From the NCBI GenBank assembly GCA_026397915.1, contig JAPLTX010000061.1, forward strand, positions 94,731 to 158,730: a stretch of DNA of 64,000 nt. The letters run 5' to 3'. The translations under genes and the position numbers were made by a program. This document shows positions 1-64,000 of this stretch, in pieces. A model generated the notes under the pieces. The model was not told where the DNA came from, did no database searches, and saw only the letters and a program-made list of their open reading frames with translations. Numbering within the stretch: the first letter of the stretch is position 1; each line of letters opens with the position of its first letter. The stretch comes from Verrucomicrobiota bacterium. Its GTDB lineage: Bacteria; Verrucomicrobiota; Verrucomicrobiia; CAIQCK01.

Positions 1-109
1 GAGTGAAGAGTGAAGAATTTTGAAAACGGACGGGAGACATCTGGCTTGGCAACCGGCTGAGCCAACTCTTCACTCTTCACTCTTAACTTTTCACTGATCG
101 CGTTCATGT

Positions 110-982
110 TCATCTTCCGGGTTGCGTCCATTTGATTTTCCCAACAAGCCCGTCCCAACTCAGCACGACGCTGTTCACGGCCGCCGGATCGTTGTTGGAC
201 GATGCAGTCTTGGCCGACTCACGACCGGGCACGATAATGGTCGCGCTCACGTCGCCACCGCGACTGACCTGCACGATACCGTTAACCAGCCGCACCGAAC
301 CGGGCATCGTAGGCATGCCATTGGCCTTGAACTCAATGAAGGCCATCTCACACCCCTTGGGCGGATCCGTGTCGGAGTTTCTGTAAGGAAACGGCAACAT
401 ATCCAGCGTTATTCTGTCCCATTGGTTTTGGCTGGCCATTTGACCAAAAAAAACAGTCGTCTTGGGTAACGACAGGCCCTTGGCGTCCGTGGACTTCAAA
501 TCTGTCTCAGCGGGGTCGAAAATGACTCCTTTGGTCAAGTATTTCCAAGGTTGAACATAATACCACCTGTCCTTGCCATAGGGCTTATTCGGTTGGTTCG
601 GTATGTTTCCCACCCAACCCCATCCGATTCTCTGCTGAAACATGATGGCGTAGGCGCTGTATTGCATCGCAACCAAGTCGGGGATGTTGGTTCCTGAATC
701 CTTGATGGTCTTATCCGTGGCGATCACCACCCGCATGCGGTAGTTGCGAGCAATGCCATACTGGCGGGCTAGGTTCAGGTCGTTGGAGAACTGCCGCGCC
801 GCGCTGATCAAAGAACTGCCCTTGGTGCCTTGGATCGACGGCATCGCCACCATCATCATCAGCCCGATGAGGGCCACCACAGCCATCAACTCAACGAGCG
901 TAAAAGCGGAACGGGAAGAGGCAAACGGCGGGAAGCAAGCGACGAGAGACCGGGCGCTCCTCATCAAATGCTCCTGCCGCAT
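110..982 (-). CDS. prepilin-type N-terminal cleavage/methylation domain pseudopilin (T2SS/T4P minor pilin)
   Basis: N-terminus SAFTLVELMAVVALIGLMMMVA is the class III signal/hydrophobic helix; start chosen at internal Met upstream of leader; ORF 110..1030. Confidence 0.6.
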   Translation of the reverse strand: MRQEHLMRSARSLVACFPPFASSRSAFTLVELMAVVALIGLMMMVAMPSIQGTKGSSLISAARQFSNDLNLARQYGIARNYRMRVVIATDKTIKDSGTNIPDLVAMQYSAYAIMFQQRIGWGWVGNIPNQPNKPYGKDRWYYVQPWKYLTKGVIFDPAETDLKSTDAKGLSLPKTTVFFGQMASQNQWDRITLDMLPFPYRNSDTDPPKGCEMAFIEFKANGMPTMPGSVRLVNGIVQVSRGGDVSATIIVPGRESAKTASSNNDPAAVNSVVLSWDGLVGKIKWTQPGR

Positions 983-1020
983 TTTCCCCGCTTTCCGCTT
1001 TCCACTTTCCGCTTTCATTA

Positions 1021-1713
1021 TTATTTCCAACTCCTCACGTCATCTTCGTAAGCTTTGGTCATGTTCTTGCTGCCCGGCTCCGACTGGTCAGTGCCTGTGC
1101 GTGTGTCGGGGCCATCGGAGAAGAAGGCGTAGCCTCCGGGGATGACGGTCGAGATGGCGGCATCGTCCTTGAACGGCACCGGCACCTGATTGTCATAAGC
1201 CGTGGGATCCGTCCAAGACTGCAAGTTGGATGGCTGGCCGTTTTGGAACGGCCCTCCGTAGTAGCTGCCTTTCTTGCCATTGTCGAAACAGTAGGCGTAA
1301 GGCATGCTCCACGGGTCGTAGAATGCCAGCGGGCACTGGTTGCCGGATCCCGGAATTGTCACATCCTTCAGCTTGAACTCCATGAACTGGATGGCTCGAG
1401 GGTTGTCGGTCGCCGCCTGGCCGTTGGCAATCTTTTGGCCCGTCTGGGGATTCATCAAACCGTTGAAAACCAGGATGAAATCCTGATCGTTGGCCGGGTC
1501 CGGCCACTTGCCATACTCGTTGTTGTAAGACTTGGCGGCCCCGCAAAGGCTTTGGATGGCCGCGCCCGCCTTGGCTTTGTTGGCGGCGTTCTTGACCACA
1601 TTGATGGTCGGGAACAACAAGCCCATCAACACCACGATGATGCTGATGACCACCAGCAACTCCACCAAGGTAAAGCCGCCGCCCCGGCGCTTCCGTTGTT
1701 CCATCGTTTTCAT
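1021..1713 (-). CDS. prepilin-type pseudopilin
   Basis: MKTMEQRKRRGGGFTLVELLVVISIIVVLMGLLFP motif typical of PVC-group pseudopilins; long GC-rich N-extension of ORF 1021..1815 discarded. Confidence 0.6.
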   Translation of the reverse strand: MKTMEQRKRRGGGFTLVELLVVISIIVVLMGLLFPTINVVKNAANKAKAGAAIQSLCGAAKSYNNEYGKWPDPANDQDFILVFNGLMNPQTGQKIANGQAATDNPRAIQFMEFKLKDVTIPGSGNQCPLAFYDPWSMPYAYCFDNGKKGSYYGGPFQNGQPSNLQSWTDPTAYDNQVPVPFKDDAAISTVIPGGYAFFSDGPDTRTGTDQSEPGSKNMTKAYEDDVRSWK

Positions 1714-1763
1714 AAATTCGTTCCTTTTCATCTGCCAACTCCCATCTCCCAACTGCCTGCCGC

Positions 1764-2648
1764 TTACCGCTGCTGCCAGTTGTTGATGTCGTCGTTGTCC
1801 TCGCCACCGTAACAATGTTTTATTCCACCTCCGGCTGTAACCTGAGTCTCGAATGGCTTCGTGAAATAAACAGGTATCTGAGGATGGTCAATCCCGTTCC
1901 AATGTTCTACGGTCGTCATTTGATCGAGCTTCAAGTCTCGCTGGCGATCATAGGGCTTGTCGCGATCCTGCCAGGTCGTGCCGTCCGCGCCGTAAGAACA
2001 TATGTCGCAGGAAGGGCTGCCCCAGATGGTGCCGGTGGTCTTGTTATTATGACGCGGCATCATGGTGCCGTCGGTGAACTTGTAGCTGTTTCCGTCGTAG
2101 CTCTTGTAATTCAGCGGGTTGCCCCAAGCATCCACAATCTGCATGTAGTTGCCGGGGGCCTCGTCATACGTCGCTTGGATTTTCGTGTTGCCCGTAATCA
2201 GTTGCTCGCGCTTGAAAACCATATAAGGCTGCTTCTGGTATCCAGTTCGCAAGTGAACGCCCTTATATGCCAGATAAAACCACAAAGCTTCACTAGGCCA
2301 AACAAACTGGTTGGACCTAAGATCGTCATTGTTAGCGTCCGTTGTGCTTGTTGTGCAGGTGACATCCGGCGGAAACCCGCCTCTGTCCGCGAAGAACATC
2401 TCTGCCGCCGTGTTCACCTGGTGAACGGTAGTGACAGTGCGGTTTTTCATCGCGGTCCTGTTGGCAAAGCCCGCGCCAGCAATCACGATGCCCGAAACAA
2501 TCCCGATGATGACAATCACCGCCATCAGTTCGACGAGAGTGAAGCCCGAGGCGGAGCGCAGGGCATTGAGCGTGGGGCGTCGAGCGTTCGCGGCTCCCGC
2601 CGTCGTTGTCGCCACTTGCTTTCCAACAATGGATTTCCAGTTTTTCAT
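1764..2648 (-). CDS. GspG-like major pseudopilin/pilin with prepilin N-terminus
   Basis: SGFTLVELMAVIVIIGIVSGIVIAG N-terminal methylation domain. Confidence 0.6.
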   Translation of the reverse strand: MKNWKSIVGKQVATTTAGAANARRPTLNALRSASGFTLVELMAVIVIIGIVSGIVIAGAGFANRTAMKNRTVTTVHQVNTAAEMFFADRGGFPPDVTCTTSTTDANNDDLRSNQFVWPSEALWFYLAYKGVHLRTGYQKQPYMVFKREQLITGNTKIQATYDEAPGNYMQIVDAWGNPLNYKSYDGNSYKFTDGTMMPRHNNKTTGTIWGSPSCDICSYGADGTTWQDRDKPYDRQRDLKLDQMTTVEHWNGIDHPQIPVYFTKPFETQVTAGGGIKHCYGGEDNDDINNWQQR

Positions 2649-2700
2649 CGTCTCAACTCATTCAAATCTACGCCCATAACGCCCAACGCCTTACGGCCGC

Positions 2701-3987
2701 CTATGCCGCGCCGCCCAGCTTCGTGAGGATGGTCACCAACGGCAGGAACAACGCCACAACAATGACGCCAACCACCACGGCCAGGAACACGATCAGCATC
2801 GGTTCCAACAGCGAGGTGATACCGGCGACGGCGTTGTCCACTTCCTCGTCGTAGTTGTCGGCGATCTTCATCAGCATCTCCGGCAACGCGCCGGTTTCCT
2901 CGCCAACGTCAATCATCGAGACCACCATCGGCGGAAACACCTTGCTGGCCTCCAACGGCCGCACCACCGATTCGCCCTCCTTCACCGAGTCGTGCACCCG
3001 CTGCACGGCGTCGGCGATGACGCGGTTGCCGGAAGTTTCCTTCACGATCATGAGTCCTTGCAGGATCGGCACGCCGCTGGAGATGAGCGTGCCGAGCGTC
3101 CGCGTGAACCGCGAAATGCCGACCTTGCGGATCATCGGGCCGAAGGCGGGCATGTTGAGTTTGAAGTTGTCCCAGAGCCTGGTGATCGCCGGCACCTTCT
3201 TGATCAGGAAGTTGAACAGCACCACGAACAGCACCACGCCGCCACCGACCACCAGCACGTTTTCGCGAATCAGCTTGCTGGTATTCATCACGGCTTGGGT
3301 CAGCGGCGGCAACGGTGCGCCTTCGAGCAGGTCTCTGAAGATGTCCTGGAACTTCGGCACGATGTAGGTCATCAGGAAGAACAGGATCGAGATGGCAATG
3401 GTGAGCACGACGATCGGATAGACCGACGCCGCGAGGACTTTGCCGCGAATCTTCTGCGCCTTCTCGGCGAACTCCGCCAACCGCGTCAGCACGACTTCGA
3501 GCACGCCGCCCGCTTCGCCGGCGCGGATCATGTTGATATAGAGCCGGTCAAACACCCGCGGGTGGTGCTGCATTGCCTCGGACATCGTCGAGCCGCCTTC
3601 GACCGCCTCGGCCAGCGCGGTGATGGTCTTCTTGAGGGCGGCATTGCGTTCCTGGCGCTCCAGTGTGCGCAACGCGCGCAGCAACGGCAGGCCGGCGTCA
3701 ATGAGCGTCGCCAGTTGGCGCGTGAAAATGGTGAGGAGCTTCTTGTTCACCCGGTCCGTAATGCCGGGGATGTTGATCTCCATCTGCTGCCAGCCACCCT
3801 TTTTGCCGCCCGCCGCGCTCGCCGCCTTGGACTTGCGGCCTTTGCCGGAGCCGGCCTCGGTGATCTTGGTGGGGAAATACCCCATCTCCTTGAGCTTGTT
3901 AATCGCGCCGGCGGGACTGTCTGACTCCATCTCGCCAGAAGTCTCTTTGCCGCGGGCATCTACTGCGGTGTATTCATACTTGGGCAT
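2701..3987 (-). CDS. gspF: type II secretion system protein F / type IV pilus assembly protein PilC
   Basis: 428 aa, two GspF repeats with three TM segments, strong family resemblance across full length. Confidence 0.9.
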   Translation of the reverse strand: MPKYEYTAVDARGKETSGEMESDSPAGAINKLKEMGYFPTKITEAGSGKGRKSKAASAAGGKKGGWQQMEINIPGITDRVNKKLLTIFTRQLATLIDAGLPLLRALRTLERQERNAALKKTITALAEAVEGGSTMSEAMQHHPRVFDRLYINMIRAGEAGGVLEVVLTRLAEFAEKAQKIRGKVLAASVYPIVVLTIAISILFFLMTYIVPKFQDIFRDLLEGAPLPPLTQAVMNTSKLIRENVLVVGGGVVLFVVLFNFLIKKVPAITRLWDNFKLNMPAFGPMIRKVGISRFTRTLGTLISSGVPILQGLMIVKETSGNRVIADAVQRVHDSVKEGESVVRPLEASKVFPPMVVSMIDVGEETGALPEMLMKIADNYDEEVDNAVAGITSLLEPMLIVFLAVVVGVIVVALFLPLVTILTKLGGAA

Positions 3988-4173
3988 GGCAGCTCTCCGG
4001 TTTGTCTGTTTCGGCTCTACTGAATTAGGTCACTTCATCTCGTGGAACTCACCATCAAAGTTCAAGAAAAGTGGAGTAATGGGTGGTGGAGTATTGGAGT
4101 GCTGGGTTGGACGGCCGGTTTCTGTTCGCTACTCCATCACTCCAAGACTCCATTACTCCACCGCTCCGGAGCC
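3988..4173. repeat. intergenic hairpin element built from GGAGTNNTGGAGT / ACTCCANNACTCC octamer repeats (gspE-gspF spacer)
   Basis: family also at 57081-57140, 57981-58020, 62731-62815 (host) and 19725, 25101, 27991, 30681, 41361 (prophage). Confidence 0.7.
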
Positions 4174-5877
4174 TTACGTGTATTTCACGACTTCCTCGAG
4201 CGAGGTTTCGCCATCGAGAATGCGCCGGATGCCATCCTGGCGCATGGTGCGCATGCCAAGCTCCATGGCCTTGTCCCTGAGGACCATGCCGGCCACGCGC
4301 TCGTTGATGAGGGTGCGAATGGGGTCGGACACGCGCAGCAGTTCGCAGATGACGGTGCGGCCTTTGTAGCCGCTGTCGTTGCACTCGGAGCAACCCTTGC
4401 CGAAGAAGAACGTCTTGCCCACCACTTCGGACGGTTTGAGACCGAGGAGGTTCAGGTCTTGTTCGGTCGGCTCGTAGGCGGTCCGGCAGTTCTTGCAAAT
4501 CTTGCGCACCAACCGCTGGCCGAGCACCGCTTCGAGCGTGGAACTGACCAGGAACGGTTCGACACCCATGTCAAGCAGACGGGTGACAGCGCCGGAGGAA
4601 TCGTTGGTGTGCAGCGTCGAGAAAACCAGATGGCCGGTCAGCGATGATTGGATGGCAATCTGCGCCGTCTCCAAGTCGCGCATCTCGCCCACCAGGATGA
4701 TGTCGGGGTCCTGGCGCAAAAAGGCGCGCAATGCCTTGCCGAACGTCAGCCCGACGGCTGGGTTGATCGGCACCTGCATGATGCCTTCGATTTCGTATTC
4801 GACAGGATCCTCGGCAGTGAGCAGTTTGGAATCAATGGTGTTGATGCGACCGAGGCAGGAGTAAAGCGTCGTGGTCTTGCCGGAACCGGTCGGGCCGGTG
4901 ACGATAAAGATGCCGTTGGGCCGTTCGATGATTCCGCAGACTTCGTCAAAGATGGCCTTGGGCATGCCGAGCGTGGCGAGGTCGAGGTTGACGACGGAGC
5001 GGTCGAGCACGCGAAGCACTACGCTTTCGCCAAACTGCGTCGGCAGCGTCGAGACACGGAGGTCCACCGGCCGGCCGGCGATGGACATCTGGATGCGGCC
5101 GTCCTGCGGGATACGCCGCTCAGCGATGTTGAGGTTGGCCATGACCTTGATGCGGCTGGTCACGGGTAACGCCAGATGCTTCGGCGGCGGCGCCATTTCG
5201 TAAAGCGCGCCGTCCACGCGGTAGCGAATCTTGAACATCTCCTCGAACGGCTCGAAGTGGATGTCGCTCGCGCGGTCGCGGATGGCTTGGAAGAGAACGA
5301 GGTTCACGAAGCGGATGACCGGCGCCTCGCCGGCCATCGCCGCGATGTTCTCCACCGTCATGATATCGGGCGCGGCCACCTCCGTGAGGTTCGTCAGGCC
5401 TTCGATTTGCGAGATGAGGTCGTCCACCGACTCAGACCCCTCATCACCGTAGAGTTGCTTGACCATCGCCCCGATCTCGTCGGGATCGGCAACCACGAGA
5501 TGGATGTCGCGGTCCAGGACGAAGCGCAGTTCCTCGACAATGCCGGCATTGAGCGGGTCACTGACGGCGATGTGAAGTGTGTTGCCTTCGAGCTTGATCG
5601 GGATGGCGCAGTAAGCGCGCGCCTGCGCCGGCGGGATGAGTTTCAGCGTCTCTTTGGACAGTTCCTGGTCCTTGATGCTGATCAACTCGGTGCCGAGGTG
5701 TTGCGCGACGACGCTGAGAATCTGCTCGCGCGTCAGCACATCCATATCCATGAGGACTTCGGCAATACCTTTACCGCCACGCGCACTTTCGGCCTCGATC
5801 TCGGCCAACTGCTCGGCGGGCAGCAGTTGATGTGCCTTCAGGATGCCCAGCAAAACGTTGGATTCAGCTTCAAACAT
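4174..5877 (-). CDS. gspE: type II secretion/type IV pilus ATPase GspE/PilB family
   Basis: T2SSE N-domain, Walker [11 protein letters not shown], Asp box, His box, tetracysteine CxxC...CxxC zinc motif. Confidence 0.9.
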   Translation of the reverse strand: MFEAESNVLLGILKAHQLLPAEQLAEIEAESARGGKGIAEVLMDMDVLTREQILSVVAQHLGTELISIKDQELSKETLKLIPPAQARAYCAIPIKLEGNTLHIAVSDPLNAGIVEELRFVLDRDIHLVVADPDEIGAMVKQLYGDEGSESVDDLISQIEGLTNLTEVAAPDIMTVENIAAMAGEAPVIRFVNLVLFQAIRDRASDIHFEPFEEMFKIRYRVDGALYEMAPPPKHLALPVTSRIKVMANLNIAERRIPQDGRIQMSIAGRPVDLRVSTLPTQFGESVVLRVLDRSVVNLDLATLGMPKAIFDEVCGIIERPNGIFIVTGPTGSGKTTTLYSCLGRINTIDSKLLTAEDPVEYEIEGIMQVPINPAVGLTFGKALRAFLRQDPDIILVGEMRDLETAQIAIQSSLTGHLVFSTLHTNDSSGAVTRLLDMGVEPFLVSSTLEAVLGQRLVRKICKNCRTAYEPTEQDLNLLGLKPSEVVGKTFFFGKGCSECNDSGYKGRTVICELLRVSDPIRTLINERVAGMVLRDKAMELGMRTMRQDGIRRILDGETSLEEVVKYT

Positions 5878-5878
5878 G

Positions 5879-6900
5879 TCACTTCATACCCAGTTGTTGC
5901 ATCATGGTATCGGGATCCTGCGCGGTGGTCAGCATCTCGCCGTAGTCAATGATGCCTTTCCGGTAAAGCTCCACCAAATGACTGTCGAGCGTGAACATGC
6001 CGTGTTTCGCGCCGGTCTGGATGTCGCTTTGGATGCGGAAGGTCTTGTTGTCGCGGATCAGCGCCTGGATGGACTGCGTGGTGATCATCACCTCGAACAC
6101 CGCCACGCGCCCCTTGCCGTCTTTCTTCGGCAGCAGCAACTGCGAGATGACCGCCTTGATCGAGCTGGCGAGCTGCGTGCGGACCTGCTCCTGCTGCGCC
6201 TGGTGTGCAGCGTGGCGAAGACCAAGTGGCCCGTTTCCGCCGCGGTGATGGCGGCCTCCATCGTTTCGAGGTCGCGCATTTCACCGACGAGAATCACATC
6301 GGGGTCCTGCCGCAAAGAGCGGCGCAACGCCTCGGAAAACGAGGTCACGTCCACGCCGATCTCGCGCTGGGTGACGATGCTCTTCTTGTTCGAGTGGTAA
6401 TACTCGATCGGATCCTCGACGGTGATGATATGGACGTCGCGCTCCTCGTTGACAACGTTCAACATCGAGGCCAGCGTCGTGGTCTTGCCGGAACCGGTCG
6501 GACCCACCACAAGGATCAAACCGCGCGGCAGGTAGAGCAAATCCTTGATGCTGGGCGGCAGGCCGATCTGATCCAGCGTCATCATCTTCGTCGGAATCTG
6601 CCGCATCACCAGCGCGAAGTTGCCGCGCTCCTTGAAAATGCTGACGCGGAACCGCGCCTTGTCCTGATAAGCAAAACCGAAATCGCTGCCGCCGACCTCG
6701 CGCGTCCGGCGCAGGTGTTCTTCGCTGGTGATGGATTTTACCAGCCGCTCCGCGTCCTCCTGTGTCACCGGCGGCACTTGTGTCAACGTCACCAGCGAGC
6801 CGTGCAAACGCACCACCGGCGACAATCCAACCCGGATGTGAAGGTCGGAGCAATTCTCCGCTACGACCAACTCCAACAACTGGTCCATTCGGACTTTCAT
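5879..6900 (-). pseudogene. pilT: twitching motility ATPase PilT, disrupted by ~47-nt internal deletion causing frameshift
   Basis: N-part (6190..6900) reads through Walker A/B to [10 protein letters not shown] then shifts frame; C-part [38 protein letters not shown]...IRDNKT continues in another frame to stop at 5879; the segment just after [10 protein letters not shown] that other PilT proteins carry (e.g. P. aeruginosa TSAAKTIDRVVDVFP, recalled from memory) is absent. Confidence 0.7.
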
Positions 6901-6951
6901 ATCGTTTCCTCTAAATCGTCTATCGTCAGCGATGATCTTTCGGTTGCGCGG

Positions 6952-8691
6952 TTAGTCAACGTCGGCCGCTGTGGTCTTCATCACTTCCTCCGGCGTTGTC
7001 AACCCGGCGACTGCCTTGCGAACGCCATCCTCACGCAACGTGCGCATGCCCAATTCGCGCGCCGCCTTGCGCAGAACGTGCGCCGACACCCGCTCGTAAA
7101 TCAGTTTCTGAATCTCTTCGTTGATGACAAAAACCTCAAAGATGCCGATCCGGCCGCGGAACCCGGTCCGGTTGCACTCGTTGCAGCCGCGGCCCTTGTA
7201 GAAGGTCGTCGTCGTGACCTGCTCCGCCGTCAACCCCATGAACCGCCGTTCGGCGTCGGTCGGTATGTAAGGTTCCTTGCAGCGTTCGCAGATTTTTCGC
7301 ACCAGCCGCTGTGCCATGATTGCGCGAATGGACGACGCGCAAAGGAACGGCTTTACGCCGATGTCCAGCAAGCGTGTGACGGCGCTGGGCGCGTCGTTGG
7401 TGTGCAACGTGGAGAACACCAAATGACCGGTCAACGACGCGTTGATGGCGATCTCCGCCGTTTCAAGGTCGCGAATTTCACCGATCATGATCACGTTCGG
7501 CGCTTGGCGCAGGATCGAGCGCAACGCCGCCGCGAACGTCATGCCGACTTCCTCTCTCACCTCCACCTGATTCACGCCCGACAGCGAATACTCCACGGGG
7601 TCTTCCACTGTGATCAGTTTCTTGTCGGGACGGTTGATGAAATTCAGGCAGGAGTTCAGCGTGGTGGTCTTGCCGGAGCCGGTCGGGCCGGTCACCAGCA
7701 GGATGCCGTCCGGCAGCGTGATCAGCCGCTCAAACGTCGCCTGATCGTCGCTGAAGAATCCAAGCTGCGGCAGGCCGACGAGCATGCTCTTCTTGTCGAG
7801 AATACGCATGACGATGCTCTCGCCATGCGCCGTCGGGATGTCGCTGACGCGCAAGTCGAACGGTCTCTCCACCACGTTGATCCGGATGCGGCCATCCTGC
7901 GGAATGCGCTTCTCGGCGATGGACATGTTCGCCATGATTTTGAGACGCGAGATGATGGACGCCTGCAATCGTTTCGGCGGGTTCTCGATCTCTTGCAAAT
8001 AACCGTCAATCCGGTAGCGCACGCGCAGCTTCTTCTCCAATGGCTCAACGTGAATGTCGCTTGCCCGCATCTTCACCGCCTGCACGATCATCGCCGTCAC
8101 CAACTTGATGATCGGCGCGTCGCCCTCGCTCACCGGCCCGCCTTCCTCTGCGCCGCCGCGCAACATGATGTCATCGTCAGTCACCTCATGGCCAATCTTG
8201 CCCATGATTGACTCGATGGCATCGTCAGCGCTGCCGTAGTATTGCGTGAGAGCCTTCTCAATGTCGGACTTCGTGGCCACCATCCCCTCTACGTTGCACT
8301 TGAGGATGTAGCGCAGGCTGTCGAGCGTATCCACATCCATGGGATTGGAGAGCGCCACGGTGATCGTATTCTCGTGCTTGAACACCGGCACGATCTGGTA
8401 GCGACGCGCGACGTGCGACGGCACGGACTGGATGACATCGTCGGCCACCTTGTGTTCGGACAGCGTGATGACGTCCATGCCGAACTGGTTGGCGAGCGCC
8501 TGCGTCACCTGAAGCTCGGTGATGATGCCCTTCTTGATCAAAGCATCCACGATGCCCTTGGTCTTCGGATCGCTGCCGATAAGGGGCGTCGCCTGTTCGA
8601 TGTCTTCCTGGGTCACCAATCCCAGGTCGCGCAGGATATCCACTATATATTGGTCGTTGGCTGCCACAAAAAAGCTTCCACTAACTTCCAA
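6952..8691 (-). CDS. pilB: type IV pilus assembly ATPase PilB-like (GspE family with N-terminal T2SSE_N domain)
   Basis: 579 aa, GspE_N domain, Walker [11 protein letters not shown], CxxC..CxxC; non-ATG (TTG) start inferred. Confidence 0.85.
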   Translation of the reverse strand: MEVSGSFFVAANDQYIVDILRDLGLVTQEDIEQATPLIGSDPKTKGIVDALIKKGIITELQVTQALANQFGMDVITLSEHKVADDVIQSVPSHVARRYQIVPVFKHENTITVALSNPMDVDTLDSLRYILKCNVEGMVATKSDIEKALTQYYGSADDAIESIMGKIGHEVTDDDIMLRGGAEEGGPVSEGDAPIIKLVTAMIVQAVKMRASDIHVEPLEKKLRVRYRIDGYLQEIENPPKRLQASIISRLKIMANMSIAEKRIPQDGRIRINVVERPFDLRVSDIPTAHGESIVMRILDKKSMLVGLPQLGFFSDDQATFERLITLPDGILLVTGPTGSGKTTTLNSCLNFINRPDKKLITVEDPVEYSLSGVNQVEVREEVGMTFAAALRSILRQAPNVIMIGEIRDLETAEIAINASLTGHLVFSTLHTNDAPSAVTRLLDIGVKPFLCASSIRAIMAQRLVRKICERCKEPYIPTDAERRFMGLTAEQVTTTTFYKGRGCNECNRTGFRGRIGIFEVFVINEEIQKLIYERVSAHVLRKAARELGMRTLREDGVRKAVAGLTTPEEVMKTTAADVD

Positions 8692-8730
8692 CCGCTACCA
8701 TGAAAATACTTCTACTGGAAGACCGGCACT

Positions 8731-10176
8731 TTAGCCAGTCAACTTTCCGCGCAACGCGTCCCGCACCGCTTGCGGGTTCGCCTTACCTTTTGACAGTTTC
8801 ATCACCTGGCCGGTCAGCGCGTTCAACGCCACTTCCTTGCCGGCCTTGAAATCCGCCACAATCTTCGGGTTCGCAGTGATCACCTCATCGCAGAACTTCA
8901 CGATCGCACCGGTGTCACTAACCTGAACCCAGCCTTTCTCCGCCACAATGGCCGCCGGCTCCTTGCCGGTCTTGAACATCTCCACAAAAACGTCCTTGGC
9001 GATCTTCGATGAAATCTTGCCGCTGTCCACCAATTCCACCAGTTCCGCAATGTGCGGCGGTTTCACCGGTGACTCCCCGATGGCCAACTTCGCTTCCGCG
9101 AGGTCGCGCAGGAGATCGTTACAGACCCAGTTCGCCACCGACTTCGCGTTCTTCGACGCCTGGGCCGCCGCCTCGAAATAATCCGCCAACGCCGCGTCCG
9201 CCGACAACACGCCCGCGTCGTAAAGTGGGATGCCGTATCGCTCGACCATCCGCTTGCGTTTCGCGCTCGGCAATTCCGGCACCAGCTTGCGCACTTCGGC
9301 GAGCCATTCGTCGCTCAGCGACATCGGCAACAGGTCCGGCTCCGGGAAGTAGCGGTAATCGTGCGCGTGCTCCTTCGTGCGCATGGATTCGGTGACGCCC
9401 GCCACGTCGTCCCAACGCCGCGTCTCCTGCACCAGCTTGCCGCCGCGCCGCAGCGTCTCAATCTGCCGCTGCGACTCGTAGTCTATCGCGTGCCGCACGC
9501 CGGAGAAGGTGTTCATGTTCTTGATCTCGACCTTCTGGCCGAGTTCCTTCTGGCCTTTGGGCCGGACGGAAATGTTCACGTCGCAGCGGACCTGGCCCTT
9601 CTCCATGTCGCAGTCGCTGATGCCGCCGTAAATCAGGATTTCCTTCAGCGCCGTCAGGTAGGCGAACGCCTCATCCGACGACGACAGGTCCGGCTCGCTG
9701 ACAATCTCCATGAGCGGCGTGCCGGCGCGGTTAAAATCTACGCCGCTGGTGCGCTCAAAATGAAAGTTTTTGCCAACATCCTCCTCCAGATGGATGCGAG
9801 TGAGATGGCAGACTTTCGTTTCGCCGAGTCGCTTTTTGTCCACGACGCCGAAATCGTATTCGACCGTGCCGCCGATGACGAGAGGTAGGTCGTATTGGGA
9901 AATCTGGTAGTTCTTCGGCATATCCGGGTAGAAATAATTCTTCCGGTCGAACTTTGAGTAGCGCGCGATTTTCGCCCCCACGAGCATCCCCGCCAGCACC
10001 GTCTTGCGGATGGCCTCTTCATTGATCACCGGCAGGCTACCGGGATAACCGAGGCATACCGGGCACACGTTGGAGTTCGGCTCAGCGCCAAACTCCGTCG
10101 GGCAGGCGCAGAACACCTTCGTGCGGGTCTTCACCTGCACGTGCGTCTCAAGGCCGATGCAAATCTCGTAGTCCAT
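8731..10176 (-). CDS. gatB: Asp-tRNA(Asn)/Glu-tRNA(Gln) amidotransferase subunit B
   Basis: 481 aa full-length GatB similarity incl. C-terminal GatB/YqeY domain. Confidence 0.95.
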   Translation of the reverse strand: MDYEICIGLETHVQVKTRTKVFCACPTEFGAEPNSNVCPVCLGYPGSLPVINEEAIRKTVLAGMLVGAKIARYSKFDRKNYFYPDMPKNYQISQYDLPLVIGGTVEYDFGVVDKKRLGETKVCHLTRIHLEEDVGKNFHFERTSGVDFNRAGTPLMEIVSEPDLSSSDEAFAYLTALKEILIYGGISDCDMEKGQVRCDVNISVRPKGQKELGQKVEIKNMNTFSGVRHAIDYESQRQIETLRRGGKLVQETRRWDDVAGVTESMRTKEHAHDYRYFPEPDLLPMSLSDEWLAEVRKLVPELPSAKRKRMVERYGIPLYDAGVLSADAALADYFEAAAQASKNAKSVANWVCNDLLRDLAEAKLAIGESPVKPPHIAELVELVDSGKISSKIAKDVFVEMFKTGKEPAAIVAEKGWVQVSDTGAIVKFCDEVITANPKIVADFKAGKEVALNALTGQVMKLSKGKANPQAVRDALRGKLTG

Positions 10177-10181
10177 TGTCT

Positions 10182-11645
10182 CTAAATTGTAGGTTTCGCC
10201 TTACGCCATTCCGTCGTCTGTTCGTAGGCGTGCGCCACTTTCAAAATGGTTTCCTCGCCAAACGGCTTGCCGAGCACTTGCAAGCCAATCGGCAGTTTCG
10301 GCTGCTTCGTGAAGCCGCACGGGACGCTGACGCCGCAAATGCCGGCGAGATTCACGTTCACAGTAAAGATGTCGCTCAGATACATCGTCAGCGGGTCTTC
10401 CGCTTTTTCGCCGATTTTGAACGCTGCTGACGGCGTGGTCGGCGTCACGATGGCGTCGCACTTCTTGAACGCCTCCATGAAGTCGCGACGAATCAGCGTT
10501 CGCACCTTCTGCGCGCGCAGATAGTAGGCGTCATAGTAGCCGCTGCTGAGCACGTAGGTGCCGAGAATGATGCGCCGCGTCACTTCCGGCCCGAAGCCCG
10601 CGCCGCGCGTGCGGCCATACATGTCCAGCGGGTCCTTTGCGTTCTTCGCGCGGGAGCCGTAGCGCACGCCGTCGAAGCGCGCGAGGTTTGCCGACGCCTC
10701 GGCCGTGGCGATGATGTAATAGACCGCCAGCCCGTAATCGCTGTGCGGCAGTGAAATCTCCACGATCTCCGCGCCGAGCGACGCGAGCTTGTCCACTGCC
10801 GCGCGCGTCGCTGCCTCCACTTCCTTGTCCATGCCGGGAATGAAGTATTCCTTCGGCAAGCCGAGCTTCATGCCCTTCACGTCGCCGGTCAGCGCCTTCG
10901 TGTAATCCGGCACCGGCTCCGGCACGCAGGTCGAGTCGTTCGGGTCGCGGCCACTGATCGCGCCGAGCACGAGCGCCGCATCGGTCACGTCTTTCGCGAA
11001 CGGCCCGATCTGGTCGAGCGATGACGCAAACGCCACCAGCCCGAACCGCGACACGCGACCATACGTCGGCTTCAGCCCGACGACGCCGCAAAGCGATGCC
11101 GGCTGGCGGATGCTGCCGCCCGTGTCGCTGCCAAGCGTCGCCGGCACTTCGCCCGCCGCCACCGCCGCCGCGCTGCCGCCGCTGGAGCCGCCGGGAATCC
11201 GCTCCAAGTCCCACGGATTGCGCGTGACGCCGAACGCCGAGTTCTCCGTCGAGCTGCCCATCGCGAACTCGTCCATGTTCAGCCGCCCGAACGGAATCGC
11301 GCCCGCCGCGCGCAGCTTCGCGATCACCGTCGCATCATAAGGCGCGACGTAGCCCTGCAAAATCTTCGACCCGCACCGGCAATTGTGTCCCTTGACGTTC
11401 AGCACGTCCTTGATGCCAATCGGAATGCCCGCCAGCGGTCCCAGCGCTTCGCCGCGCGCCCGCCGCTCGTCCACGTCGCGCGCCGCTACCTGCAATTCTT
11501 CGCCATTCCATTCCAGAAACGCGTGCAGCTTCGGCTCCACCGCTTCCGTCCGCGCCACGACATCGCGCGCCAGATCGGCGGCGGCGATCTCCTTCTTCGC
11601 CAGCCGGTCGGACAGCTCGTGGATGGTCAGTTCGTTAAGGTTCAT
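10182..11645 (-). CDS. gatA: Glu-tRNA(Gln) amidotransferase subunit A (amidase signature)
   Basis: 487 aa, [12 protein letters not shown] amidase signature, Ser-cisSer-Lys triad context. Confidence 0.95.
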
Positions 11646-11654
11646 GCCAGACGG

Positions 11655-11954
11655 TTATTCGACAATCTTCGGCACCACAAAGAGGTAGTTGGCCTGCTGG
11701 GGCGCGTTTTTCAGAAACGGCGCCGGATCGTCCGGCGTTCGCGGTTCGTCCGGCCGGAAGACATTGGTGATCGGCGTGGCGTGCGCCGTCGGCTCGATGC
11801 CCTCGACGTTGACCTCCTTGAGCTTCTCGACGTAGCTCACGATCTGCTGAAGCTGCGCGCCGAACGTTTTTACCTGCTCAGCATTGAGCGAGATGCGCGC
11901 GAGTTGCGCGAGGTATGGCACGTCAATCTTGGGCGCTTGTTGGTCCGGACTCAT
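11655..11954 (-). CDS. gatC: Glu-tRNA(Gln) amidotransferase subunit C
   Basis: 99 aa, immediately upstream of gatA in gatCAB order. Confidence 0.85.
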   Translation of the reverse strand: MSPDQQAPKIDVPYLAQLARISLNAEQVKTFGAQLQQIVSYVEKLKEVNVEGIEPTAHATPITNVFRPDEPRTPDDPAPFLKNAPQQANYLFVVPKIVE

Positions 11955-12085
11955 GAGCGGGCAAGTGAAACGAAAGCGATGAACGCTTTCAAGGAAATTG
12001 TCCTGAAGCTCCAGCGAGCGGCGCAGGCAGACATCCTGTCTGAGCGGCTTTCCTCGTCACGATCGATGAAATCGAGAGCCAAAGC

Positions 12086-13108
12086 TCACACGGCCACCGT
12101 TTTGCCGGTGCGCGCTGATTGCGCTTCGGCGAGACAGAGCCGCAAACCATTGCGGGCGCTGACGCCACTGAGCCGATTCTTCGGCGCGCGCCCGGCAACG
12201 ACATCCACCGCGTGGCGGAGTTCGGCAACGTAGCCGTCTTCGCGGCCGGTGAGGTCAATCTTCTCCGAACCGCCGTCTTCCTTCCAAAGCGTCAGCGGCA
12301 GGTTGGCTTTGGAGTTGTGTTGCAGCGTGCCGTGCTCGAAGTAAACGTCGAAGCCGTGCTCGAAACAAAGACCTTTGGCGGCGACGGCACCGCTCTGCGC
12401 GGTGATGACCATGTTCTTCGTCCCAAAGGCATACTGGGTGACCACGTAGGTGACCACGCCGTCCGATACAATGCCCTGGCTTGTGACGCGTTTCGGCACG
12501 CCGAGTGTATGGGCAATGAAGTCCGAGTCGTGAACGTGCAGGTCAAGCATTGGGCCGCCGCTGAGCTTGGCGTTCTTGATCCAGTCGCCGGTCAGCCAGT
12601 CGGGCATGGAAATGACGCGCTTGAAATGAGCGCCGCGCAGCTTGCCGTAGCGGCCGTCGGCGACGGCTTCGCCCACATAGGCAAACTCCGGGATGAAACG
12701 CAGCACTTGGGCAATGAACAGGTGGCGCTTGGCTTTCTTGGCGGCGGCGAGCATCGCGTCGGCGTCCTTGAGGCTCACCGCCATCGGTTTCTCGCAGATG
12801 ACATGCTTGCCGGCCTGAAGCGCCCGGATGGTTACGTCGCGGTGCGCGCTCGTGGGCAGGCAGATGTCCACAAGCTCCACGGCTGGATCGGCGAGCAGCC
12901 GGTCCGTCTCCTTGTAAGTGGCAATGCCGCTGAGGTCCTGGATGCCGCCGGCCTCGCCGATGTTGCCCTTGATGTCGCTCCAGTCGCCCGTTAGCCGTTT
13001 CTCGATGCTGTCTGCAACCGCGACGATGCGCGCATCAGAAATCTTCTTATAGCCTTTGAAGTGGGTAACACCCATGAAACCGAGTCCGATGACGCCGACG
13101 TTAACCAT
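12086..13108 (-). CDS. Gfo/Idh/MocA family NAD(P)-dependent oxidoreductase
   Basis: MVNVGVIGLGFMG Rossmann N-terminus, EKP motif, GFo/Idh/MocA C-terminal domain. Confidence 0.8.
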   Translation of the reverse strand: MVNVGVIGLGFMGVTHFKGYKKISDARIVAVADSIEKRLTGDWSDIKGNIGEAGGIQDLSGIATYKETDRLLADPAVELVDICLPTSAHRDVTIRALQAGKHVICEKPMAVSLKDADAMLAAAKKAKRHLFIAQVLRFIPEFAYVGEAVADGRYGKLRGAHFKRVISMPDWLTGDWIKNAKLSGGPMLDLHVHDSDFIAHTLGVPKRVTSQGIVSDGVVTYVVTQYAFGTKNMVITAQSGAVAAKGLCFEHGFDVYFEHGTLQHNSKANLPLTLWKEDGGSEKIDLTGREDGYVAELRHAVDVVAGRAPKNRLSGVSARNGLRLCLAEAQSARTGKTVAV

Positions 13109-13441
13109 AATGTTATTCTCCTGTTGCTGGTGAAAAGTGGCGATGGTTCATAGCAAATGTTCCTCCTACTGTCACGTCGGATAAGCCACCCCCTCACTAC
13201 GTCACGCCAACGATGGCAGCACACGGTGACACCGCAGGTGGCTCTGTTGCGAAAACCGTGGCGGAATTTCACCCAATAGGCAGCGGATCCATCGGGAGCG
13301 AAAGGCTCGTGAACGTGCGACCTTTTCACGGTGCAGGAGCGGACCAGCCGAAATAGCAACCAACAGAGGGTTTTTCCTCGCGGGGCGTAAACTTCTCGCG
13401 TAATCTTCCGCCACAATTGGTAGCGGATGGGAAACTAGAGT

Positions 13442-15052
13442 ATGAAAAGCATAGCTGCGCGTTTTCTCCTGCCTTTCAGCGCCGTCGCTGTCATTTTCTC
13501 GACGCTCGTTTTCTACGAAATATACGCAACGAGCCAGCGTATCGCTGACGATTTCGTTCGCCACCAAGCGAACATGGTCATGGAATTCAACCAGGCCATC
13601 CGAGAATATGCGACCGAGACGGCCCAGCCGGCCATGCAGAACATTGCGGCCAAGGACGAGTGCATTTCCGAAGTGATGTCCTCTTCGCTCATTGCACGAA
13701 GCGTCTTCAAGACAATCCAAAAGAAGTTTCCCGGCTATATCGTTCGCTTCGCCTCCGACAAGCCGCGCAATCCAGCCAACCAAGCCACGCCGGAAGAACT
13801 GCGGATCATGGATTTCTTTCGCCAAAACCCGCAAATCATCCAGCAGAGCGAACAGATTCAGATCAACGGCCAGCGTTATGTGGCACAGTTCAAGGTTCTG
13901 CGGACGACGGCGGAATGCCTGCGTTGCCACGGCGATCCGAAGGAAGCGCCGGCGGCAATGGTGAAGCGATATGGCGCAACGGCAGGCTTCCACCGGCAGG
14001 CTGGCGATGTAGCGGGACTCGATACGGTCGCGATTCCCGTGGAGGCGGTTGCTGTCGCAATGGCTGCGGAGATGCGCTGGAAACTGCTGGTTCTGGCCAT
14101 GTGGATCGCCTTCCTGTTCGGGATGGTTGGCTTGGTGTTCCATTGCATGGTGTCACGGCGCCTGGCAGCGATGGCGCGGCACATCCGGGAGCTTGCCACC
14201 AAATCGGAAGTCTCACGGATAACGCCGGAGGGATTGAGAGAGAATGACGAGATTGACGTGCTGGGCATCGCTTTCGACAAGCTTTTTGAACAATTGCGGG
14301 CCATGCAAGCCTCTCTCGAACAACGCGTCGTCGAGCGCACCGCCGAACTGGCGCGGGCCAACGACGGGTTGAAACAAGAAATTGCGGAGCGCCAGCGCGC
14401 GGAGGAGGCAGTGCGAGAAAGCGAGCACCGCCTGCAAGCCACCATCAATCGCGCACCGTTTGGCGCGTATTTCTTCGAGTTACAATCGGACGGACGGTTG
14501 GTGCTCACGGGAGGAAATCCCGCCGCGGAAAAAGTTACGCGGGCGATGAATCAGCAATTTTTCAACAAGGCGATCGAAGACGCCTTTCCAAGCCTGAAGG
14601 GAACAGAGATTCCCGATGCGTTCCGACGTGTTGCGGCCAACGGTGATGACTATCAAAACGATCAGGTCGAATGGAACGATCAGGGCATTCGAGGCGTGTT
14701 TGAGTTTCACGCCTTCCAGACCGGCGTCAACCGAATGGCTGTCTTTTTCCAGGACGTCACCGAGCGCAAGCGGGGTGAAGACGCGATCCGGGCTTCCCTC
14801 CAAGAGAAAACGGTCCTCCTGAAAGAGGTGCACCACCGCGTGAAGAACAACCTCCAGACCGTGACCAGTCTGTTGAACCTCCAGGCGGTCCGCACCAAGA
14901 ATCAAACCGCGCTCGACACCTTGCAGGAAACCGGCAACCGAGTCCGCTCGATGGCGCTGCTGCATGAAACGCTTTACCGTTCGGAGACGTTGGGGCGCGT
15001 GAACTTCGGCAACTACATCGAGAACATCTGCGGCCACCTTTTCCGTTCCTAT
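13442..15052 (+). pseudogene. sensor histidine kinase, 5' portion (DUF3365 heme CXXCH sensor-HAMP-PAS-HisKA_2), interrupted by prophage insertion after ...ICGHLFRSY
   Basis: ORF 13442..15085 ends [10 protein letters not shown] read from prophage end; no HATPase domain; matching HATPase fragment at 50724..51093; paralog 51107..52552 gives colinear template HLFRSHAQKAARIKLE. Confidence 0.75.
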
Positions 15053-15079
15053 CGTAACTACCCGAATAGTTTGAAACGG
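15053..15079 (+). repeat. left terminal inverted repeat of prophage (CGTAACTACCCGAATAGTTTGAAACGG)
   Basis: reverse complement matches right end CGGCACTAACCAGAATGTTTGAAACGG with ~20/27 identity; core CCGTTTCAAAC resembles Mu end-site consensus YGTTTCAYT. Confidence 0.7.
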
Positions 15080-15138
15080 GGGTAAATAGGCGGCGTAACG
15101 CGGGACGCGGAAAGGGTAAAAAGCTAGAATCGGCGGGG

Positions 15139-16629
15139 CTATGGCGTAACGGCCGCCGGACGGCCGCCAGACGGCCGCGGAGGGGCCGCCAAGGGGGCGA
15201 AGACCAGCGTGTCGGCCTCGTGAGCCAGGATTCGGATGTGGCCGCGCAGCAGGTCAGTGTAGGCAGTGCGGCGGGCGTCGTGGAGAATGATGACGCCGCC
15301 GGGGGCCAGCACTTGGATGGCCGCCAGCGCGCACTCGACGCGGCGGCGACCGTCTATGAAAATCAACTGTGGTGCCGGGCGGATGTCCAATGCGCGGTGC
15401 GCATAACGGGAGACGCGGCGGTTGACCGGCTCCAGAAGGGTATCCCATCGGGCCGCGCAAGGCGGCACAGAGGCGCGGGCGCGTTGAAGCCAGGTGTCGT
15501 CGTGCTCAATGCTGGTGAGCCGTGCGCCGGACGGGAGGCGGCCGAGGATGACACGACTGGAAGCGCCTGGCCCCCACTCCAACACGGAGGTGGGCTTGAT
15601 GCGGTCGAGCCATTGCTCAAGGACGGGGACGAAGCTGTGCATGGAGTTGGTCGGCACATTGGAGATTGGAGATTTGAGATTTGAAACCGGAGACAACGGG
15701 AAATGTGTCTTGAGCGCGAGTGTCTCCAGCATTGCCAGCAGCGCGTCGTCGGCAACGCGCTTGGACGCGCGCTCGAACAACTCGTGATCAAGGCGGGCCT
15801 CGGCTGTGAGCGCGCGGTCCGCGATGGCGTCGGCGGGGCCGCAACCGCATCGGTGAAGCCAGGGGATGATCCGCTCGCGAAACGCTGTCTCGCCGCAGAC
15901 CGCGTAGTAGGCGTGCCAGACGTTCATCCAGGCGGGGACAATGTTGTTGAAGCGGTATTGGCCGCCGTCCGAGTTGCGGGAAGGGTGCGTGGTGCCGAAG
16001 AACTCGTGGCCGAGCATCACGTCGTCAAGGCTCACCACGGGCACGCCGGACATGAAGGCTCGCAGGGCCATGCCGCGCTCTTGCGAGCCGTGACGGCCGG
16101 CGAATGTATTCCACCCACCGACGCGCGCGTAGGTGTCGCGCGACATGCAGAGGCCGACGCCGACCATCAGCGGGGACGGTTCCGGCGCGCGCCGGTATTG
16201 GGAAGTGCTGAAGGGGAGTATCGCCTCGTTGTTCGGATGAAAGACGCGCTGGCTGCCGGGCAGCCGGTAGGCGCGCCAGTTGGCGTCGTAGGCGATGTTG
16301 GCGAGCGCGGGGCAGACGATGGCTCCGCTCTCGACGGCGCGGCCCGCCAGCGCACGGATGTCGCCGGCCAGCACGGTTTGGTGGGCGTCAACCCAGAGCA
16401 GCGCGTCGCCCGTGGCGGCGGCCGTCGCGGCGAGTTTGGCCTTGCCACATCCGAGAGGCTTGTCGTGTTTGACGACGCGAACGCCGTCCGGCAGCGCATC
16501 GCAGGAACCGTCCGTTGTTCCGTCGGCGCACACGATGACTTCATCCGCGCCGGCGGCAAGGAAGTCGCGGCACGTCGCCGTGACGCGGCCCCCCTCGTTG
16601 AATGTGTTGATGATCACAGAGAGTTTCAT
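15139..16629 (-). CDS. bifunctional family-2 glycosyltransferase / class I SAM-dependent O-methyltransferase (family 3-like) fusion
   Basis: N-term KLSVIINTFNEG...CADGTTDGS...WVDAH GT2 motifs; C-term VLEWGPGASSRV...LIFIDG methyltransferase motifs; last gene before prophage left end. Confidence 0.7.
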   Translation of the reverse strand: MKLSVIINTFNEGGRVTATCRDFLAAGADEVIVCADGTTDGSCDALPDGVRVVKHDKPLGCGKAKLAATAAATGDALLWVDAHQTVLAGDIRALAGRAVESGAIVCPALANIAYDANWRAYRLPGSQRVFHPNNEAILPFSTSQYRRAPEPSPLMVGVGLCMSRDTYARVGGWNTFAGRHGSQERGMALRAFMSGVPVVSLDDVMLGHEFFGTTHPSRNSDGGQYRFNNIVPAWMNVWHAYYAVCGETAFRERIIPWLHRCGCGPADAIADRALTAEARLDHELFERASKRVADDALLAMLETLALKTHFPLSPVSNLKSPISNVPTNSMHSFVPVLEQWLDRIKPTSVLEWGPGASSRVILGRLPSGARLTSIEHDDTWLQRARASVPPCAARWDTLLEPVNRRVSRYAHRALDIRPAPQLIFIDGRRRVECALAAIQVLAPGGVIILHDARRTAYTDLLRGHIRILAHEADTLVFAPLAAPPRPSGGRPAAVTP

Positions 16630-16638
16630 CTTTATATT

Positions 16639-17937
16639 TCAGGTTGGCTGTTGAGGATTCGCGGCCGCTCCGGGTGTTTCCCCACCGGGGCCGACGGCAA
16701 CTACACGCATCCAGGCTTGCGTCCATTCGAGCGGCAAACCGTTCCAGGCTTCCGTAGCGCCTGGCGTCACACCCGTTCCCCACGGCGTGTAATTCACTCC
16801 GTCTGTTGATTGCTCGGCGTTCAAAGATGTCGCCCCCGCGGAAAGCGAAGGCCACGTTACATCCATCCGCCAACTGTCCGGCGGGTCGCCAACAAGCGCG
16901 AGGTTGGTAATCGTTGGCGCATCGGGTGCCGATGGCGGCGGCGCTGTGGACGTTGGCGTTGGCGTCGGTGGCGGGGCCGTTGGGGTTGGTGTGGCCGATG
17001 GACTCGTTGGGGTTGGCGTTGCCGATGGACTCGTTGGGGTTGGCGTGGCCGATGGACTCGTTGGGGTTGGCGTGGCCGATGGACTCGTTGGCGTTGCCGA
17101 TGGACTCGTTGGGGTTGGTGTGACCGGCGGGGCCGTTGGGGTCGGCGAGGGGACTGTCGGTGTGGCGGTTGTGGTCGGTGTGGGCGTGGCATCAACAATG
17201 GTCATGCTCTCGGATTGTTGGACGTGATTGTTGTTCGCGTCGTAGAGGTGCGCGGTCCAAGAGTAAGCCCATGTGGGGCCGGGGCCGGCCGGGCGGGTTG
17301 GCGTGCCGGTGATGGAGCCGTTAAGATTGAAGCTCAGACCTGGAGGCAGCGGGCCGGCGTCCATCATCCACGTGTAGGGTTCCGTTCCGCCCGTGCCGGT
17401 GTGCTGGAGCGACACGGGATTGCCAACGGTTTGGTTGGGCCAGACACCGCCGTTCGTGATCGCGAGTTGGCCGCCGCTGGAAGGCGTGGGCGGCGAGGAA
17501 GGCGTGGCCGTTGGCGATCCACCGCCGCCACCGCCACCGGTCCCCGTCGGGGTTGGGGTTGCGGAGGGTGAGGCCGTTGCGGTTGACGATCCGCCGCCAC
17601 CGCCCGTCCCTGTCGCGGTCGGGGTTGCTGAAGCCGAGGCCGTTGGCGAGGCCGACGCGGTCGGTGTTGCTGTTGGCGCGGCGATGATGCGAACGCCCTC
17701 CGGTTGTTTGATGGTGTTGCCCTCGGCGTCCGTGGCGCGAATCCACCACTGGAAACGGCCCGCGACGGTCGGCGTGCCAGAGAGCACGCCAAGAAGGCTC
17801 AGTGTCAAGCCGGGCGGAAGCGAGCCATAGATTTTCTGCCACGCGTAAAGCGGCTGACCGCCCGTGGCGGCGTGGCTGAATGAATACGCGGCCCCGACGT
17901 TGCCGTCGGGCAGATGGTGTTTGGATGTGATGCGCAT
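16639..17937 (-). CDS. phage tail fiber-like protein with He_PIG (putative Ig) domains and PT-rich linkers
   Basis: LPDGNVGAAYSF...PPGLTLS...GTPT motif repeated; long PTPTSPSATPTPT linker encoded by 27-bp tandem repeats. Confidence 0.5.
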   Translation of the reverse strand: MRITSKHHLPDGNVGAAYSFSHAATGGQPLYAWQKIYGSLPPGLTLSLLGVLSGTPTVAGRFQWWIRATDAEGNTIKQPEGVRIIAAPTATPTASASPTASASATPTATGTGGGGGSSTATASPSATPTPTGTGGGGGGGSPTATPSSPPTPSSGGQLAITNGGVWPNQTVGNPVSLQHTGTGGTEPYTWMMDAGPLPPGLSFNLNGSITGTPTRPAGPGPTWAYSWTAHLYDANNNHVQQSESMTIVDATPTPTTTATPTVPSPTPTAPPVTPTPTSPSATPTSPSATPTPTSPSATPTPTSPSATPTPTSPSATPTPTAPPPTPTPTSTAPPPSAPDAPTITNLALVGDPPDSWRMDVTWPSLSAGATSLNAEQSTDGVNYTPWGTGVTPGATEAWNGLPLEWTQAWMRVVAVGPGGETPGAAANPQQPT

Positions 17938-17958
17938 GGGCGTGTGGAGGCGGCGTGT

Positions 17959-19055
17959 TTAAGGCGCGGTCGGTGTCGGCGTCGGCGGTGGGGCCGTTGG
18001 GGTTGGGGTTGCCGACGGACTCGTCGGGGTTGGTGTGACCGACGGACTCGTCGGGGTCGGTGTGGCCGACGGACTCGTCGGGGTTGGCGTGGCCGACGGA
18101 CTCGTCGGGGTCGGCGTGGCCGACGGACTCGTCGGGGTCGGCGAGGGGACCGTCGGTGTGGCGGTTGCGGTTGGTGTGGGCGGCAGCGCGGCGAGCACGA
18201 CCATGCCAACGGGATCGTCGGCGTGGTTGCCCTCGGCGTCGGTGGCGCGAACCCACCAGGTGAAATGGCCGGTGGTCGTCGGCGTGCCGGCGAGCGTGCC
18301 GTCGCTGTTGAGCGCGAGGCCCGGCGGCAGCGAGCCGGAAAGCAGCGACCAGGTGTAGGGCGCGACGCCGTCCACGACCGCGAACGCGAAGCTGTAGGCG
18401 GAGCCGACGTTGCCATCGGGCAGGTAGAAGTCGGACGTGACGCGGAAGCCGGTGCCAGTCGTTGGCGTGGGCGTGGGCGTTGGCGTCGGTGTGGCGGTGG
18501 CCGTCGGGGTCGGCGTTGGCGTGGCGGTCGCGGTCGGTGTCGGCCCTGTGCTTGTGGGCGTCGGCGTCGGGATAAATTGAACCGTGCCGAAATCGGTTGT
18601 CTCGTCGAAGCCGGCGGCAAAGACGGTCACATCTTCCTTGAGCCAGGTCTCGATGCGGCCGTCGGGCCGCTTCGCGCCGAACATGACGGTGGACGGCCTT
18701 GACTCCAAGCCCAGGAGCCACTCGGCGGAGACGGCCTCCGGGAACTTGAGGACGCATTCGAGCTTGCCGCCGCGTTTGATGAAGTCGTTTTTGAACGCGA
18801 CAAAGCCCGGATCGTCGAGCGTGCCGGTGGGGACGCCCTCGCCCGCGATGACGCCGACGACGAACTTGTAGCCCGCAACGTTGCGGTAGATGAACTTGTT
18901 GCCGGTCGTCAACGGGTTGGGCGAGAGCGGATGGATGCGCCACTCGACGGCGCTACCCTGAAAGAACTCGATGCGGTCGTAGGTTGGCTCGGCGTCGTCG
19001 TTGATGCCGGTGACGCGCTTGCCGGTGGCGGTGTTGAGATAGATGTCACGCATAG
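17959..19055 (-). CDS. phage tail fiber protein with He_PIG Ig-like domains and PT-rich linkers
   Basis: start MRDIYLNTATGKR chosen inside ORF 17959..19611; YLPDGNVGSAYSFAFAVVDGVAPYTWSLLSGSLPPGL motif; paralogous to 16639..17937. Confidence 0.5.
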
Positions 19056-19711
19056 AGGTAACTGTCCAATCCGAGGAGGTTGCTGTTGGCGTCGAGGAAC
19101 AAGAGCGTGCGGCGGCGCACGTCCTGGCCGGTCCACGCAAGGTGCCGGTCCACGGGCGCGATTTCGTGGCAGAGGTGCCAGTAGGGGGCGACGACGCGGA
19201 GATGCTGGCGGACGACGTTGCGGGGCGTGAAGACGTAAACGTCCTCGCCGCGCTCCTGGCTGAGCGTGGCGCTGTAGGCGGCGGTGATGTAACCGATGTA
19301 GAGAAAGCCCTTGAGCGTGGACGGCCAGTTGCCCTGGCTTGGGAACCACGGCCAGCCGGCGTCGGCAGGCGTCGGGCCGTCCTTGAGAAGCGCGGACACT
19401 GGCAGCACGCCGAAGTCGCCGCCGAGCTGCAGGAGCACCTCGGCCCAGACGTGATGGACGATGTTACCCTGCACCGGCACGGTGACAACGGCGTGCAACG
19501 GCTGTTCGCTCTCGCTGTCGTTGGAGGGCTTGATGTCCTTCGTGGCGTCGAGTGTTTCGCCAACGGCGATGTAGCCACGGCGCACGGCGAAGGCGGCCTG
19601 ATTGTTCGCAAGCGTCACGCCGTCGGGCGCGCTGCCGGGGACGATCTTCCAGGGGAAGCTCCACTCAAGCCTGTTGAGGCGGCAGCCCTCGGTGTCGTAG
19701 CGTCCGCTCAT
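19046..19711 (-). CDS. phage tail/baseplate-associated protein (hypothetical)
   Basis: 221 aa, located between tail tip genes and fibers; no recognisable motif. Confidence 0.3.
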   Translation of the reverse strand: MSGRYDTEGCRLNRLEWSFPWKIVPGSAPDGVTLANNQAAFAVRRGYIAVGETLDATKDIKPSNDSESEQPLHAVVTVPVQGNIVHHVWAEVLLQLGGDFGVLPVSALLKDGPTPADAGWPWFPSQGNWPSTLKGFLYIGYITAAYSATLSQERGEDVYVFTPRNVVRQHLRVVAPYWHLCHEIAPVDRHLAWTGQDVRRRTLLFLDANSNLLGLDSYLYA

Positions 19712-20088
19712 TGGGGGGAAACCTCGGTAGAGTGTTGGAGCGGTGGAGTATTGGAGTGATGGAGCGGCCAGCCCTTGCCTTGCGAGCGCGCTGGATGTTT
19801 ACAGCCCCAGCGCGGAAGATTCTCTTCGTAGCCGGAAAGGTTGCGGATGGAGCCGCCGCCGTTGACGCGGCAGCCGCAGAGAACGCAGGACACATTCCCG
19901 TTGAGCGTGAGCCGGTATTCACACACGGCGCAGACAGCCTCGCGCGCTTGCCGAACATCGGCCGGCACGTGGCGGGCGGTCAGCCATGCCTGCGTGAACG
20001 ACGCGGCCATGCCGATCATCTTGCGGAGCGGGCGAAGCGTCGCGGGCGGCGCGGCGGGCGGGGCGTTGGTGTCGTCAATGATGATCAT
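19708..20088 (-). CDS. small cysteine-rich phage protein (CAVCEY...CVLCGC zinc-ribbon-like)
   Basis: start MIIIDDTNAPP overlaps stop of upstream gene (ATGA-type coupling); 7 Cys. Confidence 0.3.
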   Translation of the reverse strand: MIIIDDTNAPPAAPPATLRPLRKMIGMAASFTQAWLTARHVPADVRQAREAVCAVCEYRLTLNGNVSCVLCGCRVNGGGSIRNLSGYEENLPRWGCKHPARSQGKGWPLHHSNTPPLQHSTEVSPQ

Positions 20089-20090
20089 GG

Positions 20091-21587
20091 CTAGTCCCCC
20101 GTCGGCGGCAGGACGATTCCGGGGCACGCCGGCTCCCACTCGTCGGCCTCAAAGCCAATCAGAAGCTTGCCGCTGTTGAGGTCGCGCATCAGTTGCAGCA
20201 ACACTTCCGCGTTGGGGCCGATCATCTCCTCGGCCTGGTCCGCGAGAGCTTGCGACGCCTGTTTGTTCTCCCACCACACATACCACTGGCCTTCGACAAA
20301 CGGGCCGCCGGTCTGCTGGCCGTCGCGCCAGCACACATACTGCCGCTCCAGCCAGTTGTGGAGGTCGAGTTGTTCGAGGTCCCATCCCGTGGCCTCGCTA
20401 AAATCGCTCCGCACCTGGTCGTAGGTTTTGCACTTCCACAGATACCAACTCGCCGTGTCGTTGAACGGTTCCTTGCAGATGGAGACCTTGTATCGAAACG
20501 CCGAGATCGAATAGGTGGGAATGCCGCACAACACGTTGCCGCACCACGGATCGCGCGGATTGAAAACATGATCGTCGTGCTGACGGAACCATTCCGGGTG
20601 ATCGGTCCACGGGTCGGCCAGGCAGGGGCCGCAACCACACGCGGACGGATCGGCCGGCGCCTGCGGCCAGCCGGCGAGGATCGGCTCAGGGAAATAGAGC
20701 AGCGGTTTCTTCACGAACGCCGCGCGCGGCGTGGCGTAGGCTTCGCCAAACAACCGCTCGGTGATTTCCTCGGTCGCGGGCAGTCGCACACCGACGTTGC
20801 CGACGACGTGCTGGTGAATGGTGAACGACTTTTCATCATCGCTGCCGGTGTCAATGCGGCCCACGACGAGCCGGGCGTCGCCGCGGCCGTAGCCGGGGTG
20901 GTCGAGCTGCTTCCAGTTGGCCGACGGATCGGATTGCGCGAACTGTTTCCAGTCGTGGCCGAACACGTAGTCGCCGATGTTGAGGTCCTGCCATTGCTCC
21001 TCGCCGCCGACCTGTGTCGCGGCCAGCGCGTGATACACGTAATCGGCCAGGCCGACGCTCTCGTCGTCGCCGTGCAGGACCAGCGGCCCGTAAAACACTT
21101 CCTTGAAGCCCGTGCGCCCCTCGGCGTATTGGAGGAGGCCGTCGCCGCCGAACTGCATGTGACCGCAGGCATTCTCCATCGGCTGCACGATGAAGATGGT
21201 GTAACCCTTCTTGTTGGCGGGCACGACGATCCTCTGCGGGCCGGCGGCGAAGAAGGTCGGGGTCGGGGACATGGTCTCGATGGTCATGCCGGCGTTGACG
21301 CCGAACGGCATCGAGCCGGAGACCCAGCCGGGCGCGACGACGAATGTCCGCCAATCGGCCGGCTGGGTCTCGCCAGACACGCGCTGCCATCGCGTGATCT
21401 GGAACTCGAACGGCGTGAACTTGCGCGGCTTGTCGGGCAGGATGTCAACGACAGTGCCCTTGGGGTAGCGCGAGACGCGAGTGCCGGGGCCGGAATGCAG
21501 CTCGCAGCCCTTGAGGTGCGAGAGGATGCGGCGCATGTCGGAGGCGCGGACGCGGTCGCCGGCTTGTGGATCGCGCGGCAGCGTCAT
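20091..21587 (-). CDS. phage tail tip / host-interaction protein candidate with Cys-rich C-terminal domain
   Basis: 498 aa from MTLPRDPQAG; follows tape measure and Dit-like gene; C-terminus CGCGPC...CGNVLCG...CWRDGQ. Confidence 0.35.
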   Translation of the reverse strand: MTLPRDPQAGDRVRASDMRRILSHLKGCELHSGPGTRVSRYPKGTVVDILPDKPRKFTPFEFQITRWQRVSGETQPADWRTFVVAPGWVSGSMPFGVNAGMTIETMSPTPTFFAAGPQRIVVPANKKGYTIFIVQPMENACGHMQFGGDGLLQYAEGRTGFKEVFYGPLVLHGDDESVGLADYVYHALAATQVGGEEQWQDLNIGDYVFGHDWKQFAQSDPSANWKQLDHPGYGRGDARLVVGRIDTGSDDEKSFTIHQHVVGNVGVRLPATEEITERLFGEAYATPRAAFVKKPLLYFPEPILAGWPQAPADPSACGCGPCLADPWTDHPEWFRQHDDHVFNPRDPWCGNVLCGIPTYSISAFRYKVSICKEPFNDTASWYLWKCKTYDQVRSDFSEATGWDLEQLDLHNWLERQYVCWRDGQQTGGPFVEGQWYVWWENKQASQALADQAEEMIGPNAEVLLQLMRDLNSGKLLIGFEADEWEPACPGIVLPPTGD

Positions 21588-21738
21588 TGCCTGGCCTCCG
21601 CGCTCTGCCCGCGGGGCGTGCGCGTGATGCGCACGGTGGGGCTGGAGAGCAACTGGAGCGATCGGGCGTAGGCGAGCAACTGTCGCATCCAGGCTGCGCT
21701 GACCTTCTGGCCGGCTTTGGGAGGTGGGGGCGGCGTGA

Positions 21739-22572
21739 TCATCCCTCGTTGTCCACGTAGAGGTTGCGCGGCCAGTCGGCGTTGCCGGTGTATTCGCGCT
21801 CCTGGGCAAACACCTTGCTCGCCTCCTGCCTGGTGGCCGAGCCAGTGACTCGATAGACATAGCGCGACGGCGCTCGGGCGACCGATGGCGGCGTGACGAT
21901 CCGGTTGACCTGCGTGTCCTCGCCCGGCTCGGTGCGGTGGTAGGTTGTGACGGTGATGACCGGGATGGCCACCTGGAAGCTGTCGAGTCCGATCAGGAGA
22001 CGGTTGTAAAGTTCCTTGGCGGGATTGCCCTCGATGCTGCAACCGATGACCGGGCCTTGCGATGTATAGACAACTTCGCCCGCGCTGCCGCCGAGGTCGG
22101 GCGTGGTTTTCTGCTCAAGCGCCTCCTCGATCTTGCGGCGCTGATCGGGCGTGACGCCCTTGTAGGGACGCGCGAGCCGGATGTCCACGGTGATGAAGCT
22201 CCAGACGATGTCGCGCTTGGTGTCGGGCAGTTGCTCCTCGCCGGCCGTGTTGACGCGGTCGTCAAAGAAAAGCGTCAGCTCGCCAAAACCCGCCTCGGTT
22301 GGGACCAGTTCCATGTTGCAGGAAGAGTGGTTGCCAAACTCGGTTGGCCATGTGCGCGTGTCGCGGAACTTGAGGTAGAGCGCGCGCAGTTCGGCGTAGG
22401 TGCCGGCGAACTTGCGCACGGCCTGCGAGGTGAACTCTTCGGCGGTGACGCTCGCCTTGTAGGTGGGGTTGCCGCCAACCTCCAACTGACGCCAGTTAAC
22501 GCCGCCGGGCGCGGTCTTGACCCGGATTTTATTCGACCCGGACGTAAACGACCCTGGGAGTTCACTCGCCAT
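21739..22572 (-). CDS. phage distal tail protein (Dit)-like, hypothetical
   Basis: ~277 aa directly downstream of tape measure protein; position-based. Confidence 0.3.
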   Translation of the reverse strand: MASELPGSFTSGSNKIRVKTAPGGVNWRQLEVGGNPTYKASVTAEEFTSQAVRKFAGTYAELRALYLKFRDTRTWPTEFGNHSSCNMELVPTEAGFGELTLFFDDRVNTAGEEQLPDTKRDIVWSFITVDIRLARPYKGVTPDQRRKIEEALEQKTTPDLGGSAGEVVYTSQGPVIGCSIEGNPAKELYNRLLIGLDSFQVAIPVITVTTYHRTEPGEDTQVNRIVTPPSVARAPSRYVYRVTGSATRQEASKVFAQEREYTGNADWPRNLYVDNEG

Positions 22573-23884
22573 AGACAGCACTCGCGTCGAAGTTGGGGTT
22601 GAAGAGTTGGCCACCGAACTTCTTCATCACGTCGAGCATGGCCTTCTGCACGATGACCTCTTCGCGCATGTAACGGATGGCGTCGCGATACCAGGCGTCC
22701 TGCGCACTCGCGCCCGTGGCCGCCTTGGTCTGGCGTCCGACGACGCCGGCCAGCGCCGTGATCGGGTCCTTCTTGATCTTGTAGAGGTATTGCTCCAGAG
22801 AAGAGCCGCCCGCGCCGTCCGCGCCTTGGGAGCCGGGCTTCTTCGCACCGCCCGGATGGTCCGGCAATCCCTGGCCGAGTTTGTCGGCCCACTTCCGGGA
22901 CTCCCCTTCCAGCCCGGCCGTGTCCTTTGGTTTGACGCCCTTGAACATTCCGAAGCGTTGGGCAAATTCGAGGCCGAAGTTATAGAGCTTCGCCAAAGCC
23001 TCTTCCACCAGCGCGGCGATGGCGCGGTGCAAATAGTAAATCTTGGCGGTCAGTTCGCCGACCCATTCGCCCGCGCGGGAGAGGTCGAGCTTGGCGATCT
23101 TCTCCAGCAGCGGCGTGGCGATGTCGGCCCAGCGGGAGGCGACGCCGGTGAAGAATCCGCCCGCGCCCTTGAGGTTGCTCCAGGCGCGCGCGGAGAGCTT
23201 GTAATACTTCTCGAACTTTTCCGCGTTCTCGGCCATCAGCTTGCCCTTGTTGCCGAGGTCCGCGGTGAGCGCCTTCATGGCGTCGTCGTCGGTAAAGACT
23301 TCGATGAGCGCCGCGCCGGATTTGCCGAAGACCTTCATTGCGGCGTTGGCGCGCTGGGTCGGGTTCTCGATCCCGGCGATGGCCGCGCCAAGCGCCTTGA
23401 ACTGTTCGGCGGGCGACATGGTCAGCAACCGCTCCTGTGAGAGGCCGAGCTGCGCGAGCATCTTGTTGGTCGGCTCGCCGCTCTCGGAGACGCCCGCCAC
23501 CGCGCGCGCCATGATGGAAAAGACGGAAGTAATCGCCCCGGCTTCCATGCCAGCGATCTTGAAGGCGTTGCTGAGCCGGACGGCATTCTCCGTCGTCTCT
23601 CCGAGGATGGTCGCGATGCCCTTGATCTCGTTGCCTTCCTTGCCGGCTACTTTGAGAGACAATCCAACCAACGCCAGCACGACTGCCAAGCCCTTTGCTG
23701 GGCCACCGATTTTGGTGAGCATGTTTCCAAAGCCGCCAAGCTGCGTGGCGGCCATGCCCAGCCCTTGATTGGCGAGGCCCATGATTTTTGCGTTGAGTCC
23801 TCCGGTGGCGGCGTTCGCCGCGGAGGCGCTGGCGACGTATTGGGCCGTGCTCAGACCGAGCGAATATTGAAGATCAGCAGCCAT
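22562..23884 (-). CDS. phage tail tape measure protein
   Basis: 440 aa from MAADLQYSLG; Ala/Gly-rich helical repeats, typical TMP N-terminal LQYSLGLS..A..GGL motif; long ORF in tail module. Confidence 0.55.
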   Translation of the reverse strand: MAADLQYSLGLSTAQYVASASAANAATGGLNAKIMGLANQGLGMAATQLGGFGNMLTKIGGPAKGLAVVLALVGLSLKVAGKEGNEIKGIATILGETTENAVRLSNAFKIAGMEAGAITSVFSIMARAVAGVSESGEPTNKMLAQLGLSQERLLTMSPAEQFKALGAAIAGIENPTQRANAAMKVFGKSGAALIEVFTDDDAMKALTADLGNKGKLMAENAEKFEKYYKLSARAWSNLKGAGGFFTGVASRWADIATPLLEKIAKLDLSRAGEWVGELTAKIYYLHRAIAALVEEALAKLYNFGLEFAQRFGMFKGVKPKDTAGLEGESRKWADKLGQGLPDHPGGAKKPGSQGADGAGGSSLEQYLYKIKKDPITALAGVVGRQTKAATGASAQDAWYRDAIRYMREEVIVQKAMLDVMKKFGGQLFNPNFDASAVYGE

Positions 23885-24043
23885 GTCAGAACTCCAGCGC
23901 GGCGAGGATTTGAAGGTCGGCGAATCCGAGGCCCTTGTGGCCGCGTCGCTCGGCGGCGGCTTGCGTCCACACAAAGCACTGGATCAGCGGCCACGTGTTC
24001 ATGACGAGGATCGGGTCTTGTTTGTATTCGGCGGCGCAGGTTT

Positions 24044-24670
24044 CTACGACGGCGACGACCCAGCCGCAGCCTGGTCCGGCGGCTGGGAGACTGCCAAAGG
24101 GTCGCCGGCCCCCGGCGGCATCTCGGCCGCAAGGCTGCCGGACTTCTGCGAGCCGCCGTGGATGACGGTCATCAGCGTCTGCGCGAGGTGTCCGCGGATG
24201 GTGGCGGAGACGCGCTCGCACCAGCCGGTGACCGCGGGGAAGGCGTTGGCGATGGCGGCGATCTTGCCGTTGATGGTCGCGAGCCGGAGGCGCGCGTCGG
24301 CGATCTGCGAATCGTTCCAGAGCGTCGGGCCGGGGGTGGTCAGGACGTAGAGCGCGGCGAAGATGTCCTCCGCGCCGGGCACGGCGTCGGCCTTGTCATC
24401 GCGAACGAAGGGCGACTCCAGCCGCTCCAGGCTCATCCAGTGCGTGCCGGTGACGGGGAGCAAAACGAAATTACCAACCGCATTGACGGGCGGCGGGAAC
24501 GCGGCCAGCACGATGGCGGGCGTCTGTCCCTGGGCGGCGCGCTGTGCGGCCTCGACGGCGTCGAGTTGTTCGCGGGTAAGCCCGCCGACCTTGTGCCGCT
24601 CCATCTTGCCCGTCTCCGGGTTGCGGCGTTCGAGGGTCAGCGGCGTGTTGCGGTTCTTGTTTTTAGACAT
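24044..24670 (-). CDS. hypothetical phage protein (tail assembly chaperone position)
   Basis: 208 aa between putative tail tube and TMP. Confidence 0.25.
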   Translation of the reverse strand: MSKNKNRNTPLTLERRNPETGKMERHKVGGLTREQLDAVEAAQRAAQGQTPAIVLAAFPPPVNAVGNFVLLPVTGTHWMSLERLESPFVRDDKADAVPGAEDIFAALYVLTTPGPTLWNDSQIADARLRLATINGKIAAIANAFPAVTGWCERVSATIRGHLAQTLMTVIHGGSQKSGSLAAEMPPGAGDPLAVSQPPDQAAAGSSPS

Positions 24671-24702
24671 GGCAGTTGTCGGGGACAGTTAAGAGTGAAG
24701 AG

Positions 24703-25089
24703 TTACGCCGACATGCCGTCCTTGCGGCTGCCGGAAACGACGAGGAGCTTGGGGCCGTTTTCCTCGCCCTGGAACTTTGCGCCGGACTCCACGTCGAACG
24801 TCAGCGAGGCGTTGCCTCCGCCGAGCGGGATGACGAGGTCGTCACCCGGATCGGGCAGCGCGGTGGAGGACGATGCGTAAGCGGTGAACGTGACCTTGTG
24901 GCCGAGGTCCCACCAGGCGCGGAGCTTGGTCTGGGCGTCGGCGCCCTTGAGTTCCAGCGGCCCCTCGCTGGTGCGCTCCAGTTCAAAGCTCTTGAGCTTG
25001 AGCGCGGTGTAGCCGCTCCAACTGTTGCCGAGAACGATGTCACCGGCGCTGCCGCCTTTGATTCGGATGTTGCCTGTGGGATTTGCCAT
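24703..25089 (-). CDS. putative major tail (tube) protein
   Basis: 128 aa from MANPTGNIRIKGG; position upstream of chaperone/TMP; beta-rich. Confidence 0.3.
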   Translation of the reverse strand: MANPTGNIRIKGGSAGDIVLGNSWSGYTALKLKSFELERTSEGPLELKGADAQTKLRAWWDLGHKVTFTAYASSSTALPDPGDDLVIPLGGGNASLTFDVESGAKFQGEENGPKLLVVSGSRKDGMSA

Positions 25090-25126
25090 GATTGTTTCCT
25101 TTGAGTGTTGGAGTGTTGGAGTGGTG

Positions 25127-25648
25127 CTACGGCTGGGGCGCTTGGGCCAGCAGCGAAAACGAAAGTTCCTGTGAGTCGAGCCGGACGCCTGTGTCCAACG
25201 CGGTGGGTTTGCTGCCGCGATAAAGGAGGCGAAGCCTGTTGCCCGCGCCGTCCTCGAAGATGATGCCACGCACGGCGGCCTTGGCCTCGGCGGCGAGTTT
25301 GTAAAGCGGTTTCTGCCCCGCGCGGCCGGAGATGAGCTGCTCGCCCTTGATGCGCTTCATGCCGCGCTGGGTTGAGACGATGACGAGATAGGTGTGGGCC
25401 TCGAGGTTGACATCGGGATTGTCGGTAACGCCCACGTCGCCTTCCCAGGCGAGCACGATGCGGAGGCTGCCGGGCGCGGCGGCGAGAATCTCCAGCACCT
25501 CGAACAAGTCGCCGGCCAGTGAGATGTCGCCCTTGTTGTCGGCGGCGAAGTCCGCAAGCGCGTCGCGCATCGCCGCGAGCACGATGTCCGGGCTGAACTC
25601 GCTGGCGTCCACGTCGAGCGGCGTCGGGGTTGGTGTTGGCGTCGGCAT
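25127..25648 (-). CDS. Mu gp37-like head-tail joining protein (hypothetical)
   Basis: 174 aa from MPTPTPTPTPLDVD; follows gp36-like gene as in Mu. Confidence 0.3.
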   Translation of the reverse strand: MPTPTPTPTPLDVDASEFSPDIVLAAMRDALADFAADNKGDISLAGDLFEVLEILAAAPGSLRIVLAWEGDVGVTDNPDVNLEAHTYLVIVSTQRGMKRIKGEQLISGRAGQKPLYKLAAEAKAAVRGIIFEDGAGNRLRLLYRGSKPTALDTGVRLDSQELSFSLLAQAPQP

Positions 25649-25650
25649 GG

Positions 25651-26070
25651 TCAGATGAGCAGCCGGCCGGTTGTGCCGGTCTTGAGCGGTTCGGTGAACG
25701 CCCTGCCCGACGACGGGTTGGAGGCGGTGACTTCGAGCTTGATAGTGCCCTTGGCCAGGCGCGTGAGATCGTTGCGCACGGCCAGCACCTCGGCCACTCG
25801 CGGATGGTCCTTGACGCCGCGGCGGAGCCAAAGCTCGTTGACGGCGAGCAGCTTCGCGGCGCGCTTGATGAGATCGGGGAACGGCTCCGGGTAAGGCGCG
25901 GTGTAGCCGCCGGAGACGAGCGCGGTGTCAATCTCCTGGCCAACGAGCGTGGCGACCTGATCCCACGACTCGGCGTCGGCCGCGCCGTCGTCGTTGTCAT
26001 CGAGGGCCTCGATGACATCCTGCTGCGGGATCAGGCCCTTGAGGTCGTCTTGTATTACGTAGAAGCCCAT
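25651..26070 (-). CDS. Mu gp36-like (DUF1320) head-tail connector protein
   Basis: 139 aa, size and position after major head gene match Mu gp36 family. Confidence 0.4.
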   Translation of the reverse strand: MGFYVIQDDLKGLIPQQDVIEALDDNDDGAADAESWDQVATLVGQEIDTALVSGGYTAPYPEPFPDLIKRAAKLLAVNELWLRRGVKDHPRVAEVLAVRNDLTRLAKGTIKLEVTASNPSSGRAFTEPLKTGTTGRLLI

Positions 26071-26161
26071 GTTTTTGTTTGGTGTTAAATGAGACGGGGC
26101 GCTCGCGAGCTACCGACGAGCGCCCCGCTCTGACACGTTGCGCGTGGGCGCGTTGTGTAAA

Positions 26162-27103
26162 CTATGACGTGGCCGTCGGCGTCGGCGTTGGCGTCGGGGT
26201 TGCCGCGACACCGGTGGAGCCGAGTATCTGGCGCGGCGCGGCGTATTGGCTGCCGATGCCGCGGAGCACCTGGTAGAGGAACTCCTGATGCTTGACCACG
26301 TGGCTGTCGCCAGGGTTGGTGCATTCGTTGGTGATCGGCTCGTATTCGATGCCGACCACCAGCGGCTTGATCGGGGACGCGATGTCGGCGAGATACCATG
26401 CGGTGGACGAATAGGTGCTCAGGCCGGTCAGGACGATCAGTTCGGCGCTGCCGGCGTTGGGGTTCTTGCCGCCAGTGGTCAGGGTGTCCGTGACCACGAT
26501 GCTCTTGGCCTTGGCCTCCAACTCCGGCGGGACGATCAGCGCGAGCTGGTCGCCGAGTTCCATGCTCTCGCCCTTGTCATCGAGCCGCTTGCGCAGCAGC
26601 GCGCGCGCCGCCTCATAGTTTGCCGCGGTCAGCGCCGTGGTCAGCAGGTTGGTGAAGGCGCTTGCCTTCCCGTATTCCTTCTTGCCGGCGGCGAAGAAGT
26701 AGGAGTTGCAGTAGTCCTTGGTTGTGAAGCCCTCGCCGAGCAGCTTGGTAACGAGCTTGTTCGGCAGCCGGATCGCGCGGTCGGCCATCGCTTCGGCGCG
26801 CGGGTTCAACAGGCCGAGCTTGTCCCGGCGGATGGCCGAGACGGGGACGCCGATGGTCAACTCGAACTCTTTGATGTCGAGCGTGAAGCCGGACAGCCGG
26901 AGGTTCTGGATCGCAACCTCGCCGATCAGCTCGCGCATCGGCGGCAGGGCCATCAGGAAGTCAAGGTCCTCGGACTCACCGTCGCACTGGATGGACGTGG
27001 CGAGTTTCTGCCAGACCTGATTGCCGGGTTTCGCCAGCCGCTGCATGATGACAGCGCGCAGGCCGCGGAACACTTTTTGCACATTCTCTTGAGTGACTAG
27101 CAT
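26162..27103 (-). CDS. major head subunit, Mu gpT-like
   Basis: 313 aa from MLVTQENVQKVFRGL; size and order (I-?-T-gp36) as in Mu-like phages. Confidence 0.55.
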   Translation of the reverse strand: MLVTQENVQKVFRGLRAVIMQRLAKPGNQVWQKLATSIQCDGESEDLDFLMALPPMRELIGEVAIQNLRLSGFTLDIKEFELTIGVPVSAIRRDKLGLLNPRAEAMADRAIRLPNKLVTKLLGEGFTTKDYCNSYFFAAGKKEYGKASAFTNLLTTALTAANYEAARALLRKRLDDKGESMELGDQLALIVPPELEAKAKSIVVTDTLTTGGKNPNAGSAELIVLTGLSTYSSTAWYLADIASPIKPLVVGIEYEPITNECTNPGDSHVVKHQEFLYQVLRGIGSQYAAPRQILGSTGVAATPTPTPTPTATS

Positions 27104-27165
27104 GGTCGTTTCCTTATTGGGGTGTTGAAATAATGGAGTGATGGATGATGGGTTGTGGGTTGCGG

Positions 27166-27984
27166 CTACGAGGTGATCTGCTGGGTGTTGAGAGCGGCCT
27201 TGATGGCGCGCACGTCGTCGGCCAGTTCCTCCAGCTTGGTGCGGAGGGTTTCCACCGTCGTCTTCGTGGCGGCGGTCTGGAGGGCCGTGTCGAGGAGGAT
27301 GACATCCTCGGCCAGGTCCTCGCACTTGCCGACCAGCGTGGCGAACTTCGCGCGAACGTCGCGCACGTCGTCGCCGATCTTCTCGGCCTCGGTGGCCAGC
27401 GGGCCAACCTCGGAGCAGCCGGCGGCGGTGCCGTTGGAGCTGGTCTCGGTCGCGAGCGCCACGGCCTCAATCTCGCCGTCGGTATTCTGCGGCGTGATGG
27501 TGGCCGGCGCGCCGATGGTCACGTCGCTGATCTCGCTGTTGGCGCTGCCGAGCGTGACGGCGGACGGCGCGGGCACGGCGGCGCTGAAGTCCACCAGCAC
27601 ACCGAGCGTGGCGTCAACCTTGAGCGCGCGGCCGGCGACAATCTTGTTGGTGCCGCCGTCCTTGCAAACCGTCTGGTCGTCTTCAACGAAAACGAGCTTG
27701 CCGAGTTCGGCGACCGTGACGGCGTTGGAGCCGCTGTTGTCCATCCACTGCGGACGGCGGTCGAGCACGGCGACAAGGTCGCCCGCGTCGCCGTCGGTGT
27801 TGTTCTTTTCGGCGACGAAGGTGCCGCGCACCTTGAGGCCCGAAGTGTCGGCGGCCGGGGCCACATTGCCCGCGGCGTTGACCGCCCCCATCGTGCCGGC
27901 GTAACAATGCGCCGCGGCGGCGACGGGGAAGTCCAAGGACTCGCCTGCCTGGCGGGTCACGTCTCTATTTTCTGTTGCTGCCAT
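27166..27984 (-). CDS. hypothetical head protein (scaffold/decoration candidate) with C-terminal coiled coil
   Basis: 272 aa between protease I-like and major head gene (Mu Z position). Confidence 0.3.
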   Translation of the reverse strand: MAATENRDVTRQAGESLDFPVAAAAHCYAGTMGAVNAAGNVAPAADTSGLKVRGTFVAEKNNTDGDAGDLVAVLDRRPQWMDNSGSNAVTVAELGKLVFVEDDQTVCKDGGTNKIVAGRALKVDATLGVLVDFSAAVPAPSAVTLGSANSEISDVTIGAPATITPQNTDGEIEAVALATETSSNGTAAGCSEVGPLATEAEKIGDDVRDVRAKFATLVGKCEDLAEDVILLDTALQTAATKTTVETLRTKLEELADDVRAIKAALNTQQITS

Positions 27985-28050
27985 GATTGTGTCCTCGTTG
28001 GAGTGTTGGAGTTGTTGGAGTGGTGGAGTGATGGAGTGATGGAGAGGCGG

Positions 28051-29115
28051 TTACTTGCCGGCCGCGTCGTATTGCTCGCGTGTGATGTTCATCTGCTTGC
28101 AGACGTTCGCGATCACGTCGCTGGACTGGTCACCGGGCGCGCCGACAATGCCCGTGGAGGCAAGCGCCTTGATCTTCTCAGGCGTGCGCTGTTCCATCGG
28201 CACCTGGCCGGCGGCAAGGCTGCCCAGATACTTCTTCCAGCCCGCGAGGTCGAAGTCGTCGGCGCTGAGCGCGATGAGCTTCCCATCGCGGATGGCGAGA
28301 TTGGTCAGGTTCTGCTTCTCGATGCCGTCGAGCCGGTCGCTGACGGGCTTGACCCCGGCGCTGACGGCGGCCGTGATGGCTTCCGCCGAGAGCGGCTTCA
28401 CGGCATCCGCCGCAGTGGCTGGCGCGGCCGGCGCGACGGCCGCGATGCGGTCGGCGGCGGTGGCGGGGGCGACCTTGAGTTTGTCGGCCACCTTGGTGGC
28501 GGCGTCCTGGATTTCCTGGTCGGTCGCCGTGTCGGGCAGGCCGAGGATGATGAGCAGCAGTTTCTTGTGGTCCACGTTGTCTCCTGTGTTGGTGTTGTTG
28601 GTTGGTTCGGCGAGCGCGGCGGAAAGCACCGCCGAGAGGGGGAGCGTGATGCCGTCCACTTCGCCGTGGCGGCAGAGCGCAAACGAATGGACGAACGTCA
28701 CCGTGCCATCGGGCGCGGTGGCAACGGCGGCGGACACGTCGGGGTAGTCGGCCTTGTATTCCTCAGCGATGGGATTCCACTCGATGGAGCAGGCAAAGAG
28801 GCCCTCGCCCGCTACGACTTCGGGCGTCCAACGGCGCGCGGAAAGATGGCACGGCTCACCTTTGTAAAATTGTGTGCCTTCGACGGTCTGGTGTTGGAGG
28901 TCGCCGTGTGGCCGGGGGCGCTTGGCGCGCAACTGGTTCTTCGGCAGCAGCGCCATCGTGGATTCGTTGACCTTGAGATTGCCAAACCGGGTGTCGTTGT
29001 CGCCCCAGTGGAGGAGCTTGAGGCGCGTAGGCAGCGGCTTGGTGAGGTCGAGTTTCTCAACGGCTCCGAGCAGCGTCAGTTGGTTCTTGCCTTGCACGAC
29101 GCGAGTCCAACACAA
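28051..29115 (-). CDS. Mu protein I-like head maturation protease/scaffold
   Basis: 354 aa, position between G-like and T-like genes; N-terminal domain consistent with Mu-like prophage I family. Confidence 0.45.
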   Translation of the reverse strand: MCWTRVVQGKNQLTLLGAVEKLDLTKPLPTRLKLLHWGDNDTRFGNLKVNESTMALLPKNQLRAKRPRPHGDLQHQTVEGTQFYKGEPCHLSARRWTPEVVAGEGLFACSIEWNPIAEEYKADYPDVSAAVATAPDGTVTFVHSFALCRHGEVDGITLPLSAVLSAALAEPTNNTNTGDNVDHKKLLLIILGLPDTATDQEIQDAATKVADKLKVAPATAADRIAAVAPAAPATAADAVKPLSAEAITAAVSAGVKPVSDRLDGIEKQNLTNLAIRDGKLIALSADDFDLAGWKKYLGSLAAGQVPMEQRTPEKIKALASTGIVGAPGDQSSDVIANVCKQMNITREQYDAAGK

Positions 29116-29180
29116 CGCGGGGCATTCGCGCCAAGCACCGTGGCCATCGTGGCCATCGTTTCACCAAAAGGGTCAGGGTG
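29116..29180 (-). promoter_or_regulatory. conserved 45-nt motif CCCTTTTGGTGAAACGATGGCCACGATGGCCACG upstream of protease I-like gene; second copy at 44258..44300 upstream of holin-like gene
   Basis: near-identical copies in transcription-sense orientation before two late-type genes; contains direct repeat ACGATGGCC x2. Confidence 0.4.
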
Positions 29181-29186
29181 GGGAAA

Positions 29187-29230
29187 AGCTGAAAGCTGAG
29201 AGCTGAGAGCTGAGAGCTGAGAGCTGAGGG
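29187..29230. repeat. tandem heptamer array (AGCTGAR)n in G-I intergenic region
   Basis: agctgaaagctgagagctgagagctgagagctgagagctgag; one of 8 such arrays confined to the prophage. Confidence 0.8.
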
Positions 29231-29232
29231 GG

Positions 29233-29730
29233 CTACTTCGGACGGCGGCCGGAGATGCTCTCCCACTTCGCCTTCATCGCCTGCCCGATCTTCGTGTGGG
29301 CGAACTTTGCGATGACCTTGCCCACGAAGGGGAAGAACGGGCGCGCGGACAGGTTCCGCGGCGGATAGCCGAACTGGTGCGCGCGCGCGTAGGGCCGGTC
29401 GCTGGCCGCGATGGCGCGGTCGTTCGTTACCGACAGCACGCGGAGGCTGCGCAATAGCGACGTGGTCTTGATGAGCAGCGGCTTGCCATTGACTTTTCCG
29501 GCGGCGTTGCGACGACGGGCGTCGGGGCCGTAGGTGGTCTTGGGGTCGTCGCTCTTGCGGGCGGCCCACGGCGCGGCGCGCAGCGACGGGTCGCGGAACG
29601 AGCGGCGGGCGATGTTGACCAGTTCCTGAGCGCCGGCCCGAAGCACGGGCGCGGCCCGACGCGCCGCCTCGATCTTCCGGCGGAGATCGGGCGTGATGAG
29701 GTCTTGGACAAGACGGACGGTTGGTTTCAT
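29233..29730 (-). CDS. phage virion morphogenesis protein, Mu G-like
   Basis: 165 aa; ...TSLLRSLRVLSV...ARPFF motif of virion morphogenesis family; follows F-like gene. Confidence 0.5.
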   Translation of the reverse strand: MKPTVRLVQDLITPDLRRKIEAARRAAPVLRAGAQELVNIARRSFRDPSLRAAPWAARKSDDPKTTYGPDARRRNAAGKVNGKPLLIKTTSLLRSLRVLSVTNDRAIAASDRPYARAHQFGYPPRNLSARPFFPFVGKVIAKFAHTKIGQAMKAKWESISGRRPK

Positions 29731-29735
29731 TTGAG

Positions 29736-30674
29736 TCAGGCCGCGAGCTTCATACCGTTGAGCCAGTCGAGCAGCGTCACGCCCGGCTCAAGCTCCGTTG
29801 CCTTTGCCATCGTCTCGAACTGCGCGTAGGTGGCCGCGTCGTATTTGGCGCGCAACCCCTCGATGGGCACGGCCAGGCCGTTGGAATTGAGCGGCGTGCT
29901 TCGGAACCGCGCGCCCTTGTTGAGGTCGAACGTCCCCGTGCCGCCGCCCGCGCCGCCAGGGGTGTCGCTCCACTCGATCTTCTTGCCGATGTTCTTGTCG
30001 GCCATGCGCGCGGCCGTCTCCGGGCCGATGGCGATCTGCCCCGCCTCGGCTTGTTGCAGCGCCGCGCCTTCGAGCACGCGCCGGTCGTCGGGATGTTTGT
30101 CCGCGTCCGCGTCGCGGATGGCTTGAGTATCTTCTTTCGTCAGTGCTTCCTTCCAGCAACGGCAGCCCCACTCCTTAAACCGGTCCCAGAACGGCGAGTT
30201 GGCCGGCAACACTTTACCATCAAGCGCCTCGTGCGACGCGCGCACGTTCTCGTCGCCGACCGTGTGCCACTGCCAGTCGGGCATCACGTCGCGCTGCTCG
30301 TCGAGCGCCAGTGTCTGCGTGGCGTCGTAGACGTCATAGGCGTTGGTGCGCAGGACCAGTTCCGCGCGCGCGTTGGACGCCGCCAGTTGTCCGGCCCGCG
30401 TCTCGGCGTCGGCGGACGGGTCCACCATGTGCGGCGAAAACTCGTCGGCGATCCGCCCCTTGATGTCGTTCCAGTCTCCGCCCGCGGGAAGCTCCGCCGC
30501 CAGTTCTCGCACGCGGGCGATGGCGTCGGCGTGCTCCAGCGTGGCCGCCGTGAAGAGCCGCGCCCGCACCTCCGGCAGCATCGCGTCAAACACCTTGCGC
30601 GTCACCGCCGGCTTGCCGGCGAGGAACTTGACGGCCTCTTTGTTTGGAACGGATTTGAGAAGGAATGAGGGCAT
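29736..30674 (-). CDS. phage head morphogenesis protein, Mu F / SPP1 gp7 family
   Basis: 312 aa; NVRASHEALDGKVLP...WGCRCW matches Phage_Mu_F H..L.G and CRC signature. Confidence 0.6.
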   Translation of the reverse strand: MPSFLLKSVPNKEAVKFLAGKPAVTRKVFDAMLPEVRARLFTAATLEHADAIARVRELAAELPAGGDWNDIKGRIADEFSPHMVDPSADAETRAGQLAASNARAELVLRTNAYDVYDATQTLALDEQRDVMPDWQWHTVGDENVRASHEALDGKVLPANSPFWDRFKEWGCRCWKEALTKEDTQAIRDADADKHPDDRRVLEGAALQQAEAGQIAIGPETAARMADKNIGKKIEWSDTPGGAGGGTGTFDLNKGARFRSTPLNSNGLAVPIEGLRAKYDAATYAQFETMAKATELEPGVTLLDWLNGMKLAA

Positions 30675-30702
30675 GGGAAAATGGAGTGTTGGAGTGGTGG
30701 AG

Positions 30703-31149
30703 TTATGGAGTGGCGGCGTCGGCCTGATCCAGCTTGCTGGTCTTGATGCGAAAGTTCAGTTCCCTCGCGACCGCCACGGCGCGGACGATGTAGTCGGGCA
30801 CGTTGGCCGCGTGCAGCGCGCCGAGCATCGTCGCCAGTTCGTTCTCCACGTGCGGCAGGTTGGAACACGCCTCTTCGCGCTTCATGCCGTCGCCAGCGAG
30901 GTAGCGGAGCAGATACTTTTGCAGCGCGTGCTCGTAGATGTCCAAGTCCGCGTGCCGAGCCAGCGGCAGCGCGCCAACCGGGGACGGCGCTTTCATCACA
31001 TCCGTGTGCGGCGGCCTCACGGGCGGCCCTTCCGGCCCGTCGGTGATGGCTTGCAGCGCGGCGGACATTTTATTTCTAAAACCTTCACCCCGACACAGCT
31101 GACAGTTGGCGTCGTTGCAGTATGTTTGATGATCGGAAATCAGTCTCAC
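30703..31149 (-). CDS. hypothetical Cys-containing phage protein (GTG start overlapping rSAM stop)
   Basis: 148 aa; CNDANCQLC motif; GTGA overlap with upstream stop. Confidence 0.3.
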   Translation of the reverse strand: MRLISDHQTYCNDANCQLCRGEGFRNKMSAALQAITDGPEGPPVRPPHTDVMKAPSPVGALPLARHADLDIYEHALQKYLLRYLAGDGMKREEACSNLPHVENELATMLGALHAANVPDYIVRAVAVARELNFRIKTSKLDQADAATP

Positions 31150-31877
31150 GGCTCCACCTCGTTCTTGATCAGCCGGCCAAGGTTCTTCTTCTGGCGGATT
31201 TCAATGCCCGCGCATTGTAACAACCGAATCAGTCGGAGAACGTCATGCTCGTCTGGTTCCACGAGGCCGTGTCCCTTGGAGTCTGCACCAATGTTGACGA
31301 ATGTCGGACGGGCGGCCTCAATCCAGTCAGCCAACTCCACCGGGTTGAAGTCGAGGACCGGCTCTATAGTGATGAACGTCGGCATCGTCGGCCAGTAGGA
31401 CCGAATCCGCTTAAAGTGCGAGATGCGGTTGCGCGGGGCTGGTGCGTCGCCCATGACTTGATGCCACCGATTACTTTCAATCGTGACGCCTACAATGAAG
31501 TTTCCGGGACGGAAGAATCGGTTGTCCGCGAACACGTCGAACAATCGCTCAGGATTCTTCGTCTGAAAAACGAACCTGTTTTCCTTCCACTCGAAGCAGT
31601 GCTGGAGGATAAGGCGAATCCAAGACTCGGGAACGTCGGCAGCAAACAGGTCGCTGCAATGCTCGATGAAGATCGTCTTGCCGGTGCCGTAGTTGACCGC
31701 CAGTTCCTTTTTCTCCAACCGCAGCGGGCCTTTATAGTGACCCGTGCGGTAGCCGGGGCCAGACTTCACGTAGCAGTAGCCGCAACGGTGCGGGCATTCT
31801 CCGCGCAGGTGCGTGTGGGTGTGCGTCACCCAGCCTTGATACATGTTGGAACCGTCTTGGACCTTGGTTAGTGGCAT
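31146..31877 (-). CDS. radical SAM-like enzyme (CxxxCxYC; phage Gp37/Gp68 DUF5131-like)
   Basis: GECPHRCGYCYV cluster-binding motif with aromatic residue before third Cys; 243 aa. Confidence 0.6.
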   Translation of the reverse strand: MPLTKVQDGSNMYQGWVTHTHTHLRGECPHRCGYCYVKSGPGYRTGHYKGPLRLEKKELAVNYGTGKTIFIEHCSDLFAADVPESWIRLILQHCFEWKENRFVFQTKNPERLFDVFADNRFFRPGNFIVGVTIESNRWHQVMGDAPAPRNRISHFKRIRSYWPTMPTFITIEPVLDFNPVELADWIEAARPTFVNIGADSKGHGLVEPDEHDVLRLIRLLQCAGIEIRQKKNLGRLIKNEVEP

Positions 31878-31986
31878 GGTGGGGCCTCCGAAGGTAGGGA
31901 CGGACCGCCGGGCCGTCCGTTGTTTCCAGTCATCGGCGCGCCCAGCGGTCGCGCCCTACCCAGCAGAATGAAAAGAGGCTTGGTGT

Positions 31987-32178
31987 TCATCGCGCGGCCT
32001 CCTGTGTTTTGAACGCCGCCAGTATTTTCCTGAGTGCGGTCTTCTCGGCGTAGAAAACCGTTGACCGCGACAATCCCATCATCCGCGCAACCGTCCTGTG
32101 GCTGCGAATTGGTCCGAGGGCATTCGCCAGGTCTCGCGTTGCTGTTGCGGATGCTCCCCATTTTGTGGTCCTGTTCAT
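31987..32178 (-). CDS. small HTH DNA-binding protein
   Basis: 63 aa; TVARMMGLSRSTVFYAEKTALRKI helix-turn-helix; ATGA overlap with 3D-domain gene stop. Confidence 0.35.
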   Translation of the reverse strand: MNRTTKWGASATATRDLANALGPIRSHRTVARMMGLSRSTVFYAEKTALRKILAAFKTQEAAR

Positions 32179-32677
32179 CGCGCCAGTTCCAGTCCCCCAT
32201 CCGCTCTGCGGTAGGTTCCCGCCGCGAGGCGCTGGCCGGCGGCGATGATCTCGGCCATGCGGCGCTCGAACCGCTCGTCGTCGAGCTTCCGCTGCCACTC
32301 GCGGCGCGTGAGGATCGTCACCGGCATCCATCGCCAGCCGAATCGCTTTGCCTCTTCGTGTGTCGCGAAGAGCAGGTCGAGGCGGTTTGCGCCTTTGATG
32401 TCTCGGCCGGTGTCGTCGGCGCGGTTCCAACGGCCGTTGACGTGGACCATCGAGCCGAGCGGGATGCGGCGAGGGTCCACGGCCACGATCTGGCCGACCG
32501 CCTGCCGCCCCGTGGCCGTGAGGCCGCAGGCATTCGGCCCGCAGCAGATTCGGCACGGGCAATAGGCGGTGACGCGGACCCAGCGGGTCGAGGCGGCGAG
32601 GGCGGGAGATGGGAGATGGCAGATGGCAGATAGGAGGAGCAGGGCAGTCCCCAACTTCCAGCTTCCAACTCCCATCT
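32175..32677 (-). CDS. secreted 3D-domain (MltA/RlpA-like) cell-wall hydrolase, candidate endolysin
   Basis: 167 aa from MGVGSWKL...ALA/AS signal peptide; VRVTAYCPCRICCGPNACGLTATG...GSMVHVNGRWNRADDTG 3D domain. Confidence 0.55.
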
Positions 32678-32692
32678 GCTTCGTTCTCCTCC

Positions 32693-33154
32693 TCACAGCG
32701 CCTCCTGGTAGATTTCCAGATTGGTTTTCCTGACCGTGTGGCTGCCGATCTGCACGTCCACCTTGGTCTGCCAGAACTCCATGTCCTTGCAGCGGTCGCG
32801 GTGGTCGAAATAGCTCTGGAGGCTGAAGTCGTAGTTGCGCGGGCCGACTTGCGAGCCGTCCACAAAGCCGGCGCGGATCAGCCGCACCAGCGTCTTGTAG
32901 TTCACACCCAGGCCGAGTTGCGCGGGGAGCTTGACGGTGAGCCGGAGGTTGCGCGAGTGGATGCGCACGACGGGCCGGTAGGTGCCGTCGCCCGCCGGCT
33001 GCAAATCGTGCAGGCCGACGCGCGGCGCCTGGCCGGCCGGGCACTCGACAACGAACTGCCCCGGCGCGACCTCGACCGTCAACGGCGCGGGGCCGTTCAG
33101 GACGGACACAAGCGAGTGCGGAGTGCGGAGTGCGGATTGCGGAAGAGGTTTCAT
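32693..33154 (-). CDS. hypothetical phage protein
   Basis: 153 aa ORF with ATG start. Confidence 0.3.
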   Translation of the reverse strand: MKPLPQSALRTPHSLVSVLNGPAPLTVEVAPGQFVVECPAGQAPRVGLHDLQPAGDGTYRPVVRIHSRNLRLTVKLPAQLGLGVNYKTLVRLIRAGFVDGSQVGPRNYDFSLQSYFDHRDRCKDMEFWQTKVDVQIGSHTVRKTNLEIYQEAL

Positions 33155-33159
33155 GGCAG

Positions 33160-33567
33160 TCAGAGGTTCAACAGCTTTTGTTCGCGGAGGGCGTTGGCCT
33201 TCGCGGCGGCGAAGAGTCCGCGCGCCTCGAAGTCGGAGCAGGCGCGATAGACGCCGCCGGCGGAAGCGGCGGGAGTTGGGAGATGGGAGTTGGGAGTTAG
33301 GGCCGGAGATTCCACCCTCCCATCTGCCAACTCCGATCTGCCATCTGCTTTACCCACGAGCACCACGAAGCCGAGTTGGTAGAGTTCCGTGACGCGGGGG
33401 CGCATGTCCACGAGAAACAGCGGGTTGTTGGGCCGCATCTTCACCGCCAGTTCCTTCGTCGTGCAAGGGCCGTGGACTTTGAGCGCCTCCAGAACTTCGA
33501 GGCGCAGGTCCACAAGGTATTTGGCCTTGAGGCTGGCGAAGGTTTCGTTCCTAAAATCAACGGGCTT
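33160..33567 (-). CDS. hypothetical phage DNA-binding protein (winged-helix-like N-domain); C-terminus reads through a tandem repeat
   Basis: MKPVDFRNETFASLKAKYLVDLRLEVLEALKVHGPCTTKELAV. Confidence 0.3.
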   Translation of the reverse strand, partial: KPVDFRNETFASLKAKYLVDLRLEVLEALKVHGPCTTKELAVKMRPNNPLFLVDMRPRVTELYQLGFVVLVGKADGRSELADGRVESPALTPNSHLPTPAASAGGVYRACSDFEARGLFAAAKANALREQKLLNL

Positions 33568-33771
33568 CATAATTAAGCGCAAGCCTCAGTTGCACCCCCC
33601 CCCATTTTGGATTTGGCGCTTGTGCGCGGCGCAGACTTGAACGCGATAAGCTTCGCCGCTGCTCGTGTCGGTAAACGTGCCGTTGGCGATGTGATGACAG
33701 CCTGGCCACTTGCAGTAGAACGGCGCGCGGCCCCGCGTGGTCTTGGTGCTGAAGAGTGTTTTCATGGCAGT

Positions 33772-34344
33772 TCAGAACGGGATGTCGGCGGTTAGGGCTG
33801 CCGGCTGAGGGCTGAAAGCTGAAGGCTGAGAGCTGACAGCTTTGCGCCGATTCCTCACCGTGTAAACGAGACACCAGACCTGACGCTCGGTTGCCTCGGC
33901 CAGGCTGCACTTGAACTGCCTGCGGCAGATGGCGGCGGCGTAGCTCTCGTGCAGGCCGCGCTCGCGGAGGGACTCGCGCAGCTTGAACATCGCCAGCCGG
34001 ATCGGCTCGGTCGCCACGCGTTCCTCCGCGCGCCGCGCCGCCGCGGCGTTGCCTTTGAGCATAAGGAACCGGCCCTCGATGAGTTTGTATTCGCGCTGTG
34101 TCGCGCCACGCAAAGACGTGTAGCCGCACGCAAACATTTGCTGGGTGTGCCGCCAGTCGTCCAACTCGCCCTGGCTGGCGGCGGGCCGGCCATAGACCTC
34201 CTCGAACGCCTCGCGCGCTAGGATGCAGAGGTGCGCCTTCTGGCCGTTCTCGAGAGGCGCGCTGGGCGACGGCACGGGCCGTCCGCTGCCGTGGCGAAAC
34301 ACGGCGCGGAAGTCGTCGCTCATGATGTCGGCGGGGATGATCAT
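33772..34344 (-). CDS. GemA-like (Mu gp16 family) regulatory protein, tentative
   Basis: 190 aa; KAHLCILAREA...DDWRHTQQMFACGYTSLRGATQREYKLIEG pattern resembles Mu GemA family. Confidence 0.3.
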   Translation of the reverse strand: MIIPADIMSDDFRAVFRHGSGRPVPSPSAPLENGQKAHLCILAREAFEEVYGRPAASQGELDDWRHTQQMFACGYTSLRGATQREYKLIEGRFLMLKGNAAAARRAEERVATEPIRLAMFKLRESLRERGLHESYAAAICRRQFKCSLAEATERQVWCLVYTVRNRRKAVSSQPSAFSPQPAALTADIPF

Positions 34345-34375
34345 ATTGAAGCTCCCAGCTTTCAGCTCTCAGCTT

Positions 34376-34630
34376 TCAGTTCTCATTTGCGGGAGTGATG
34401 GAGTGTTGGAGCGATGCTTGTTCCAACGCGCGCGCAATTCTATCCACCGCGTCGGTTACAAGGTCGTGATATGAAGCCTGCCTTCCCGCCAAGGGAACAA
34501 CGCAAGTCTTTGAGACCCCGCCTCCGGCGTTGGTGATGGCCACGTAGATTACAACTCCGTTTTCTTCTAACGCCGTCTTCGCCAGCTCCTGGCCAAGGTT
34601 GAAGCAAGTGTTTATATACACAGCCTTCAT
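34376..34630 (-). CDS. small hypothetical phage protein
   Basis: 84 aa from MKAVYINTCFNLGQ; ATGA coupling to upstream gene. Confidence 0.25.
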   Translation of the reverse strand: MKAVYINTCFNLGQELAKTALEENGVVIYVAITNAGGGVSKTCVVPLAGRQASYHDLVTDAVDRIARALEQASLQHSITPANEN

Positions 34631-34995
34631 GATTCCTCCTCGCACTGCTGGCAGATGCAGTTGTTCCCGCCGGGGTTGCAGCAGGCGGTGGAGCCTGGCA
34701 GGTTGCAGCGCGGGCATTCATAGACCGCGTGGATCGCGGGGTCGAATGTCATGCCGCACTTCGGGCACTTGGCGTCCGCTGATTGCTCGGCGATGATCTG
34801 GCCGAGCGTCTTCCACGGATAGCCCTGCAACACCGGCACGAGCCGGATGTCAACGCTGCGCTCCGTCAGAAACTTCGCGGCCTCCGCGAGCGTGTCGCAC
34901 TGGTGGACCACGCGCCACGATCCGCTCCCTTGTTTGATCTGCCAGCGGTCCTGCCCGACGCGTTTGCCGATGCGATATTCTTCCTTCACGCTGCC
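34627..34995 (-). CDS. zinc-ribbon phage protein (CPKC...CPRC)
   Basis: GTG start overlapping Gam-like stop; C-terminal double CxxC. Confidence 0.3.
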   Translation of the reverse strand, partial: GSVKEEYRIGKRVGQDRWQIKQGSGSWRVVHQCDTLAEAAKFLTERSVDIRLVPVLQGYPWKTLGQIIAEQSADAKCPKCGMTFDPAIHAVYECPRCNLPGSTACCNPGGNNCICQQCEEES

Positions 34996-35513
34996 TCCTG
35001 TGCCGGCGTCTCGGCGGCGGTTTCGGGCTTGGGGCGGATGAAGAACTGTTCGTCCTGGCAGAACTGGATGCCGAGGGCGGTCTGCTTTTCCGGCGTGAGC
35101 GTCTCGCGGTCGGCCAGCAGCGCGTCCTTGTCCAGACTGAGCTTGGCGCGGACATAGACTTTGCTCCACGAGGCTTTGACGGCGCGCTTGATGACGTCGG
35201 CCCACTTGATCTTCTTGTTGGCCGTCTCCACGCGGTGCGGCGTCATCTCGAAGCCGAACACGGCGAGGCTGGTCTCGCGGCTCTTCTTGTCGGTGAACAG
35301 CCCGCCACGGTTGGCCGCGCAGAAGGCGAGGATGGTTTCCTCGTCGAGCGTGATCTCGGCTTCCTTCTTTGTGATGCCGGCTTGGTGCTGTTTCTCAACG
35401 GCGGCGACCTCGGTGTCCTTGGCGGCTTTGAGCGTCGTCAGTTCGATGCGTTTGCGCACGACGGCGGCAACAGCCGTGTCGAGCGATTCGGGTGATGTGA
35501 TTTTTAGATTCAT
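34986..35513 (-). CDS. gam: host-nuclease inhibitor protein Gam-like (Mu Gam family)
   Basis: 175 aa; N-terminal coiled coil then ...FCAANRGGLFTDKKSRETSLAVFGFEMTPHRV... as I recall the Mu Gam core (WCEANRDELT...VSWRVRPPSV; motif recalled from memory, not checked against a Mu Gam sequence). Confidence 0.5.
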   Translation of the reverse strand: MNLKITSPESLDTAVAAVVRKRIELTTLKAAKDTEVAAVEKQHQAGITKKEAEITLDEETILAFCAANRGGLFTDKKSRETSLAVFGFEMTPHRVETANKKIKWADVIKRAVKASWSKVYVRAKLSLDKDALLADRETLTPEKQTALGIQFCQDEQFFIRPKPETAAETPAQEAA

Positions 35514-35529
35514 AGTTGGCAGTTTCCTT

Positions 35530-35928
35530 TCAGGTTTGGGAGTTGGGAGTTGGCAGATGGGAGTTGGATGGGGCCGGGGCGGTTGTTTGCAGTTGGGAGA
35601 TTTCGCTCGCGTAGCGCGTCTGGTAGCGGTGCAACATGCCGAACGCCCCGGCGAGACGTTGGCGGGCTTGCTCCAGTTGCAGCAGCTCGTCTTCTTCCAG
35701 GAGCGTGCCGACGGCGTCGGACTCGTAGAGGCGCTCCTCGATGAGGAGAGCAGCGGCCACCATTTTCGCGGCGGCGGCCGTGGCGCGGTCCTGCGGCAGC
35801 GGGGAGCGGGGGGCGGGCGGAACGGGCGGGCAGGAGAAGTTCCAAAGCCGGATGAACAGCTTTGCCATCAGCACTCCACCAGCCACCGCGCACACGGCCA
35901 ACAAGATAGATGCAATCCAAGGGTTCAT
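35530..35928 (-). CDS. hypothetical phage membrane protein
   Basis: 132 aa; N-terminal TM; start within repeated RBS-start cassette. Confidence 0.25.
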   Translation of the reverse strand: MNPWIASILLAVCAVAGGVLMAKLFIRLWNFSCPPVPPAPRSPLPQDRATAAAAKMVAAALLIEERLYESDAVGTLLEEDELLQLEQARQRLAGAFGMLHRYQTRYASEISQLQTTAPAPSNSHLPTPNSQT

Positions 35929-36125
35929 CGTGTTGCCTCCGATTTGGAACGGATGTTTACGGCCGTCATCAGACAGAATTCCACCCGGATAGCGGCCTCC
36001 TCGAAGTCCTTGAGGAACTTCCGGCCTTCAGTGTCGAGTTTGTTGTTCTTGATCTCGCGCAGCACTGCGGTGAGTTGGTCGTAGGCGAGACGGAGCCTGA
36101 ATGCCTGAACGTCGTTGATCTTCAT
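35925..36125 (-). CDS. small hypothetical early protein ending ...SEATR
   Basis: start MKINDVQAF in RBS-start cassette; ATGA overlap. Confidence 0.25.
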   Translation of the reverse strand: MKINDVQAFRLRLAYDQLTAVLREIKNNKLDTEGRKFLKDFEEAAIRVEFCLMTAVNIRSKSEATR

Positions 36126-36355
36126 CGTGTTGCCTCCGATGTCTGTGACGGAACTGGCAAGGGGCAATAATCCACAAATGTGATCTCCCCGGTTATGAAG
36201 CCGCTTGAAATCTTGAAGTCGGCTGATCTAAAGCCGCACGTGCAGCCGTGGAATTTTCGTTCGAGCCTCCGAGCCTCTTTCTGACTTCCCATGCCGCACA
36301 CAGCCACGGTGAACGCGGACAGTTCCATCTCTTCGCCAAGAATAATGGCTTTCAT
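36122..36355 (-). CDS. small hypothetical early protein ending ...SEATR
   Basis: 77 aa; cassette start/stop overlap. Confidence 0.25.
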   Translation of the reverse strand: MKAIILGEEMELSAFTVAVCGMGSQKEARRLERKFHGCTCGFRSADFKISSGFITGEITFVDYCPLPVPSQTSEATR

Positions 36356-36552
36356 CGTGTTGCCTCCGGTTGAGATTCCGTGTAGAGCCTGGTGATCTGT
36401 TTCTTAACCGTTCTGAACCCATTATCCGCGATCTTCAGCGCCAGCGTTTCCGCATTTGGGATGCCGAGCGGAGGCAGCCAAACATCAAGCTCCAGCGGGT
36501 TGAGCTTCCCACCGCGGAACAACTCGATATATAGATGCACTTCAGTTTTCAT
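36352..36552 (-). CDS. small hypothetical early protein ending ...PEATR
   Basis: 66 aa; cassette start/stop overlap. Confidence 0.25.
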   Translation of the reverse strand: MKTEVHLYIELFRGGKLNPLELDVWLPPLGIPNAETLALKIADNGFRTVKKQITRLYTESQPEATR

Positions 36553-36771
36553 CTACGCAGCCTCCTGTGTTTTGAGAAAGCGAGCGCCGTCCTGTCGAAG
36601 ATTCGAGTGCGAACGAAACCCGCAACTCGCCGTGTCCCACATCGCTGACACGAATCGGAGTCCACGCTTGAAGAACCGGCGCTGTCTGGCGTTGCCGCGA
36701 ATGTGGCACCCGTCCGAATGTCCAACGTCGTTGAATGGCAATGAAGTGTTTGCGGTGATGGTCTGTCTCAT
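36553..36771 (-). CDS. small hypothetical early protein
   Basis: 72 aa; ATG overlaps MuB-like stop (ATGA). Confidence 0.25.
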   Translation of the reverse strand: MRQTITANTSLPFNDVGHSDGCHIRGNARQRRFFKRGLRFVSAMWDTASCGFRSHSNLRQDGARFLKTQEAA

Positions 36772-37871
36772 CGTGTTGCCTCCGATTTGGCGGTGATCTC
36801 GCGGGCGATGTCGTCGAGCGTTGCGCCCTTCCTCAGCGAGATGGCGAGCGGCTTGATCTTCACGGCCTCGCGCACGAGGATGTTGACGAACTGTCGGAGG
36901 TCAATGGCCTCGTCTCCGTGGTCGTGCGCCACGCGGCGGCAGACGCGGTTGACGAACTTGAAGTAGCCGTGCGAGAGCGCAAACGGCTCGATGGCGGCGA
37001 CGGCCTTCTCCAGCACGCCCTTCCCGAACGCGATCCGGTCCTTGAACATCAACTCCACGTCGCCCTGTTCGATGACGCTGAGGTCAATGCGCTCGTGCAT
37101 CCGATTGTGCGTGAGTTGCTGCGCCTCGAAGTAGCCCTTCGACACCTCCAGCCGCTGCATGAGCGTGTTCTGCGCCGAAACAATGAACTCGCCCGGTGTC
37201 TGATTCACCAGCGTCTTGACGAGGTTCAACATGCGCGGTGTCAGGTGATGGGCCTCGTCAATGCCGATGCAGAGGCGCTTCTTGTTCAGGTGCTCGACGA
37301 GCTTGCGCATCCGCTGGGTCGTGGAGACGGGCATCTCGAACTGGACGTTCTTGTCCGGCTCCTTGGGCTTGAAGCCGAGCGCGCCGAGAATCCGCCCCAG
37401 CATCTCGTGATCGGTCCACGTCTCGTCGGCCTCGGTGAACGTGACGCGCACCGGATACTTCATCTCCAGGGACTGGCGGGCCTTGGTCTTGCCGCTGCCG
37501 CTCGGCCCCTGCATCCAGATCAGCCGCGTGTTGTCCTGTTCGCGCATGATCTCCAAGAACGCCACCCGCAGCCGCATGCACGGCGTGAGATCGTGGTTGA
37601 TCGGCTCTTCGTCGGGGGCCGACTTCTCCAGGTTGTCCATCGTGCTGGCGACGGTGCGATAGCGCAGCACCCAGCTTTCGAGGTCGCCCGCCGAGTATTC
37701 CCCGGCGAGGATGGCGTTGAAGGTCTTGGCGCTGCCGAGGTCGGCGAACTCGCGCGCGAGCTTGTCGCGCGTCCATCCTTTGTCGAGTTGGTAACGCTCG
37801 GCGCGCTGGGCGAGCGCGCGCAACTCCGCGCGCACCGGGTCGATCTGCGGGTCATTGTGGGTCGTATTCAT
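36768..37871 (-). CDS. MuB-like AAA+ ATPase, transposition target DNA activator
   Basis: 367 aa; N-terminal HTH then Walker A MQGPSGSGKTKA; immediately downstream of transposase as in Mu A-B. Confidence 0.7.
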   Translation of the reverse strand: MNTTHNDPQIDPVRAELRALAQRAERYQLDKGWTRDKLAREFADLGSAKTFNAILAGEYSAGDLESWVLRYRTVASTMDNLEKSAPDEEPINHDLTPCMRLRVAFLEIMREQDNTRLIWMQGPSGSGKTKARQSLEMKYPVRVTFTEADETWTDHEMLGRILGALGFKPKEPDKNVQFEMPVSTTQRMRKLVEHLNKKRLCIGIDEAHHLTPRMLNLVKTLVNQTPGEFIVSAQNTLMQRLEVSKGYFEAQQLTHNRMHERIDLSVIEQGDVELMFKDRIAFGKGVLEKAVAAIEPFALSHGYFKFVNRVCRRVAHDHGDEAIDLRQFVNILVREAVKIKPLAISLRKGATLDDIAREITAKSEATR

Positions 37872-37888
37872 TGTAGCTCTTTCTGGTT

Positions 37889-39880
37889 TCAGGTTTCGAT
37901 CAGGTCACCGCGGGCGCGGGCTTCGGCCTCGCGTTTGGCGATGTAATCGGCCGCGGCAGTGCGGTCGAAAGAGACGCGGGAAACGGCCGGGGCCGTTCCT
38001 CGCGTTGAAAATGTGGCCGGCTCGGTATCGGTGTCTCTCGCGTTTGCGGCGGACTCGCCGAGCCGGCTCACCGTGTCGTGGTGTGTAAGTGGAGATTGGA
38101 GTTTGGAGATGGCGACGCGGCTGACGTTGCCCCGGCCGTCGCTGTCGAGGTGGACAACGGCGGCGCGTCCGGTGCTCTCGATGGCCGCGAAGCTCGAGCG
38201 CACCTGGGCGGTGCGGAGCTTGCGCGCGGCGGTGGCCGGCGAACGGTAACCCTCGCAATCAACGAACTGCGGCCCGTCGGCACTCCAGGGAGCGATGCCG
38301 ATGAACTGGAACCGCTTCCAGTTCTCGCGATTCATCGGGCGCGTTTCGTTATTGAAGAGCGCACAGCCGGCCTCCGGCGCGAGCGGGTCGAACCGCGCGA
38401 TGACGCGGTGGCCGCGCTCGATGAACGGAAAAGCCGCCGTCGCCACGTGGAACCGAAACGGGCGCGCATAAGGCGCAACGGAAACCTGCACATGGCCCGC
38501 GAGTTTGGTGCCGACGCCGACCTCGCTGATGGTCGGCTTGAAAAACCAGAACTCCTCCTCGCTCACCGCCGGCAGCGATCCGCCGCGCGCGGCCATGTCG
38601 CGCTCCCACGTCACGTCGGGAGCTTCCGCTTTGAGGCCGTCAACCTTGCGCGCCCGCTTGTTCAGGAACTGGCAGCCGGCGACAAGCTTTTGGATCAGCA
38701 CCTCGCCCCACGGAATGAAGCCGCACTTGGCCGGATCGGCCTTGCCCTTGTTCACGGCCATCATGTCATCGGTAGGCTGCTCGTATTCGCCGCGCGTCTT
38801 GCCGATGCGCACGCCATGCACGCCCATGATCTTGTGGAACGGCCGAAACGAGGACTCGATGCCGCCCTTGGCGTTGGAGGAGAAAACGTGGTCCACGGGG
38901 ATGACGCTGGCGATGCCGCCCCAGCGGTTGCCGGCGTCGTCAATCTGAATACCGTCGAGCGCGTTGTTTTCCCAGCGACCGCGTTCGTCGCGGAAACGGC
39001 CAAACCGCCCCCAGCGCCGCGTGAGAAGTTCCTTGAACCGCGCGATGTCCTCGGCGCGGTAGCTGTCCGCAAAGCGCGCGATGGGATAGACGCCGAGCCA
39101 CTTGCCGCTGCGCACGTCGCGCGCCATCAGGATTTGACGCCCCACGCGCCAGTAGCCGTCCGGGTCCATCCAGAAAAACGGAACGTCGGTTGACACGTCG
39201 TCAAACTCGATGATGTCCCCGCTGTTCACAGGCACCCATGCGCCGTGGTCGTCGTAACCGTAAAAGCCGCGGCGCACGCTGAAGACGATGCTCCGCAGCG
39301 CGTCGCGGCTGCGCGCCGCTGCCATTTCCTCCTGCGTCACGCGCACGTCGCGCATGATGCTTTGCGGGTATCGGCCCGTCAGCCGGTTCGCGGCGAGGGC
39401 CTCGCGGACCTCCGGCCGGCACACCGGCGAGTCGGCCATCAACTCGATGCCCATTGGCACGCTCTCGGTCTTTAGGACAAACGTGCGGGCGAGCTTCTTC
39501 TCTGCGTCGTTGAGGTTCACTTTTTTCTTTCGCCCGCAGTTCTTGTATTGCCGGCCGAGCTTTTCCTCGCCGCCGGCATCGAGCAGCCGCGCGTAGCGCA
39601 ACAGCGTGCAGTGCGGCTTGCCGAGTATCCGAGCCGCCTCCGCCGCGCTCGACGCCATCGGCGGCTGGCCGTTCTCTCCGGGCTTTTGCAGCGCGCGCCA
39701 CTCGCGCACGAGCGACGCGCGGCGTTGCTTCCAGGCGTTGTCCAAGGACTGCGGAGTCGGAACCGCCGCCGCGGCGTCGCTGGAAACAATCGCGCCCGGA
39801 GGTCGCGATCCACCTGTAGCGGCGGTCTCTGACCGCCGATCCGGCGCGGGCGAGGAGTTCGCCCCCGCGCAGTGTTGCAT
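37889..39880 (-). CDS. Mu-type DDE transposase (MuA-like)
   Basis: ORF 37889..40132; central rve/DDE core (SGDIIEFDDV..., ...VIPVDHVF...), N-terminal HTH; start uncertain (39880 or 39658); ~590-664 aa. Confidence 0.75.
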   Translation of the reverse strand: MQHCAGANSSPAPDRRSETAATGGSRPPGAIVSSDAAAAVPTPQSLDNAWKQRRASLVREWRALQKPGENGQPPMASSAAEAARILGKPHCTLLRYARLLDAGGEEKLGRQYKNCGRKKKVNLNDAEKKLARTFVLKTESVPMGIELMADSPVCRPEVREALAANRLTGRYPQSIMRDVRVTQEEMAAARSRDALRSIVFSVRRGFYGYDDHGAWVPVNSGDIIEFDDVSTDVPFFWMDPDGYWRVGRQILMARDVRSGKWLGVYPIARFADSYRAEDIARFKELLTRRWGRFGRFRDERGRWENNALDGIQIDDAGNRWGGIASVIPVDHVFSSNAKGGIESSFRPFHKIMGVHGVRIGKTRGEYEQPTDDMMAVNKGKADPAKCGFIPWGEVLIQKLVAGCQFLNKRARKVDGLKAEAPDVTWERDMAARGGSLPAVSEEEFWFFKPTISEVGVGTKLAGHVQVSVAPYARPFRFHVATAAFPFIERGHRVIARFDPLAPEAGCALFNNETRPMNRENWKRFQFIGIAPWSADGPQFVDCEGYRSPATAARKLRTAQVRSSFAAIESTGRAAVVHLDSDGRGNVSRVAISKLQSPLTHHDTVSRLGESAANARDTDTEPATFSTRGTAPAVSRVSFDRTAAADYIAKREAEARARGDLIET

Positions 39881-40150
39881 GAAGCCAATAACCGAGGCCG
39901 GCAGACGATCTCCATCTGCGCCATGCTGCGCGCTGCCGAATCGGCGGTCAGAGACTGCCGCTGCAGAAAGCTGAGAGCTGAAAGTTGAAAGCTGAGGACT
40001 GCGATCTCCCGCCGCAACGTCGGGGCGCGTTGCGGCGGGCGGGGGTTGGTTCTGGCCTGTGAACGGCGCGGGCACAATCGCCCCGGTCAACTCCGCGCCG
40101 CTCCGCGTCTTGTTGGTTATAGAATCGTGCATGGCCAGATGGCGGGAACG

Positions 40151-40423
40151 TCAGGGGTTTGGAAGTGTGCCGAGCAACGCGGCGAATCCGCCCGCTCTCC
40201 AGGCTTTGGCAATCTGCTTGATGTGCCGCGGATTCGTGTCATTCGCGTAACACGCGCCGGCCAGCGTGTCGCCCGCGACCATCTCGTCGTAGATGCCTTG
40301 CAGGAGTTTCAACCGGCCGATGGCGACCTTTAATTGATGGTTCGTCGGGCCAACCGGACGCCGGGGGACTTCCGCGCTCACAAACAATCGCCGGAGAACT
40401 TCTTTACGCCGGTCGCCCTTCAT
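40151..40423 (-). CDS. small hypothetical early protein
   Basis: 90 aa between ParB-like gene and transposase. Confidence 0.25.
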   Translation of the reverse strand: MKGDRRKEVLRRLFVSAEVPRRPVGPTNHQLKVAIGRLKLLQGIYDEMVAGDTLAGACYANDTNPRHIKQIAKAWRAGGFAALLGTLPNP

Positions 40424-41265
40424 CGCGCCTCCTCGACTTTGCGGATGGAGCTTTTGAAGAACTTCATGTCGTCGGGTTCGAGGCCCGCCAGCGCCTGAGC
40501 CAGCCGGGCGAGTTTCTCGCGCCGCATGGTTAGGTTGGTGATCTTGGCAATGTAGGGAATGCGGTTGCTGATCGTGCGGACCATGTCATCCCACAAGAGC
40601 ATCTGCTGATGAACAACCCGCTTCTTGCCCTTCGTCGCTTCCCGTCCGGCCACCGCGGCGAGGATTTGCTGAAAGCCGGCCTTGCCTCCAAGCAGCAGCG
40701 GCTCGTATTCAGCCTTGATGTCAGGGCGGGCCTTGAACAGCTTGTGTATCTTCCCCGCGAGGCCGATTACGTCTGTCGAAATGCCCAGCCTGGAGGATAC
40801 GTCAGCCTGGGTTTTGCACCCTTCCACCCCCCGGAAGCCTAATTTTTCGGCTTTCGAGGTTTCTTGGGCTTTTTGGCCATTTAAGTTCGCCAAACTGCGT
40901 TTTCGGCTTTCGGCGAAAATCGGCTCAAGAAGGGTGTAGAGGAGGTAGGCGAGGGCGCTTTTGCTGAAGTGCCGGCGGGCCATCAGGCTCTCGCCGACGA
41001 TGGTGGCGGACTCGCCATCGCCGACCTGACGGACGGGCACTTCGGAGAGTCCGGCGGCCCGCGCCGCCCGGCTCCGGTGCCGGCCATCCACGATCCGGTT
41101 CTTGCTGTCAATCAGCACCGGATAGTCCAAGCCGCGCGCGCGGATGCTGGCGATCATGGCCAGGAAGTGCGGATCGTTCTCGGCGAGCATCGGGCCGAGG
41201 TCGGCCGTGGGATGGTGGGTGAGTTGATCCAGATTCATCATGACGATCTTGTTCGGTGTCTCCAT
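40420..41265 (-). CDS. ParB-like nuclease-domain protein
   Basis: 281 aa from METPNKIV; ...DYPVLIDSKNRIVDGRHRSRAARAAG ParB/Srx box II-like motif. Confidence 0.6.
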   Translation of the reverse strand: METPNKIVMMNLDQLTHHPTADLGPMLAENDPHFLAMIASIRARGLDYPVLIDSKNRIVDGRHRSRAARAAGLSEVPVRQVGDGESATIVGESLMARRHFSKSALAYLLYTLLEPIFAESRKRSLANLNGQKAQETSKAEKLGFRGVEGCKTQADVSSRLGISTDVIGLAGKIHKLFKARPDIKAEYEPLLLGGKAGFQQILAAVAGREATKGKKRVVHQQMLLWDDMVRTISNRIPYIAKITNLTMRREKLARLAQALAGLEPDDMKFFKSSIRKVEEAR

Positions 41266-41342
41266 GTTCTTCTTTCCTTTTGGGGTTGGTTGTTGGCAGT
41301 GACTGCGGCAAAAGTTGAGAGCTGAAAGCTGAAAGCTGAGGG

Positions 41343-41558
41343 TTAAGAGTTGGGGGCGGGGTTGGTTGGAGTGTTGGAGTTGTGGAGTGATGGAGTGTTG
41401 GCGGCCTCTCCAAACCATTCGCATCCGCAGCCGGCCTCGCGGCACTCGCGCTCGAAGCAATCGTGCTTGTAGCGGTCGTGGCCGCAGACGCAGGGGCGAA
41501 GCAGCGCGGCGCTGCCGGGAGGAAGATGGTCGGCGATGATTTGAAACCCCGTCTTCAT
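41343..41558 (-). CDS. small Cys/His-rich hypothetical protein
   Basis: PCVCGHDRYKHDCFERECREAGCGCEW; uncertain. Confidence 0.2.
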   Translation of the reverse strand: MKTGFQIIADHLPPGSAALLRPCVCGHDRYKHDCFERECREAGCGCEWFGEAANTPSLHNSNTPTNPAPNS

Positions 41559-42025
41559 GGTTGCTCCGGTAGGGCGCGACCGCTGGGCGCGCCGAGGGGG
41601 TCGGATCGGCCGGCCCAGCGGTCCGTCCCTACCGCCGCCGCGCTCGTTTCCACGATGAGACTCCACAGCCGGTCCACGATCTGGCGCGTTTCGGTCCAGC
41701 GCGTGGCGGCGGCGTTGTGCGCGAGGGCCAGCGCCTCCAGCTCGCCGCCGATGTGCTCCAGACCGTCATCGCGCTCGATGCGCTCCAGTAGCGCGCGCAG
41801 CCCGCCCCATCGGCCCTGCATCTCGCGGCACTCGCTGATCAGGCGCTTCAGTTCGATCTGGCGAGGGGAAAGGGCCGTCAAGGCTGAGGGCTGAGGGCTG
41901 AAGGCTGAAGGCTGAAGGCCGACCGATGAGGGCTGAAGGCTGAGGGCTGAAGGCTGAAGGCCGACCGATGAGGGCTGAAGGCTGAGGGCTAAAGGCTGAC
42001 CACTGATCGCTGGCTTGGTGTTCAT
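41555..42025 (-). CDS. hypothetical protein whose N-terminal region is encoded by heptamer tandem repeats
   Basis: ATG overlaps upstream stop (ATGA); LQPSSVG repeats from 7-nt DNA repeat; C-terminal helical region. Confidence 0.2.
   Translation of the reverse strand: MNTKPAISGQPLALSLQPSSVGLQPSALSLQPSSVGLQPSAFSPQPSALTALSPRQIELKRLISECREMQGRWGGLRALLERIERDDGLEHIGGELEALALAHNAAATRWTETRQIVDRLWSLIVETSAAAVGTDRWAGRSDPLGAPSGRALPEQP
41878..42000. repeat. long tandem heptamer array (GGCTGAR)n with 54-nt higher-order duplication
   Basis: ggctgagggctgaaggctgaaggccgaccgatgag unit repeated twice. Confidence 0.8.
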
Positions 42026-42398
42026 CGGCTCAACTCCTTTTCGATGCGGTCGAGTTCGCCGCTGATAACCGCGACGCCCCGCCGGATGGAGGCCAGCGCA
42101 TCGGACGCCGCACGATGAGAGCAGAGGCGGCAACGCTCTGCTGGGGGCGCAATGCAATGTTCCTTGCGAACTTCGGCATCGAACTTGGTGCTGATAATGG
42201 CCCATCCGAAGATCGGCGGGAGACTGCCGTCTGAGGGAACAAAGAGTCTCGACCAACACTTGTGGCAAAATGAGTTCCGCGATTCTCCTCGCAGATAACA
42301 ACCGGGAATCCCGGCCAGCGTGGTTAGCGAGTCCAACCGTGGATTCGTGCGGCTCGTCTCCAAACCGCAGAGCCAGCAACGTAGTTGAGTTTTCATCG
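42022..42398 (-). CDS. zinc-finger hypothetical protein (CWLC...CHKC...CRLC)
   Basis: 125 aa from MKTQLRCWLCG; ATGA overlap with Ner-like stop. Confidence 0.3.
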
Positions 42399-42575
42399 TC
42401 CAATCTCCTTTTCCAGCGCCGCGAGAATCTCCTGCGAGCGGCGGTCTGAGCGGTGGCCGTGTAGCGCGCGGCTGACCTGCGAGCGGTTGAACCTGTGCGC
42501 CCGGCTCCACTTGGCCAGCGAGCTTCGGCGGGAAACCAGCGACCCTTTCAAAACGTCTGGATCAATAACGGCCAT
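42393..42575 (-). CDS. ner: Ner/Nlp-like DNA-binding protein
   Basis: 60 aa MAVIDPDVLKGSLVSRRSSLAKWSRAHRFNRSQVSRALHGHRSDRRSQEILAALEKEIGR matches Ner family pattern D..VI.AL...G.SL..LSR..G....VS.AL.G......EII..AL. Confidence 0.5.
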   Translation of the reverse strand: MAVIDPDVLKGSLVSRRSSLAKWSRAHRFNRSQVSRALHGHRSDRRSQEILAALEKEIGR

Positions 42576-42681
42576 TTTGGTGTTGCCTTTCGCGGCTTCC
42601 GGCGGGACTCTCAGCGAAGTTGTAACAGGTCGTGCCATTTGACGGGCACCCTTTTAAGCAAATTTGCTGGCGCTGTCAACA

Positions 42682-43125
42682 ATGAATAGCAATTTTGTTA
42701 AAGATTTTTCTGACCGTCTGTCGGGGTTGATGGCCGAGCGGGGATTCACGCAACAACAACTCGCCGACAAGATCACGTCCTCGCAGACGAGCGTGTCGCA
42801 CTGGCTTCGAGGAAATGTCCCTTCCAGGCGAGCACTCAAGACACTCGCGGACTGTTTCAGTGTGAACATCGAATGGCTGCGATCCGGCCAAGGTTCGCGC
42901 GTGCCAGCGTCTGTTGTTCGCGAGACCGTAGAGGTCGCATTGGGTGGAGAAATAAAAGACCATAAGCTCATGCTCGAAACGTTGATCGGTGGAATGCAGA
43001 CGCCGCAGCTTCAGGACTTGGTGATAGAGCAAACGCGGCTCGGAAATGTGGGTTTAGTGTTGTTGCTTGGAACAGAGTTGAGTAAACGTAGGGACGTGAA
43101 GCGCAGAACGGAGACAAGGAAATGA
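42682..43125 (+). CDS. XRE-family (Cro/CI-type HTH) transcriptional regulator, candidate prophage repressor
   Basis: RGFTQQQLADKITSSQTSVSHWLRGNVPSRRALKTLADCFSVNIEWL; divergent from ner-like early operon. Confidence 0.6.
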   Translation: MNSNFVKDFSDRLSGLMAERGFTQQQLADKITSSQTSVSHWLRGNVPSRRALKTLADCFSVNIEWLRSGQGSRVPASVVRETVEVALGGEIKDHKLMLETLIGGMQTPQLQDLVIEQTRLGNVGLVLLLGTELSKRRDVKRRTETRK

Positions 43126-43601
43126 GACTGGCACTGATTCTGATGGTGGCGCTGGCGGGTGCGACGGCGCGCGGAGCGGAAAACCAAATTCTCTACGCGA
43201 ACAAGGCGGAGTGCATCAAATGGATTGGCCGGTCCAACGTCGAGGTTGATTTCAAGGCGTCGTTTTGCAGCGCCGTGCAGGCCAAATACCATGTTGGCTT
43301 AATGCAAGTGGACGCCTTCTACGTGGACGGTCGAATCCAGCATGTTCGATATTCCGGCGCGAGCCGTCCGGTGGCGGAGGCGATTGTCCGCCAAAACACC
43401 GCGGGCCAAGAGTGGAAGCCGGGCGGAAATGGGAAAGCCGTCGAATGGAAACGCTCGGATGGAGCCAGCGCATGGTGGGCACCGAACACGCTCGTGCTCC
43501 AAACCAAAGAGTGGCCGGGCATCCTGAAGAGAATAGCCGACGAGCGGCCGGGGGCGCGAGGGCGCGGCAGGGCAAGCGCCCAAAACGGCAAGGAGAACTA
43601 A
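43122..43601 (+). CDS. secreted hypothetical protein (signal peptide)
   Basis: MRLALILMVALAGATARGAE; paralogous N-terminus to next gene. Confidence 0.4.
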   Translation: MRLALILMVALAGATARGAENQILYANKAECIKWIGRSNVEVDFKASFCSAVQAKYHVGLMQVDAFYVDGRIQHVRYSGASRPVAEAIVRQNTAGQEWKPGGNGKAVEWKRSDGASAWWAPNTLVLQTKEWPGILKRIADERPGARGRGRASAQNGKEN

Positions 43602-43605
43602 GACA

Positions 43606-44250
43606 ATGAGACTGGCACCAATTCTAATCCTGTCGGCTGCGGTTTTGGCGGAAGCGGGCGCGCAGACGATTTATCACGATTCAATCTCGCGGCTTACGGG
43701 CAGAGTTGGCGGGATGGGCGGCGGTGACATCTCGTTCACCAGCGCGAATGGACGGGCTGGCGTGCCGGAGGAAATGCGGACTGGCGGCAAGGTTTATCCC
43801 AACGTGCGGTTTGGCCCTGCCAAGGGCGAGCAGGTGTTTGTCTCGTGGAACGGCGGCTCCGGCTGGATGCACGCGATGTTTTTGCCGGAGGAAGTTCAAC
43901 GGCGGTTTGGGTTCAACACGGCACAACTCCGTGAGGCGCGCGAAGCTGCGGAACTGGAGTCCGCGCGCGTCGCCGAGATCAAACGCCAGGAACGCATTGA
44001 GAAATACGGGGAGACGTTCAACGGGAAAGTGCAGCAAGTCATCAAAGACGGCCTGCTGGTTTCGATTGGAGAATCTTACGGCGTCGGCGATTCGCTGTTG
44101 TTAACCGGGCATCCGAAAGAGGCCACGATGATCGAAGACATTCGCATCCGCTTTCTCGCCAAACCGGCCGGGCGCTATCAGTTTGTCAGTGTGACCGGCG
44201 CGACGCGCACGATCAGCAAGTGGTCTTACATCGGCGAGCCGCACGACTGA
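43606..44250 (+). CDS. secreted hypothetical protein (signal peptide, coiled coil)
   Basis: MRLAPILILSAAVLAEAGAQ signal peptide. Confidence 0.4.
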   Translation: MRLAPILILSAAVLAEAGAQTIYHDSISRLTGRVGGMGGGDISFTSANGRAGVPEEMRTGGKVYPNVRFGPAKGEQVFVSWNGGSGWMHAMFLPEEVQRRFGFNTAQLREAREAAELESARVAEIKRQERIEKYGETFNGKVQQVIKDGLLVSIGESYGVGDSLLLTGHPKEATMIEDIRIRFLAKPAGRYQFVSVTGATRTISKWSYIGEPHD

Positions 44251-44334
44251 CGCGCGGCACCCTTTTGGTGAAACGATGGCCACGATGGCCACGCTGCTTG
44301 GCGGTCGGCGCGCGGGGGCGCGTAGGCTGGCCGC

Positions 44335-44769
44335 ATGTTTACGGCAGCCATCAGCTCTCAGCTCTCAGCTCTCAGCCTTCCACTCCTTACCGCCGCGCCG
44401 ATCACACTCGATAACTCCACCGTCGTCACCGTCGGCATGATCGTGGCCGTGGCGGCGATGGTGAAGTGGGCGACGGACATCTGGGCCAACATCCGGCCCA
44501 ACCGCTCCTTTGACGACAAGCTGGTGGCGGCGCTGACGGCGTGCCAGGGGCAGTGCTCTAAAAATCTCAAGGTGGCCACCGACGACATCGAGGTGATCCA
44601 GGCCGACCGCCGTCGCAACACGACGGACCTCTGGAAGGAAATCAACGGCCTGAAGGAAACGATCCAGACGTTCTCGAACGACTTGAACCGCGCGCTGGGC
44701 CGGCTGGAGGGGCGGGCGGAAATGCTCGACGCGGTGCGCGACGTGATCGCGAAGAAAACGAAAGACTAA
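44335..44769 (+). CDS. membrane protein, holin-like candidate
   Basis: 144 aa with TM segment VVTVGMIVAVAAMVKW; upstream late-promoter-like motif. Confidence 0.3.
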   Translation: MFTAAISSQLSALSLPLLTAAPITLDNSTVVTVGMIVAVAAMVKWATDIWANIRPNRSFDDKLVAALTACQGQCSKNLKVATDDIEVIQADRRRNTTDLWKEINGLKETIQTFSNDLNRALGRLEGRAEMLDAVRDVIAKKTKD

Positions 44770-44806
44770 CCCCCAACGGCGCGCCCAGCGGTCGCGCCCT
44801 ACCTAC

Positions 44807-45085
44807 ATGACACCCGATCCCATTTTTGTCCGCGCCGCCGAATGCCGGCGGGCGGTGCGCGATTACCTGGCCAAGCGCCTTCGCCTGGCGTTCGAGCTGT
44901 CGGCTGTCCGCTCGGCGGTAAACCGAACCGGCGGCGACTGGAGCGACGAGGAAGTAAACAGCGCGCTCGTGTATCTGGCGGGCCTGACGCCGCCGCACGT
45001 GAAGACGGTTCGCGACAAGCTTGGCCCCACGCTCTACTACCAGGCGACCACCGGGGGCGTGCAAGCAATGGAAAACGGGGATTAA
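44807..45085 (+). CDS. hypothetical phage protein
   Basis: 92 aa ORF. Confidence 0.2.
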   Translation: MTPDPIFVRAAECRRAVRDYLAKRLRLAFELSAVRSAVNRTGGDWSDEEVNSALVYLAGLTPPHVKTVRDKLGPTLYYQATTGGVQAMENGD

Positions 45086-45092
45086 CCAGACG

Positions 45093-46058
45093 ATGAAACC
45101 GATTCGTTACAAGCTCGGCAAGGTGGCTATCCCGCAGTCGGCGCTGCTCAGGATCGGCGCGGCCATCGTGTGGCGCAACGCGGCCATCGTGGGCTTCCTT
45201 TTTTCGCTGCTCGTCATCGCGCTGCTGCTGACCGGCTGCGCTAATTCCGCACTCCGCACTCCGCACTCCGCAATTCCGCCGATGCCGCCGAAGCCAACGA
45301 CGGCGGCGACGGCCGGCGCGATTGAGAGCGCCACTGCGAACGCCAGCGAGGCGCAGACCAGCGTCCGGGCCGGGCGCGACCTGGCCAAACAAGACGAGGG
45401 CTTGAAGGCGGTGCCGCATCTGGACAAGGCGGACGCTCAACTCGACACGACGCGCGCCGATCTGGCGGCAGCGAAGGCGCACGCGACGGAACTGGAGGGG
45501 AAGATTGCGGCGGATCGGGCGGCGCACGATATGCAGGCGACCGCCTACCAATCCCAGATTGGAAATTTGAAATCTGAGATGGCCGCCGGGGCGGCGGCGA
45601 ACAAGAAGCTGGCGAAGGAAAACACCGACCTAAAGAACGAAGTGCTGCGCAAGGCGCAACTCGTGATCGGCGGCGCTGGCTCGTTCCTGCTGCTCGTGGC
45701 CGCCGGCTGTTTTGCTGCGTGGATCTGGCTCGGCTTCGGCGCGGGCTGGAAGGTGGCGCTGGTGTCGGCCACGGTCGGCGCGGCGGCCCTCGCGCTGGCG
45801 ATGATGCTCAAGGCCATCGTTGTCTCGACGATTGTGGCGCTGGCGGCGTGCGCCGTGGCGGCGCTCGGCTACGCGGCGTGGCACCTGTGGCGGGACAGCC
45901 GCGATACGCTGGCCAGCGTCGTGGAGGGCGTGGAAACCGCAAAGGCCGGACTCGACCCGGAGGCGGTATCGAAGCTCCACACCATGCTGCGGTTCAAGAC
46001 GAGCGATGCCGACAAGAAGCTGATCGAGCTACTCAAATCGAAGCTCAAGCTGTCATGA
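45093..46058 (+). CDS. membrane lipoprotein with coiled coil and C-terminal TM segments (spanin-like lysis accessory candidate)
   Basis: lipobox LLTGC after hydrophobic stretch, long coiled coil, multiple C-terminal TMs. Confidence 0.3.
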   Translation: MKPIRYKLGKVAIPQSALLRIGAAIVWRNAAIVGFLFSLLVIALLLTGCANSALRTPHSAIPPMPPKPTTAATAGAIESATANASEAQTSVRAGRDLAKQDEGLKAVPHLDKADAQLDTTRADLAAAKAHATELEGKIAADRAAHDMQATAYQSQIGNLKSEMAAGAAANKKLAKENTDLKNEVLRKAQLVIGGAGSFLLLVAAGCFAAWIWLGFGAGWKVALVSATVGAAALALAMMLKAIVVSTIVALAACAVAALGYAAWHLWRDSRDTLASVVEGVETAKAGLDPEAVSKLHTMLRFKTSDADKKLIELLKSKLKLS

Positions 46059-46270
46059 GCGCGACCCGACATTTACCGGCGCGGCGGGCGCTCCGCCGAC
46101 TGGCGGCGGCGTCGGCGCAGATGCTCGGCGGGGACGTGGCCGTGTGCCTGACAGTGGCCGGGCCGAAGGGCGCGCGCGTGGAGCGTTACCTGTGCAGCGC
46201 GGTGGACGCGATGGCGCTGGCGACGATGCTGCAACTGGCGGTGGCGCGGGCCGCGAAGGCTGAGAGCTGA
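46055..46270 (+). CDS. small hypothetical protein
   Basis: 71 aa; ATGA overlap with upstream stop. Confidence 0.2.
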   Translation: MSATRHLPARRALRRLAAASAQMLGGDVAVCLTVAGPKGARVERYLCSAVDAMALATMLQLAVARAAKAES

Positions 46271-46296
46271 AAGCTGAAAGCTGAAAGCTGAAAGCT
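46257..46296. repeat. tandem heptamer array (AGCTGAA)n upstream of terS
   Basis: gctgagagctgaaagctgaaagctgaaagctgaaagct. Confidence 0.8.
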
Positions 46297-46302
46297 AAAA
46301 CA

Positions 46303-47013
46303 ATGAGCGACACAACCTACAAGGGCAAGATCGGCCGGCTGCCGCGCGCGATGCGCGACGAGGTGTGCCGCCGGATGCGGGACGGCGATAGCGACAGGAG
46401 GATTCTCGTCTGGCTGAACGCCGACGCCGAGGCGAAGAAGCGGATGGAGACCTACTTCGACGGCCAGCCGCTGAACGGAAGCAACATGAGCGAGTGGCGC
46501 GCGGCCGGCTACCAGGACTGGAAGCGGCAGCAGGACCGCGACGCGCAAACCGAGAAGCTTTGCAAGTGGGCGATGAATGCCGTGGACGGCAAGCCCGGCG
46601 ACAAGGCGAGCGCCATCGCGGCGGGCCAGTTGTGCTCCGCGCTGGAGGATTTTGATGTCGAGAAGTTGAAGGATTTGCTGGCGACCGATCCGAGCAATCA
46701 TTCGGAGATTATCAAGAGCCTGGCAAGGCTGCGCACGAGCGACGCGTCGGTGAAGAACGCGGAGGTGAACGCGGTAAAGTTGCAGCAGGCCGAGGAAGCG
46801 CTCCGCCAGGCCAACGAGCGGCTCGTGATGGAGAGGGGGGAGTTTGAAATCCGTTACTGCCAGGGAGTCCTGAAGGGAATCGCGGACGCCGAGGCGCATC
46901 GCATCGCGGGGCTGAACATCTCCAACGACGAGAAGATTGCGTTGATGCGCAAGCACTACTTCGCGGACGTGGACGCGCTCCAAAAATCCGGCGCGGTGAA
47001 GCTGCCGGATTAA
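46303..47013 (+). CDS. putative terminase small subunit (Mu gp27/DUF3486-like)
   Basis: 236 aa; basic N-terminal DNA-binding-like region GRLPRAMRDEVCRRMRDG; directly upstream of terL. Confidence 0.45.
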   Translation: MSDTTYKGKIGRLPRAMRDEVCRRMRDGDSDRRILVWLNADAEAKKRMETYFDGQPLNGSNMSEWRAAGYQDWKRQQDRDAQTEKLCKWAMNAVDGKPGDKASAIAAGQLCSALEDFDVEKLKDLLATDPSNHSEIIKSLARLRTSDASVKNAEVNAVKLQQAEEALRQANERLVMERGEFEIRYCQGVLKGIADAEAHRIAGLNISNDEKIALMRKHYFADVDALQKSGAVKLPD

Positions 47014-47018
47014 CCCCG

Positions 47019-48713
47019 ATGAAGGCCAAGAAACAGCGCCGGCTCTATGAGAACGTGGCGATGGTGATGGTGCGCGAGCGCCGCCACTGCGCGCTGCTCT
47101 GGACCCGGCGCGGTCGCAAAAGCACAACGCTCGGCTCCATCGCCTTCGACGAAATGGCGGCGGCCGACGACCGGACGGTGATCCAAGCCAGCGCGTCGTT
47201 GCTGCTCGGCAAAGAGGGCGTCGGCGCGGCGCTGTCGGCCCTCGAACAGGCCATGATCGTCAAGGCCGAGGCCGAGGCGGTGCGCGACGTGTTCTCGTCG
47301 GGCGCGGAGGATCGCGACCTGAACTTCCAGGTGGCGGCTCGGCCCAAAGACGGCCAGCCCGGCGACTCCAAGGTCATGAAGGGGTTGACGGAAGACGATT
47401 TTGCCGGCCTCTACCGGGCGAGCCGCCTGGAACTTCGCCTCTACTTTGACCGTTCGCGCTACTCTCGGCTGCTGATCATCGCGCCGAATCCGGCGACGGC
47501 GCGCTCGTGGCGCGGGACGGTGTTGCGCGACGAGGTCGGCTACACGCCGCCCGCGCTGGAAACCGATTTGCAGGTCGCGATGGACCCGATGATGCGGGAC
47601 ACGCCGGACCTGAAGCTCGTCTATGGCTCCAACCTGCCGGGCGACAGCCGGCACCCGTGGTTCGCGATGACGCTGCCGCGGGAAATCAAGGCGGCAAACG
47701 AGGAAGATGAGTTCCCGGCGAACGCGTCCGGTCATCTCTTTGTTAGCCAGACCGGACTTCTTGTGCATCGCGTGGCGCTCAAAGACGCTTATCAGGCCGG
47801 CCACCAACTCTTCGACGACAAGGGCCTGCCGATGTCGTATGAGGACTGCGCGAAGTCGCCGCAGTTCCGCGTGGGCTGGGACATCTCCTACGCGCTCAAC
47901 CACAAGACGGGCGGCGCGGGCGCGGTGGACCTGATTGCGCTGGTGAACGCGCAGCGCGCGGGCGTCGGCGAGTGTGCTTTTGTTTACGTGGAGAATGAAG
48001 GCGACTGGCAGCGCGCGCTGTCATTGCTCCGCGGCCACCTGACCAACGGCAGGGTGAACCTCGGCTTGGACGTGGCCAGCACGGCGGAAGAGAAGAGCAA
48101 CCCGTCGAGCATCACGGTGACGGAAGAAACGTCGGGCATGTATTACCAGCGGCTCGTCGCCGTCTTCAAAACGAAACACCGGGCGGTCGTGAGCCAGCGG
48201 TTGAAGGATGTCTGCGCGGTGGTCGCCGGCCGTAGCGACGGCGGGCGGGTTCAGAAGTTGAGCATTGACGCCGGCAACGAGCGAATGGCCGCCGAGGAAA
48301 CCGCGAACGATTTGCGCGGCGTCGTTACCGTCGAGCTTGTCATTCCATCGGCAAGCATCCATCCGCCAGGCTACAGCGACTCGGTAAATTTCAAGACCTA
48401 TCAGAGCGACCTCTACAGCGACGGACTCAACAACGGCCTGATTGCGGTTCCGCCGGACGAATACATCAAGCTCGACCATTTGCTTCCGATCAAGGACATG
48501 GGCCGTTACACGTGCGCCGTGGACAGTGAGGGCAGGCACGGTGATTCGTTCGATTCCGGCAAGCAGTCCTACTACGGTTTTTATTCCAGCGGCGGCGCAG
48601 TTGAGGCCCACGCCGTCCGCGTCGGCGGGAATGTTTCCACGGCCCACACCGGCAGGAACAATCCGCTCGCGCCGCACTTCGACAAGGCAGGAGGTTCAAG
48701 ACTATGGATTTGA
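47019..48713 (+). CDS. terminase large subunit (Mu gp28-like)
   Basis: 564 aa; deviant Walker A WTRRGRKSTTLG; size/order terS-terL-portal. Confidence 0.55.
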   Translation: MKAKKQRRLYENVAMVMVRERRHCALLWTRRGRKSTTLGSIAFDEMAAADDRTVIQASASLLLGKEGVGAALSALEQAMIVKAEAEAVRDVFSSGAEDRDLNFQVAARPKDGQPGDSKVMKGLTEDDFAGLYRASRLELRLYFDRSRYSRLLIIAPNPATARSWRGTVLRDEVGYTPPALETDLQVAMDPMMRDTPDLKLVYGSNLPGDSRHPWFAMTLPREIKAANEEDEFPANASGHLFVSQTGLLVHRVALKDAYQAGHQLFDDKGLPMSYEDCAKSPQFRVGWDISYALNHKTGGAGAVDLIALVNAQRAGVGECAFVYVENEGDWQRALSLLRGHLTNGRVNLGLDVASTAEEKSNPSSITVTEETSGMYYQRLVAVFKTKHRAVVSQRLKDVCAVVAGRSDGGRVQKLSIDAGNERMAAEETANDLRGVVTVELVIPSASIHPPGYSDSVNFKTYQSDLYSDGLNNGLIAVPPDEYIKLDHLLPIKDMGRYTCAVDSEGRHGDSFDSGKQSYYGFYSSGGAVEAHAVRVGGNVSTAHTGRNNPLAPHFDKAGGSRLWI

Positions 48714-50341
48714 AAACATTTTTCAACGCGGACGCGGCGACCATCGTGAAGGCGATGGTTCCCGACGAAATGAAGCAGCGGCTCACGAAGTTCTTCGTGT
48801 CGCTGATTCCGCAAACGATCATCACGCGGTGGGACTCGCGCAAGCAGCCGGCAGCTGCCGCGCCGACGGTGGACGCGGACCAGTTGGCGACGATCATCCG
48901 CAACGCCGAGGCCGGCAACACCGACACGCTGTTCGCGCTCTACCGCGACCTGCTGTTCGACAGCCACATCCTGGGCGAATACCAGAAGCGGCTCGCGGCG
49001 ATGCTCGGCGACCAGATCAACGTCGGCCCTGAAGACGAGGAAAAGGAGGAAGATATTGACCTCGCGTGGCGCTGCCAGATGATGCTGAAGCGGAGCCGTG
49101 ACTGGTTTGACGCGATGCGCCACCTGCTGTCGTCGTGCTTCTGGCCGGTGGCCGTGGTGGAAAAGGTCTGGCGGCCGTCCACCGATCCGGCCTTGAAGTT
49201 TGAACTATGGCGGCTCGTCCCGGTGCCACATCACTTGCTCGATTTCACGACAGGCAAGCTGCGGATCGCGGACGTGGACGACAACGGCAACAAGACGGGG
49301 ACGTTTCACGACGCCGACCCGATGCGCTACATCGTCTGCCGCGTTCACATCATGCCCACCGACGACCACTGGGGCGGGCCGGGCCGGGCGGTGCTTTTCT
49401 GGTGGCTGCTGAAAACGCAAACGGTCGGCTGGTGGGCGCGCTTCCTCGAAAAATACCAGCCGGTGTATGTCGGCAAGTTCAACAGCGGCGACGAGCGCAG
49501 CCGGCTCGTGCTGGAAACGGCGCTGGCCGAGGCCGTCAAGCTCGGCGGCATCGTCATCAACAAGGAAACCGAGTTCTCCATCGAGCAGGCGCTCGCCCAG
49601 GGCAACCTCGACGGTTTCGAGAAGTTCTACAGCCTCTGCACGCGCGAGATCAGCAAGGTGTTGACCGGTCACGCGATGAGCCAGGAGTCGCCCGCGAGCG
49701 GACTGAACAGCGGCGAGGCCGGCGCAAAAGAACAGGTCCGCCAGGACATCCGTCAACTCGACAACATCCGGCTTGGAGCGGTGGTGGCACAGCAGTTGTT
49801 TGACGACTTCCGCCGATACAACAATCTGCCCGGCGGGCTGCCGGAAGTGTGGTGGGGCAGCGAGAGCTACACTGAAGCGAAGTCCACGGCTGAGGTGCTC
49901 CAGGCGACGAATCAGGCCGGGCTTGAGCCGACCGACGAGGCGATTCCGGTATTGTCGAAGCGGCTGGGGTTCAGTCTCCGCCGAAAGGCGGCCGCCGCCC
50001 CGCCGGCATTCGGCGCGCCGCTGGCCGCGCTGGCCGCGACGGGCACAGCGCCCATCGGCGGCACCGATCCGGCCGCCGAAGCGAATGCGGCGTTGATGGC
50101 CAAGGCCGCGCCCGGACTGGCCGCGGCATTTCGCGGATCACACGCGCCCATCCGGCTGGCGATTTTGGCGAGCACGTCGCCGGCAGACTTGGAGCAGCGG
50201 ATGCGGATGCTCTATCCAGACTGGAGCGAGAAGAAACTTCAACCGATGCTGGCCGACGCGACGGAGGCGTTCAACACGCTGGTGGCCAACGCGGCGGCCG
50301 GCGCTGTGAGGACGGCAGCGAGGCCAGGCGCGAGGCGATAA
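48704..50341 (+). CDS. portal protein (Mu gp29/DUF935-like)
   Basis: 545 aa following terL, overlapping by 10 nt; size consistent with Mu-like portal. Confidence 0.5.
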   Translation: MDLKTFFNADAATIVKAMVPDEMKQRLTKFFVSLIPQTIITRWDSRKQPAAAAPTVDADQLATIIRNAEAGNTDTLFALYRDLLFDSHILGEYQKRLAAMLGDQINVGPEDEEKEEDIDLAWRCQMMLKRSRDWFDAMRHLLSSCFWPVAVVEKVWRPSTDPALKFELWRLVPVPHHLLDFTTGKLRIADVDDNGNKTGTFHDADPMRYIVCRVHIMPTDDHWGGPGRAVLFWWLLKTQTVGWWARFLEKYQPVYVGKFNSGDERSRLVLETALAEAVKLGGIVINKETEFSIEQALAQGNLDGFEKFYSLCTREISKVLTGHAMSQESPASGLNSGEAGAKEQVRQDIRQLDNIRLGAVVAQQLFDDFRRYNNLPGGLPEVWWGSESYTEAKSTAEVLQATNQAGLEPTDEAIPVLSKRLGFSLRRKAAAAPPAFGAPLAALAATGTAPIGGTDPAAEANAALMAKAAPGLAAAFRGSHAPIRLAILASTSPADLEQRMRMLYPDWSEKKLQPMLADATEAFNTLVANAAAGAVRTAARPGARR

Positions 50342-50696
50342 ATCCCCCGCGCAATTCCGGCGTGTCGGCCCGGCCGTGTAGCCACGAAAGATAATCGTCT
50401 GAGTGAATCTTCAGTTTGATCAGCTTCAACCCCGCCCGCTTCGTGCGGCCGATGGGTGTCCAAACGACCCGACTGGCGTTGGAATGGCAACGCGTCCGCT
50501 AAGACCACGCGCTGGCCTCCTACGAAGGACGGTTCGCCACGTCGTAACCCTTTTGACGCGCGTCACTCCTTGAAGCCGCTCGACCCTTTTCAAACCCCCG
50601 TTTCAATCATTCCTGTCCGCCGCCGGCCGCCTCACACACCGTGTAACGCAACCCACACAAAAGTAGGCGGTTAAGACCATTTCAAACTAAATCAGA

Positions 50697-50723
50697 CCGT
50701 TTCAAACATTCTGGTTAGTGCCG
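50697..50723 (+). repeat. right terminal inverted repeat of prophage; second subterminal copy CCATTTCAAACT at 50677..50688
   Basis: CCGTTTCAAACATTCTGGTTAGTGCCG; tandem upstream near-copy 9 nt away, like multiple transposase binding sites (R1/R2). Confidence 0.7.
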
Positions 50724-51093
50724 CTATGGACCCAAGGCGGCTCACATTAAGCTGGAAACTCATCTGGAGGAAGTCTCCGTTGATTTGGACCAGGCGGTAT
50801 CGTGCGGCCTCATCATCAACGAACTGGTTTCCAACGCGCTCAAACACGCCTTCCCCGACGGACGATCGGGGCGGATCGCGGTCGAATTGAAGATGGCACC
50901 GGAAAAGCAAATCGTTTTGAATGTTGCCGATGACGGAGTAGGCATCCCGCCGGGAGCAGACATCCATCAAACCGGAACACTGGGTCACCAACTGGTGTTC
51001 ATGCTCGCCGAGAAACTGCACGGCACCGTTGAAGTGATACGGGAGCACGGAACCACCTTCCGCATCGTGTTTCCATCGAGACTCAGTTGAGAG
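50724..51093 (+). pseudogene. 3' fragment of interrupted sensor histidine kinase (HATPase_c domain)
   Basis: ...PKAAHIKLETHLEEVSVDLDQAVSCGLIINELVSNALKHAF...GTTFRIVFPSRLS colinear with C-terminus of paralog 51107..52552; in-frame stop upstream inside prophage end. Confidence 0.8.
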
Positions 51094-51106
51094 AAAAACC
51101 TGCGAT

Positions 51107-52552
51107 ATGAGCAAGCCACTCCGACCACTGATCGTCGAGGATTCGCCGGAACAAGCGCAGTTGCTGATCCACGAGCTGAGCCTCGGCGGCTACGAGCCTG
51201 TCTATGAGCGCGTGGACACCGCCGAGGCCATGATCGCCGCACTTGAACGCCAGACTTGGGACATCATCTTGTGCGATCATTACATGCCGGGATTCAGCTC
51301 CATGGATGCGCTGAATGTTTTGCAGGGAAAAGAACTGGACCTGCCATTCATCATTGTCTCGGGCCACATCAGCGAGGAGGAAGCGGTGGCGGCCATGAAA
51401 GCTGGCGCGCATGACTACGTCATGAAGGGCAAGCTGGCGCGGCTGGTGCCCGCCGTGGAACGCGAGTTGAAGGAAGCGGAGGAGCGCCGGAAGCGCAAAC
51501 AATCCGAAGTCCTTTATCATTCGTTGGTGGAGAACCTGCCCCAGAACGTGTTTTGCAAGGACGCGTCGGGTCGTTTCACTTTTGCCAATCAGCGATTCTG
51601 CCACGCCATGGGCAAGCCGTTGCCGGAAATCGTCGGAAAGACCGACTTCGATCTCTTCCCGACGGAGTTGGCCAGGAAACACGAGCAGGACGATGTCCGC
51701 CTCATCCAAACCGGCCAGATACTTGAGACGGTGGAAGAGCATCAAGCCCCAGGCCAAGGTAAGATTTACGTGGAAGTCATCAAGACGCCTTTGCGCGATG
51801 CGCGTGGAAAAGTGATCGGCCTGCAGGGGATATACACCGACATCACGGAGCGCAAGCGGGCGGAGGAGGCAATTCGCGCCTCCCTTGAAGAGAAAACAGT
51901 TCTTCTCAGAGAAGTGCATCACCGTGTGAAAAACAATCTCCAGATCGTGATCAGCTTGTTGAGGTTGCAAGCAGTCCGCACCAAGAATCCGGAGGCACTC
52001 GACACCTTCCAAGAAACCGGCAACCGCATCCACTCCATGGCTCTGCTGCACGAAACGCTTTACCGGTCACAAAGCTTGGCGCACGTGAATTTCGCCGATT
52101 ATATCGAGAGTCTCTGCAGCCATCTCTTCCGCTCCCATGCGCAAAAGGCGGCGCGGATCAAACTGGAGCGTCGTCTGGAAAAAGTTCTCATAGACTTGGA
52201 TCGGGCGGTTTTGTGCGGCCTGATTGTCAACGAACTGGTCTCCAACGCGTTGAAACACGCTTTCCCGGCCGATCGGTCCGGACGGATCGCGGTGGAACTG
52301 CAAACGACACCACAGGAACAGATTCTTCTGAAGGTTGCCGATGATGGCGTGGGCTTGCCGTGGGGAATGAATCTCCGCCAAACCAAGACGCTGGGGCATC
52401 AGTTGGTGTTCATGCTGACCGAAAAGCTGCGCGGCACCATTGAAGTGACGCGTGATCGCGGGACCGCCTTTTGCATCACGTTTGCGTCTAAGCAGGAGGA
52501 GGAAACGCCAAACAGTCGTGGCGTTCCCAATGATCCGACCACGGCAACCTGA
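51107..52552 (+). CDS. hybrid sensor histidine kinase (REC-PAS-HisKA_2-HATPase_c)
   Basis: N-terminal receiver with D-box, [13 protein letters not shown]-box, C-terminal HATPase N/G boxes. Confidence 0.85.
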   Translation: MSKPLRPLIVEDSPEQAQLLIHELSLGGYEPVYERVDTAEAMIAALERQTWDIILCDHYMPGFSSMDALNVLQGKELDLPFIIVSGHISEEEAVAAMKAGAHDYVMKGKLARLVPAVERELKEAEERRKRKQSEVLYHSLVENLPQNVFCKDASGRFTFANQRFCHAMGKPLPEIVGKTDFDLFPTELARKHEQDDVRLIQTGQILETVEEHQAPGQGKIYVEVIKTPLRDARGKVIGLQGIYTDITERKRAEEAIRASLEEKTVLLREVHHRVKNNLQIVISLLRLQAVRTKNPEALDTFQETGNRIHSMALLHETLYRSQSLAHVNFADYIESLCSHLFRSHAQKAARIKLERRLEKVLIDLDRAVLCGLIVNELVSNALKHAFPADRSGRIAVELQTTPQEQILLKVADDGVGLPWGMNLRQTKTLGHQLVFMLTEKLRGTIEVTRDRGTAFCITFASKQEEETPNSRGVPNDPTTAT

Positions 52553-53037
52553 TTTTGGGAATCTCGAATTCGCAGCCAAGCCCTACACTATCCTCCCGCA
52601 AGAACTGCGACCTCGCGTGCCGTCTCCGCAGCCGTCGAACACGGCCGGCCAGAGGTCTTGACACAAACATCTCCCCTGAAGTTGTGTTCGAGTCCCTCAC
52701 TACCTCTCTGACGGAGGATGTCCCTGCCACCTCAGTTGCCAAAAGGCACTAACTCTTCTTCCTGCGCTGGCGAATAATGATGACCACAACGACGGAGAAC
52801 AACGCAGCAGCTATGTAGTCAACGTCAGGATAGTCAATCCATTCTAGCGTGATGCTGAGGACGGTTGCGGCCAGCACGATCAAGCTGATTATCGTGACGT
52901 AGCTAGTCTTCATCCTTTGGCAGCCTAGCACGACGGCGGGCGAACAGGCTAGAAAAATCATGGAAACGGTTGGGTCTCCGACTGCGTGATTGCTTGGAGC
53001 AGCCGGGCATGGTATGCGAGTCGCAACCATCCACGCT

Positions 53038-53874
53038 ATGAAACGACGAAACTTCCTCAAGACCTCACTGGCCGCGACGATGTTCGCGGGCATCCACGGC
53101 ACTCTCACTGCCGCCGAAGGCGGTCAGATGAAACGCGAGTTCTATGAACTGCGCGCTTTCATGCTGAAGCCGGACAAACAGAAACTGGTGGATGATTACC
53201 TCGGCAAGGCGTTCATCCCGGCGATGAACCGCCTCGGCATCAGCCCCATCGGCGTATTCTATGACGCGCCCGAGTTGAATCCACCGCCAGTGCCGAAGCC
53301 CGGTCAACCTCCACCTCCGCCCGCGCCCACGCCGCCGTCGCTCTACGTGCTGGTCCGCTACACGTCGCTCGACCAAAGCGCGACCGTGGCCACGCGGCTC
53401 GCAGCGGACACGGAGTATCAGAAAGCAGGCGAAGCTTACCTGCGCGTGCCGGCGACGGAGCCGGTGTATGACCGCATCGAAAGCTCGCTGCTGCTGGCGT
53501 TCGAGGGCATGCCGGCGTTGGACACGCCGGAGAGGAAGTCGCGCATTTTTCAGCTCCGCACCTACGAGAGCCACAGCGAAGCGGCCGGCAAGAAGAAGAT
53601 CGAGATGTTCAACAAGGCCGGCGAGATCGCTATCTTCCGCCGTTGCGGCCAGAGGCCGGTGTTCTTCGGCGAGACGCTCGTCGGCCAGCGGATGCCGAAC
53701 CTCACCTACATGCTGACGTTTCCCGACGACGATGCGCGCAAGGAAGCGTGGAACAAGTTCCGCTCCGACCCGGAGTGGCTGAAGCTGAAGGTGATGCCGG
53801 AATACGCTGACAAGAACATCGTCTCAAAAATCTGGAACCGCGTTCTGAAGCCCGCGCCATATTCGCAAATCTGA
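53038..53874 (+). CDS. NIPSNAP family protein with Tat-like signal (RRNFLK)
   Basis: two NIPSNAP-like halves; twin-arginine motif. Confidence 0.6.
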   Translation: MKRRNFLKTSLAATMFAGIHGTLTAAEGGQMKREFYELRAFMLKPDKQKLVDDYLGKAFIPAMNRLGISPIGVFYDAPELNPPPVPKPGQPPPPPAPTPPSLYVLVRYTSLDQSATVATRLAADTEYQKAGEAYLRVPATEPVYDRIESSLLLAFEGMPALDTPERKSRIFQLRTYESHSEAAGKKKIEMFNKAGEIAIFRRCGQRPVFFGETLVGQRMPNLTYMLTFPDDDARKEAWNKFRSDPEWLKLKVMPEYADKNIVSKIWNRVLKPAPYSQI

Positions 53875-53960
53875 GCGGCCCAAAACAGAACCGCCGGGCA
53901 CACGCGGATGCGCATGCCCGGCGGAACCAATACAGCTTTGTTGACGAACGAGTCGCCGGT

Positions 53961-55019
<1,059 letters not shown>

Positions 55020-55263
55020 CTAAGTTAGTTATACGTGTGTTTAGTCCGCCATTCTCAAGAAAGCGGAATCGCGGATATTATTGACCGCGCCTTTTCCCGT
55101 CAACGGAAAAGGCCGAAAAAGCCCCCGCCCAGTTCGCAGTGAAAAACCGCAAAACCAAACCGCTTCTCAAGTTACGGCTTCTTCTTCGCCTGCTTCTCCA
55201 CCATCACCTTCACGCGAAGGCGGAAGGCGTTGAGTTTGATGAAACCGGTGGCGTCGTCCTGAT

Positions 55264-55779
55264 TCAACCTTCCACCGGTTCTAGAACAAAGTCGTCGAAT
55301 GTCAGTTCGCCCTTCCCGGGTTTCACATCAATCTCCAACTTCATCCCCCCTTCGCTCACTTCTGAGCAGGTCCATGTCATTACCTGCCATTGTGGATCCT
55401 GTTTCACCACGCGGTCGCTGTATCGGTAGCCTCCATTGGGTCTGTGAAACTTGATCGTGAAAGCGCCTAGCTTCGAACTGGATGAGGAGAAATCAGCGCT
55501 GGTTCTCACCCGGAATTTCAACTTCACCCCTTGCGCGTTCTTTGCTTCAAACGCGCAAGAGAACTTGACGGGTTCATGCTTGTTCAGCTTGATGCGTAGA
55601 GCTTTGTTGGTTGGCGCATCTTCCAGCGAAACAATTCTCCCGCCCCCTTGCCAATGCATCTTGTTTTGGGAAAAATCTCCGTTCTTCAGGATATTCTTAG
55701 GGGCGTCTGCGGCCCATGAAGATGCAACTAATGCAAAGCAAGCGATCCCAACCACCAATCCGCCTCGGCCTGATTTCAT
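55264..55779 (-). CDS. secreted hypothetical protein
   Basis: signal peptide MKSGRGGLVVGIACFALVASSWA. Confidence 0.4.
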   Translation of the reverse strand: MKSGRGGLVVGIACFALVASSWAADAPKNILKNGDFSQNKMHWQGGGRIVSLEDAPTNKALRIKLNKHEPVKFSCAFEAKNAQGVKLKFRVRTSADFSSSSSKLGAFTIKFHRPNGGYRYSDRVVKQDPQWQVMTWTCSEVSEGGMKLEIDVKPGKGELTFDDFVLEPVEG

Positions 55780-56131
55780 TTTACTTTCCCTCCAACAAGG
55801 CCAACTTGCCGCCCTTGATCACTGGAAGATGGAACGCAGCCAAGTCAGCCTTAGATTCTTGTTCCTTCCGCCTCCATCATCCCATTCTTCAAGGATGGGC
55901 GAAGGCTAGGTCCGCGCCTTTCCCCGCGTCAAGCGGGAACTTGCGATAGGTTCCGGGGCCGACTGCCTGCGCTCAACCGAACAGCAGCGTGACTTGTTAC
56001 ACCTTCTTCCTCGCCTGCTTCTCCACCATCGCCTTCACGCGGAGACGGAAGGCGTTGCGCTTGAAGAAGCCATCGGCGCTCGTTAAACTGCCGTCGTCGC
56101 TAACACAAGAACTTCACCCACGCCAGACGTC

Positions 56132-56497
56132 ATGCCCAAACATTCCCTTGTCGCCATCATCGGCTTCGCCAACAGCACCGTCGCCGCCGTGGAGAACGCG
56201 CTGCCGCAGTGCCTCGAAAAGAGCGTAGACCCGCGCATCATCGCCGCAGAAGTCAAAGACCTCTGCGCGCAAGTCCTCGCCACCGACGGCCAGGTCCGGA
56301 ACCTCCTCAGCCAAGCCAGAACCAAGGCTGCTGAATTGGCCAAGCTCAAGCGCCAGCTCTACAACAAGAGCAGCCAGTTGGTGGACATGGGCATCCTCGT
56401 GTGCGGGAAGAAACAACCTGCCGGGCACGAGTTCTCGAAACTCCGCAGCAAGCTGCGGCGTCGCCGCTCGCCTCAACGACCAGACAAGAGAGCCTGA
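56132..56497 (+). CDS. hypothetical protein
   Basis: 121 aa ORF with ATG; basic C-terminus. Confidence 0.3.
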   Translation: MPKHSLVAIIGFANSTVAAVENALPQCLEKSVDPRIIAAEVKDLCAQVLATDGQVRNLLSQARTKAAELAKLKRQLYNKSSQLVDMGILVCGKKQPAGHEFSKLRSKLRRRRSPQRPDKRA

Positions 56498-57287
56498 CGC
56501 CTCCACCGACGTGCGCCTTGCCTCCGCCGCGGCCCCACCCGGCCATTCCGCGGACCTCCGCGGCGACGGCGCGACACACCGCGCCCTTCCCACACAACAC
56601 CCCGGAACCAGCGCGGCACAGCGCGGGCTTTCCGCGACACTCCCCCGCTTCTCCGTGGAACTCCGCAGGTTGACCGAGACACTCGCAGGAACAACCGCGG
56701 CATCGGGGCAAGCACCGCCCCACATCAACCTCCATACCTGTGCGTGCCGCCGGCTCTCCGAGTGGCCATATCTCGTCACCGCAGACTGTCGCGGCGGCGT
56801 CTCGAAGGATCGCGGTGCCGCCGCAGAGCATCCCGGAGCCTCCGGGGAAGCCCCCGGCGTGACCGCGGAGTGTATCGCCGGCGGCGTGGCACTCATTGGC
56901 GCATCCGCGTAGCGCATTGGAGACTCCGACGAAGCGGGGCGTGTATTACCCCGATGCAGAACACACGTGTTTGTGGGAAAACACGAAGGTTTTGTTTCTC
57001 CTGCTCTGCCAATGCGAAACTTCAGAGCGCATTACCGTTTCCGCGCCTGCTTATCCCCCATTGCCTACAGAGCAGCGTGGAGTAATGGAGTCGTGCGGCA
57101 GGCCAATCCAATACTCCAGCACTCCAGCACTCCACTCCGCCATGCCCTTGCCGCTCTCCATCGTCGCGATGTCGGGACGGTAGAGCGACAGCGCGCTCTT
57201 GCGCGTTGCCAGGTAAAAACCTGTGTTGAGCCACACGGAAGAACGAACGGATGCGCAGCGGCTCAATACACGGGCGCGCAAATCGTT

Positions 57288-57833
57288 CTACTTGACCGTC
57301 GAACCGGTTGCCTTTTCGAGTTGAAGGGAAATATCCGTGTGATGATGAACCAACTTCCATTGGCCGCTTTCCTTGCGGAAGACGTTCGTCGCGCGGTGGC
57401 TGACCGTCACCGGCTTGCCCTCCGCGCTCATGTTCTGGCCCTCCTCGACGCAGACCGTGTAACCCATGTCGGCGCCCGCTTGGACAATCACGTCGGTGCA
57501 GACAACACGCCCGCCGAGCTTCATGCCGGCCTCTTTCTTAAACTCTCCGCCCACCGCTTTCCAACCGGTCAACCGTCCGCCGAACGGCCCCATATCGGTT
57601 ACGTCGCCGCGGTGCGACCAGATCGCGTTCATGGGCGCAAGATTGCCGGCGAACATCGCGTTGAGCGCCGCGTAGAATTGATCATTGGCGGCGCGAAGTT
57701 CCTTTTCCGCCGACGCGCTCGATGGCGCTGCGCCCGCGGCGGCGGATGATTGTTGCTGCTGGGCAAAGCCGGCGTTTATTGCCAGACACGCCACCAAGAC
57801 CAACGGCCAAGGAGTAATGATATTTGGTTTCAT
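57288..57833 (-). CDS. NTF2-like/SnoaL-like (DUF4440-type) secreted protein
   Basis: signal peptide, ...DQFYAALNAMFAGNLAPMNAIWSH... NTF2-fold pattern. Confidence 0.45.
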   Translation of the reverse strand: MKPNIITPWPLVLVACLAINAGFAQQQQSSAAAGAAPSSASAEKELRAANDQFYAALNAMFAGNLAPMNAIWSHRGDVTDMGPFGGRLTGWKAVGGEFKKEAGMKLGGRVVCTDVIVQAGADMGYTVCVEEGQNMSAEGKPVTVSHRATNVFRKESGQWKLVHHHTDISLQLEKATGSTVK

Positions 57834-58085
57834 GTGGATGTGCGGTTAGTGGTTGGAGCGCTGCTGGCTCCGTAGTTTATTCGATTCGTGGGGCGAAACT
57901 AGGCCGTCACCACGCGATGCGCAAGGGCCAGCCTCTCCCTCAGTCTCCCCCCGCCTGCTTCTCCGCCATCGCCGTCAGAGCAGAATGGAGTATTGGAGCA
58001 ATGGAGTTGTGGAGTTGTGACCCCGGACTCTTGAGAACAGTCTGGTTGGGTTGCGTTTGCTCTTTTCGTAGGGAATTATTTTGGT

Positions 58086-59147
58086 ATGTTGGACGCCATG
58101 TTTCGCACGCAGGACTTGCATGTAAAAGAGATTGTGCCGCTGCTCTCGCCGCGGGCGATGCGGGCCTTGTCGCCCACACCAGAAGAGGCGAAAGGTGTTG
58201 TGGCCGGAGCGCGGGAACGCGTCATCCGCATCCTCAAGCAGGAAGATCTGCGGATGCTCGTGGTCATCGGGCCGTGTTCCATCCACGACGAAACATCGGC
58301 GCTGGAATACGCGGGTCGCCTGGCGAAGCTGCAAAAGGATCTGGCCGACAAGATGGAGATCGTGATGCGCGTCTATTTTGAGAAGCCGCGCACGATCATC
58401 GGCTGGAAGGGCCTCATCAACGACCCGCACATGGACGGTTCGCAGGACATTGAGACCGGCTTGAAGATCGCGCGGAAGCTGTTGCAGGAAATCAACGGCC
58501 TGGGCTTGTCGGCGGCGACGGAGTTTCTCGACCCCATCGTCCCGCAATACATCGCCAACCTCATCACCTGGGCGGCCATCGGCGCGAGGACGACGGAATC
58601 GCAGACGCACCGCGAGATGGCCAGCGGCTTGTCCATGCCCGTGGGCCTGAAAAACGGCACCGATGGCAGTTTGCAGGTGGCGATTGACGCGATGGGGGCC
58701 ACGGCGCATCCGCACAGTTTTCTAGGCATGAACGAAGACGGCGTGACGAGCATCGTCCGCACGAACGGCAATCCCAACGCGCACATCGTGCTGCGCGGCG
58801 GCCGGGCGATGACGAATTACGACCCCGCCAGCATCAAGGCGGCGGAGCAGAAGTTGATTTCCGAAAAGCTGCCGCCGGTGTTGATGGTGGATTGCAGCCA
58901 CGCGAACTCGGAAAAGAAATTCGCCAGACAGGAGGAAGTCTGGCGCAGCGTCATCGAACAACGCGTGGGTGGCACCCAGTCGCTTATCGGCCTGATGGTG
59001 GAAAGCCACCTAAACGAGGGCAACCAGCCCATCCCGAAAAACAAGCGCGACCTGCGCTACGGTGTGAGCATCACCGATTCCTGCGTGGGCTGGGAAACCA
59101 CCAAGCGCATGTTGCGTTGGGGCTACGAGCAATTGAAGAAAGTATAA
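58086..59147 (+). CDS. aroG: 3-deoxy-7-phosphoheptulonate (DAHP) synthase, class I
   Basis: 353 aa; IGPCSIHD, KPRT, full-length AroF/G/H similarity. Confidence 0.9.
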   Translation: MLDAMFRTQDLHVKEIVPLLSPRAMRALSPTPEEAKGVVAGARERVIRILKQEDLRMLVVIGPCSIHDETSALEYAGRLAKLQKDLADKMEIVMRVYFEKPRTIIGWKGLINDPHMDGSQDIETGLKIARKLLQEINGLGLSAATEFLDPIVPQYIANLITWAAIGARTTESQTHREMASGLSMPVGLKNGTDGSLQVAIDAMGATAHPHSFLGMNEDGVTSIVRTNGNPNAHIVLRGGRAMTNYDPASIKAAEQKLISEKLPPVLMVDCSHANSEKKFARQEEVWRSVIEQRVGGTQSLIGLMVESHLNEGNQPIPKNKRDLRYGVSITDSCVGWETTKRMLRWGYEQLKKV

Positions 59148-59280
59148 AGCGCCTCAGGATGTTCCGTAGCCGGATGAGCGCGCCTGTCCGGTTTTTTCGC
59201 CGATAGGTTCTACTCTCTGAGCATACCCGATCTTTGCTGCGCTTCGGGCGGGCATGGCACCCGGTTCAGAAGGTGGCGAC

Positions 59281-62200
59281 TCAACGGTCCGAAAAACGCC
59301 GAAGCGTTTTTAGTTCGGCACCGGCATAAGCACGGCGCTTTTCCTGGAAGTAGTTGTATTCAGCTTTTTCCGCATCAGTCCACGTGTTGTGCTGCGTATA
59401 GGAACCGCAGAATGGGATGAGCAGATCCAGCCAACAGGCGAAAGTGCGTTTTTCGTTCTTGCTGACCTTCACGTCGTGGTGGGTCGGTTCAAAGTAATCC
59501 ATGATCTTGCTCTTGGATGCGCCCGTGTGATACGGCGGGAGCGCCCCGGTGCGGCTGCGGGGCTTCAACCATGCCATCCACGGGTTCTTGTCGGGATTGC
59601 CGGAAGTGGTGATGTTGACGTAAGACTGCGTGTAGGCGCGTTTGGGATCCACCTGTCCTGCGCCGATCAACTTTACGCTCTCCGGCTTGGCCACTTCTCC
59701 GGTCAGGCTGATTTTGCTCTTCCCGATTTCTGAGACGTTGTGGCAGCTCACGCAGTGCCTATCGAAGATGGGCTGGATTTCCTGGACGAAACTGAAGCCG
59801 TCCACCGGCGCGTCGGCGTCGGGCGAGCGTGGAACGTTGACCCCCAGGTAGTTCTCCACACTGTCCGTCCACGACTGGGACGCCAGCCGCCTCAGCAGCG
59901 GATGTTCCTTGCCTGCAAAGGGCTTGAGCTTCTGGACCGGCTTGGAGAGAGCCACCGTAGTTACGCGGGTGGTCGGCGCCTGCGCCCCCGCCTGCATTTT
60001 GTTCTCATGGCAGCCAATGCAGGAGAAATGCTCGCCGTTCTGGAGCGTGGACCAGCTTCGCATGGATTGGATGGTGTAGCCTCTGGCGTCGAGGACCTGG
60101 AAATAGACCGGCGTGTGCGCGGGCACCTCAAAGCTGCAACTGCCATCCGATTCGATGTCAACTTCCCCGAGGACATGCTTGACGTCCCAACTGCCACTGT
60201 TCAGCGAGATCGGCGTCTGGCAAAGACCGGTCTCGCACTCGCCCCCGTTCTGTCCGTAGCCCATGCGAGCGGCGCGATACTCCAGGGCGACGACGCGGAG
60301 CTTCTTGGCCGTGCCACGCGCGACACCGGCAAGGCCCGGCCCTGCATAGATGTCCTGCACGGTGTAAACCCCGCAGTTGTCCCGGGGGCGGACGAGCGAC
60401 GCGAGCACGGGGGGCGGAGTGCGTGGCATGACGGGAATGGCCAAGCCCGTGCTTTGCCAATCATCGAACGCCAACAACTCGCGCACGCCGTCGGGCTTCA
60501 TGTAATAGACGCCCAGCGGAGGATTGAACGGGCCAAAGGGCGGCAGATAACCCTCCGGGCAGAACGAACAGAAGTAGTTCTCCTCATCGAACGCATAGGG
60601 ATGCGAATACTGCGGGCCGAACTGTCCGAAAATGTCTATCTTGAGGTCGAGGTGGGGTTTGGACGGATCCGGTGGCTCGGGCTTGATGAAGTCGGCTGAC
60701 TCGCGCCCGGGGGCTCCGTTGAGCTTGGTGTTGACAAATTCGATGCCCTTGCCCGCCTGCATGCCTTTGGTGCGGTCTATGAGACCGAGCTTGCCCTTGT
60801 AGATAGAGTGATGCCCGGCGATCACGGCAATCGCTTTCTGCGACCCAGGGATGCCACGCGCATGGATAATCGCCGCCGGGAACATGCTGTAGTTCCCGTA
60901 GTATGCCGTCTGTGTCGTGCCGTCCGGGTTCATGGAAATAAGTGGATGGGCGAACAGCGCGTTGCGGTCGTTGTATTCCCAGCGGGTGAAGACGATGCGG
61001 CCGTCGTCGAGAACTTGGGGGTTGTTCGACATGAGCTGGTCGAACGTCAGGCGGCGGATATTGCGGCCGTCGGCGTCGCAGCAATAGATGTTCCCACCAG
61101 CGCGATACCAGCAGTCGCTGATATGCACGTCGCGTGTCGAGGTGAAGACAATGCTACCGTCCGGCAGGAACGTCGGCTCGCAGTCGGCGACGGGCAGGGG
61201 CTTGCCGTTCTTCACAATGGGGAAGGTGATCTGCCTCACCCGGCGAGTCGCCATGTCCATCGTGTAGAGGTAATAGGAGTCGGTCTCGAAATTGTCGCGC
61301 ATGGAAAAGACCAGCGTGCGCGCGTCCCATGAGAGGTTCGGATAGCAGATGGCGCCCTCGGGCTTTTCGAGCAGCACCTCATGCTTGACCGTGCCGTCCT
61401 CAAGCAGGGTTCCCATGCAGAGCTGCCCGCCCTTCTTGAAGCCGTAGGTGTAATCGCGGATCTGCTCGTCGGGAAGGTCGTATTTTCCGGCAAGGCCCTG
61501 CATGCAGCCGAAAATGCCGTGCTTGGCATAGATGAACTGGGTGGCCTTCTCACGGACGGCCTGAAGGCGAGCCTTGCGCCGGGCGGCACAAGCGTCGAGA
61601 TACAACGAGCGCCAGCGCGGATCACACGCGGCGACTTCCCCGCCGGCAAGCTCATCCAGCCGCTGCCACAGCTTCTTCACCCCGGGATCATCATTTGGGA
61701 CCCGCCCCAAAACCTTCTGCACCATGGAGCTTTCTTTTTCGCAGTCGCTGTCCGACGTAAAGACACGGGCAATGTCGAGCCCGGCATCCTGATAGAGCCA
61801 GTCGCGCTCGAGCCGGTGGCGAGGGAACGCGACGTCCGGCGGGTTCTTCACGGGGAAATCGGCAGGGCGTGCGTCATAGCAGGTGATTTCCGCAATCTGG
61901 ATGTTCAGATTCTTCCCGTCGCCCGCCGTCGGAAGCCCCACCTTGCGACACCAAGGGATCTGCGACTCAGGCATCCACGGCCCGGGGTAACGCTTCTGGT
62001 AGGAGTCGTTCACTCGCACCTTCAGGTAGCGAGTCGTGACCGGGGACCACTCCACGAAGGCGGAGTTGGAGTTGGACGTTGCGGGCAACTCCTGGTTCTC
62101 CGCCAGCGGCCTGACTTGCTCCCGCCCCTGTGCGTCAGCGCAGGCGGAAATGCTCACGTTCTTCGCCAGCACGTAAACCCAGGCGTTGCGCGCCACGAAG

Positions 62201-62637
62201 CGCATCCCGGAAACCGTCCGTTCTGATCCCAAATCCAACACGAAGGTGGCCGTCACAGGCGGCTCCGCCTTGGACGGACAAACCGCCGTGCTCTTGCCTG
62301 TGCGCGTGTCGTCCAGCAGACAAGCGTAGGTGCCCAAGTCGCCGTCAATCATCTTCCCCACCGCATACTTCCCCGGCGGGTTCGGGAACCACTCCGCATC
62401 CGTCCACACGGCAACCGGTCGGAACTCCGCCGCCGCCAGCGGGCAGGCGGACAAAACCAGCGCCTGCACAAGTTGTGCGACTTTGAGAATAGAAGATGGA
62501 AGGATGCGAATTAGAATTCCCTCCGCCCAGCATTGCTGGCATCGGGTTTCGACCTGCTCACCGGGGCTAAATCTCCACTCCGCGCGCTGCTCTGGCTGCA
62601 TCGCTGTCGCCGTGTTCATCGCTGGTTTCCGTGGCAT
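59281..62637 (-). CDS. large secreted multidomain protein: discoidin-like, PD40/TolB-like beta-propeller repeats, two C-terminal CXXCH (PSCyt-like) heme motifs
   Basis: CIGCHENK and HCVSCHNV cytochrome c motifs; WD/PD40-like repeats; hydrophobic N-terminal segment; start uncertain. Confidence 0.6.
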   Translation of the reverse strand: MPRKPAMNTATAMQPEQRAEWRFSPGEQVETRCQQCWAEGILIRILPSSILKVAQLVQALVLSACPLAAAEFRPVAVWTDAEWFPNPPGKYAVGKMIDGDLGTYACLLDDTRTGKSTAVCPSKAEPPVTATFVLDLGSERTVSGMRFVARNAWVYVLAKNVSISACADAQGREQVRPLAENQELPATSNSNSAFVEWSPVTTRYLKVRVNDSYQKRYPGPWMPESQIPWCRKVGLPTAGDGKNLNIQIAEITCYDARPADFPVKNPPDVAFPRHRLERDWLYQDAGLDIARVFTSDSDCEKESSMVQKVLGRVPNDDPGVKKLWQRLDELAGGEVAACDPRWRSLYLDACAARRKARLQAVREKATQFIYAKHGIFGCMQGLAGKYDLPDEQIRDYTYGFKKGGQLCMGTLLEDGTVKHEVLLEKPEGAICYPNLSWDARTLVFSMRDNFETDSYYLYTMDMATRRVRQITFPIVKNGKPLPVADCEPTFLPDGSIVFTSTRDVHISDCWYRAGGNIYCCDADGRNIRRLTFDQLMSNNPQVLDDGRIVFTRWEYNDRNALFAHPLISMNPDGTTQTAYYGNYSMFPAAIIHARGIPGSQKAIAVIAGHHSIYKGKLGLIDRTKGMQAGKGIEFVNTKLNGAPGRESADFIKPEPPDPSKPHLDLKIDIFGQFGPQYSHPYAFDEENYFCSFCPEGYLPPFGPFNPPLGVYYMKPDGVRELLAFDDWQSTGLAIPVMPRTPPPVLASLVRPRDNCGVYTVQDIYAGPGLAGVARGTAKKLRVVALEYRAARMGYGQNGGECETGLCQTPISLNSGSWDVKHVLGEVDIESDGSCSFEVPAHTPVYFQVLDARGYTIQSMRSWSTLQNGEHFSCIGCHENKMQAGAQAPTTRVTTVALSKPVQKLKPFAGKEHPLLRRLASQSWTDSVENYLGVNVPRSPDADAPVDGFSFVQEIQPIFDRHCVSCHNVSEIGKSKISLTGEVAKPESVKLIGAGQVDPKRAYTQSYVNITTSGNPDKNPWMAWLKPRSRTGALPPYHTGASKSKIMDYFEPTHHDVKVSKNEKRTFACWLDLLIPFCGSYTQHNTWTDAEKAEYNYFQEKRRAYAGAELKTLRRFSDR

Positions 62638-63136
62638 TGTAGGCAGCCGCCACCGATGGGCAAGCGCAAAAACCCACGCGAACCACTTCCGCTTCGTCTC
62701 ATTTCCGACCGTCGCCTTCGGAGCAGCAACGGAGCAGTGGAGTGATGGAGTCGTGCGTCAGGCAAACCCATTACTCCATTACTCCATTACTCCGCTTCTC
62801 CACCACTCCATTCCGCACCGCTCTCGCCGCTCTCCATCGTCGCGATGTCGGGACGACAGAACGACAGCGCGCTCTTGCGGCCGACGGTGATGATGTTGTC
62901 TGTTAACGAAAGCCGTGAAGTCGTCGGTAGTTGACCCGCCATGTCAAGAATCAGGAGTTGACCCGACTCCAACACTCCACCAGAATGCTGGACATGAAGT
63001 CCGGCGTGCCGGTTTGGATTGGCTCGGTGGCGATCACATGGGTGACCGGCTACGAACGATGCTGGACGCGGCGCTGCGGGGGAAAAGCAAGGGAGACGGA
63101 ATGCTACGCCTCTTCTCCAATCAGACGGGAGAAGAT

Positions 63137-64000
63137 ATGAGAGTCAAATCACGGTTCGTTGCGTTCATGTCATTTGCCGCGTCGCTCGCCGTCCTGTTTT
63201 CGCCGCCGGCATACGGCGATTGGTCGTTTGCCATGATCGGGGATACTCGCGGCAATGACGCCGGCTCAGACTCAGGAGTCAGCCCTTACCTGAACACCAT
63301 TGCCCAACGGATGGCCACGATGAACCCGACGATGGTGCTCGTATCCGGGGATTTGTGCAGCGGAGACCTGGCAGGATCCACTTATGCCGATTTCACCAAT
63401 GAGTTCAATACGTGGAAGACGGCGATGACGCCCATCTCGTCCCTGGGGATACCGGTCTATCCGGTGCGGGGAAACCATGAGAACGAGTTCATGGACGCCC
63501 TCCCGCCCAACACCGATTTGAAACAAGCCTACTACGACACCTTCGGCGTGAACCTGCCAACGAACGGTCCGAACAATGGTCCCGGCGACGACCAGCGGGG
63601 ATTCTCGTATTCGTTCACCGTCAACAATGTAACCGTTGTCGCAGTGGACCAATACTTCTATTTCAACCCCAGCAGCGGCTACCACAGCATTGACCAGAAC
63701 TGGGTCACTGAGCAGCTTCAGTTGTCCTCATCGCCGTTCAAGGTCGTCATGGCTCACGAGCCGGTCTTCATGGCAACGGGCCAGGACTTGGGAGAACATT
63801 TCTTCGGAACGGATGCGGCGGGTTTGCAGGCGCGGAGCGATTTCTGGAACGCACTGGGCACGAACGGCGCGCCGTTGTATGTGGCCGGCCACGTTCACAA
63901 CCTGAGCGTCAGCAGCGCACAGGATGACTTCGGGAACACCGGCTATCAGTTGACCTCCGGCAACGGCGGTGCGCCCTTCGACAATGCCTCCATAAATGCC
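63137..64000 (+). CDS. calcineurin-like metallophosphoesterase, secreted (partial, runs off window)
   Basis: signal peptide; GDTRGN, GNHE, GHVH metallophosphatase motifs; no stop before window end. Confidence 0.6.
   Translation, partial: MRVKSRFVAFMSFAASLAVLFSPPAYGDWSFAMIGDTRGNDAGSDSGVSPYLNTIAQRMATMNPTMVLVSGDLCSGDLAGSTYADFTNEFNTWKTAMTPISSLGIPVYPVRGNHENEFMDALPPNTDLKQAYYDTFGVNLPTNGPNNGPGDDQRGFSYSFTVNNVTVVAVDQYFYFNPSSGYHSIDQNWVTEQLQLSSSPFKVVMAHEPVFMATGQDLGEHFFGTDAAGLQARSDFWNALGTNGAPLYVAGHVHNLSVSSAQDDFGNTGYQLTSGNGGAPFDNASINA

Follow-up and report, generated by a model that had tools for sequence, protein, structure and literature searches.

A short tandem octamer repeat of STRR-like character between genes of a verrucomicrobial genome and in the leaders of its Mu-like prophage

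The window analysed here is a stretch of 64,000 nucleotides from a Verrucomicrobiota bacterium (GenBank assembly GCA_026397915.1, contig JAPLTX010000061.1, positions 94,731 to 158,730 of the forward strand). Near its beginning, the spacer 3988-4173 separates two genes of the - strand, namely a T2SS-E/PilB-type ATPase gene (4174-5877; PF00437, E 2e-134) and a T2SS-F/PilC-type protein gene (2701-3987). These had been named gspE and gspF in a preliminary description of this DNA, which is right as to the T2SS-E and T2SS-F families, but the two members are of the PilB and PilC type. A Mu-like prophage with its genes on the - strand extends over ~16-42 kb of the window, and its products include Mu F, Mu protease I, the gpT major head protein, Gp36, Gam, an AAA_22 B-like protein and a ParB-like protein. 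Arrays of one and the same octamer are found in the spacer between pilB and pilC, further downstream in the window and throughout the prophage.

The octamer unit reads TGGAGTRN on one strand and NYACTCCA on the other, and can also be written as GGAGT + R + N + T; its core of 5-6 nt is constant, its spacer bases are free, and each arm is constructed of 2-6 copies. When at most one mismatch was allowed, GGAGTNNTGGAGT was matched 36 times in the window against 0.60 expected (sd 0.8), the null being provided by 100 dinucleotide shuffles with a maximum of 4. The pentamers GGAGT and ACTCC total 74 and 69, respectively, where composition predicts ~75, so that the signal lies in their clustering at 8-nt spacing. 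The same arrays were recovered independently by TRF, and the octamer family proposed in the preliminary description is thus well founded. Within the arrays, neighbouring units resemble each other more than distant units do. The spacer bases of paired arms showed an identity of 0.52 versus 0.585 for shuffled partners, which indicates that the arms are not palindromic copies of each other, and the spacer-complementarity test revealed no covariation between paired arms as a sign of selected pairing. The R:Y restriction at the first spacer position still lets most positions pair in RNA. An asymmetry of A/G versus U/C between the arms was also considered and set aside, being too weak to show a strand preference. 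A search of the whole window against Rfam gave no family at the gathering score, and a permissive search gave only sub-threshold matches to generic long-hairpin (pre-miRNA) models. No polymorphism in unit number was seen in the only independent assembly, L267, which is 100% identical.

Three true octamer hairpins are present in the window, the first of which is accompanied by a U-rich tract:

4060..4170, - strand: inverted octamer hairpin between pilB and pilC, -51.1 kcal/mol, z -4.9 (region 4050-4175)
4064..4071, - strand: U-rich tract CUUUUCUU directly 3' of the pilB-pilC hairpin
57079..57138, unstranded: inverted octamer hairpin, G arm 57079-57091, C arm 57105-57138
62731..62809, unstranded: inverted octamer hairpin, G arm 62731-62751, C arm 62773-62809

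In mRNA orientation, the pilB-pilC spacer consists of four GGAGU units at 8-nt spacing, a ~30-nt loop, three ACUCC units and CUUUUCUU, and the Shine-Dalgarno (SD) motif and ATG of pilC follow 77 nt past the latter. A U tract after the hairpin exists only at this site and is missing from the other two. The pilB-pilC hairpin is not called by a simple terminator scan, which scores loops of <=8 nt and for which the loop is too long. The region 57070-57145 folds at -27.7 and -35.2 kcal/mol on the two strands, and its hairpin sits within a ~165-nt repeat with a second copy at 62692-62879. The region 62725-62815 folds at -37.2 and -40.5 kcal/mol (z -6.3 and -5.1; two strands) and belongs to a divergent region upstream of a gene for 1118 aa that starts at 62637. 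Beyond the arrays, the sequences flanking the 57-kb and 62-kb hairpins (D1/D2 boxes) gave no match in any locus compared. Four hairpin sites had originally been proposed; fold energies uphold these three, whereas the fourth, 57981-58020, has folding z values of +1.5 and +1.1 and is a single arm.

The other copies of the window are single arrays, most of which belong to the prophage:

19737..19765, - strand: array before a 221-aa gene (start 19711)
25102..25122, - strand: array of 2-3 units before a 128-aa gene (start 25089)
27104..27165, - strand: degenerate G-free octamer-like spacer before the Mu gpT major head gene (start 27103)
28000..28045, - strand: six-unit array between Mu protease I (28051-29097) and a scaffold-like gene (start 27984)
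30683..30711, - strand: four-unit array before a Mu F-like gene (start 30674), MFE 0 kcal/mol
34392..34412, - strand: array ~50 nt before a 190-aa gene (start 34344)
41368..41396, - strand: four-unit array ~100 nt before a ParB-like gene (probable start 41265)
57987..58015, - strand: single ACUCC array, not a hairpin, ~150 nt upstream of the - strand gene 57288-57833
62966..62978, + strand: two-unit ACTCC array just before a + strand ORF

Every octamer array of the prophage carries GGAGT on the + strand and hence ACUCC in the mRNA. In six of the seven prophage cases the array ends 5-50 nt before a start codon, which agrees with the earlier placement of single arms immediately 5' of prophage genes; the exception is 41368-41396, at a distance of ~100 nt. 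The array reported near 19725 does precede the 221-aa gene, but it overlaps the 3' codons of the called upstream ORF 19708-20088. The array at 28000-28045 fills a 66-nt spacer and is followed by GAGGA and ATG, with an MFE of -2.3 kcal/mol and a pairing probability of 0.20 as against 0.59 in its flanks. The array at 30683-30711 is succeeded by no Shine-Dalgarno motif and contains the stop codon of the upstream ORF, and that at 34392-34412 is followed by a second repeat family, GCTGARAG. As a whole, the single arms are predicted to be unfolded, with MFE values of 0 to -3.3 kcal/mol and pairing probabilities of 0.12-0.43 versus 0.54-0.66 in the flanks (+-200 nt context); they cannot fold because the array contains no G. 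According to the gene calls of the independent, identical assembly L267, the intercistronic spacers of the late operon that measure >=30 nt are all G-poor.

Two other roles of the arrays were considered and discarded. Sequestration of the SD by the C arm is contradicted by the sequence of the SD motifs downstream of the arrays, GAGG and AGGA, neither of which is complementary to ACUCC. The array at 62966-62978 fills the spacer of a promoter-like TTGACC-17-CAGAAT match (62958-62986), and TTGACA occurs before some arrays of phage contigs; a promoter reading was nevertheless abandoned, as most arrays lack such a context and the -10 matches are poor.

Heptameric variants accompany the octamers, and TRF also reported many other 7- and 8-mer repeat families in the same window. 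The GGGAGWTGG-type 7-mers of the preliminary description were found again at 32604-32674, 33271-33348 and 35536-35567, in the following settings:

32575..32690, - strand: second heptamer-variant inverted array in the prophage, weaker fold support (z -1.3)
33265..33350, - strand: heptamer-variant hairpin in the prophage, -41.9 kcal/mol, z -2.75
35536..35567, - strand: heptamer variant AACUCCC (mRNA) before the Mu Gam gene (start 35513)

In the hairpin 33265-33350 the GGGAGWU-type arm comes first and the AWCUCCC-type arm second. The CACTCCG variant claimed in addition is indeed present at 33114-33143 and 45246-45272, but these heptamers lie inside ORFs. Together with the array at 19737-19765, they are the exceptions to intergenic placement, located in N- or C-terminal codons of ORFs.

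Comparison with relatives revealed both turnover and conservation. In L268, whose PilC is 96% identical, the pilB-pilC hairpin is present in a degenerate form, its loop CAGAAACCG and the T-run being unchanged, and the remainder of the spacer is ~93% identical. In L269 (PilC 92% identical), a different GC-rich sequence is followed by a T-run. To judge from these alignments, a stem and a U tract seem to be kept at pilB-pilC while the sequence of the stem turns over fast. No arrays were found in the 15-21 kb of syntenic DNA of three close host relatives, which points to fast turnover and implies that none of the copies in the window is essential. For the prophage, the closest relative whose DNA was compared is L273, with a scaffold-like protein 52% identical; its homologous protease-to-scaffold spacer reads ...ACTCCATCACTCCAACACTCCAATAGAGGACAAACACT-ATG, that is, an ACTCC array plus GAGGA. 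At 48% identity, L271 possesses a degenerate version with CACTCCC/AACTCCC motifs at the homologous spacer, and in prophage relatives of 30-40% identity the leaders are G-poor, C-rich and for the most part SD-less, and the octamer period is absent. The array at the homologous spacer in L273 argues that the prophage leaders are not recent random insertions. The suggestion of a 5' leader or intercistronic element is accordingly sustained, for the prophage copies, by their position, their ACUCC sense, their predicted unfolding and the conservation in L273. SD motifs themselves have been reported to be scarce in some Verrucomicrobia (PMC10783764).

The distribution of the family was assessed by scanning one genome per species with GGAGTNNTGGAGTNNTGGAGT, in which extended arrays and pairs were counted and raw match counts were left out. 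For a pattern of 17 specified bases, ~70 chance matches were estimated in 596 Gb, and for this reason only extended arrays and pairs served as evidence. Among the matches listed, these are plentiful in Verrucomicrobiota, Desulfobacterota and Syntrophobacteria, and also in Binatia, Planctomycetota, Bacteroidota and Calothrix. In the Calothrix MAGs L037, L047 and L052, GGAGTGAT arrays stand beside classic heptamer arrays. The inverted pairs, which occur on either strand, obey a clear topology, as the G arm comes first (5') in 63 and the C arm in 9, and their loops mostly measure 15-60 nt, with a second group of ~380-600 nt. At GC-rich loci elsewhere, a coding-like ORF begins within 60 nt after a C-sense array in 24 cases and after a G-sense array in 5; about half of the single arrays elsewhere are not flanked, on one side or the other, by a coding-like ORF at a distance of up to 60 nt.

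A scan of viral contigs yielded 54 octamer loci, mostly of ~60% G+C, and in many of these phage-contig loci a C-sense array stands directly before an ATG. In contigs L135 and L160 the array abuts the ATG with no SD motif, and at L129 the array, read in the direction of a gpT homologue, is G-sense. Perfect arrays of up to at least 20 units occur in the phage contigs L133, L151 and L167. Long co-residence of phage and host lineage, for which the shared repeats had been taken as an argument, does not follow from them, since the octamer is common in unrelated phage contigs and the syntenic regions of close host relatives lack arrays.

A link to a protein family emerged from an all-against-all comparison of ORFs, in which a small protein was found to be encoded exactly between the G arm and the C arm at five loci of three phyla (L028, L035, L056, L060 and L081). 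Arms that enclose such a gene are known here from Desulfobacterota, Verrucomicrobiota (Udaeobacter) and Bacteroidota. This arm-enclosed protein belongs to PF05635, the 23S rRNA-intervening sequence protein family, and is a four-helix bundle. In the reverse direction, 80 metagenome loci encoding relatives of the protein were collected, and the 68 with enough flank were counted. At least two GGAGT units lie within 120 nt upstream of the PF05635 gene in 61 of the 68, and at least two ACTCC units within 150 nt downstream in all 68; the opposite orientations were encountered at 6/68 upstream and 2/68 downstream. The fit is exact, as the start codon is contained in the last, degenerate unit of the G arm and the stop codon abuts the C arm. 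In the Udaeobacter-type subfamily (1950 clusters), a tail encoded by the C arm, e.g., TPSLQHSITP / TTPSLQHSITPSLRAHA, terminates 25/25 proteins examined, and some proteins of this type start with MECWSSGVM, which is encoded by the G arm. These cassettes were observed in 27-30 distinct genomic contexts, and in 19/27 the C arm is followed within 80 nt by the start of a co-oriented ORF.

HMM and tblastn searches disclosed no PF05635 gene in the window. The ORF 30703-31149 had been a candidate owing to a weak tblastn match near 30870-30975, which was refuted by Pfam and hhalign. Since identical arms enclose PF05635 elsewhere and the window is without it, the window hairpins look like the empty form of IVS-like stems, a likeness drawn from shared arm sequence and topology only.

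Among the systems described so far, the short tandemly repeated repetitive (STRR) sequences of heterocystous cyanobacteria come closest. They are constructed of tandem 7-8 nt units, are intergenic and exist as several families per genome (PMC2670836). Their inverted arrays form hairpins between co-transcribed genes, e.g., hupS-hupL, and roles in transcript stability or translational coupling have been proposed for a phenomenon that is unexplained (PMC2670836). The octamer family shares the short tandem units, the multi-copy and mostly intergenic arrays, the multiplicity of families, the inverted hairpins between genes and the presence in Calothrix MAGs. It differs in its 8-nt unit with a GGAGT core, in its verrucomicrobial host and Mu-like prophage, and in the G-arm-first topology and PF05635 cassettes, neither of which was found described for STRR. 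The family is therefore best filed as an STRR-like short tandem repeat, not as a fixed-sequence REP or MITE.

The arm-enclosed gene invites comparison with the intervening sequences (IVS) of 23S rRNA, in which a ~28 bp stem is cut by RNase III and an S23p ORF is carried in the loop (PMC4990558). Terminal inverted repeats, a stem of ~25-30 bp and, in other genomes, arms that enclose a PF05635 gene are common to both. In contrast with the IVS, however, the octamer copies are situated in mRNA leaders and intergenic spacers instead of helix 9, 25 or 45 of 23S rRNA, their stems are tandem octamers with mismatched spacers, and the window copies are without an ORF. No rRNA was detected by Rfam in the whole window, where all octamer copies lie between protein-coding genes.

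Two further systems offer partial parallels. Geobacter metallireducens contains pairs of sites on opposite strands, each of 3-5 tandem octa-/heptanucleotides at variable distance, in tens of intergenic copies that were read as IHF/HU DNA sites without tests (PMC2700814). The paired arrangement on opposite strands resembles that of the octamer family, whereas the consensus units (GTTGCTYN, TCTCCGTS, MTYCTGA) differ, and neither a single-arm leader form nor PF05635 cargo was reported for these sites. In the hmw 5' UTR of Haemophilus influenzae, a pyrimidine-rich heptamer repeat and a G-rich arm form a long hairpin whose cleavage by RNase III sets expression (PMC12721329). The hmw system is a single phase-variable locus with the unit ATCTTTC, while the octamer arrays are multi-copy and their prophage copies lack a G-rich partner. 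A full-text search of the literature with array strings retrieved only unrelated primer sequences, and no description of the octamer family or its PF05635 link was found in the literature searched, the coverage of which was incomplete; the family thus appears to be undescribed.

The explanation favored here, to which we assign an even chance, is that a single STRR-like family occurs in two forms, in which inverted pairs would serve as IVS-like RNA stems and C-sense arrays would open ribosome-loading regions. Once transcribed, an inverted pair is predicted to fold into a helix of 25-35 bp, with blocks of 6-7 bp split by mismatches of 1-2 nt. Within the transcript, the double-stranded RNA of such hairpins may provide an RNase III-type processing site or a stem that stabilises the 3' end, and the pilB-pilC stem together with its U tract might function as a terminator or attenuator. 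The single C-sense arrays, being G-free, would keep the initiation region open in a GC-rich and strongly folded polycistronic mRNA, and the open leader could then aid the loading or re-initiation of ribosomes, with or without a Shine-Dalgarno motif. Classical enhancers of the S1 type are A/U-rich, and the octamer leaders are C-rich. A more ambitious version, which we regard as rather doubtful, takes TGGAGTRN arrays as the terminal repeats of undescribed cross-phylum IVS-like mRNA-leader cassettes. The full form would carry the PF05635 (S23p/Avd-like) gene with its SD and start codon locked in the stem, the empty form would correspond to the window hairpins, and the solo C arm would be a 'processed' leader before the ribosome-binding site of the downstream gene. 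Verrucomicrobial phages would have adopted this solo arm as their standard intercistronic leader, and the 8-nt register of the arms may be what the pentameric protein recognises.

The same arrays might instead be neutral or selfish products of slippage and gene conversion that have no function of their own, a view that is doubtful in our judgement and yet deserves serious weight. Their polarity would then arise from counter-selection of GGAGU arrays in mRNA, which create many Shine-Dalgarno-like sites and strong folding. Active slippage is indicated by the perfect arrays of up to at least 20 units in phage contigs, and it accords with the greater likeness of adjacent units, the many other 7-/8-mer families of the window, the array-free syntenic regions of close relatives, the pilB-pilC arms that diverge far faster than the adjacent spacer and the arms that do not co-vary. 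Mere slippage is, however, difficult to reconcile with an array at the homologous spacer in L273, where the flanking protein is only 52% identical, with spacer bases that vary around a GGAGT core which does not change from phylum to phylum, with the preponderance of G-first pairs (63 vs 9) and with arms that fit the PF05635 start and stop codons exactly. Constant cores and free spacers are usual where a protein recognises the sequence, which could mean that the arrays are DNA or RNA sites for an oligomeric protein, be it the PF05635 pentamer or a global regulator of the IHF/HU type; the subunit spacing of this protein would then be mirrored in the 8-nt register and in the number of units per arm (3-6). 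The near-obligate linkage of the PF05635 subfamily with the arms, the pentameric toroids formed by S23p/Avd-type proteins (PMC4990558) and the like interpretation of the paired octa-/heptanucleotide sites in Geobacter (PMC2700814) would suit such a role. We nonetheless hold it to be unlikely, as the window contains no PF05635 gene, a period of 8 bp is out of phase with the DNA helix and the S23p protein of Coxiella appears not to be made in vivo (PMC4990558).

Two remaining accounts are given very little credence. C-rich arrays of ~50% C and almost no G, unstructured, 20-50 nt long and within operons, could be taken for rut-like Rho-loading sites that would impose polarity in the prophage operons whenever translation of the next gene fails. 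This is most improbable, for the distance to the start codons is only 5-30 nt, so that the arrays would be covered by an initiating ribosome, and they are conserved in the late operon of the phage relative, where polarity would be costly. REP and BIME elements, for their part, are multi-copy extragenic imperfect palindromes inside operons that can stabilise upstream mRNA. The extragenic, multi-copy and partly palindromic nature of the octamer copies had led to the initial view of a REP-like host family that colonised the prophage, and in its full form this would require a REP/BIME-type element mobilised by a RAYT transposase. That notion finds no support and must be rated as extremely unlikely: the arms are tandem arrays with a constant core of 5-6 nt instead of a fixed 20-40 nt palindrome with copied halves, the complementarity of their spacers does not exceed that of shuffled partners and they are not copies of one another, no octamer copy of the window has a conserved GTAG head, the unit is common to several phyla and is not species- or genus-specific, and the cargo of full-length copies elsewhere is a PF05635 gene, not the Y1 transposase (RAYT).

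In the two-form reading, with inverted pairs as putative IVS-like stems and solo C arms as putative leaders, three questions meet: the role of STRR-type repeats, the four-helix-bundle gene within the 23S-rRNA IVS, and the way in which SD-poor lineages of high GC content, Verrucomicrobiota among them, translate their genes. Thousands of genes for a 'four helix bundle protein' in soil and sediment metagenomes would, if the arms are IVS-like mRNA-leader stems, acquire a defined genetic context together with an RNA partner that can be tested. A solo C arm, if it is a leader element, would be a simple and portable G-free module by which GC-rich mRNAs open their sites of ribosome loading. In annotation, the arrays account for spurious peptides that keep recurring (HSITPSLQ, EYWSNGV) and for the array-encoded tails on called proteins.

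PF05635 genes, labelled 'four helix bundle' and belonging to the 23S rRNA-intervening sequence protein family, are almost always bracketed by an upstream GGAGT-array arm and a downstream ACTCC-array arm in the fetched loci (metagenome loci L187-L266 and loci L028, L035, L056, L060 and L081), and such an array-bracketed gene looks like an IVS-like cassette located outside rRNA. Array-encoded tails (TPSLQHSITP...) or heads (MECWSSGVM) were also found on called PF05635 proteins (set P0038-P0157).

In the viral contigs L131, L150, L161, L163 and L170, a recurrent order of TTTGACACCTCC, ACTCC array and ACCC-ATG was observed, after which a signal-peptide protein (MKHLLRL...) is encoded; the CACCTCC string of these contigs is identical, not complementary, to the 16S 3' tail. 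In locus L116, whose contig is binned as Metamycoplasmataceae, CTTAGGT repeats accompany (GGAGTGTT)n arrays that are kilobases long. This sequence resembles a satellite or a contaminant, not an intergenic array of bacterial origin, and the locus was left out of the counts.

The further repeats and other features of the window are as follows.

16951-17147 and 17995-18143, - strand: coding repeats with a 27-nt period in prophage genes
29187-29228, 33794-33841, 34350-34385 and 39966-39995, with further copies at 41311-41339, 44351-44376 and 46255-46300: AGCTGAG/GAAAGCT heptamer arrays, related to the AAGGCTG/AGGGCTG array
33114-33143 and 45246-45272: CCGCACT heptamer arrays within ORFs
37889-40132: 747-aa ORF in the position expected for Mu transposase A
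41880-41999: AAGGCTG/AGGGCTG heptamer array of 17 copies, close to the Mu-like prophage's repressor-side end
55171-55253 and 55996-56078, also 57041-57069, 57949-57977 and 62692-62720: repeated box (CGCCTGCTTCTCCACCATCGCCTTCA...)
57107-57203 and 62783-62879: larger repeat (~165-190 nt, 82-85% identity)
62958-62986: promoter-like match TTGACC-17-CAGAAT, its spacer being an ACTCC array

The genes with the 27-nt period adjoin a He_PIG Ig-domain protein, and their repeats probably constitute a repetitive tail-fibre region. The 747-aa ORF gave no Pfam or PHROG match at the thresholds used. Both CCGCACT arrays encode the peptide SALRTPHS, one after a start codon and the other after a lipoprotein-like LLLTGC motif.

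Octamer arrays lie directly next to three copies of the CGCCTGCTTCTCCACCATCGCCTTCA box, the end of which forms a conserved mini-ORF (MVEKQAKKKP* or MVEKQARKKV*) on the - strand; no match to this box was found among any fetched loci. The larger repeat, which contains GCCGCTCTCCATCGTCGCGATGTCGGGACG, encloses both the 57-kb and the 62-kb hairpins. Downstream of the promoter-like match, the start codon follows after only a few nucleotides, so a transcript arising there could be nearly leaderless.

Follow-up and report, generated by a model that had tools for sequence, protein, structure and literature searches.

A frameshifting 46-bp deletion in the pilT gene of a Verrucomicrobiia-type pilus operon: a probable recent loss-of-function allele or an assembly error

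The stretch of DNA analysed here (the window, 64 kb in full length) carries a pilus operon in the order gatC-gatA-gatB, PilB/GspE-like ATPase, pilT, PilB/GspE-like ATPase, pilC and three pilin-like genes, and the reading frame of pilT is broken within the gene. The closest intact PilT protein first found, P0001 (355 aa), is encoded in the same operon on the NCBI MAG contig L001 and the Logan contig L002; the former serves below as the reference for orthologs. The features of this region are as follows.

6952..8667, minus strand: upstream PilB/GspE-family ATPase, intact, 571 aa if the start is as in the L001 ortholog (longest ORF from TTG 8691); 95.4% identity over 571 aa in one frame
6202..6900, minus strand: 5' part of pilT, codons 1-233, with the N-terminal domain, Walker A, Asp box (ITVEDPIEY), Walker B and His box; recognized by identity to P0001 and by TIGR01420
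6200..6201, minus strand: deletion junction ...CACACCA(6201)/G(6200)GCGCAGCAGG..., at which relatives hold 46 nt (CCGGYTCCGCGCGCACGGTGGACCGCATCGTGGACGCGTTTCCGAC or close variants)
6088..6201, minus strand: out-of-frame tail of 37 aa, ending with TGA 6090-6088, by translation
5879..6199, minus strand: 3' part of pilT in the other frame, 106 codons and stop TGA 5881-5879, with the AIRNLIRE equivalent; protein identical to P0144, the nearest intact ortholog
4174..5877, minus strand: downstream PilB/GspE-family ATPase, intact, 567 aa; 92.4% identity over 567 aa to the L001 ortholog
2701..3987, minus strand: pilC/T2SS-F platform protein, intact, matching the L001 ortholog
110..2648, minus strand: three pilin/pseudopilin-like genes, all matching L001 orthologs in one frame

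The order of this operon is kept in L001, in the related loci L016-L018 and in other loci, and the flanking of pilT on both sides by PilB/GspE-family ATPases is an arrangement conserved across this clade (L001, L016-L018). The initiation codon of the downstream ATPase (5877) is located 1 nt after the pilT stop (TGAcATG), and N-terminal methylation motifs were detected in both of the pilin-like genes scanned (1764-2648 and 1021-1815). The genes with orthologs on L001 were single-frame and of full or near-full length, with 68-95% identity, the exceptions being pilT and a histidine kinase gene split by a prophage. Both ATPases next to pilT carry MshEN N-terminal domains, and their scores fell just under the PilB and GspE equivalog cutoffs, so that the names 'pilB' and 'gspE' are not justified for them. 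The sequence-only reading had named these two genes pilB and gspE and called them intact; their intactness was borne out by the full-length, single-frame matches to L001 (95% and 92%), while the two names had to be given up.

Direct translation of pilT was normal from the ATG at 6900-6898 to Thr233 (ACC, 6204-6202), and out of frame thereafter. Frame A begins with MKVRMD, continues to Thr233 and then runs through the nonsense tail to a double stop, TGA TGA, at 6090-6085. Frame B is open from 6280, and from 6199 onward reads AQQEQVRTQ...IRDNKT...QQLGMK up to the stop TGA at 5881-5879. When the intact ortholog P0001 was compared with the window by tblastn, two pieces in different frames were obtained, residues 1-233 matching 6900-6202 (95.7% identity) and residues 246-355 matching 6211-5882 (93.6% identity). 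DNA alignment with two intact orthologs indicated a gap of exactly 46 nt, the sole indel in pilT, with the junction between A6201 and G6200. The length of this gap is 3n+1; 14 codons are gone entirely and codons 234 and 249 in part, and 'AG' is left between the two frames. Across the site, the relatives read CAC ACC A^CC GGY TCC GCG CGC ACG GTG GAC CGC ATC GTG GAC GCG TTT CCG AC^G GCG CAG, and the window contains ...CTGCACACCAGGCGCAGCAGG..., with CTGCACACCA on the left and GGCGCAGCAGG on the right side of the junction. The residues missing from the window copy (codons 234-249) are TG(S/A)ARTVDRIVDAFPT, and a single gap of 15 residues was observed, exactly at the junction, in each alignment of the spliced translation with solved PilT structures. 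In a protein alignment of 27 sequences, residues 234-236 and 238-249 were conserved in all but the window copy, i.e. in the 26 intact homologs. The initial proposal had been a PilT-like translation that loses its frame, with the true continuation in another frame down to 5879; a deletion of 3n+/-1 nt just after the His box, about 47 nt in size; and a loss of about 15 residues from a conserved stretch. Translation, tblastn and the ortholog alignments agree with it in all these respects except the size, which is now set at 46 nt.

The identity of the gene was examined with the spliced product, in which the two frames are joined. This product gave 408.4 bits against TIGR01420 (PilT/PilU type IVa pilus ATPase; cutoff 319.1), covering profile positions 2-342 of 343, and stayed far under the cutoffs of the PilB and GspE models. 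Its best matches among solved structures were PilT of Aquifex, Geobacter, Pseudomonas and Thermus (E 2.5e-87 to 6e-80), with PilU ranking lower. It aligned end to end with the PilT structures of Aquifex aeolicus (2EWV/2GSZ), Geobacter (6OJX) and P. aeruginosa (3JVU/3JVV), at E 2.5e-87 to 9e-81, and like these the window gene carries Walker A, Asp box, Walker B, His box and the AIRNLIRE-type motif. The first four of these are all in frame A, and were invariant in the 27-sequence alignment. The AIRNLIRE-type motif is present in a variant form in frame B only, where it aligns with AIRNLIRENK of A. aeolicus PilT. Unlike the solved PilT proteins, the window gene is without the 15 residues directly after the His box, its frame is broken and no full-length protein is encoded; the ATPase core is interrupted at 6201/6200, where the conserved residues are absent. 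PilU, the PilT paralog acting as accessory retraction ATPase, belongs to the same TIGR01420 subfamily, but the match of the spliced product to solved PilU was weaker (233 bits vs 296 for PilT). As read from the assembled sequence, the window gene is an ortholog of PilT, yet encodes no functional member of the PilT/PilU group. A second pilT or pilU was not detected by tblastn within the 64-kb window, the two PilB-like genes being the only matches.

Related loci were collected with a degenerate DNA pattern placed just 3' of the junction, which would match deleted and intact alleles alike. This yielded seven loci from species-representative genomes and six from JGI metagenomes, and exact-protein look-ups of P0001 and the near-identical P0144 added seven more, giving 20 loci in total. 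The 46 nt were present in all 19 related loci spanning the site, and the remaining locus, L010, carries 44 nt of them; none of the 20 shares the deletion. The intact Verrucomicrobiia MAG orthologs (P0144, which is MFA6563730.1, P0001, P0145 and others) lie in an operon of the same order as that of the window, and P0144 differs from the window PilT at 2-3 residues outside the gap. Unlike the window gene, these orthologs are 355 aa long and keep TG(S/A)ARTVDRIVDAFPT. The nearest relatives showed DNA identity of about 90% over the operon and about 94% within pilT, indicating that they represent other species and not the same strain.

Pattern scans of genome, metagenome and viral contig collections returned intact relatives only, or nothing. 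When the two flanking ATPases and the truncated product of 270 aa were looked up as exact proteins, no match was found, so that no independent copy of the deleted allele was obtained. Partial proteins ending at the break were searched with the N-terminal 233 aa; none of high identity was found, and the cluster listing consisted of intact proteins or unrelated partial ones. In a DNA alignment of six lineages over 7.5 kb, only two indels were specific to the window, the 46-nt deletion and a 1-nt intergenic insertion, and the deletion is the sole one in coding sequence relative to the five other lineages. The 1-nt insertion is located near 6920, within the 51-nt spacer between the stop of the upstream ATPase and the pilT ATG. 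The contig of L010 (Ga0154606_1135 of metagenome Ga0154606, segment 5262-5305) ends 2 nt inside the segment that is absent from the window. L010 is a relative of about 89% identity and its end nearly coincides with the left breakpoint, a coincidence for which the chance among the retrieved contigs is about 1-2% by rough estimate. Poor sequencing of a GC-rich stretch, a site of recurrent variation or coincidence might each account for this contig end.

We then compared the substitution patterns on both sides of the junction. Against the nearest relative, L016, the part of pilT upstream of the junction showed 3 nonsynonymous and 46 synonymous changes (dN/dS 0.017), and the part downstream 0 nonsynonymous and 14 synonymous changes (dN/dS 0). 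Against L001, the values were 0.043 upstream and 0.032 downstream, and for the flanking genes against L016 they were 0.05-0.07. The pilT gene is under very strong purifying selection, with omega of about 0.02. Neither half of pilT contains further stops or indels, and relaxed selection as after inactivation was not seen. For the stranded 3' part, with 248 nonsynonymous sites and no change at any of them, the 95% upper bound on neutral evolution is about 0.012 substitutions per site, corresponding to less than about 5% of the dS measured pairwise with the nearest relative. The absence of decay in the rest of pilT indicates that the lesion is either very recent or not real; an artefact, too, would leave precisely the pattern seen in the 3' part, 0 nonsynonymous and 14 synonymous changes.

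The breakpoints themselves (ACCA^CCGG...CCGAC^GGCG) share 0 nt of microhomology in the sequence of any relative, and a deletion between the nearest direct repeats (CGGC) would be 44 nt long, not 46. Spontaneous slippage deletions without microhomology are uncommon. Slipped-strand phase variation and repeat-mediated deletion were rejected because the junction lacks a slippery or repeat tract and the breakpoints lack direct repeats. A deletion driven by a hairpin or quasi-palindrome was likewise rejected, as the predicted folding of the intact region was no stronger than that of shuffled sequence (z = -0.16), with no significant hairpin, and the breakpoints do not lie at a stem base. Translocation of the 46-mer within the window was rejected because no match was found there at up to 3 mismatches.

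At a distance of 8.8 kb from the pilus operon, a block of 35.7 kb (15052-50723) forms an apparently complete Mu-like transposable prophage. It lies inside a Tll0287/PAS/HisKA_2 histidine kinase gene that is uninterrupted in L001, separating residues 1-537 (13442-15052) from residues 537-657 (50725-51087). The genes identified within it encode Portal_Mu, Mu F, the Mu I protease, the gpT major head protein, a tape-measure protein and Mu Gam, together with a MuB-like transposition protein and a ParB-like protein. Its ends are formed by imperfect inverted repeats with GTTTGAAACGG motifs, and CTAT(C/G)G is present on both flanks. The left-end sequence of the prophage found no match in the viral contig collection.

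Taking the sequence of the window and its relatives together, we consider that pilT was probably knocked out by a real and recent 46-bp deletion, giving a loss-of-function allele. The single pilT of the conserved gatCAB - pilB-like - pilT - pilB-like - pilC - pilin operon, in an uncultured Verrucomicrobiia-type genome, would then have been inactivated recently. The deletion would take codons 234-249 directly after the His-box strand and shift the frame; translation would yield a predicted product of 270 aa, consisting of 233 native residues and a nonsense tail of 37 residues; and the last 106 codons, including the AIRNLIRE-type motif, would no longer be translated in register. It is also possible, with a smaller but still considerable probability, that the pilT gene of this organism is intact and that the 46 nt were lost in consensus building, as an artefact of assembly, scaffolding, polishing or library preparation. 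A blunt contig join, an error in gap closing or polishing, or chimeric reads over a poorly covered GC-rich stretch are the conceivable routes. The lack of decay in the rest of pilT, with no nonsynonymous change downstream, is consistent with such an artefact, and so are the extreme constraint on a gene that is intact in 20 of 20 relatives, the uniqueness of the deleted allele and the blunt junction without microhomology; the break of L010 at 2 nt from the left breakpoint may hint at a coverage problem in CCGGYTCCGCGCGCACGG. On the other hand, a de Bruijn assembler cannot make a junction that is absent from all reads, and the flanks share no repeated word that could join them and mislead a k-mer assembler. 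A loss of 46 nt in non-repetitive sequence is not the usual homopolymer error of long reads. The window contains no N, the frame scan by codon usage placed the switch in pilT at 6202 and showed no further clear frameshift over the 64 kb, and the one other window-specific indel in 7.5 kb is a single intergenic nucleotide. The 13 other products with L001 orthologs were all single-frame apart from the prophage-split kinase, which argues against a generally error-prone assembly. The retraction-null allele and the assembly error, both raised in the sequence-only reading, are thus the two explanations left standing by the evidence.

Three other explanations were weighed against the same observations. 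In one, pilT would have a fragile or targeted site that is hit repeatedly, for instance by a transposable element or phage excising imprecisely or as a recombination hot spot, and the deletion would be a scar left there. The blunt deletion and the contig break at this place in another lineage would then both be accounted for; the end of L010 lies 2 nt from the left breakpoint, and the Mu-like prophage is present in the same window. No remnant of an element, target duplication or terminal-repeat motif was found at the junction, however, and L010 is a single coincidence against 19 other loci uninterrupted at the site, so that we regard such a scar as very unlikely. Still more improbable is an old pseudogene, in which pilT has been decaying ever since a distant loss of retraction, or of the pilus system as a whole, in this lineage. 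The disruption of pilT, and that of the neighbouring kinase gene by the prophage, would fit this view, but the 3' part carries no nonsynonymous change (bound of about 0.012 substitutions per site), neither half has acquired other stops or indels, and all other pilus genes are intact and conserved. To functional recoding or a split gene, that is, programmed frameshifting or two polypeptides reassembling into an active PilT, we ascribe next to no probability. In frame B, GTG ATG overlaps the stop of frame A (GGTGATGATC), and re-initiation to give a short C-terminal peptide is conceivable. Against this, the 15 invariant residues are physically absent and beyond restoring by any frameshift, the junction has no slippery or repeat tract, and none of the 20 related loci, all 46 nt longer, has a split or shifted gene.

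The pilT copy as given in the window would make no functional PilT; its predicted product is without the segment after the His-box strand and the entire C-terminal region, and should be inactive, judging by established knowledge of PilT-family ATPases. If the deletion is real, pili made from this operon could extend but could not be retracted by it. The pilT mutants of other bacteria are hyperpiliated, non-twitching and resistant to phages that need retraction, and by analogy the same would be expected of this cell. Ribosomes translating the deleted allele would stop about 210 nt ahead of the coupled TGAcATG start, and expression of the second ATPase may therefore be lowered. An AlphaFold model of the intact ortholog, made with the 27-sequence alignment, had a mean pLDDT of 54.9, too poor for the ATPase domain; it weakly suggests that residues 233-244 form a helix following strand 226-231.

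Truncation of PilT by a small lesion is well known. A 4-bp frameshift deletion in P. aeruginosa pilT (delta568-571) was selected by the pilus phage PO4 and left the pili on the cell surface (PMC13170266), and in Francisella tularensis type B a stop codon makes pilT a pseudogene (PMC2941502). As in these alleles, a small lesion truncates the window PilT while the other pilus machinery is intact. The known cases differ in that they have verified sequences and phenotypes, the window allele being known from assembled sequence, and in that their lesions are a 4-bp deletion or point nonsense instead of a blunt 46-bp deletion. Unless it is an assembly error, the window allele adds one more pilT-null lesion, from a phylum that has been little studied. 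It is no new kind of feature; in either case, the knowledge of PilT and of how such genes are lost is unchanged. A real deletion would mean that the organism lost, very recently, the sole retraction motor seen in this operon, one very strongly constrained in its relatives. The predictions would then be pili that stay extended permanently, an absence of twitching, a change in aggregation, and resistance to retraction-dependent phages. This would be a strain-level trait of use to those culturing the lineage or modelling its ecology. If an artefact, it is a local assembly error in need of correction ahead of annotation.

Mu-like temperate phages of Pseudomonas (Casadabanvirus: D3112, DMS3 and MP22) require type IV pili as receptor (PMC12035536). 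This motivates the reading that a real pilT deletion was selected by phage pressure in a lysogen of the Mu-like prophage, which by this analogy is conceivable but unlikely. If true, this uncultured groundwater-type Verrucomicrobiia lysogen with its retraction-null pilT would capture one moment of pilus-phage coevolution in nature. As a weaker and speculative variant, the site after the His box might be a recurrent break point, since another contig also ends there.

Within the prophage, the portal gene and a large ORF just before it lie on the strand opposite to Mu F/I/gpT and at the far end from these (26162-30674, minus strand, vs 47019-50341, plus strand), a module order different from that of Mu. 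The large ORF before the portal gene is unannotated, and a terminase is suspected from its position only. Arrays of the heptamer CAGCTYT were detected at nine sites between 29188 and 46297 (about 29188, 33804, 34349, 39963, 41314, 41883, 41932, 44345 and 46259), with 28 matches to an 18-mer pattern vs 0.03 expected; these arrays are found in either orientation, chiefly between genes, and none lies outside the prophage. An inverted repeat of 45 nt with 98% complementarity (29129-29173 and 44259-44303) brackets 15 kb of the prophage. At 16639-19611 (minus strand), two ORFs share one reading frame, with a lone in-frame stop at 17959-17961 between them. Each has a He_PIG Ig-like domain, and this pair could represent a nonsense mutation or read-through in a large tail or fibre-like gene of the prophage; the coding signal in the 16.6-18.2 kb region is weak and ambiguous. 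Outside the prophage and the pilus operon, the window encodes at 59281-62637 (minus strand) a protein of 1118 aa with a hydrazine-synthase-alpha middle domain (HZS_alpha, 1e-29), together with weak, sub-cutoff matches to F5/8 type C and cbb3-type cytochrome c domains.

Follow-up and report, generated by a model that had tools for sequence, protein, structure and literature searches.

Transposable phages have served as the classical model system of DDE transposition, and the variation reported for them in the literature covered here is narrow, with duplications of 5 or 6 bp and tips that are either TG…CA or TA…TA. Tn7-type elements make 5-bp duplications, carry TG…CA tips and are not phages. 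Mu duplicates 5 bp of its target and B3 6 bp, and the tips of transposable phages are TG…CA, or TA…TA in one Leptospira group (PMC8705779). The Leptospira transposable prophages, which form TG1, NN and TA-TA groups, were found by genome mining, using BLAST searches seeded with known transposable-phage and Tn552 proteins (PMC8705779). Here, we describe a 64,000-nucleotide stretch of DNA from a Verrucomicrobiota bacterium (contig JAPLTX010000061.1, hereafter the window), of which positions 15053..50723 are very probably an apparently intact Mu-type transposable temperate phage of a Verrucomicrobia bacterium that entered a kinase gene by DDE-type transposition. The initial annotation had proposed a Mu-like transposable prophage inside this gene, and the empty site, Mu-type genes, inverted repeats and predicted MuA fold described below bear this out.

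The element resembles Escherichia phage Mu (Muvirus) in its size of ~36 kb, in having an AAA+ partner encoded after a MuA-fold transposase, together with Gam, in a Mu-type TerL, portal, F, G, I, T and gp36, in inverted-repeat ends with several (here putative) transposase sites, and in a short target duplication. It differs from Mu in its duplication of 4 bp instead of 5 bp, in tips other than TG…CA, in a transposase that is undetectable by sequence and whose second catalytic residue is predicted to be E where Mu has D, and in its two divergent arms, with terS, terL and portal next to the repressor, where Mu has a single rightward late unit. Of the further traits of a strict Muvirus, the sheath of a contractile tail, the invertible G segment and mom were not found among the ORFs scanned, and neither was Mor/C. 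As in transposable phages in the wider sense ('saltoviruses'), there is a size of ~36-39 kb, inverted repeats, unrelated sites with a short duplication, a DDE-type transposase (by fold only) with an adjacent ATPase, Mu-type head and packaging genes, Gam, and no integrase match; a 5- or 6-bp duplication and conserved TG…CA tips, also typical of that group, were not found.

With the siphoviral Pseudomonas phages B3 and D3112 the element shares the transposable lifestyle and, judging from its genes, a probable non-contractile tail, as well as the 'B3-type' layout, in which the regulators separate two arms (PMC8705779), but its duplication is 4 bp and that of B3 6 bp (PMC8705779). The Leptospira prophages are similar in that a MuA-like fold is predicted for TnpA and some have non-canonical tips (TA…TA); they differ in having D-D-E and 6-bp repeats, compared to a putative D-E-E and 4 bp here, and in belonging to another host phylum, and the present transposase has no sequence link to known transposases. 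TnsB/TniA of Tn7 and CRISPR-associated transposons match the fold nearly as well as MuA (7svw, 8ea3, 9bw1, 7pik), and, in line with TnsC/TniB ATPases, the partner ATPase of the Geminisphaera colitermitum relative matches Pfam TniB, but unlike in Tn7-type elements the context here is that of a complete phage.

Insertion into a sensor histidine kinase gene

The ORF 13442..15085 had been annotated as a DUF3365-HAMP-PAS-HisKA_2 kinase without a HATPase domain. Pfam matched Tll0287-like (formerly DUF3365), PAS_4 and HisKA_2 and no HATPase_c in this ORF, the latter domain being present in the downstream fragment 50785..51090, but HAMP found no match at E<=0.001. When the two halves were joined in silico (13442..15052 to 50728..51093, minus one CTAT), a continuous frame of 1977 nt was obtained that aligned ungapped across the junction with the paralogue 51107..52552 (71% identity), as expected from the initial claim that the insert splits one gene colinear with its paralogue; the frame was broken if both CTAT copies were retained. 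A search for the empty site, which had also been suggested, yielded JGI metagenome contig Ga0154606_1416 (L049), which shows ~94% identity over 5,031 bp, junction included, and encodes an uninterrupted 657-aa kinase with all four domains. At the junction it reads TTCCGTTCCTATGGGCC, with a single CTAT. An uninterrupted gene with a single CTAT at 94% identity indicates that this is a true empty site, and the absence of the element from such a similar genome indicates that the insertion is recent. The comparison confirmed that 15053..50723 is a precise insertion into the kinase gene.

Ends of the element and target-site duplication

The element measures 35,671 bp and is bounded by the imperfect 27-bp inverted repeats that had been recognised before, in which 20/27 positions match, including the exact 11-mer GTTTGAAACGG. 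The left repeat likely represents a terminal transposase-binding site. Comparison with two prophages of G. colitermitum TAV2 showed a conserved GWTTGRAAMGG site 16 nt inward of the tips in all three insertions, with a 1-nt ambiguity for the left tip of TAV2 prophage-3 (CCGTAAC if the distance is 16 nt, CGTAAC if it is 15 nt), and the 16-nt register was also present at most ends of four related elements, including UViG_3300009502_002963, the TAV2 prophages and the P0169 phage. The tip bases themselves vary, with CG/CG in this element, CC/CC and CG/CC in TAV2 and CA in the P0169 phage, and may have a role in activity. Among the elements compared, TG/TG (TG…CA-type) tips occurred only in UViG_3300009502_002963. 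The latter, 65% identical, is the closest relative with both ends known, and has TG tips versus CG…CG here; it yields no duplication because its flanks are non-contiguous.

The three independent insertions carry exact 4-bp duplications, never 5 bp: CTAT in this element, TCCC in TAV2 prophage-3 and ATAA in TAV2 prophage-4. Shifting either tip by up to 3 nt never produced a longer repeat, and the shift matrices peak at exactly 4. The insertion sites, a kinase codon, an intergenic position downstream of an MFS transporter gene and a palindromic repeat, are unrelated, and no att core is shared across the three. The initial annotation had reported CTAT on both flanks but no clean 5-bp duplication. 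CTAT is indeed present on both sides; it is not a degraded 5-bp repeat but a genuine 4-bp duplication, and the 4-bp duplications in this lineage (3/3 insertions) remove the earlier doubt. An ordinary Mu/D3112-type element making 5-bp duplications, in which the CCTAT/GCTAT mismatch arose by later point mutation, would agree with the known lengths for Mu (5 bp) and B3 (6 bp) (PMC8705779), and each of the three insertions yields a 5-mer with a 4/5 match once a single base is taken off one tip. Nevertheless, we consider it very unlikely, since the tip-adjacent base would have to be mutated in all three independent insertions, the binding site would lie 15 nt from the tip at one end but 16 nt at the other, and the shift matrices speak against it. 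Moreover, in the empty site C precedes CTAT and G follows it, therefore neither 5-mer was duplicated.

Proposed mode of insertion and alternative explanations

We propose that the transposase would bind the GWTTGRAAMGG sites, one terminal and degenerate inner sites at the left and four at the right, and pair the ends in a transpososome. A target would be selected with the AAA+ partner, the 3' ends would be joined to target phosphates staggered by 4 nt (5 in Mu), and gap repair or replication would generate the 4-bp repeat. Lytic growth would occur by replicative transposition and be followed by headful packaging via the Mu-type TerL and portal. Mobility is suggested by one phage with an identical portal that has different flanks in two samples.

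Both tips are CG and not TG, while the 65%-identical relative has TG, and a similar 39-kb region in Verrucomicrobia genomes has been called defective (PMC6920513), which could suggest a fixed prophage that is no longer mobile, transposition-dead through its CG tips or other lesions. This seems unlikely: the recognisable genes all have full-length ORFs and a coding-type GC3, the duplication is intact, as are both inverted repeats, and the insertion is recent, as the 94%-identical genome lacks it. Tips beginning with C are also seen in the two TAV2 prophages (all four ends) and at the P0169 phage end, thus the CG tips look like natural variation. That a phage contig was wrongly joined into the kinase gene during assembly is hardly conceivable. 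The source is a metagenome-assembled genome, the variable host ends of Mu-like phages confuse assemblers, and UViG_3300009502_002963 has non-contiguous flanks, but both junctions fall on the same 4 bases at one codon-precise site, a single uninterrupted contig of another sample is collinear with both flanks, and both junctions obey the family-wide 16-nt tip register, a pattern that a chimera would not show. For integration by a site-specific (tyrosine or serine) recombinase we found no supporting point, and its probability is negligible: the ORFs scanned contained no match to integrase or resolvase families, in agreement with the initial annotation, and the three insertions occupy unrelated sites without a shared att core.

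A transposase identified by its predicted fold

The gene in MuA position encodes a protein of 663 aa without sequence matches in Pfam, PHROGs, NCBIfam or PDB sequences. Its AlphaFold2 model (mean pLDDT 71) has an RNase-H-like strand/helix order at residues 223-352, and the best Foldseek matches were the MuA transpososome 4fcy (E 1.6e-13), TnsB 7svw (3e-12), 8ea3 and 9bw1, and the MuA core 1bco, with further matches to 1bcm (3e-10) and 7pik. The predicted fold, RNase-H-like and then a beta-barrel, points to a transposase of the MuA/TnsB type. The MuA-like DDE transposase of the initial annotation thus stands in kind, by predicted fold, but no sequence model matches it, and the recommended HMM search with Mu transposase models gave no match for this gene, because HMMs cannot recognise it and only fold comparison identifies it. 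An hhalign comparison with MuA returned a probability of 1.9% or 20%, which gives no sequence-level support for homology; locally, it placed D227 on MuA D269, E342 on MuA E392 and E299 adjoining MuA D336.

The family to which the protein belongs is uncatalogued and comprises at least 564 clusters at 50% identity. D227, D228, E299, K338 and E342 are invariant across 44 family members (24-40% identity), none of which (0/44) matches a catalytic-domain model of Pfam, the only Pfam matches being to N-terminal HTH families. The second acidic position, D336 in MuA, is taken by an E at the end of strand 4, and D227 (or D228), E299 and E342 are the likely catalytic residues, a putative D-E-E variant of the DDE triad assigned from a medium-confidence model and topology, without residue-level structural superposition. 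Neither the transposase (tblastn, E<=1e-3) nor the portal (E<=1e-10) found a match in 50,697 GenBank phage records.

Since Pfam, PHROGs and NCBIfam all miss the transposase, such prophages can be labelled as defective, for want of integration genes, and the Verrucomicrobia region called defective in PMC6920513 may be a similar case. We see about an even chance that the family of at least 564 clusters as a whole is MuA-fold and pipeline-invisible, uses D-E-E and a 4-nt stagger, needs no CA-3' tip, measures a constant 16 nt from binding site to cleavage point, and drives an entire transposable-phage lineage in Verrucomicrobiota and related phyla. If so, its prophages are at present recorded as defective or as having no integration genes. 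The 4-nt stagger, variable tips and putative second glutamate offer a natural comparison for stagger geometry and cleavage-site choice. As two relatives reside in a named strain with a public genome, TAV2, the predictions are directly testable if the strain can be grown and the prophages induced, and such elements could serve as mutagenesis tools in a phylum short of genetic tools.

Gene organization

The genes of this Mu-type transposable phage form two divergent arms around a repressor/Ner-like switch (Table 1). One arm contains the repressor, membrane/lysis genes, terS, terL and portal, and the other Ner-like, ParB-like, A, B, Gam, lysis, F, G, I, T and tail genes. The split layout, with terS, terL and portal beside the repressor, is kept in relatives, and has already been described for Leptospira transposable prophages (PMC8705779). 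Mor/C late activators had no match among the ORFs scanned, a set comprising part of the small ORFs, and are absent from the Leptospira elements too (PMC8705779). The two 45-nt copies are oriented alike with respect to the gene that follows each of them. The element is a candidate shared late promoter or operator and may co-ordinate both late blocks.

Table 1. Features of the element and its insertion site (window positions).
Feature	Position	Strand	Evidence
Interrupted sensor histidine kinase, N-terminal part	13442..15052	+	Pfam, splice test, intact orthologue in L049
Target-site duplication CTAT, left copy, 4 bp	15049..15052	.	single CTAT in empty site
Left terminal inverted repeat	15053..15079	+	tip CGTAAC, then 16 nt to core GTTTGAAACGG
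Glycosyltransferase family 2 fused to methyltransferase domain	15139..16629	-	Pfam Glycos_transf_2 5.7e-14, Methyltransf_24 2.6e-6
Two Ig-domain (He_PIG) proteins, Pro/Thr-rich linkers	16639..17937, 17959..about 19050	-	Pfam He_PIG; 27-nt tandem repeats
Four ORFs between tape measure and fibres	19046..19711, 19708..20139, 20091..21860, 21739..22614	-	position
Tail tape measure protein	22562..23974	-	phrog_9483 6.8e-12
Mu gp36-like head-tail adaptor	25651..26070	-	Pfam Phage_Mu_Gp36 9.6e-9; phrog_195
Major head protein, Mu gpT type	26162..27325	-	Pfam Mu-like_gpT 2.1e-40; phrog_371 4.5e-43
Virion structural or decoration protein	27166..27984	-	phrog_1731 3.4e-23
Mu gpI-type head maturation protease/scaffold	28051..29115	-	Pfam Mu-like_Pro 4.4e-16; phrog_328
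45-nt element copy 1, upstream of gpI	29129..29173	-	98% identical to 44259..44303
Mu G-type virion morphogenesis protein	29233..29730	-	Pfam Phage_tail_S 2.3e-7; phrog_26
Mu F-type minor head protein	29736..30674	-	Pfam Phage_Mu_F 1.6e-13; phrog_220 7.4e-27
DUF5131/radical-SAM-like protein	31146..31877	-	Pfam DUF5131 1.5e-9; 61% identical in L001/L004
3D-domain peptidoglycan hydrolase	32175..32675 (start inferred)	-	Pfam 3D 1.2e-10; peptidase PHROGs
Mu Gam-like DNA-end protection protein	34986..35513	-	Pfam Phage_Mu_Gam 3.9e-15; phrog_491 4.2e-20
MuB-like AAA+ transposition ATPase	36768..37871	-	Pfam AAA_22 1.6e-13; phrog_296 'DNA transposition protein' 1.5e-21
Transposase P0001, 663 aa	37889..39880	-	MuA/TnsB predicted fold; gene in MuA position
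ParB_N-like protein, upstream of transposase	40420..41460	-	ParB-like PHROGs; Pfam ParB_N below cut-off; kept in relatives
Small HTH protein, Ner position, early arm gene 1	42393..42638	-	phrog_925 9.4e-7; position
HTH_3 repressor-type regulator, divergent from early arm	42664..43125	+	Pfam HTH_3 7.3e-9; phrog_4 'transcriptional repressor' 2.4e-15
45-nt element copy 2, upstream of packaging arm gene 1 (44335)	44259..44303	+	repeat of copy 1
Small terminase subunit, presumed	46303..47013	+	position only
Large terminase subunit, Mu gp28 type	47019..48713	+	hhalign, family alignment vs Mu gp28: probability 90.8%, E 1.2e-6
Portal protein, Mu gp29 type	48704..50341	+	Pfam Portal_Mu 4.6e-54; phrog_113
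Right end	50585..50723	-	four GTTTGAAAYGG-like sites: 50585, 50598, 50677, 50697
Right terminal inverted repeat	50697..50723	-	tip CGGCAC read from outside
Target-site duplication CTAT, right copy, 4 bp	50724..50727	.	single CTAT in empty site
Interrupted kinase, C-terminal part (HATPase_c)	50728..51093	+	splice test, Pfam

Of the phage genes initially annotated, the MuB-like ATPase, Gam and all four Mu F/G/I/T head homologues were recovered by both Pfam and PHROG matches, and Ner as a small HTH protein matching phrog_925. The terS/terL/portal assignment holds for the portal by Pfam and for terL, which has no HMM match, by hhalign, while terS is presumed from its position: the ORF has no HMM match, and relatives have an ORF 29-35% identical to it at the same position. 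The true start of the gpT-type major head protein is probably near 27103. A tape measure gene was found as annotated, and tail sheath, baseplate, Gin and Mom gave no match among the ORFs scanned, which makes a non-contractile tail plausible. The four ORFs between tape measure and fibres, without a Pfam, PHROG or NCBIfam match, are presumed from their position to encode distal tail or baseplate proteins, and the He_PIG proteins are likely tail fibres. The 3D-domain hydrolase is a candidate endolysin, and the glycosyltransferase fusion is a cargo gene at the tail-side end.

A kinase gene interrupted by the prophage and its empty counterpart

The prophage (15053..50723) has a somewhat higher G+C content (0.62-0.68) than the window (62%). 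In the ORF at its left end, which has Tll0287-like (former DUF3365), PAS_4 and HisKA_2 domains, the reading frame closes 11 codons past HLFRSY, and HATPase_c is carried by a small ORF beyond the right end. The initial annotation had read these as a single kinase split by the prophage, and when 13442..15052 was spliced to 50728..51093, so that a single CTAT was kept, the result was indeed 1977 nt in one continuous frame, the product of which is 71% identical to the adjacent paralogue, free of gaps across the junction. When both CTAT copies were retained in the splice, the kinase frame was lost. The uninterrupted gene, a check that had been proposed for other genomes, was sought with a degenerate pattern of the reconstructed junction, and was found on a JGI metagenome contig, Ga0154606_1416, which reads TTCCGTTCCTATGGGCC at the junction and encodes an intact 657-aa kinase with all four domains. 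This contig is ~94% identical to the window over 5,031 bp across the junction and 90-91% in two more blocks. It is a true empty site, and the prophage insertion is real and flanked by an exact CTAT duplication. On the scale of this 6% sequence divergence, the insertion is recent.

Prophage ends and target site duplication

Read from the outside inward, the left tip is CGTAACTACCCGAATA followed by GTTTGAAACGG, and the right tip CGGCACTAACCAGAAT followed by the same sequence, bearing out the inverted-repeat ends that had been proposed. Three extra copies of the core motif, a GWTTGRAAMGG-type site inside each tip, lie within 140 bp at the right end. The portal as a lone query gave no match among viral contigs, and the ends of relatives were reached by contig walking with chimeric queries of two or three anchor proteins. 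The left and right tips read TGTAAC… and TGAGAC… in UViG_3300009502_002963, whose transposase is 65% identical, CCGTAAC… and CCAGAG… in G. colitermitum TAV2 prophage-3, and CGTAAA… and CCTGAA… in TAV2 prophage-4. For the P0169 phage (left tip not recovered) the right tip, CAAGAC…, was taken as the point where two contigs from different samples with identical portals diverge. The first tip base is a pyrimidine at every tip and the second is G, C or A, and because of this variation TG…CA tips are not conserved. In UViG_3300009502_002963, exactly 16 nt separate each tip from the GTTTGGACAGG or GTTTGAACAGC that follows, and we infer a 16-nt 'ruler' from core motif to tip; tips were set at this distance outside the motif when reading duplications. 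The left tip of TAV2 prophage-3 has a 1-nt ambiguity, as its spacer may have lost one A, which would give CGTAAC at 15 nt.

The repeats that abut the tips are CTAT in the window, TCCC in TAV2 prophage-3 and ATAA in TAV2 prophage-4. They are exactly 4 bp in all three insertions, on which the 4-bp rule rests, and shifting the tips by up to 3 nt never lengthens them. The earlier statement that a clean 5-bp duplication is not seen was therefore correct in that there is no 5-bp repeat, but CTAT is itself a clean 4-bp duplication, with an empty site. A 5-bp duplication carrying one mismatch was considered and rejected, since it would require a tip-adjacent mutation in each of the three insertions as well as unequal tip-to-site distances.

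In UViG_3300009502_002963 the flanks are not contiguous, the contig stopping 72 nt beyond the left tip, so that no duplication could be read. Such unjoinable flanks are consistent with heterogeneous host DNA on replicating or packaged phage genomes. One flank is a fragment that codes for a PAS domain, and the other is the start of a gene for a di-haem cytochrome c (L020 14188-14260; L018 12563-13364). In one sample, the P0169 phage lies inside a very large (>1,500 aa), repeat-rich, autotransporter-like gene (L044 3638-8212), and in the other (L045) the flank is different. TAV2 prophage-4 is centred in a host repeat, its flanks (L040 12676-12800, L046 15963-16050) being mutual inverted copies that each end in the hairpin GCAGGCAAGATGCCTGC. 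Two candidate sources of ends were dropped: a 14-nt inverted match in G. colitermitum (L039, position 19175) lies inside a signal-peptide coding region, and in L043, which has an 89%-identical portal, the DNA after the portal differs and was uninformative.

A transposase with a predicted MuA fold

Searches of Pfam (down to E 5), PHROGs, NCBIfam and the PDB (phmmer and profile searches) returned no match for the 663-aa protein encoded in the MuA position. The alignment of this protein to MuA with hhalign was insignificant, and the NCBI entry for the identical protein is a hypothetical protein from a Verrucomicrobia MAG. An AlphaFold2 model, based on 17 homologues and with a mean pLDDT of 71, predicts for residues 223-352 the order strand-strand-strand-helix-strand-helix-strand-helix of an RNase-H-like core, with beta-rich domains after it. 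The top Foldseek match of this model in the PDB was the MuA transpososome 4fcy (E 1.6e-13), other leading matches were TnsB (7svw, 8ea3, 9bw1, 7pik), the MuA core (1bcm, 1bco) and retroviral integrases, and no unrelated structure scored below E 0.08. The proposed MuA-like DDE transposase is thus supported by its predicted fold, which matches MuA and TnsB, but not by any sequence model.

An exhaustive profile search placed 564 cluster representatives in the family at E<=1e-3, 204 of them below 1e-30; Pfam recognized N-terminal HTH domains in some members and the catalytic core in none. Across 44 aligned members, which share 24-40% identity with the window protein, residues G116, D227, D228, R248, Q249, L251, Y274, E299, W303, K338, E342 and G360 are invariant. 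In the modelled core, D227 and D228 fall within strand 1, E299 at the end of strand 4 (motif FRFERG), and E342 in the helix following strand 5 (motif GKGGIE). When the 44-sequence profile was compared with MuA in hhalign, the alignment was weak (probability 20%, E 1e-3); it pairs D227 with D269 and E342 with E392, and places E299 three residues off D336. Topology and conservation suggest that the active site would be a D-E-E triad. A tblastn search (E<=1e-3) with the transposase against 50,697 GenBank phage records gave no match, and the protein is without a sequence-level link to any described family.

Gene content and genome layout

Gene identities were based on profile searches, and the minus-strand order runs from 42638 to 15139 (see table). 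Of the models proposed for checking, those for Gam, F, T and a MuB-type ATPase (as AAA_22/phrog_296) found matches, and only the transposase core matched none; G, I and the portal were matched as well. No integrase or resolvase domain was present among the prophage ORFs scanned, as had been claimed. The 564-aa ORF had no match in HMM searches, but, aligned with its counterparts in relatives, it matched Mu gp28 (TerL) with an hhalign probability of 90.8% (E 1.2e-6). The identity of terS and the tail type are assigned from position only.

Features of the window and of related loci
Feature	Position	Strand	Remark
Kinase ORF, left part	13442..15085		
HATPase_c ORF	50785..51090		
Paralogous kinase	51107..52552		
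Small HTH protein		-	Ner position
ParB_N-like protein		-	after the HTH protein
663-aa ORF	37889..39880	-	no profile matches
AAA_22 / phrog_296 'DNA transposition protein'	36768..37871	-	profile search
Mu Gam	34986..35513	-	profile search
3D-domain hydrolase		-	after Gam
DUF5131 protein		-	between hydrolase and Mu F
Mu F, G, I protease, decoration-type protein, major head protein T, gp36		-	profile searches
Tape measure protein, then four unmatched ORFs		-	
Two He_PIG Ig-domain fibre-like proteins		-	
Glycosyltransferase-methyltransferase fusion	15139-16629	-	adjoins left tip
HTH_3 repressor-type protein	from 42664	+	
Several membrane or secreted proteins		+	between repressor and presumed terS
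Presumed terS, 564-aa ORF, Portal_Mu protein		+	portal end 382 bp from right tip
27-nt tandem repeats	16951-17147, 17995-18143		in fibre-like genes
45-nt element	29129-29173	-	
45-nt element	44259-44303	+	
22-mer	31935-31956, 41572-41593, 44778-44799		
Tandem arrays, prophage (examples)	27997-28044, 29187-29228, 30681-30712, 33794-33841, 34350-34385, 41880-41999, 44351-44376, 46255-46300		
Tandem arrays, host DNA	65-95, 988-1016, 57113-57134, 62768-62812		
Split TerL ORFs, L004	193-954, 1067-2140		
Split TerL ORFs, L002	1828-2571, 2789-3694		
Split TerL ORFs with C5 DNA methylase gene, L046	11336-12250, 12247-13491, 13488-14237		

In four loci, namely L001/L004, L002 (one prophage with L006), L005/L046 and the P0169 phage, a terS-like gene, with terL and portal where the locus reaches, lies beside one tip and shares its strand with the repressor, and the whole early-head-tail arm is divergent from this terS/terL/portal arm. 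A two-arm 'B3-type' organisation has been described by Olo Ndela et al. 2021 (PMC8705779), and as the split head/packaging layout was already described there for Leptospira prophages, we claim no novelty for it. In distant relatives from IMG/VR (L009-L015; transposase 28-33% identical), I, decoration and T lie on the other arm, upstream of the transposase and on the opposite strand, and F and G remain downstream of it; therefore, the lineage varies in where its head module is divided between the arms. TerL is a single ORF in the window and in the P0169 phage (536 aa), and is split into N-terminal and C-terminal ORFs in three relatives, with a C5 DNA methylase gene (PF00145) between the halves in TAV2 prophage-4.

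The glycosyltransferase-2/methyltransferase fusion is likely cargo, possibly for surface-polysaccharide modification; cargo at the same place differs in relatives (a D12-type DNA methylase in L020, lipoproteins in L039 and L040). The 27-nt tandem repeats encode Pro/Thr/Ser-rich linkers (…PTPTSPSATPT…) in both Ig-domain fibre-like proteins, and near-identical repeat blocks are common to both genes.

Relation to transposable phages

On operational grounds the prophage is a transposable phage: it has the size of one, a MuA-fold transposase paired with an ATPase, Gam, head and packaging genes of the Mu type and inverted repeats at its ends, insertions lie at dispersed sites with short duplications, and no integrase was found among the scanned ORFs. 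It differs from transposable phages in a duplication of 4 bp versus their 5 or 6, in its tip bases and in a predicted active-site residue. The portal gave no tblastn match (E<=1e-10) among the 50,697 GenBank phage records, and a full-text literature search of incomplete coverage returned nothing on transposable phages with a 4-bp duplication. The element, an apparently intact prophage, offers a natural variant for studying how MuA-type transpososomes set stagger and cleavage site. In this lineage, a prophage can be mistaken for one that lacks integration functions, and PMC6920513 may contain an example.

Repeats within the prophage

A 45-nt element, ACCCTTTTGGTGAAACGATGGCCACGATGGCCACGSTGCTTGGCG, occurs in two copies, in the prophage only, just upstream of gpI and of the first packaging-arm gene, in the same orientation to the downstream gene; both copies adjoin (CAGCTCT)n heptamer repeats. 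It is a candidate twin late promoter/operator that may be shared by the two divergent arms. The exact 22-mer GGGCGCGACCGCTGGGCGCGCC, extending to 28-33 nt, has three copies, likewise confined to the prophage, and could form a GC-rich hairpin. Many short tandem arrays with 7-8-nt units, among them AGCTGAG, GTTGGAGT and GGGAGAT, occupy the short spacers that directly precede start codons, and may serve this host group as characteristic leader or translation-initiation elements. They are frequent in the prophage, and are found in the host flanks and in relatives too.

Follow-up and report, generated by a model that had tools for sequence, protein, structure and literature searches.

A probable Mu-style transposable prophage with CG termini inserted in a histidine-kinase gene of a Verrucomicrobiota bacterium

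A single insertion of 35,671 bp occupies positions 15053-50723 of the window (the whole 64,000-nucleotide stretch analysed, from contig JAPLTX010000061.1 of a Verrucomicrobiota bacterium) and lies within the gene of a HisKA_2 histidine kinase. It is likely a complete transposable prophage of the Mu style, carried into the kinase gene by DDE transposition, with the repeated cores at its ends as transposase sites and cleavage at CG. An earlier note had taken the two ends for those of such a prophage, and the junctions, the target duplication and the gene content all bear this out.

Junctions and terminal repeats

The host kinase is split into a 5' part with Tll0287-like, PAS and HisKA_2 domains by Pfam (13442-15052, plus strand) and a 3' part with HATPase_c (50724-51090, plus strand; precomputed HATPase_c match and comparison of the joined protein with 4r39/4r3a). 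The HisKA_2 match spans profile positions 1-76 of 76 and stops exactly at the left junction. An identical CTAT stands at both junctions (15049-15052 and 50724-50727), and the bases adjoining the two copies differ. When the flanks were fused over one CTAT, as in an empty-site comparison, an in-frame HisKA_2/HATPase kinase resulted, which aligned unbroken across the junction with the solved kinase EL346 (4r39). The boundaries of the prophage hold because the kinase frame returns across one CTAT copy. The right junction is identical in three independent assemblies.

The target duplication was exactly 4 bp (n=1), which is neither the 5 bp of Mu nor the 6 bp of B3. Reading it as 5 bp on either side gave one mismatch and asymmetric termini; a 5-bp duplication with one mutated base, in place of 4 bp, is in the strict sense still conceivable. 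A 4-bp stagger would presumably be the general rule of the lineage. The flanks of U9502, the closest relative with both ends known, are a cytochrome c promoter on one side and a PAS gene on the other; these are not one split gene, so that no duplication can be read there.

The far (tail-fibre-side) terminal inverted repeat CGTAACTACCCGAATAGTTTGAAACGG (15053-15079, minus strand) reads outward as CCGTTTCAAAC followed by a 16-nt spacer TATTCGGGTAGTTACG and terminates in ...GTTACG-3' (CGTAAC on the plus strand), a geometry shared with U9502. The near (portal-side) repeat CCGTTTCAAACATTCTGGTTAGTGCCG (50697-50723, plus strand), at which relatives show a break at +16 from the core, consists of the outermost core CCGTTTCAAAC and a 16-nt spacer ATTCTGGTTAGTGCCG, with the terminus ...GCCG-3'. 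The reverse-complement match of the two ends, which had been put at about 20/27, is 20/27; a match of at least 20 between random 27-mer pairs from the window has P=2e-6, the end positions being set by the junctions without searching for the best match. The termini are 5'-CG...CG-3', since neither TG nor CA lies within reach of either junction; the earlier reading of CG...CG rather than TG...CA stands.

The short duplicate at both junctions could also be read as the minimal att core of a site-specific, integrase-type prophage with attL and attR, or the repeats could be due to chance. Either is hardly credible and is contradicted by the data: the terminal repeats are inverted rather than direct, no integrase or recombinase was found among the scanned ORFs, a MuB-like ATPase and a DDE-fold transposase are present, and related elements adjoin unrelated host genes, which leaves no common att site. 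A chance repeat is opposed by the P value of the inverted repeat. No tRNA or Rfam element was found, and the readings as a structured RNA or a tRNA-linked site were discarded.

Ends of related elements and the terminal nucleotide

In Verrucomicrobiota, Kiritimatiellia and Lentisphaerae, dozens of related elements keep the core, ACC-N-TTTCAAAC, 3' of the portal gene, and so do elements with transposases of only 43-68% identity. The portal gene is the last gene in 151 of 161 related loci. Among 36 non-redundant related ends, information content drops to background directly after +16 from the core, and this conservation stop coincides with the junction of the prophage. Independent insertions break at this point: two elements (L221 and L222) show a sequence break at +16, and in three (L145, L162 and L089) a common spacer ends in GTGTCG, after which the sequences diverge. 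The base at +16 is a purine in 28 of the 36 ends (G 14, A 14), and the terminal dinucleotides include CA (11), CG (6) and TG (4). About a quarter of the surveyed ends fit the 16-nt spacer poorly (GT, GG and CC classes).

CG stands at +16 in five other non-redundant elements of this survey. Four of these five ends (L145, L162, L089/L166 and L161) are of the outermost type and come from different hosts and different insertion sites, and three of the four have near-identical spacers and diverge exactly after the G. Elements with CG ends have therefore integrated repeatedly. CG termini recur in the lineage, beyond the single prophage.

These counts bear on whether the copy is a dead prophage, in which a lineage norm of TG...CA was lost by mutation of the terminal A at both ends and the element was locked in the chromosome. 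U9502 has CA at both ends, CA is the commonest dinucleotide class (11/36), a truncated gene adjoins the right end, and the one junction, seen in three assemblies without an alternative flank, gives no sign of movement. Such a history is nevertheless unlikely: it calls for two independent A-to-G changes at just the last nucleotide of each end, in a 35.7-kb element that is intact elsewhere, which is very improbable, CG at +16 is found in the five other elements with repeated integration, and G is as frequent as A at that position (14 vs 14).

The architecture of the far end and the pairing of terminal dinucleotides are known from two far ends (prophage and U9502). The far end of U9502 reads ...TCCAAAC followed by TTTCGACCGTGTTACA, in the same geometry as in the prophage. 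Scanning genome and viral collections with a single portal protein gave no matches, and alignment-based scans were needed. A search for far ends anchored on the 589-aa tail protein gave only two matches, on contigs that stop before an end. A tape-measure alignment scan returned mostly unrelated phages and no new far end; a composite far-end pattern scan returned the known relative only, plus three chance matches in AT-rich coding DNA. No end could be recognised in the far-side cut-outs L236 and L251, which carry IS copies. L015, with a portal 89% identical, carries a longer ORF after the portal, so its terminus is not reached, and L004 (an IMG/VR cut-out of a Geminisphaera provirus) goes no further than the stop codon of the portal gene. 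The two copies from LW23 do not differ anywhere in their 21.5 kb and were therefore uninformative.

Site arrays at the two ends

The portal-side end has five copies of the core and the opposite end about two, and five of the six core matches with at most one mismatch in the 64 kb sit at the two ends. At the near end four further copies lie inside the element, in the same orientation and within 180 nt; the tail-fibre end has one clear half-site, likewise in that orientation. The second site from the right terminus, CCATTTCAAAC (50677-50687, plus strand), was found in the direct-repeat and core scans, and relatives show CA(G/A)ATCAA(A/G)CC at this position; the near-copy and multi-site arrangement noted earlier for the right end are accordingly real, with a conserved core and further copies. 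Scanning for the latter, as had been suggested, yielded two overlooked sites at 50585 and 50598 and a degenerate one. The two adjoin each other (GACCCTTTTCAAAC and CCGTTTCAATC(ATTCC); 50582-50608, plus strand; direct-repeat family D1/D2, at most one mismatch), and in relatives an equivalent inner site lies directly 3' of the portal stop codon. The degenerate site, GTAACCCTTTTGACG (50544-50558, plus strand), is the innermost and has the (T/A)ACCCTTT common to the other sites and to CGTTACCCTTTCGACG of U9502.

At the far end, GGGTAA (TTACCC when read outward; 15080-15085, minus strand; direct repeat D3) stands immediately upstream of the outermost core and belongs to the extended site TTACCC-N-GTTTCAAAC; in the prophage and in U9502 alike, some 33 nt separate TTACCC from the terminus. 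The inner far-end site GAAAGGGTAA (TTACCCTTTC outward; 15110-15119, minus strand) is a 10-mer identical in the two elements, at -67/-68 from the terminus, and matches the near-end sites (A)ACCCTTTTCAAAC over their left half. Three of the window's eight plus-strand copies of CGTAAC lie within 100 nt at the left end (Poisson 3e-7), and a fourth starts at 50543. Of the three starts that had been listed, 15053 and 15094 are correct, and the third is 15145 rather than 15146. The second and third belong to an exact 9-mer direct repeat, GGCGTAACG, with 51-nt spacing (15092-15100 and 15143-15151, both plus strand), the latter copy overlapping the stop region of a GT2/methyltransferase ORF. As additional binding sites the CGTAAC motifs fared unevenly: the terminal copy is conserved (TGTAAC in U9502), whereas the two inner copies are absent at matching distances from U9502, the sole related far end, where TTACCC-type elements are kept instead.

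The comparison with Mu does not support the label of a MuA-type recognition core. The core matches YGTTTCAYT at 7 of 9 positions, as do 8% of random 27-mers (P=0.08), and the 22-nt Mu consensus YGTTTCAYTNNAARYRCGAAAR matches the ends at 13/20, the 95th percentile of random sequence. Read directly from the ends of Mu, the half-site YGTTTCAY points inward and has its first base 5-6 nt from the terminus; the core of the prophage differs in lying 17-27 nt from the terminus and in matching the Mu consensus better when read outward. Judged by its sequence, the core is best described as a lineage-specific site repeat, not Mu's own motif.

Mu packaging begins at a pac site inside one end, and the ends of Mu and Tn7 normally carry several sites in unequal number. 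A role in packaging (pac) or transcription termination, in addition or as the alternative, is conceivable for the portal-side cluster. That its TTTCAAAC copies are mainly pac or regulatory signals for the terminase-portal operon, only the outermost one being used for transposition, would suit the strong asymmetry, with five copies beside terminase and portal but about two at the opposite end, and the one inner copy that follows the portal stop codon directly in many relatives. We consider this quite improbable, as the inner copies resemble the outermost in sequence and orientation, the outermost is part of the inverted repeat, and the far end, distant from the packaging genes, keeps a conserved inner half-site whose left half (ACCCTTT) is the same. 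Packaging or regulatory roles and a role as transposase sites can moreover coexist.

Transposase, gene content and known systems

The predicted transposase is a 747-aa ORF (37889-40132, minus strand), for which the database annotation gives a start at 39880 (663 aa). It had no match at E <=0.01 in Pfam (including rve, DDE_2 and Mu-transpos_C), PHROGs or NCBIfam, a PDB sequence search was empty, and hhalign of the family against MuA gave a probability of 1.9% and no usable alignment. Its predicted fold matches TnsB and MuA over several domains (model pLDDT 72.5, moderate confidence), with an N-terminal part rich in HTH, then a core of RNase-H fold and a beta-barrel; Foldseek aligned about 510-560 columns with 4fcy chains. 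In MuA an I-beta/I-gamma domain pair binds the end sites, and the N-terminal domains of the model are helical. In this model the transposase appears at least as near to TnsB as to MuA. Candidate catalytic residues, assigned by motif and secondary structure, are D311/D312, E383 and E426. Invariant acidic residues occupy the signature positions, the second being Glu (FRFERGxWE vs hTDNGxEF of rve), which suggests a D-E-E active site.

Directly downstream of the transposase gene lies a gene for a MuB-like AAA+ transposition ATPase (36768-37871, minus strand; Pfam AAA_22 1.7e-13, PHROG 296 'DNA transposition protein' 1.5e-21). A candidate Cro/CI-type HTH repressor (42664-43125, plus strand; Pfam HTH_3 7.3e-09) sits where the early operon (minus strand) and the lysis/packaging operon (plus strand) diverge, and at the equivalent junction of relatives there is an HTH or HTH+S24 gene. 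The intact gene closest to the right end encodes a Mu-type portal of the gp29 family (48704-50341, plus strand; Pfam Portal_Mu 4.6e-54). Further prophage genes encode MuF, a protease, the major head protein and Gam.

Each end of the transposable prophage consists of a 16-nt cleavage-proximal spacer, finishing in the lineage with a conserved ...GGT(C/G)TC(A/G), and then the strongly conserved core ACC-N-TTTCAAAC-ATT. In the likeliest mechanism, the helix-turn-helix domains of the MuA/TnsB-fold transposase would bind the core copies, and the outermost copy would set the catalytic domain on the terminal nucleotide, 16 nt away on its outer side. Binding of the core sites and cleavage at CG by the transposase are inferred. 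From the unequal arrays an asymmetric transpososome would arise, as it does in Mu and Tn7, and the MuB-like ATPase would then bring the target DNA.

Length and insertion agree with transposable Mu-like ('Saltoviridae') prophages, which have genomes of about 36-39 kb at non-specific sites, flanked by a short target duplication. The prophage resembles Mu in its size of about 36 kb and non-specific insertion sites, in its terminal inverted repeats with several transposase-site copies in unequal number at the two ends (attL L1-L3 and attR R1-R3 in Mu), in the distance of about 27 nt between the terminus and the inner edge of the first site, and in gene content (a DDE transposase gene with an AAA+ ATPase gene directly behind it, Gam, and the genes for Mu-type portal, MuF, protease and head). 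It differs in its CG...CG termini and 4-bp duplication (one clean case) as against TG...CA and 5 bp, in a site consensus unrelated beyond chance, with the conserved core distal to the terminus, in a transposase without detectable sequence similarity to MuA, and in a terminase-portal module that is inverted and set against one end. Tn7-type elements end in 5'-TGT...ACA-3' and duplicate 5 bp of target. Multiple directly oriented sites in unequal arrays and a partner AAA+ ATPase are shared with Tn7 and CRISPR-associated TnsB systems; the prophage, in contrast, is a tailed phage and has no TnsA, TnsD/TniQ or CRISPR components.

The B3/D3112 siphophages of Pseudomonas share the tape-measure/tail-fibre module, with no sheath gene identified, the Cro/CI-type repressor at a divergent junction, and early genes for transposase and ATPase; they differ in a transposase recognisable by sequence and in a canonical gene order, and B3, by the description in PMC8705779, has 6-bp duplications and TG-CA ends. 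A 2021 survey describes TG-CA as shared by every Mu- and B3-like phage known up to that time, with the TA-TA prophages of Leptospira as the first exception (PMC8705779). These are likewise a natural lineage whose termini depart from TG-CA, with canonical and non-canonical ends among related elements (PMC8705779). In Leptospira the penultimate base is altered (TA) and the terminal A kept, whereas about 40% of the elements of the present lineage have a terminal G; the Leptospira elements also differ from the prophage in their recognisable B3/Tn552-family transposase and 6-bp duplications.

We suggest, tentatively and as the less probable outcome, that these elements form a large, hitherto unrecognised clade of transposable phages in the PVC superphylum, with a profile-invisible MuA/TnsB-fold transposase, possibly D-E-E, an A or G as 3'-terminal, nucleophile-bearing nucleotide, the same dinucleotide at both ends of each element (CG/CG in the prophage, CA/CA in a relative) and a 4-bp stagger. 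Among DDE recombinases akin to MuA, TnsB and retroviral integrases, terminal CA counts as a hallmark. If the suggestion is true, the 'invariant CA' of the Mu/Tn7/retroviral DDE branch would be lineage-specific and no mechanistic requirement. With terminal A and G in roughly equal numbers, and independent insertions of CG-ended elements, the lineage offers transposases and their own ends as a natural series on how the active site reads the terminal nucleotide. Annotation is affected as well, since Pfam, PHROGs and NCBIfam all miss the transposase; one study of Verrucomicrobia took such a region for a defective prophage without integration genes (PMC6920513). The end signature, ACC-N-TTTCAAAC-ATT and then 16 nt to the terminus, is a simple delimiter of such prophages in genomes of Verrucomicrobiota and Kiritimatiellia, and could seed mini-transposon tools for these hard-to-manipulate bacteria.

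Boundaries and insertion site

Both flanks of the element derive from a single histidine-kinase gene, one half each. According to Pfam, the left part (13442-15052) encodes Tll0287-like and PAS domains and then HisKA_2, which is complete and ends at the left junction; the HATPase domain is encoded beyond the right junction. CTAT lies beside both junctions and the bases next to it differ between the two sides, which sets the exact duplication at 4 bp. When the flanks are joined over a single CTAT, the reading frame is kept, and the resulting protein aligns unbroken over the junction with EL346, a HisKA_2 kinase of solved structure (4r39, 4r3a), the sole gap being two residues in a loop. The insertion is therefore placed at 15053-50723 (35,671 bp), with the termini 5'-CG...CG-3' that the earlier note had read, and the inverted-repeat ends stay at 15053 and 50723 in this empty-site comparison. 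A 5-bp duplication would require a mismatch and would turn the termini asymmetric. The apparent 4-bp duplication is noteworthy; published duplications are 5 bp in Mu and 6 bp in B3, according to a 2021 survey that describes TG-CA termini as conserved in every Mu- and B3-like phage then known and reports TA-TA ends, in Leptospira transposable prophages, as the first exception (PMC8705779). The identical phage-kinase junction was present in two more assemblies from related samples. Directly downstream of the interrupted kinase gene comes another one, for a hybrid kinase, which is intact (receiver, PAS, HisKA_2, HATPase; 51107-52552, plus strand), so the prophage may have knocked out one partner of a paired signalling locus.

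Terminal repeats and the position of the terminus

With end positions taken from the junctions and no search, 20 of 27 positions agree when the left end CGTAACTACCCGAATAGTTTGAAACGG (15053-15079) is compared with the reverse complement of the right end, CCGTTTCAAACATTCTGGTTAGTGCCG (50697-50723); for random pairs of 27-mers drawn from this window the mean is 7.1 matches, and 20 or more are obtained with P=2e-6. The end repeats first noticed in the sequence are thus confirmed and clearly non-random. The second copy of the conserved end motif (the core) at the right end was likewise found (CCATTTCAAAC, 50677-50687). Overlooked in the first reading were two others (50585, 50598) and a degenerate version (50544-50558). 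At up to two mismatches the core occurs at chance level in the whole window (18 observed, 18.7 expected); at up to one mismatch, five of the six matches sit at the two ends. An extended consensus, (T/A)ACCC-N-TTTCAAAC, fits five copies at the near (portal-side) end, at about -24, -44, -123, -136 and -177 from the terminus, and two at the far (tail-fibre-side) end, at -24 and -65.

Portal homologues sharing contigs with transposase homologues again showed the portal as last gene. The sequence just past the portal is common to the window (CCGTTTCAAACATTCTG...) and the related loci L001 (TGTTCAAACATTCTG...), L002 (CCGTTTCAAACATTTCTG...), L016 (CCGTTTCAAACATTCC...) and L017 (GTTTCAAACATTTCG...), whose transposases are only 43-68% identical to that of the window. 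Scanning a portal alignment against metagenome, genome and viral collections yielded about 190 more loci, nearly all from Verrucomicrobiota, Kiritimatiellia and Lentisphaerae, including isolates of Geminisphaera, Cerasicoccus and Horticoccus. Aligned on the core, the 36 non-redundant outermost sites from all portal loci are almost totally conserved at TTTCAAAC-ATT; conservation is lower in the spacer that follows, rises at +10 to +16 counted outward from the core (GGT, C/G, T, C, A/G) and is at background at +17. The window junction, set independently by the kinase gene, falls exactly on +16. Between loci L221 and L222 identity is 92% as far as ...ATTTCCTACGCTCTCA, beyond which the two are unrelated, and L145, L162 and L089 have ATTCCTCT(A/G)GGTGTCG in common and diverge completely thereafter. 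Of the 36 ends, 28 have a purine at +16, and the composition at +17 is that of the background. These four observations agree on +16 as the probable terminus of the element. Most relatives carry two more CC(A)N(A/T)TC units upstream of the outermost core (CAGATCAAACC-AGATCNNNCC-GTTTCAAAC; 50668-50707 in the window); their spacing of about 10 nt would place three related short units on one helix face.

Regarding the terminal dinucleotide (+15/+16), CA occurs in 11 of the 36 ends, CG in six (window included) and TG in four, besides smaller classes, part of which resemble one-nucleotide register shifts. CG is thus a variant that recurs and is competent for integration, rather than damage confined to the window copy. 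The provirus U9502 (IMG/VR 3300009502_002963), the only relative with both ends reached, has CA at both, and the window has CG at both, which suggests that the two ends co-vary (n=2). The A/G variation of the terminal nucleotide throughout a large unrecognised phage clade is among the most notable features of these elements. The flanks of U9502 (L001, 11746-11760, upstream region of a cytochrome c gene; L048, 17155-17233, middle of a PAS-domain gene) do not form the two halves of a single locus, which points to rearrangement after insertion or to a chimeric metagenome contig.

Far end and comparison with Mu

Three CGTAAC copies had been proposed as additional binding sites at the left end. All are present, the third starting at 15145 and not at 15146; together with 15053 and 15094, three of the eight plus-strand copies of the 64 kb thus fall inside 100 nt (Poisson 3e-7), and a fourth copy lies at 50543. 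Alignment of the left end with the far end of U9502 showed three elements kept at corresponding distances from the terminus: the terminal GTTAC(G/A), a TTACCC near -33 and, near -67, the 10-mer TTACCCTTTC, which is identical in both. The terminal CGTAAC is accordingly conserved terminal sequence (TGTAAC in U9502). The inner two copies belong to a non-random, window-specific 9-mer repeat (GGCGTAACG, spacing 51 nt) with no counterpart in the U9502 far end, the one far end compared. Treating all three as likely sites would be mistaken, or at best unproven. Three to four tandem copies of an 11-nt unit, ACGGCCGCC(G/A)G, occupy 15149-15191, within the 3' end of the 15139-16629 ORF.

The core had also been called MuA-type. 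In Mu (ends taken from the GenBank record) each 22-bp site has a YGTTTCAY half that begins 5-6 nt from the terminus and is read inward, whereas the core of the window occupies positions 17-27 and matches better in the outward reading. A 7/9 match to YGTTTCAYT was found in 8% of random 27-mers of the same composition, and the best score against the full Mu consensus (13/20) is at the 95th percentile of random sequence. On these comparisons the likeness is no evidence of homology, and the name appears wrong or at least unproven. Common to Mu and the element are unequal arrays of directly oriented putative sites, an inner edge of the first site about 27 nt from the terminus, and paired transposase and ATPase genes; the first description was right to see here the ends of a transposable prophage, with a multi-site architecture and termini that are not canonical. 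The searchable literature yielded no account of this group of PVC phages. A Verrucomicrobia region that one study read as a defective prophage without integration genes (PMC6920513) is consistent with this transposase family having escaped recognition.

Transposase and gene content

The expected transposase slot is occupied by a 747-aa ORF (37889-40132, minus strand), whose first ~150 codons are of low complexity and whose database annotation begins at codon 85. No match was found in Pfam, PHROGs, NCBIfam or PDB sequences, and its family comprises 23 database proteins, all 'hypothetical' and without annotation. In an AlphaFold model built from the 23-member family (pLDDT 72.5) the N-terminal domains are helical, and an RNase-H-type core and a beta-barrel are also present; Foldseek ranked the Mu transpososome first (4fcy, E 2.6e-12), ahead of TnsB of CAST and Tn7, with retroviral integrases next. 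Profile comparison with MuA (hhalign) gave nothing (probability 1.9%), so that the protein is a predicted MuA/TnsB-type DDE transposase by fold only, which is itself noteworthy. Invariant acidic residues occupy the usual signature positions (D311/D312, 39202-39197; Glu at the second; E426, 38857-38855). The second Asp of the rve signature is replaced by the invariant Glu (FRFERGxWE in the family; FRDERG in the window, codons 380-385, 38995-38978), and these motifs suggest a D-E-E triad instead of D-D-E.

On the minus strand, from ~42.6 kb down to 15.1 kb, an early operon encodes a ParB-like protein, the 747-aa protein, a MuB-like AAA+ ATPase and Gam. Beyond it come the genes for MuF, a protease of Mu type, the major head protein, tape-measure, tail proteins with Ig domains and a fused glycosyltransferase-methyltransferase. 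On the plus strand, a Cro/CI-type repressor candidate at 42.7 kb precedes genes without assignment, the gene of the probable large terminase and, adjoining the right end, that of a Mu-type portal. No integrase was found among the ORFs scanned, and no tRNA or Rfam family in the element. The lysis/terminase/portal module (42664-50341, plus strand) is divergent from the early operon (15139-42638, minus strand) and set against one end, apart from MuF and the head genes. The portal is last in 151 of 161 related loci; MuF directly follows it in only 10 of these first 161 examined, e.g., L044 and L045, which have the canonical Mu order terminase-portal-MuF.

An ORF at 50341-50510 (minus strand), beside the right-end site array, retains only its C-terminal ~56 codons; L015 has the ORF intact (135 aa or more) behind its portal, and in L048 the ORF adjoins the far end (58% identity); the window copy is a probable deletion remnant. 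A DUF5131/radical-SAM-like gene (31146-31877, minus strand) lies between the early genes and MuF. The GT2 glycosyltransferase-methyltransferase fusion (15139-16629, minus strand) is the final gene ahead of the far end, a position held by a DNA methyltransferase in U9502 and by mom in Mu.
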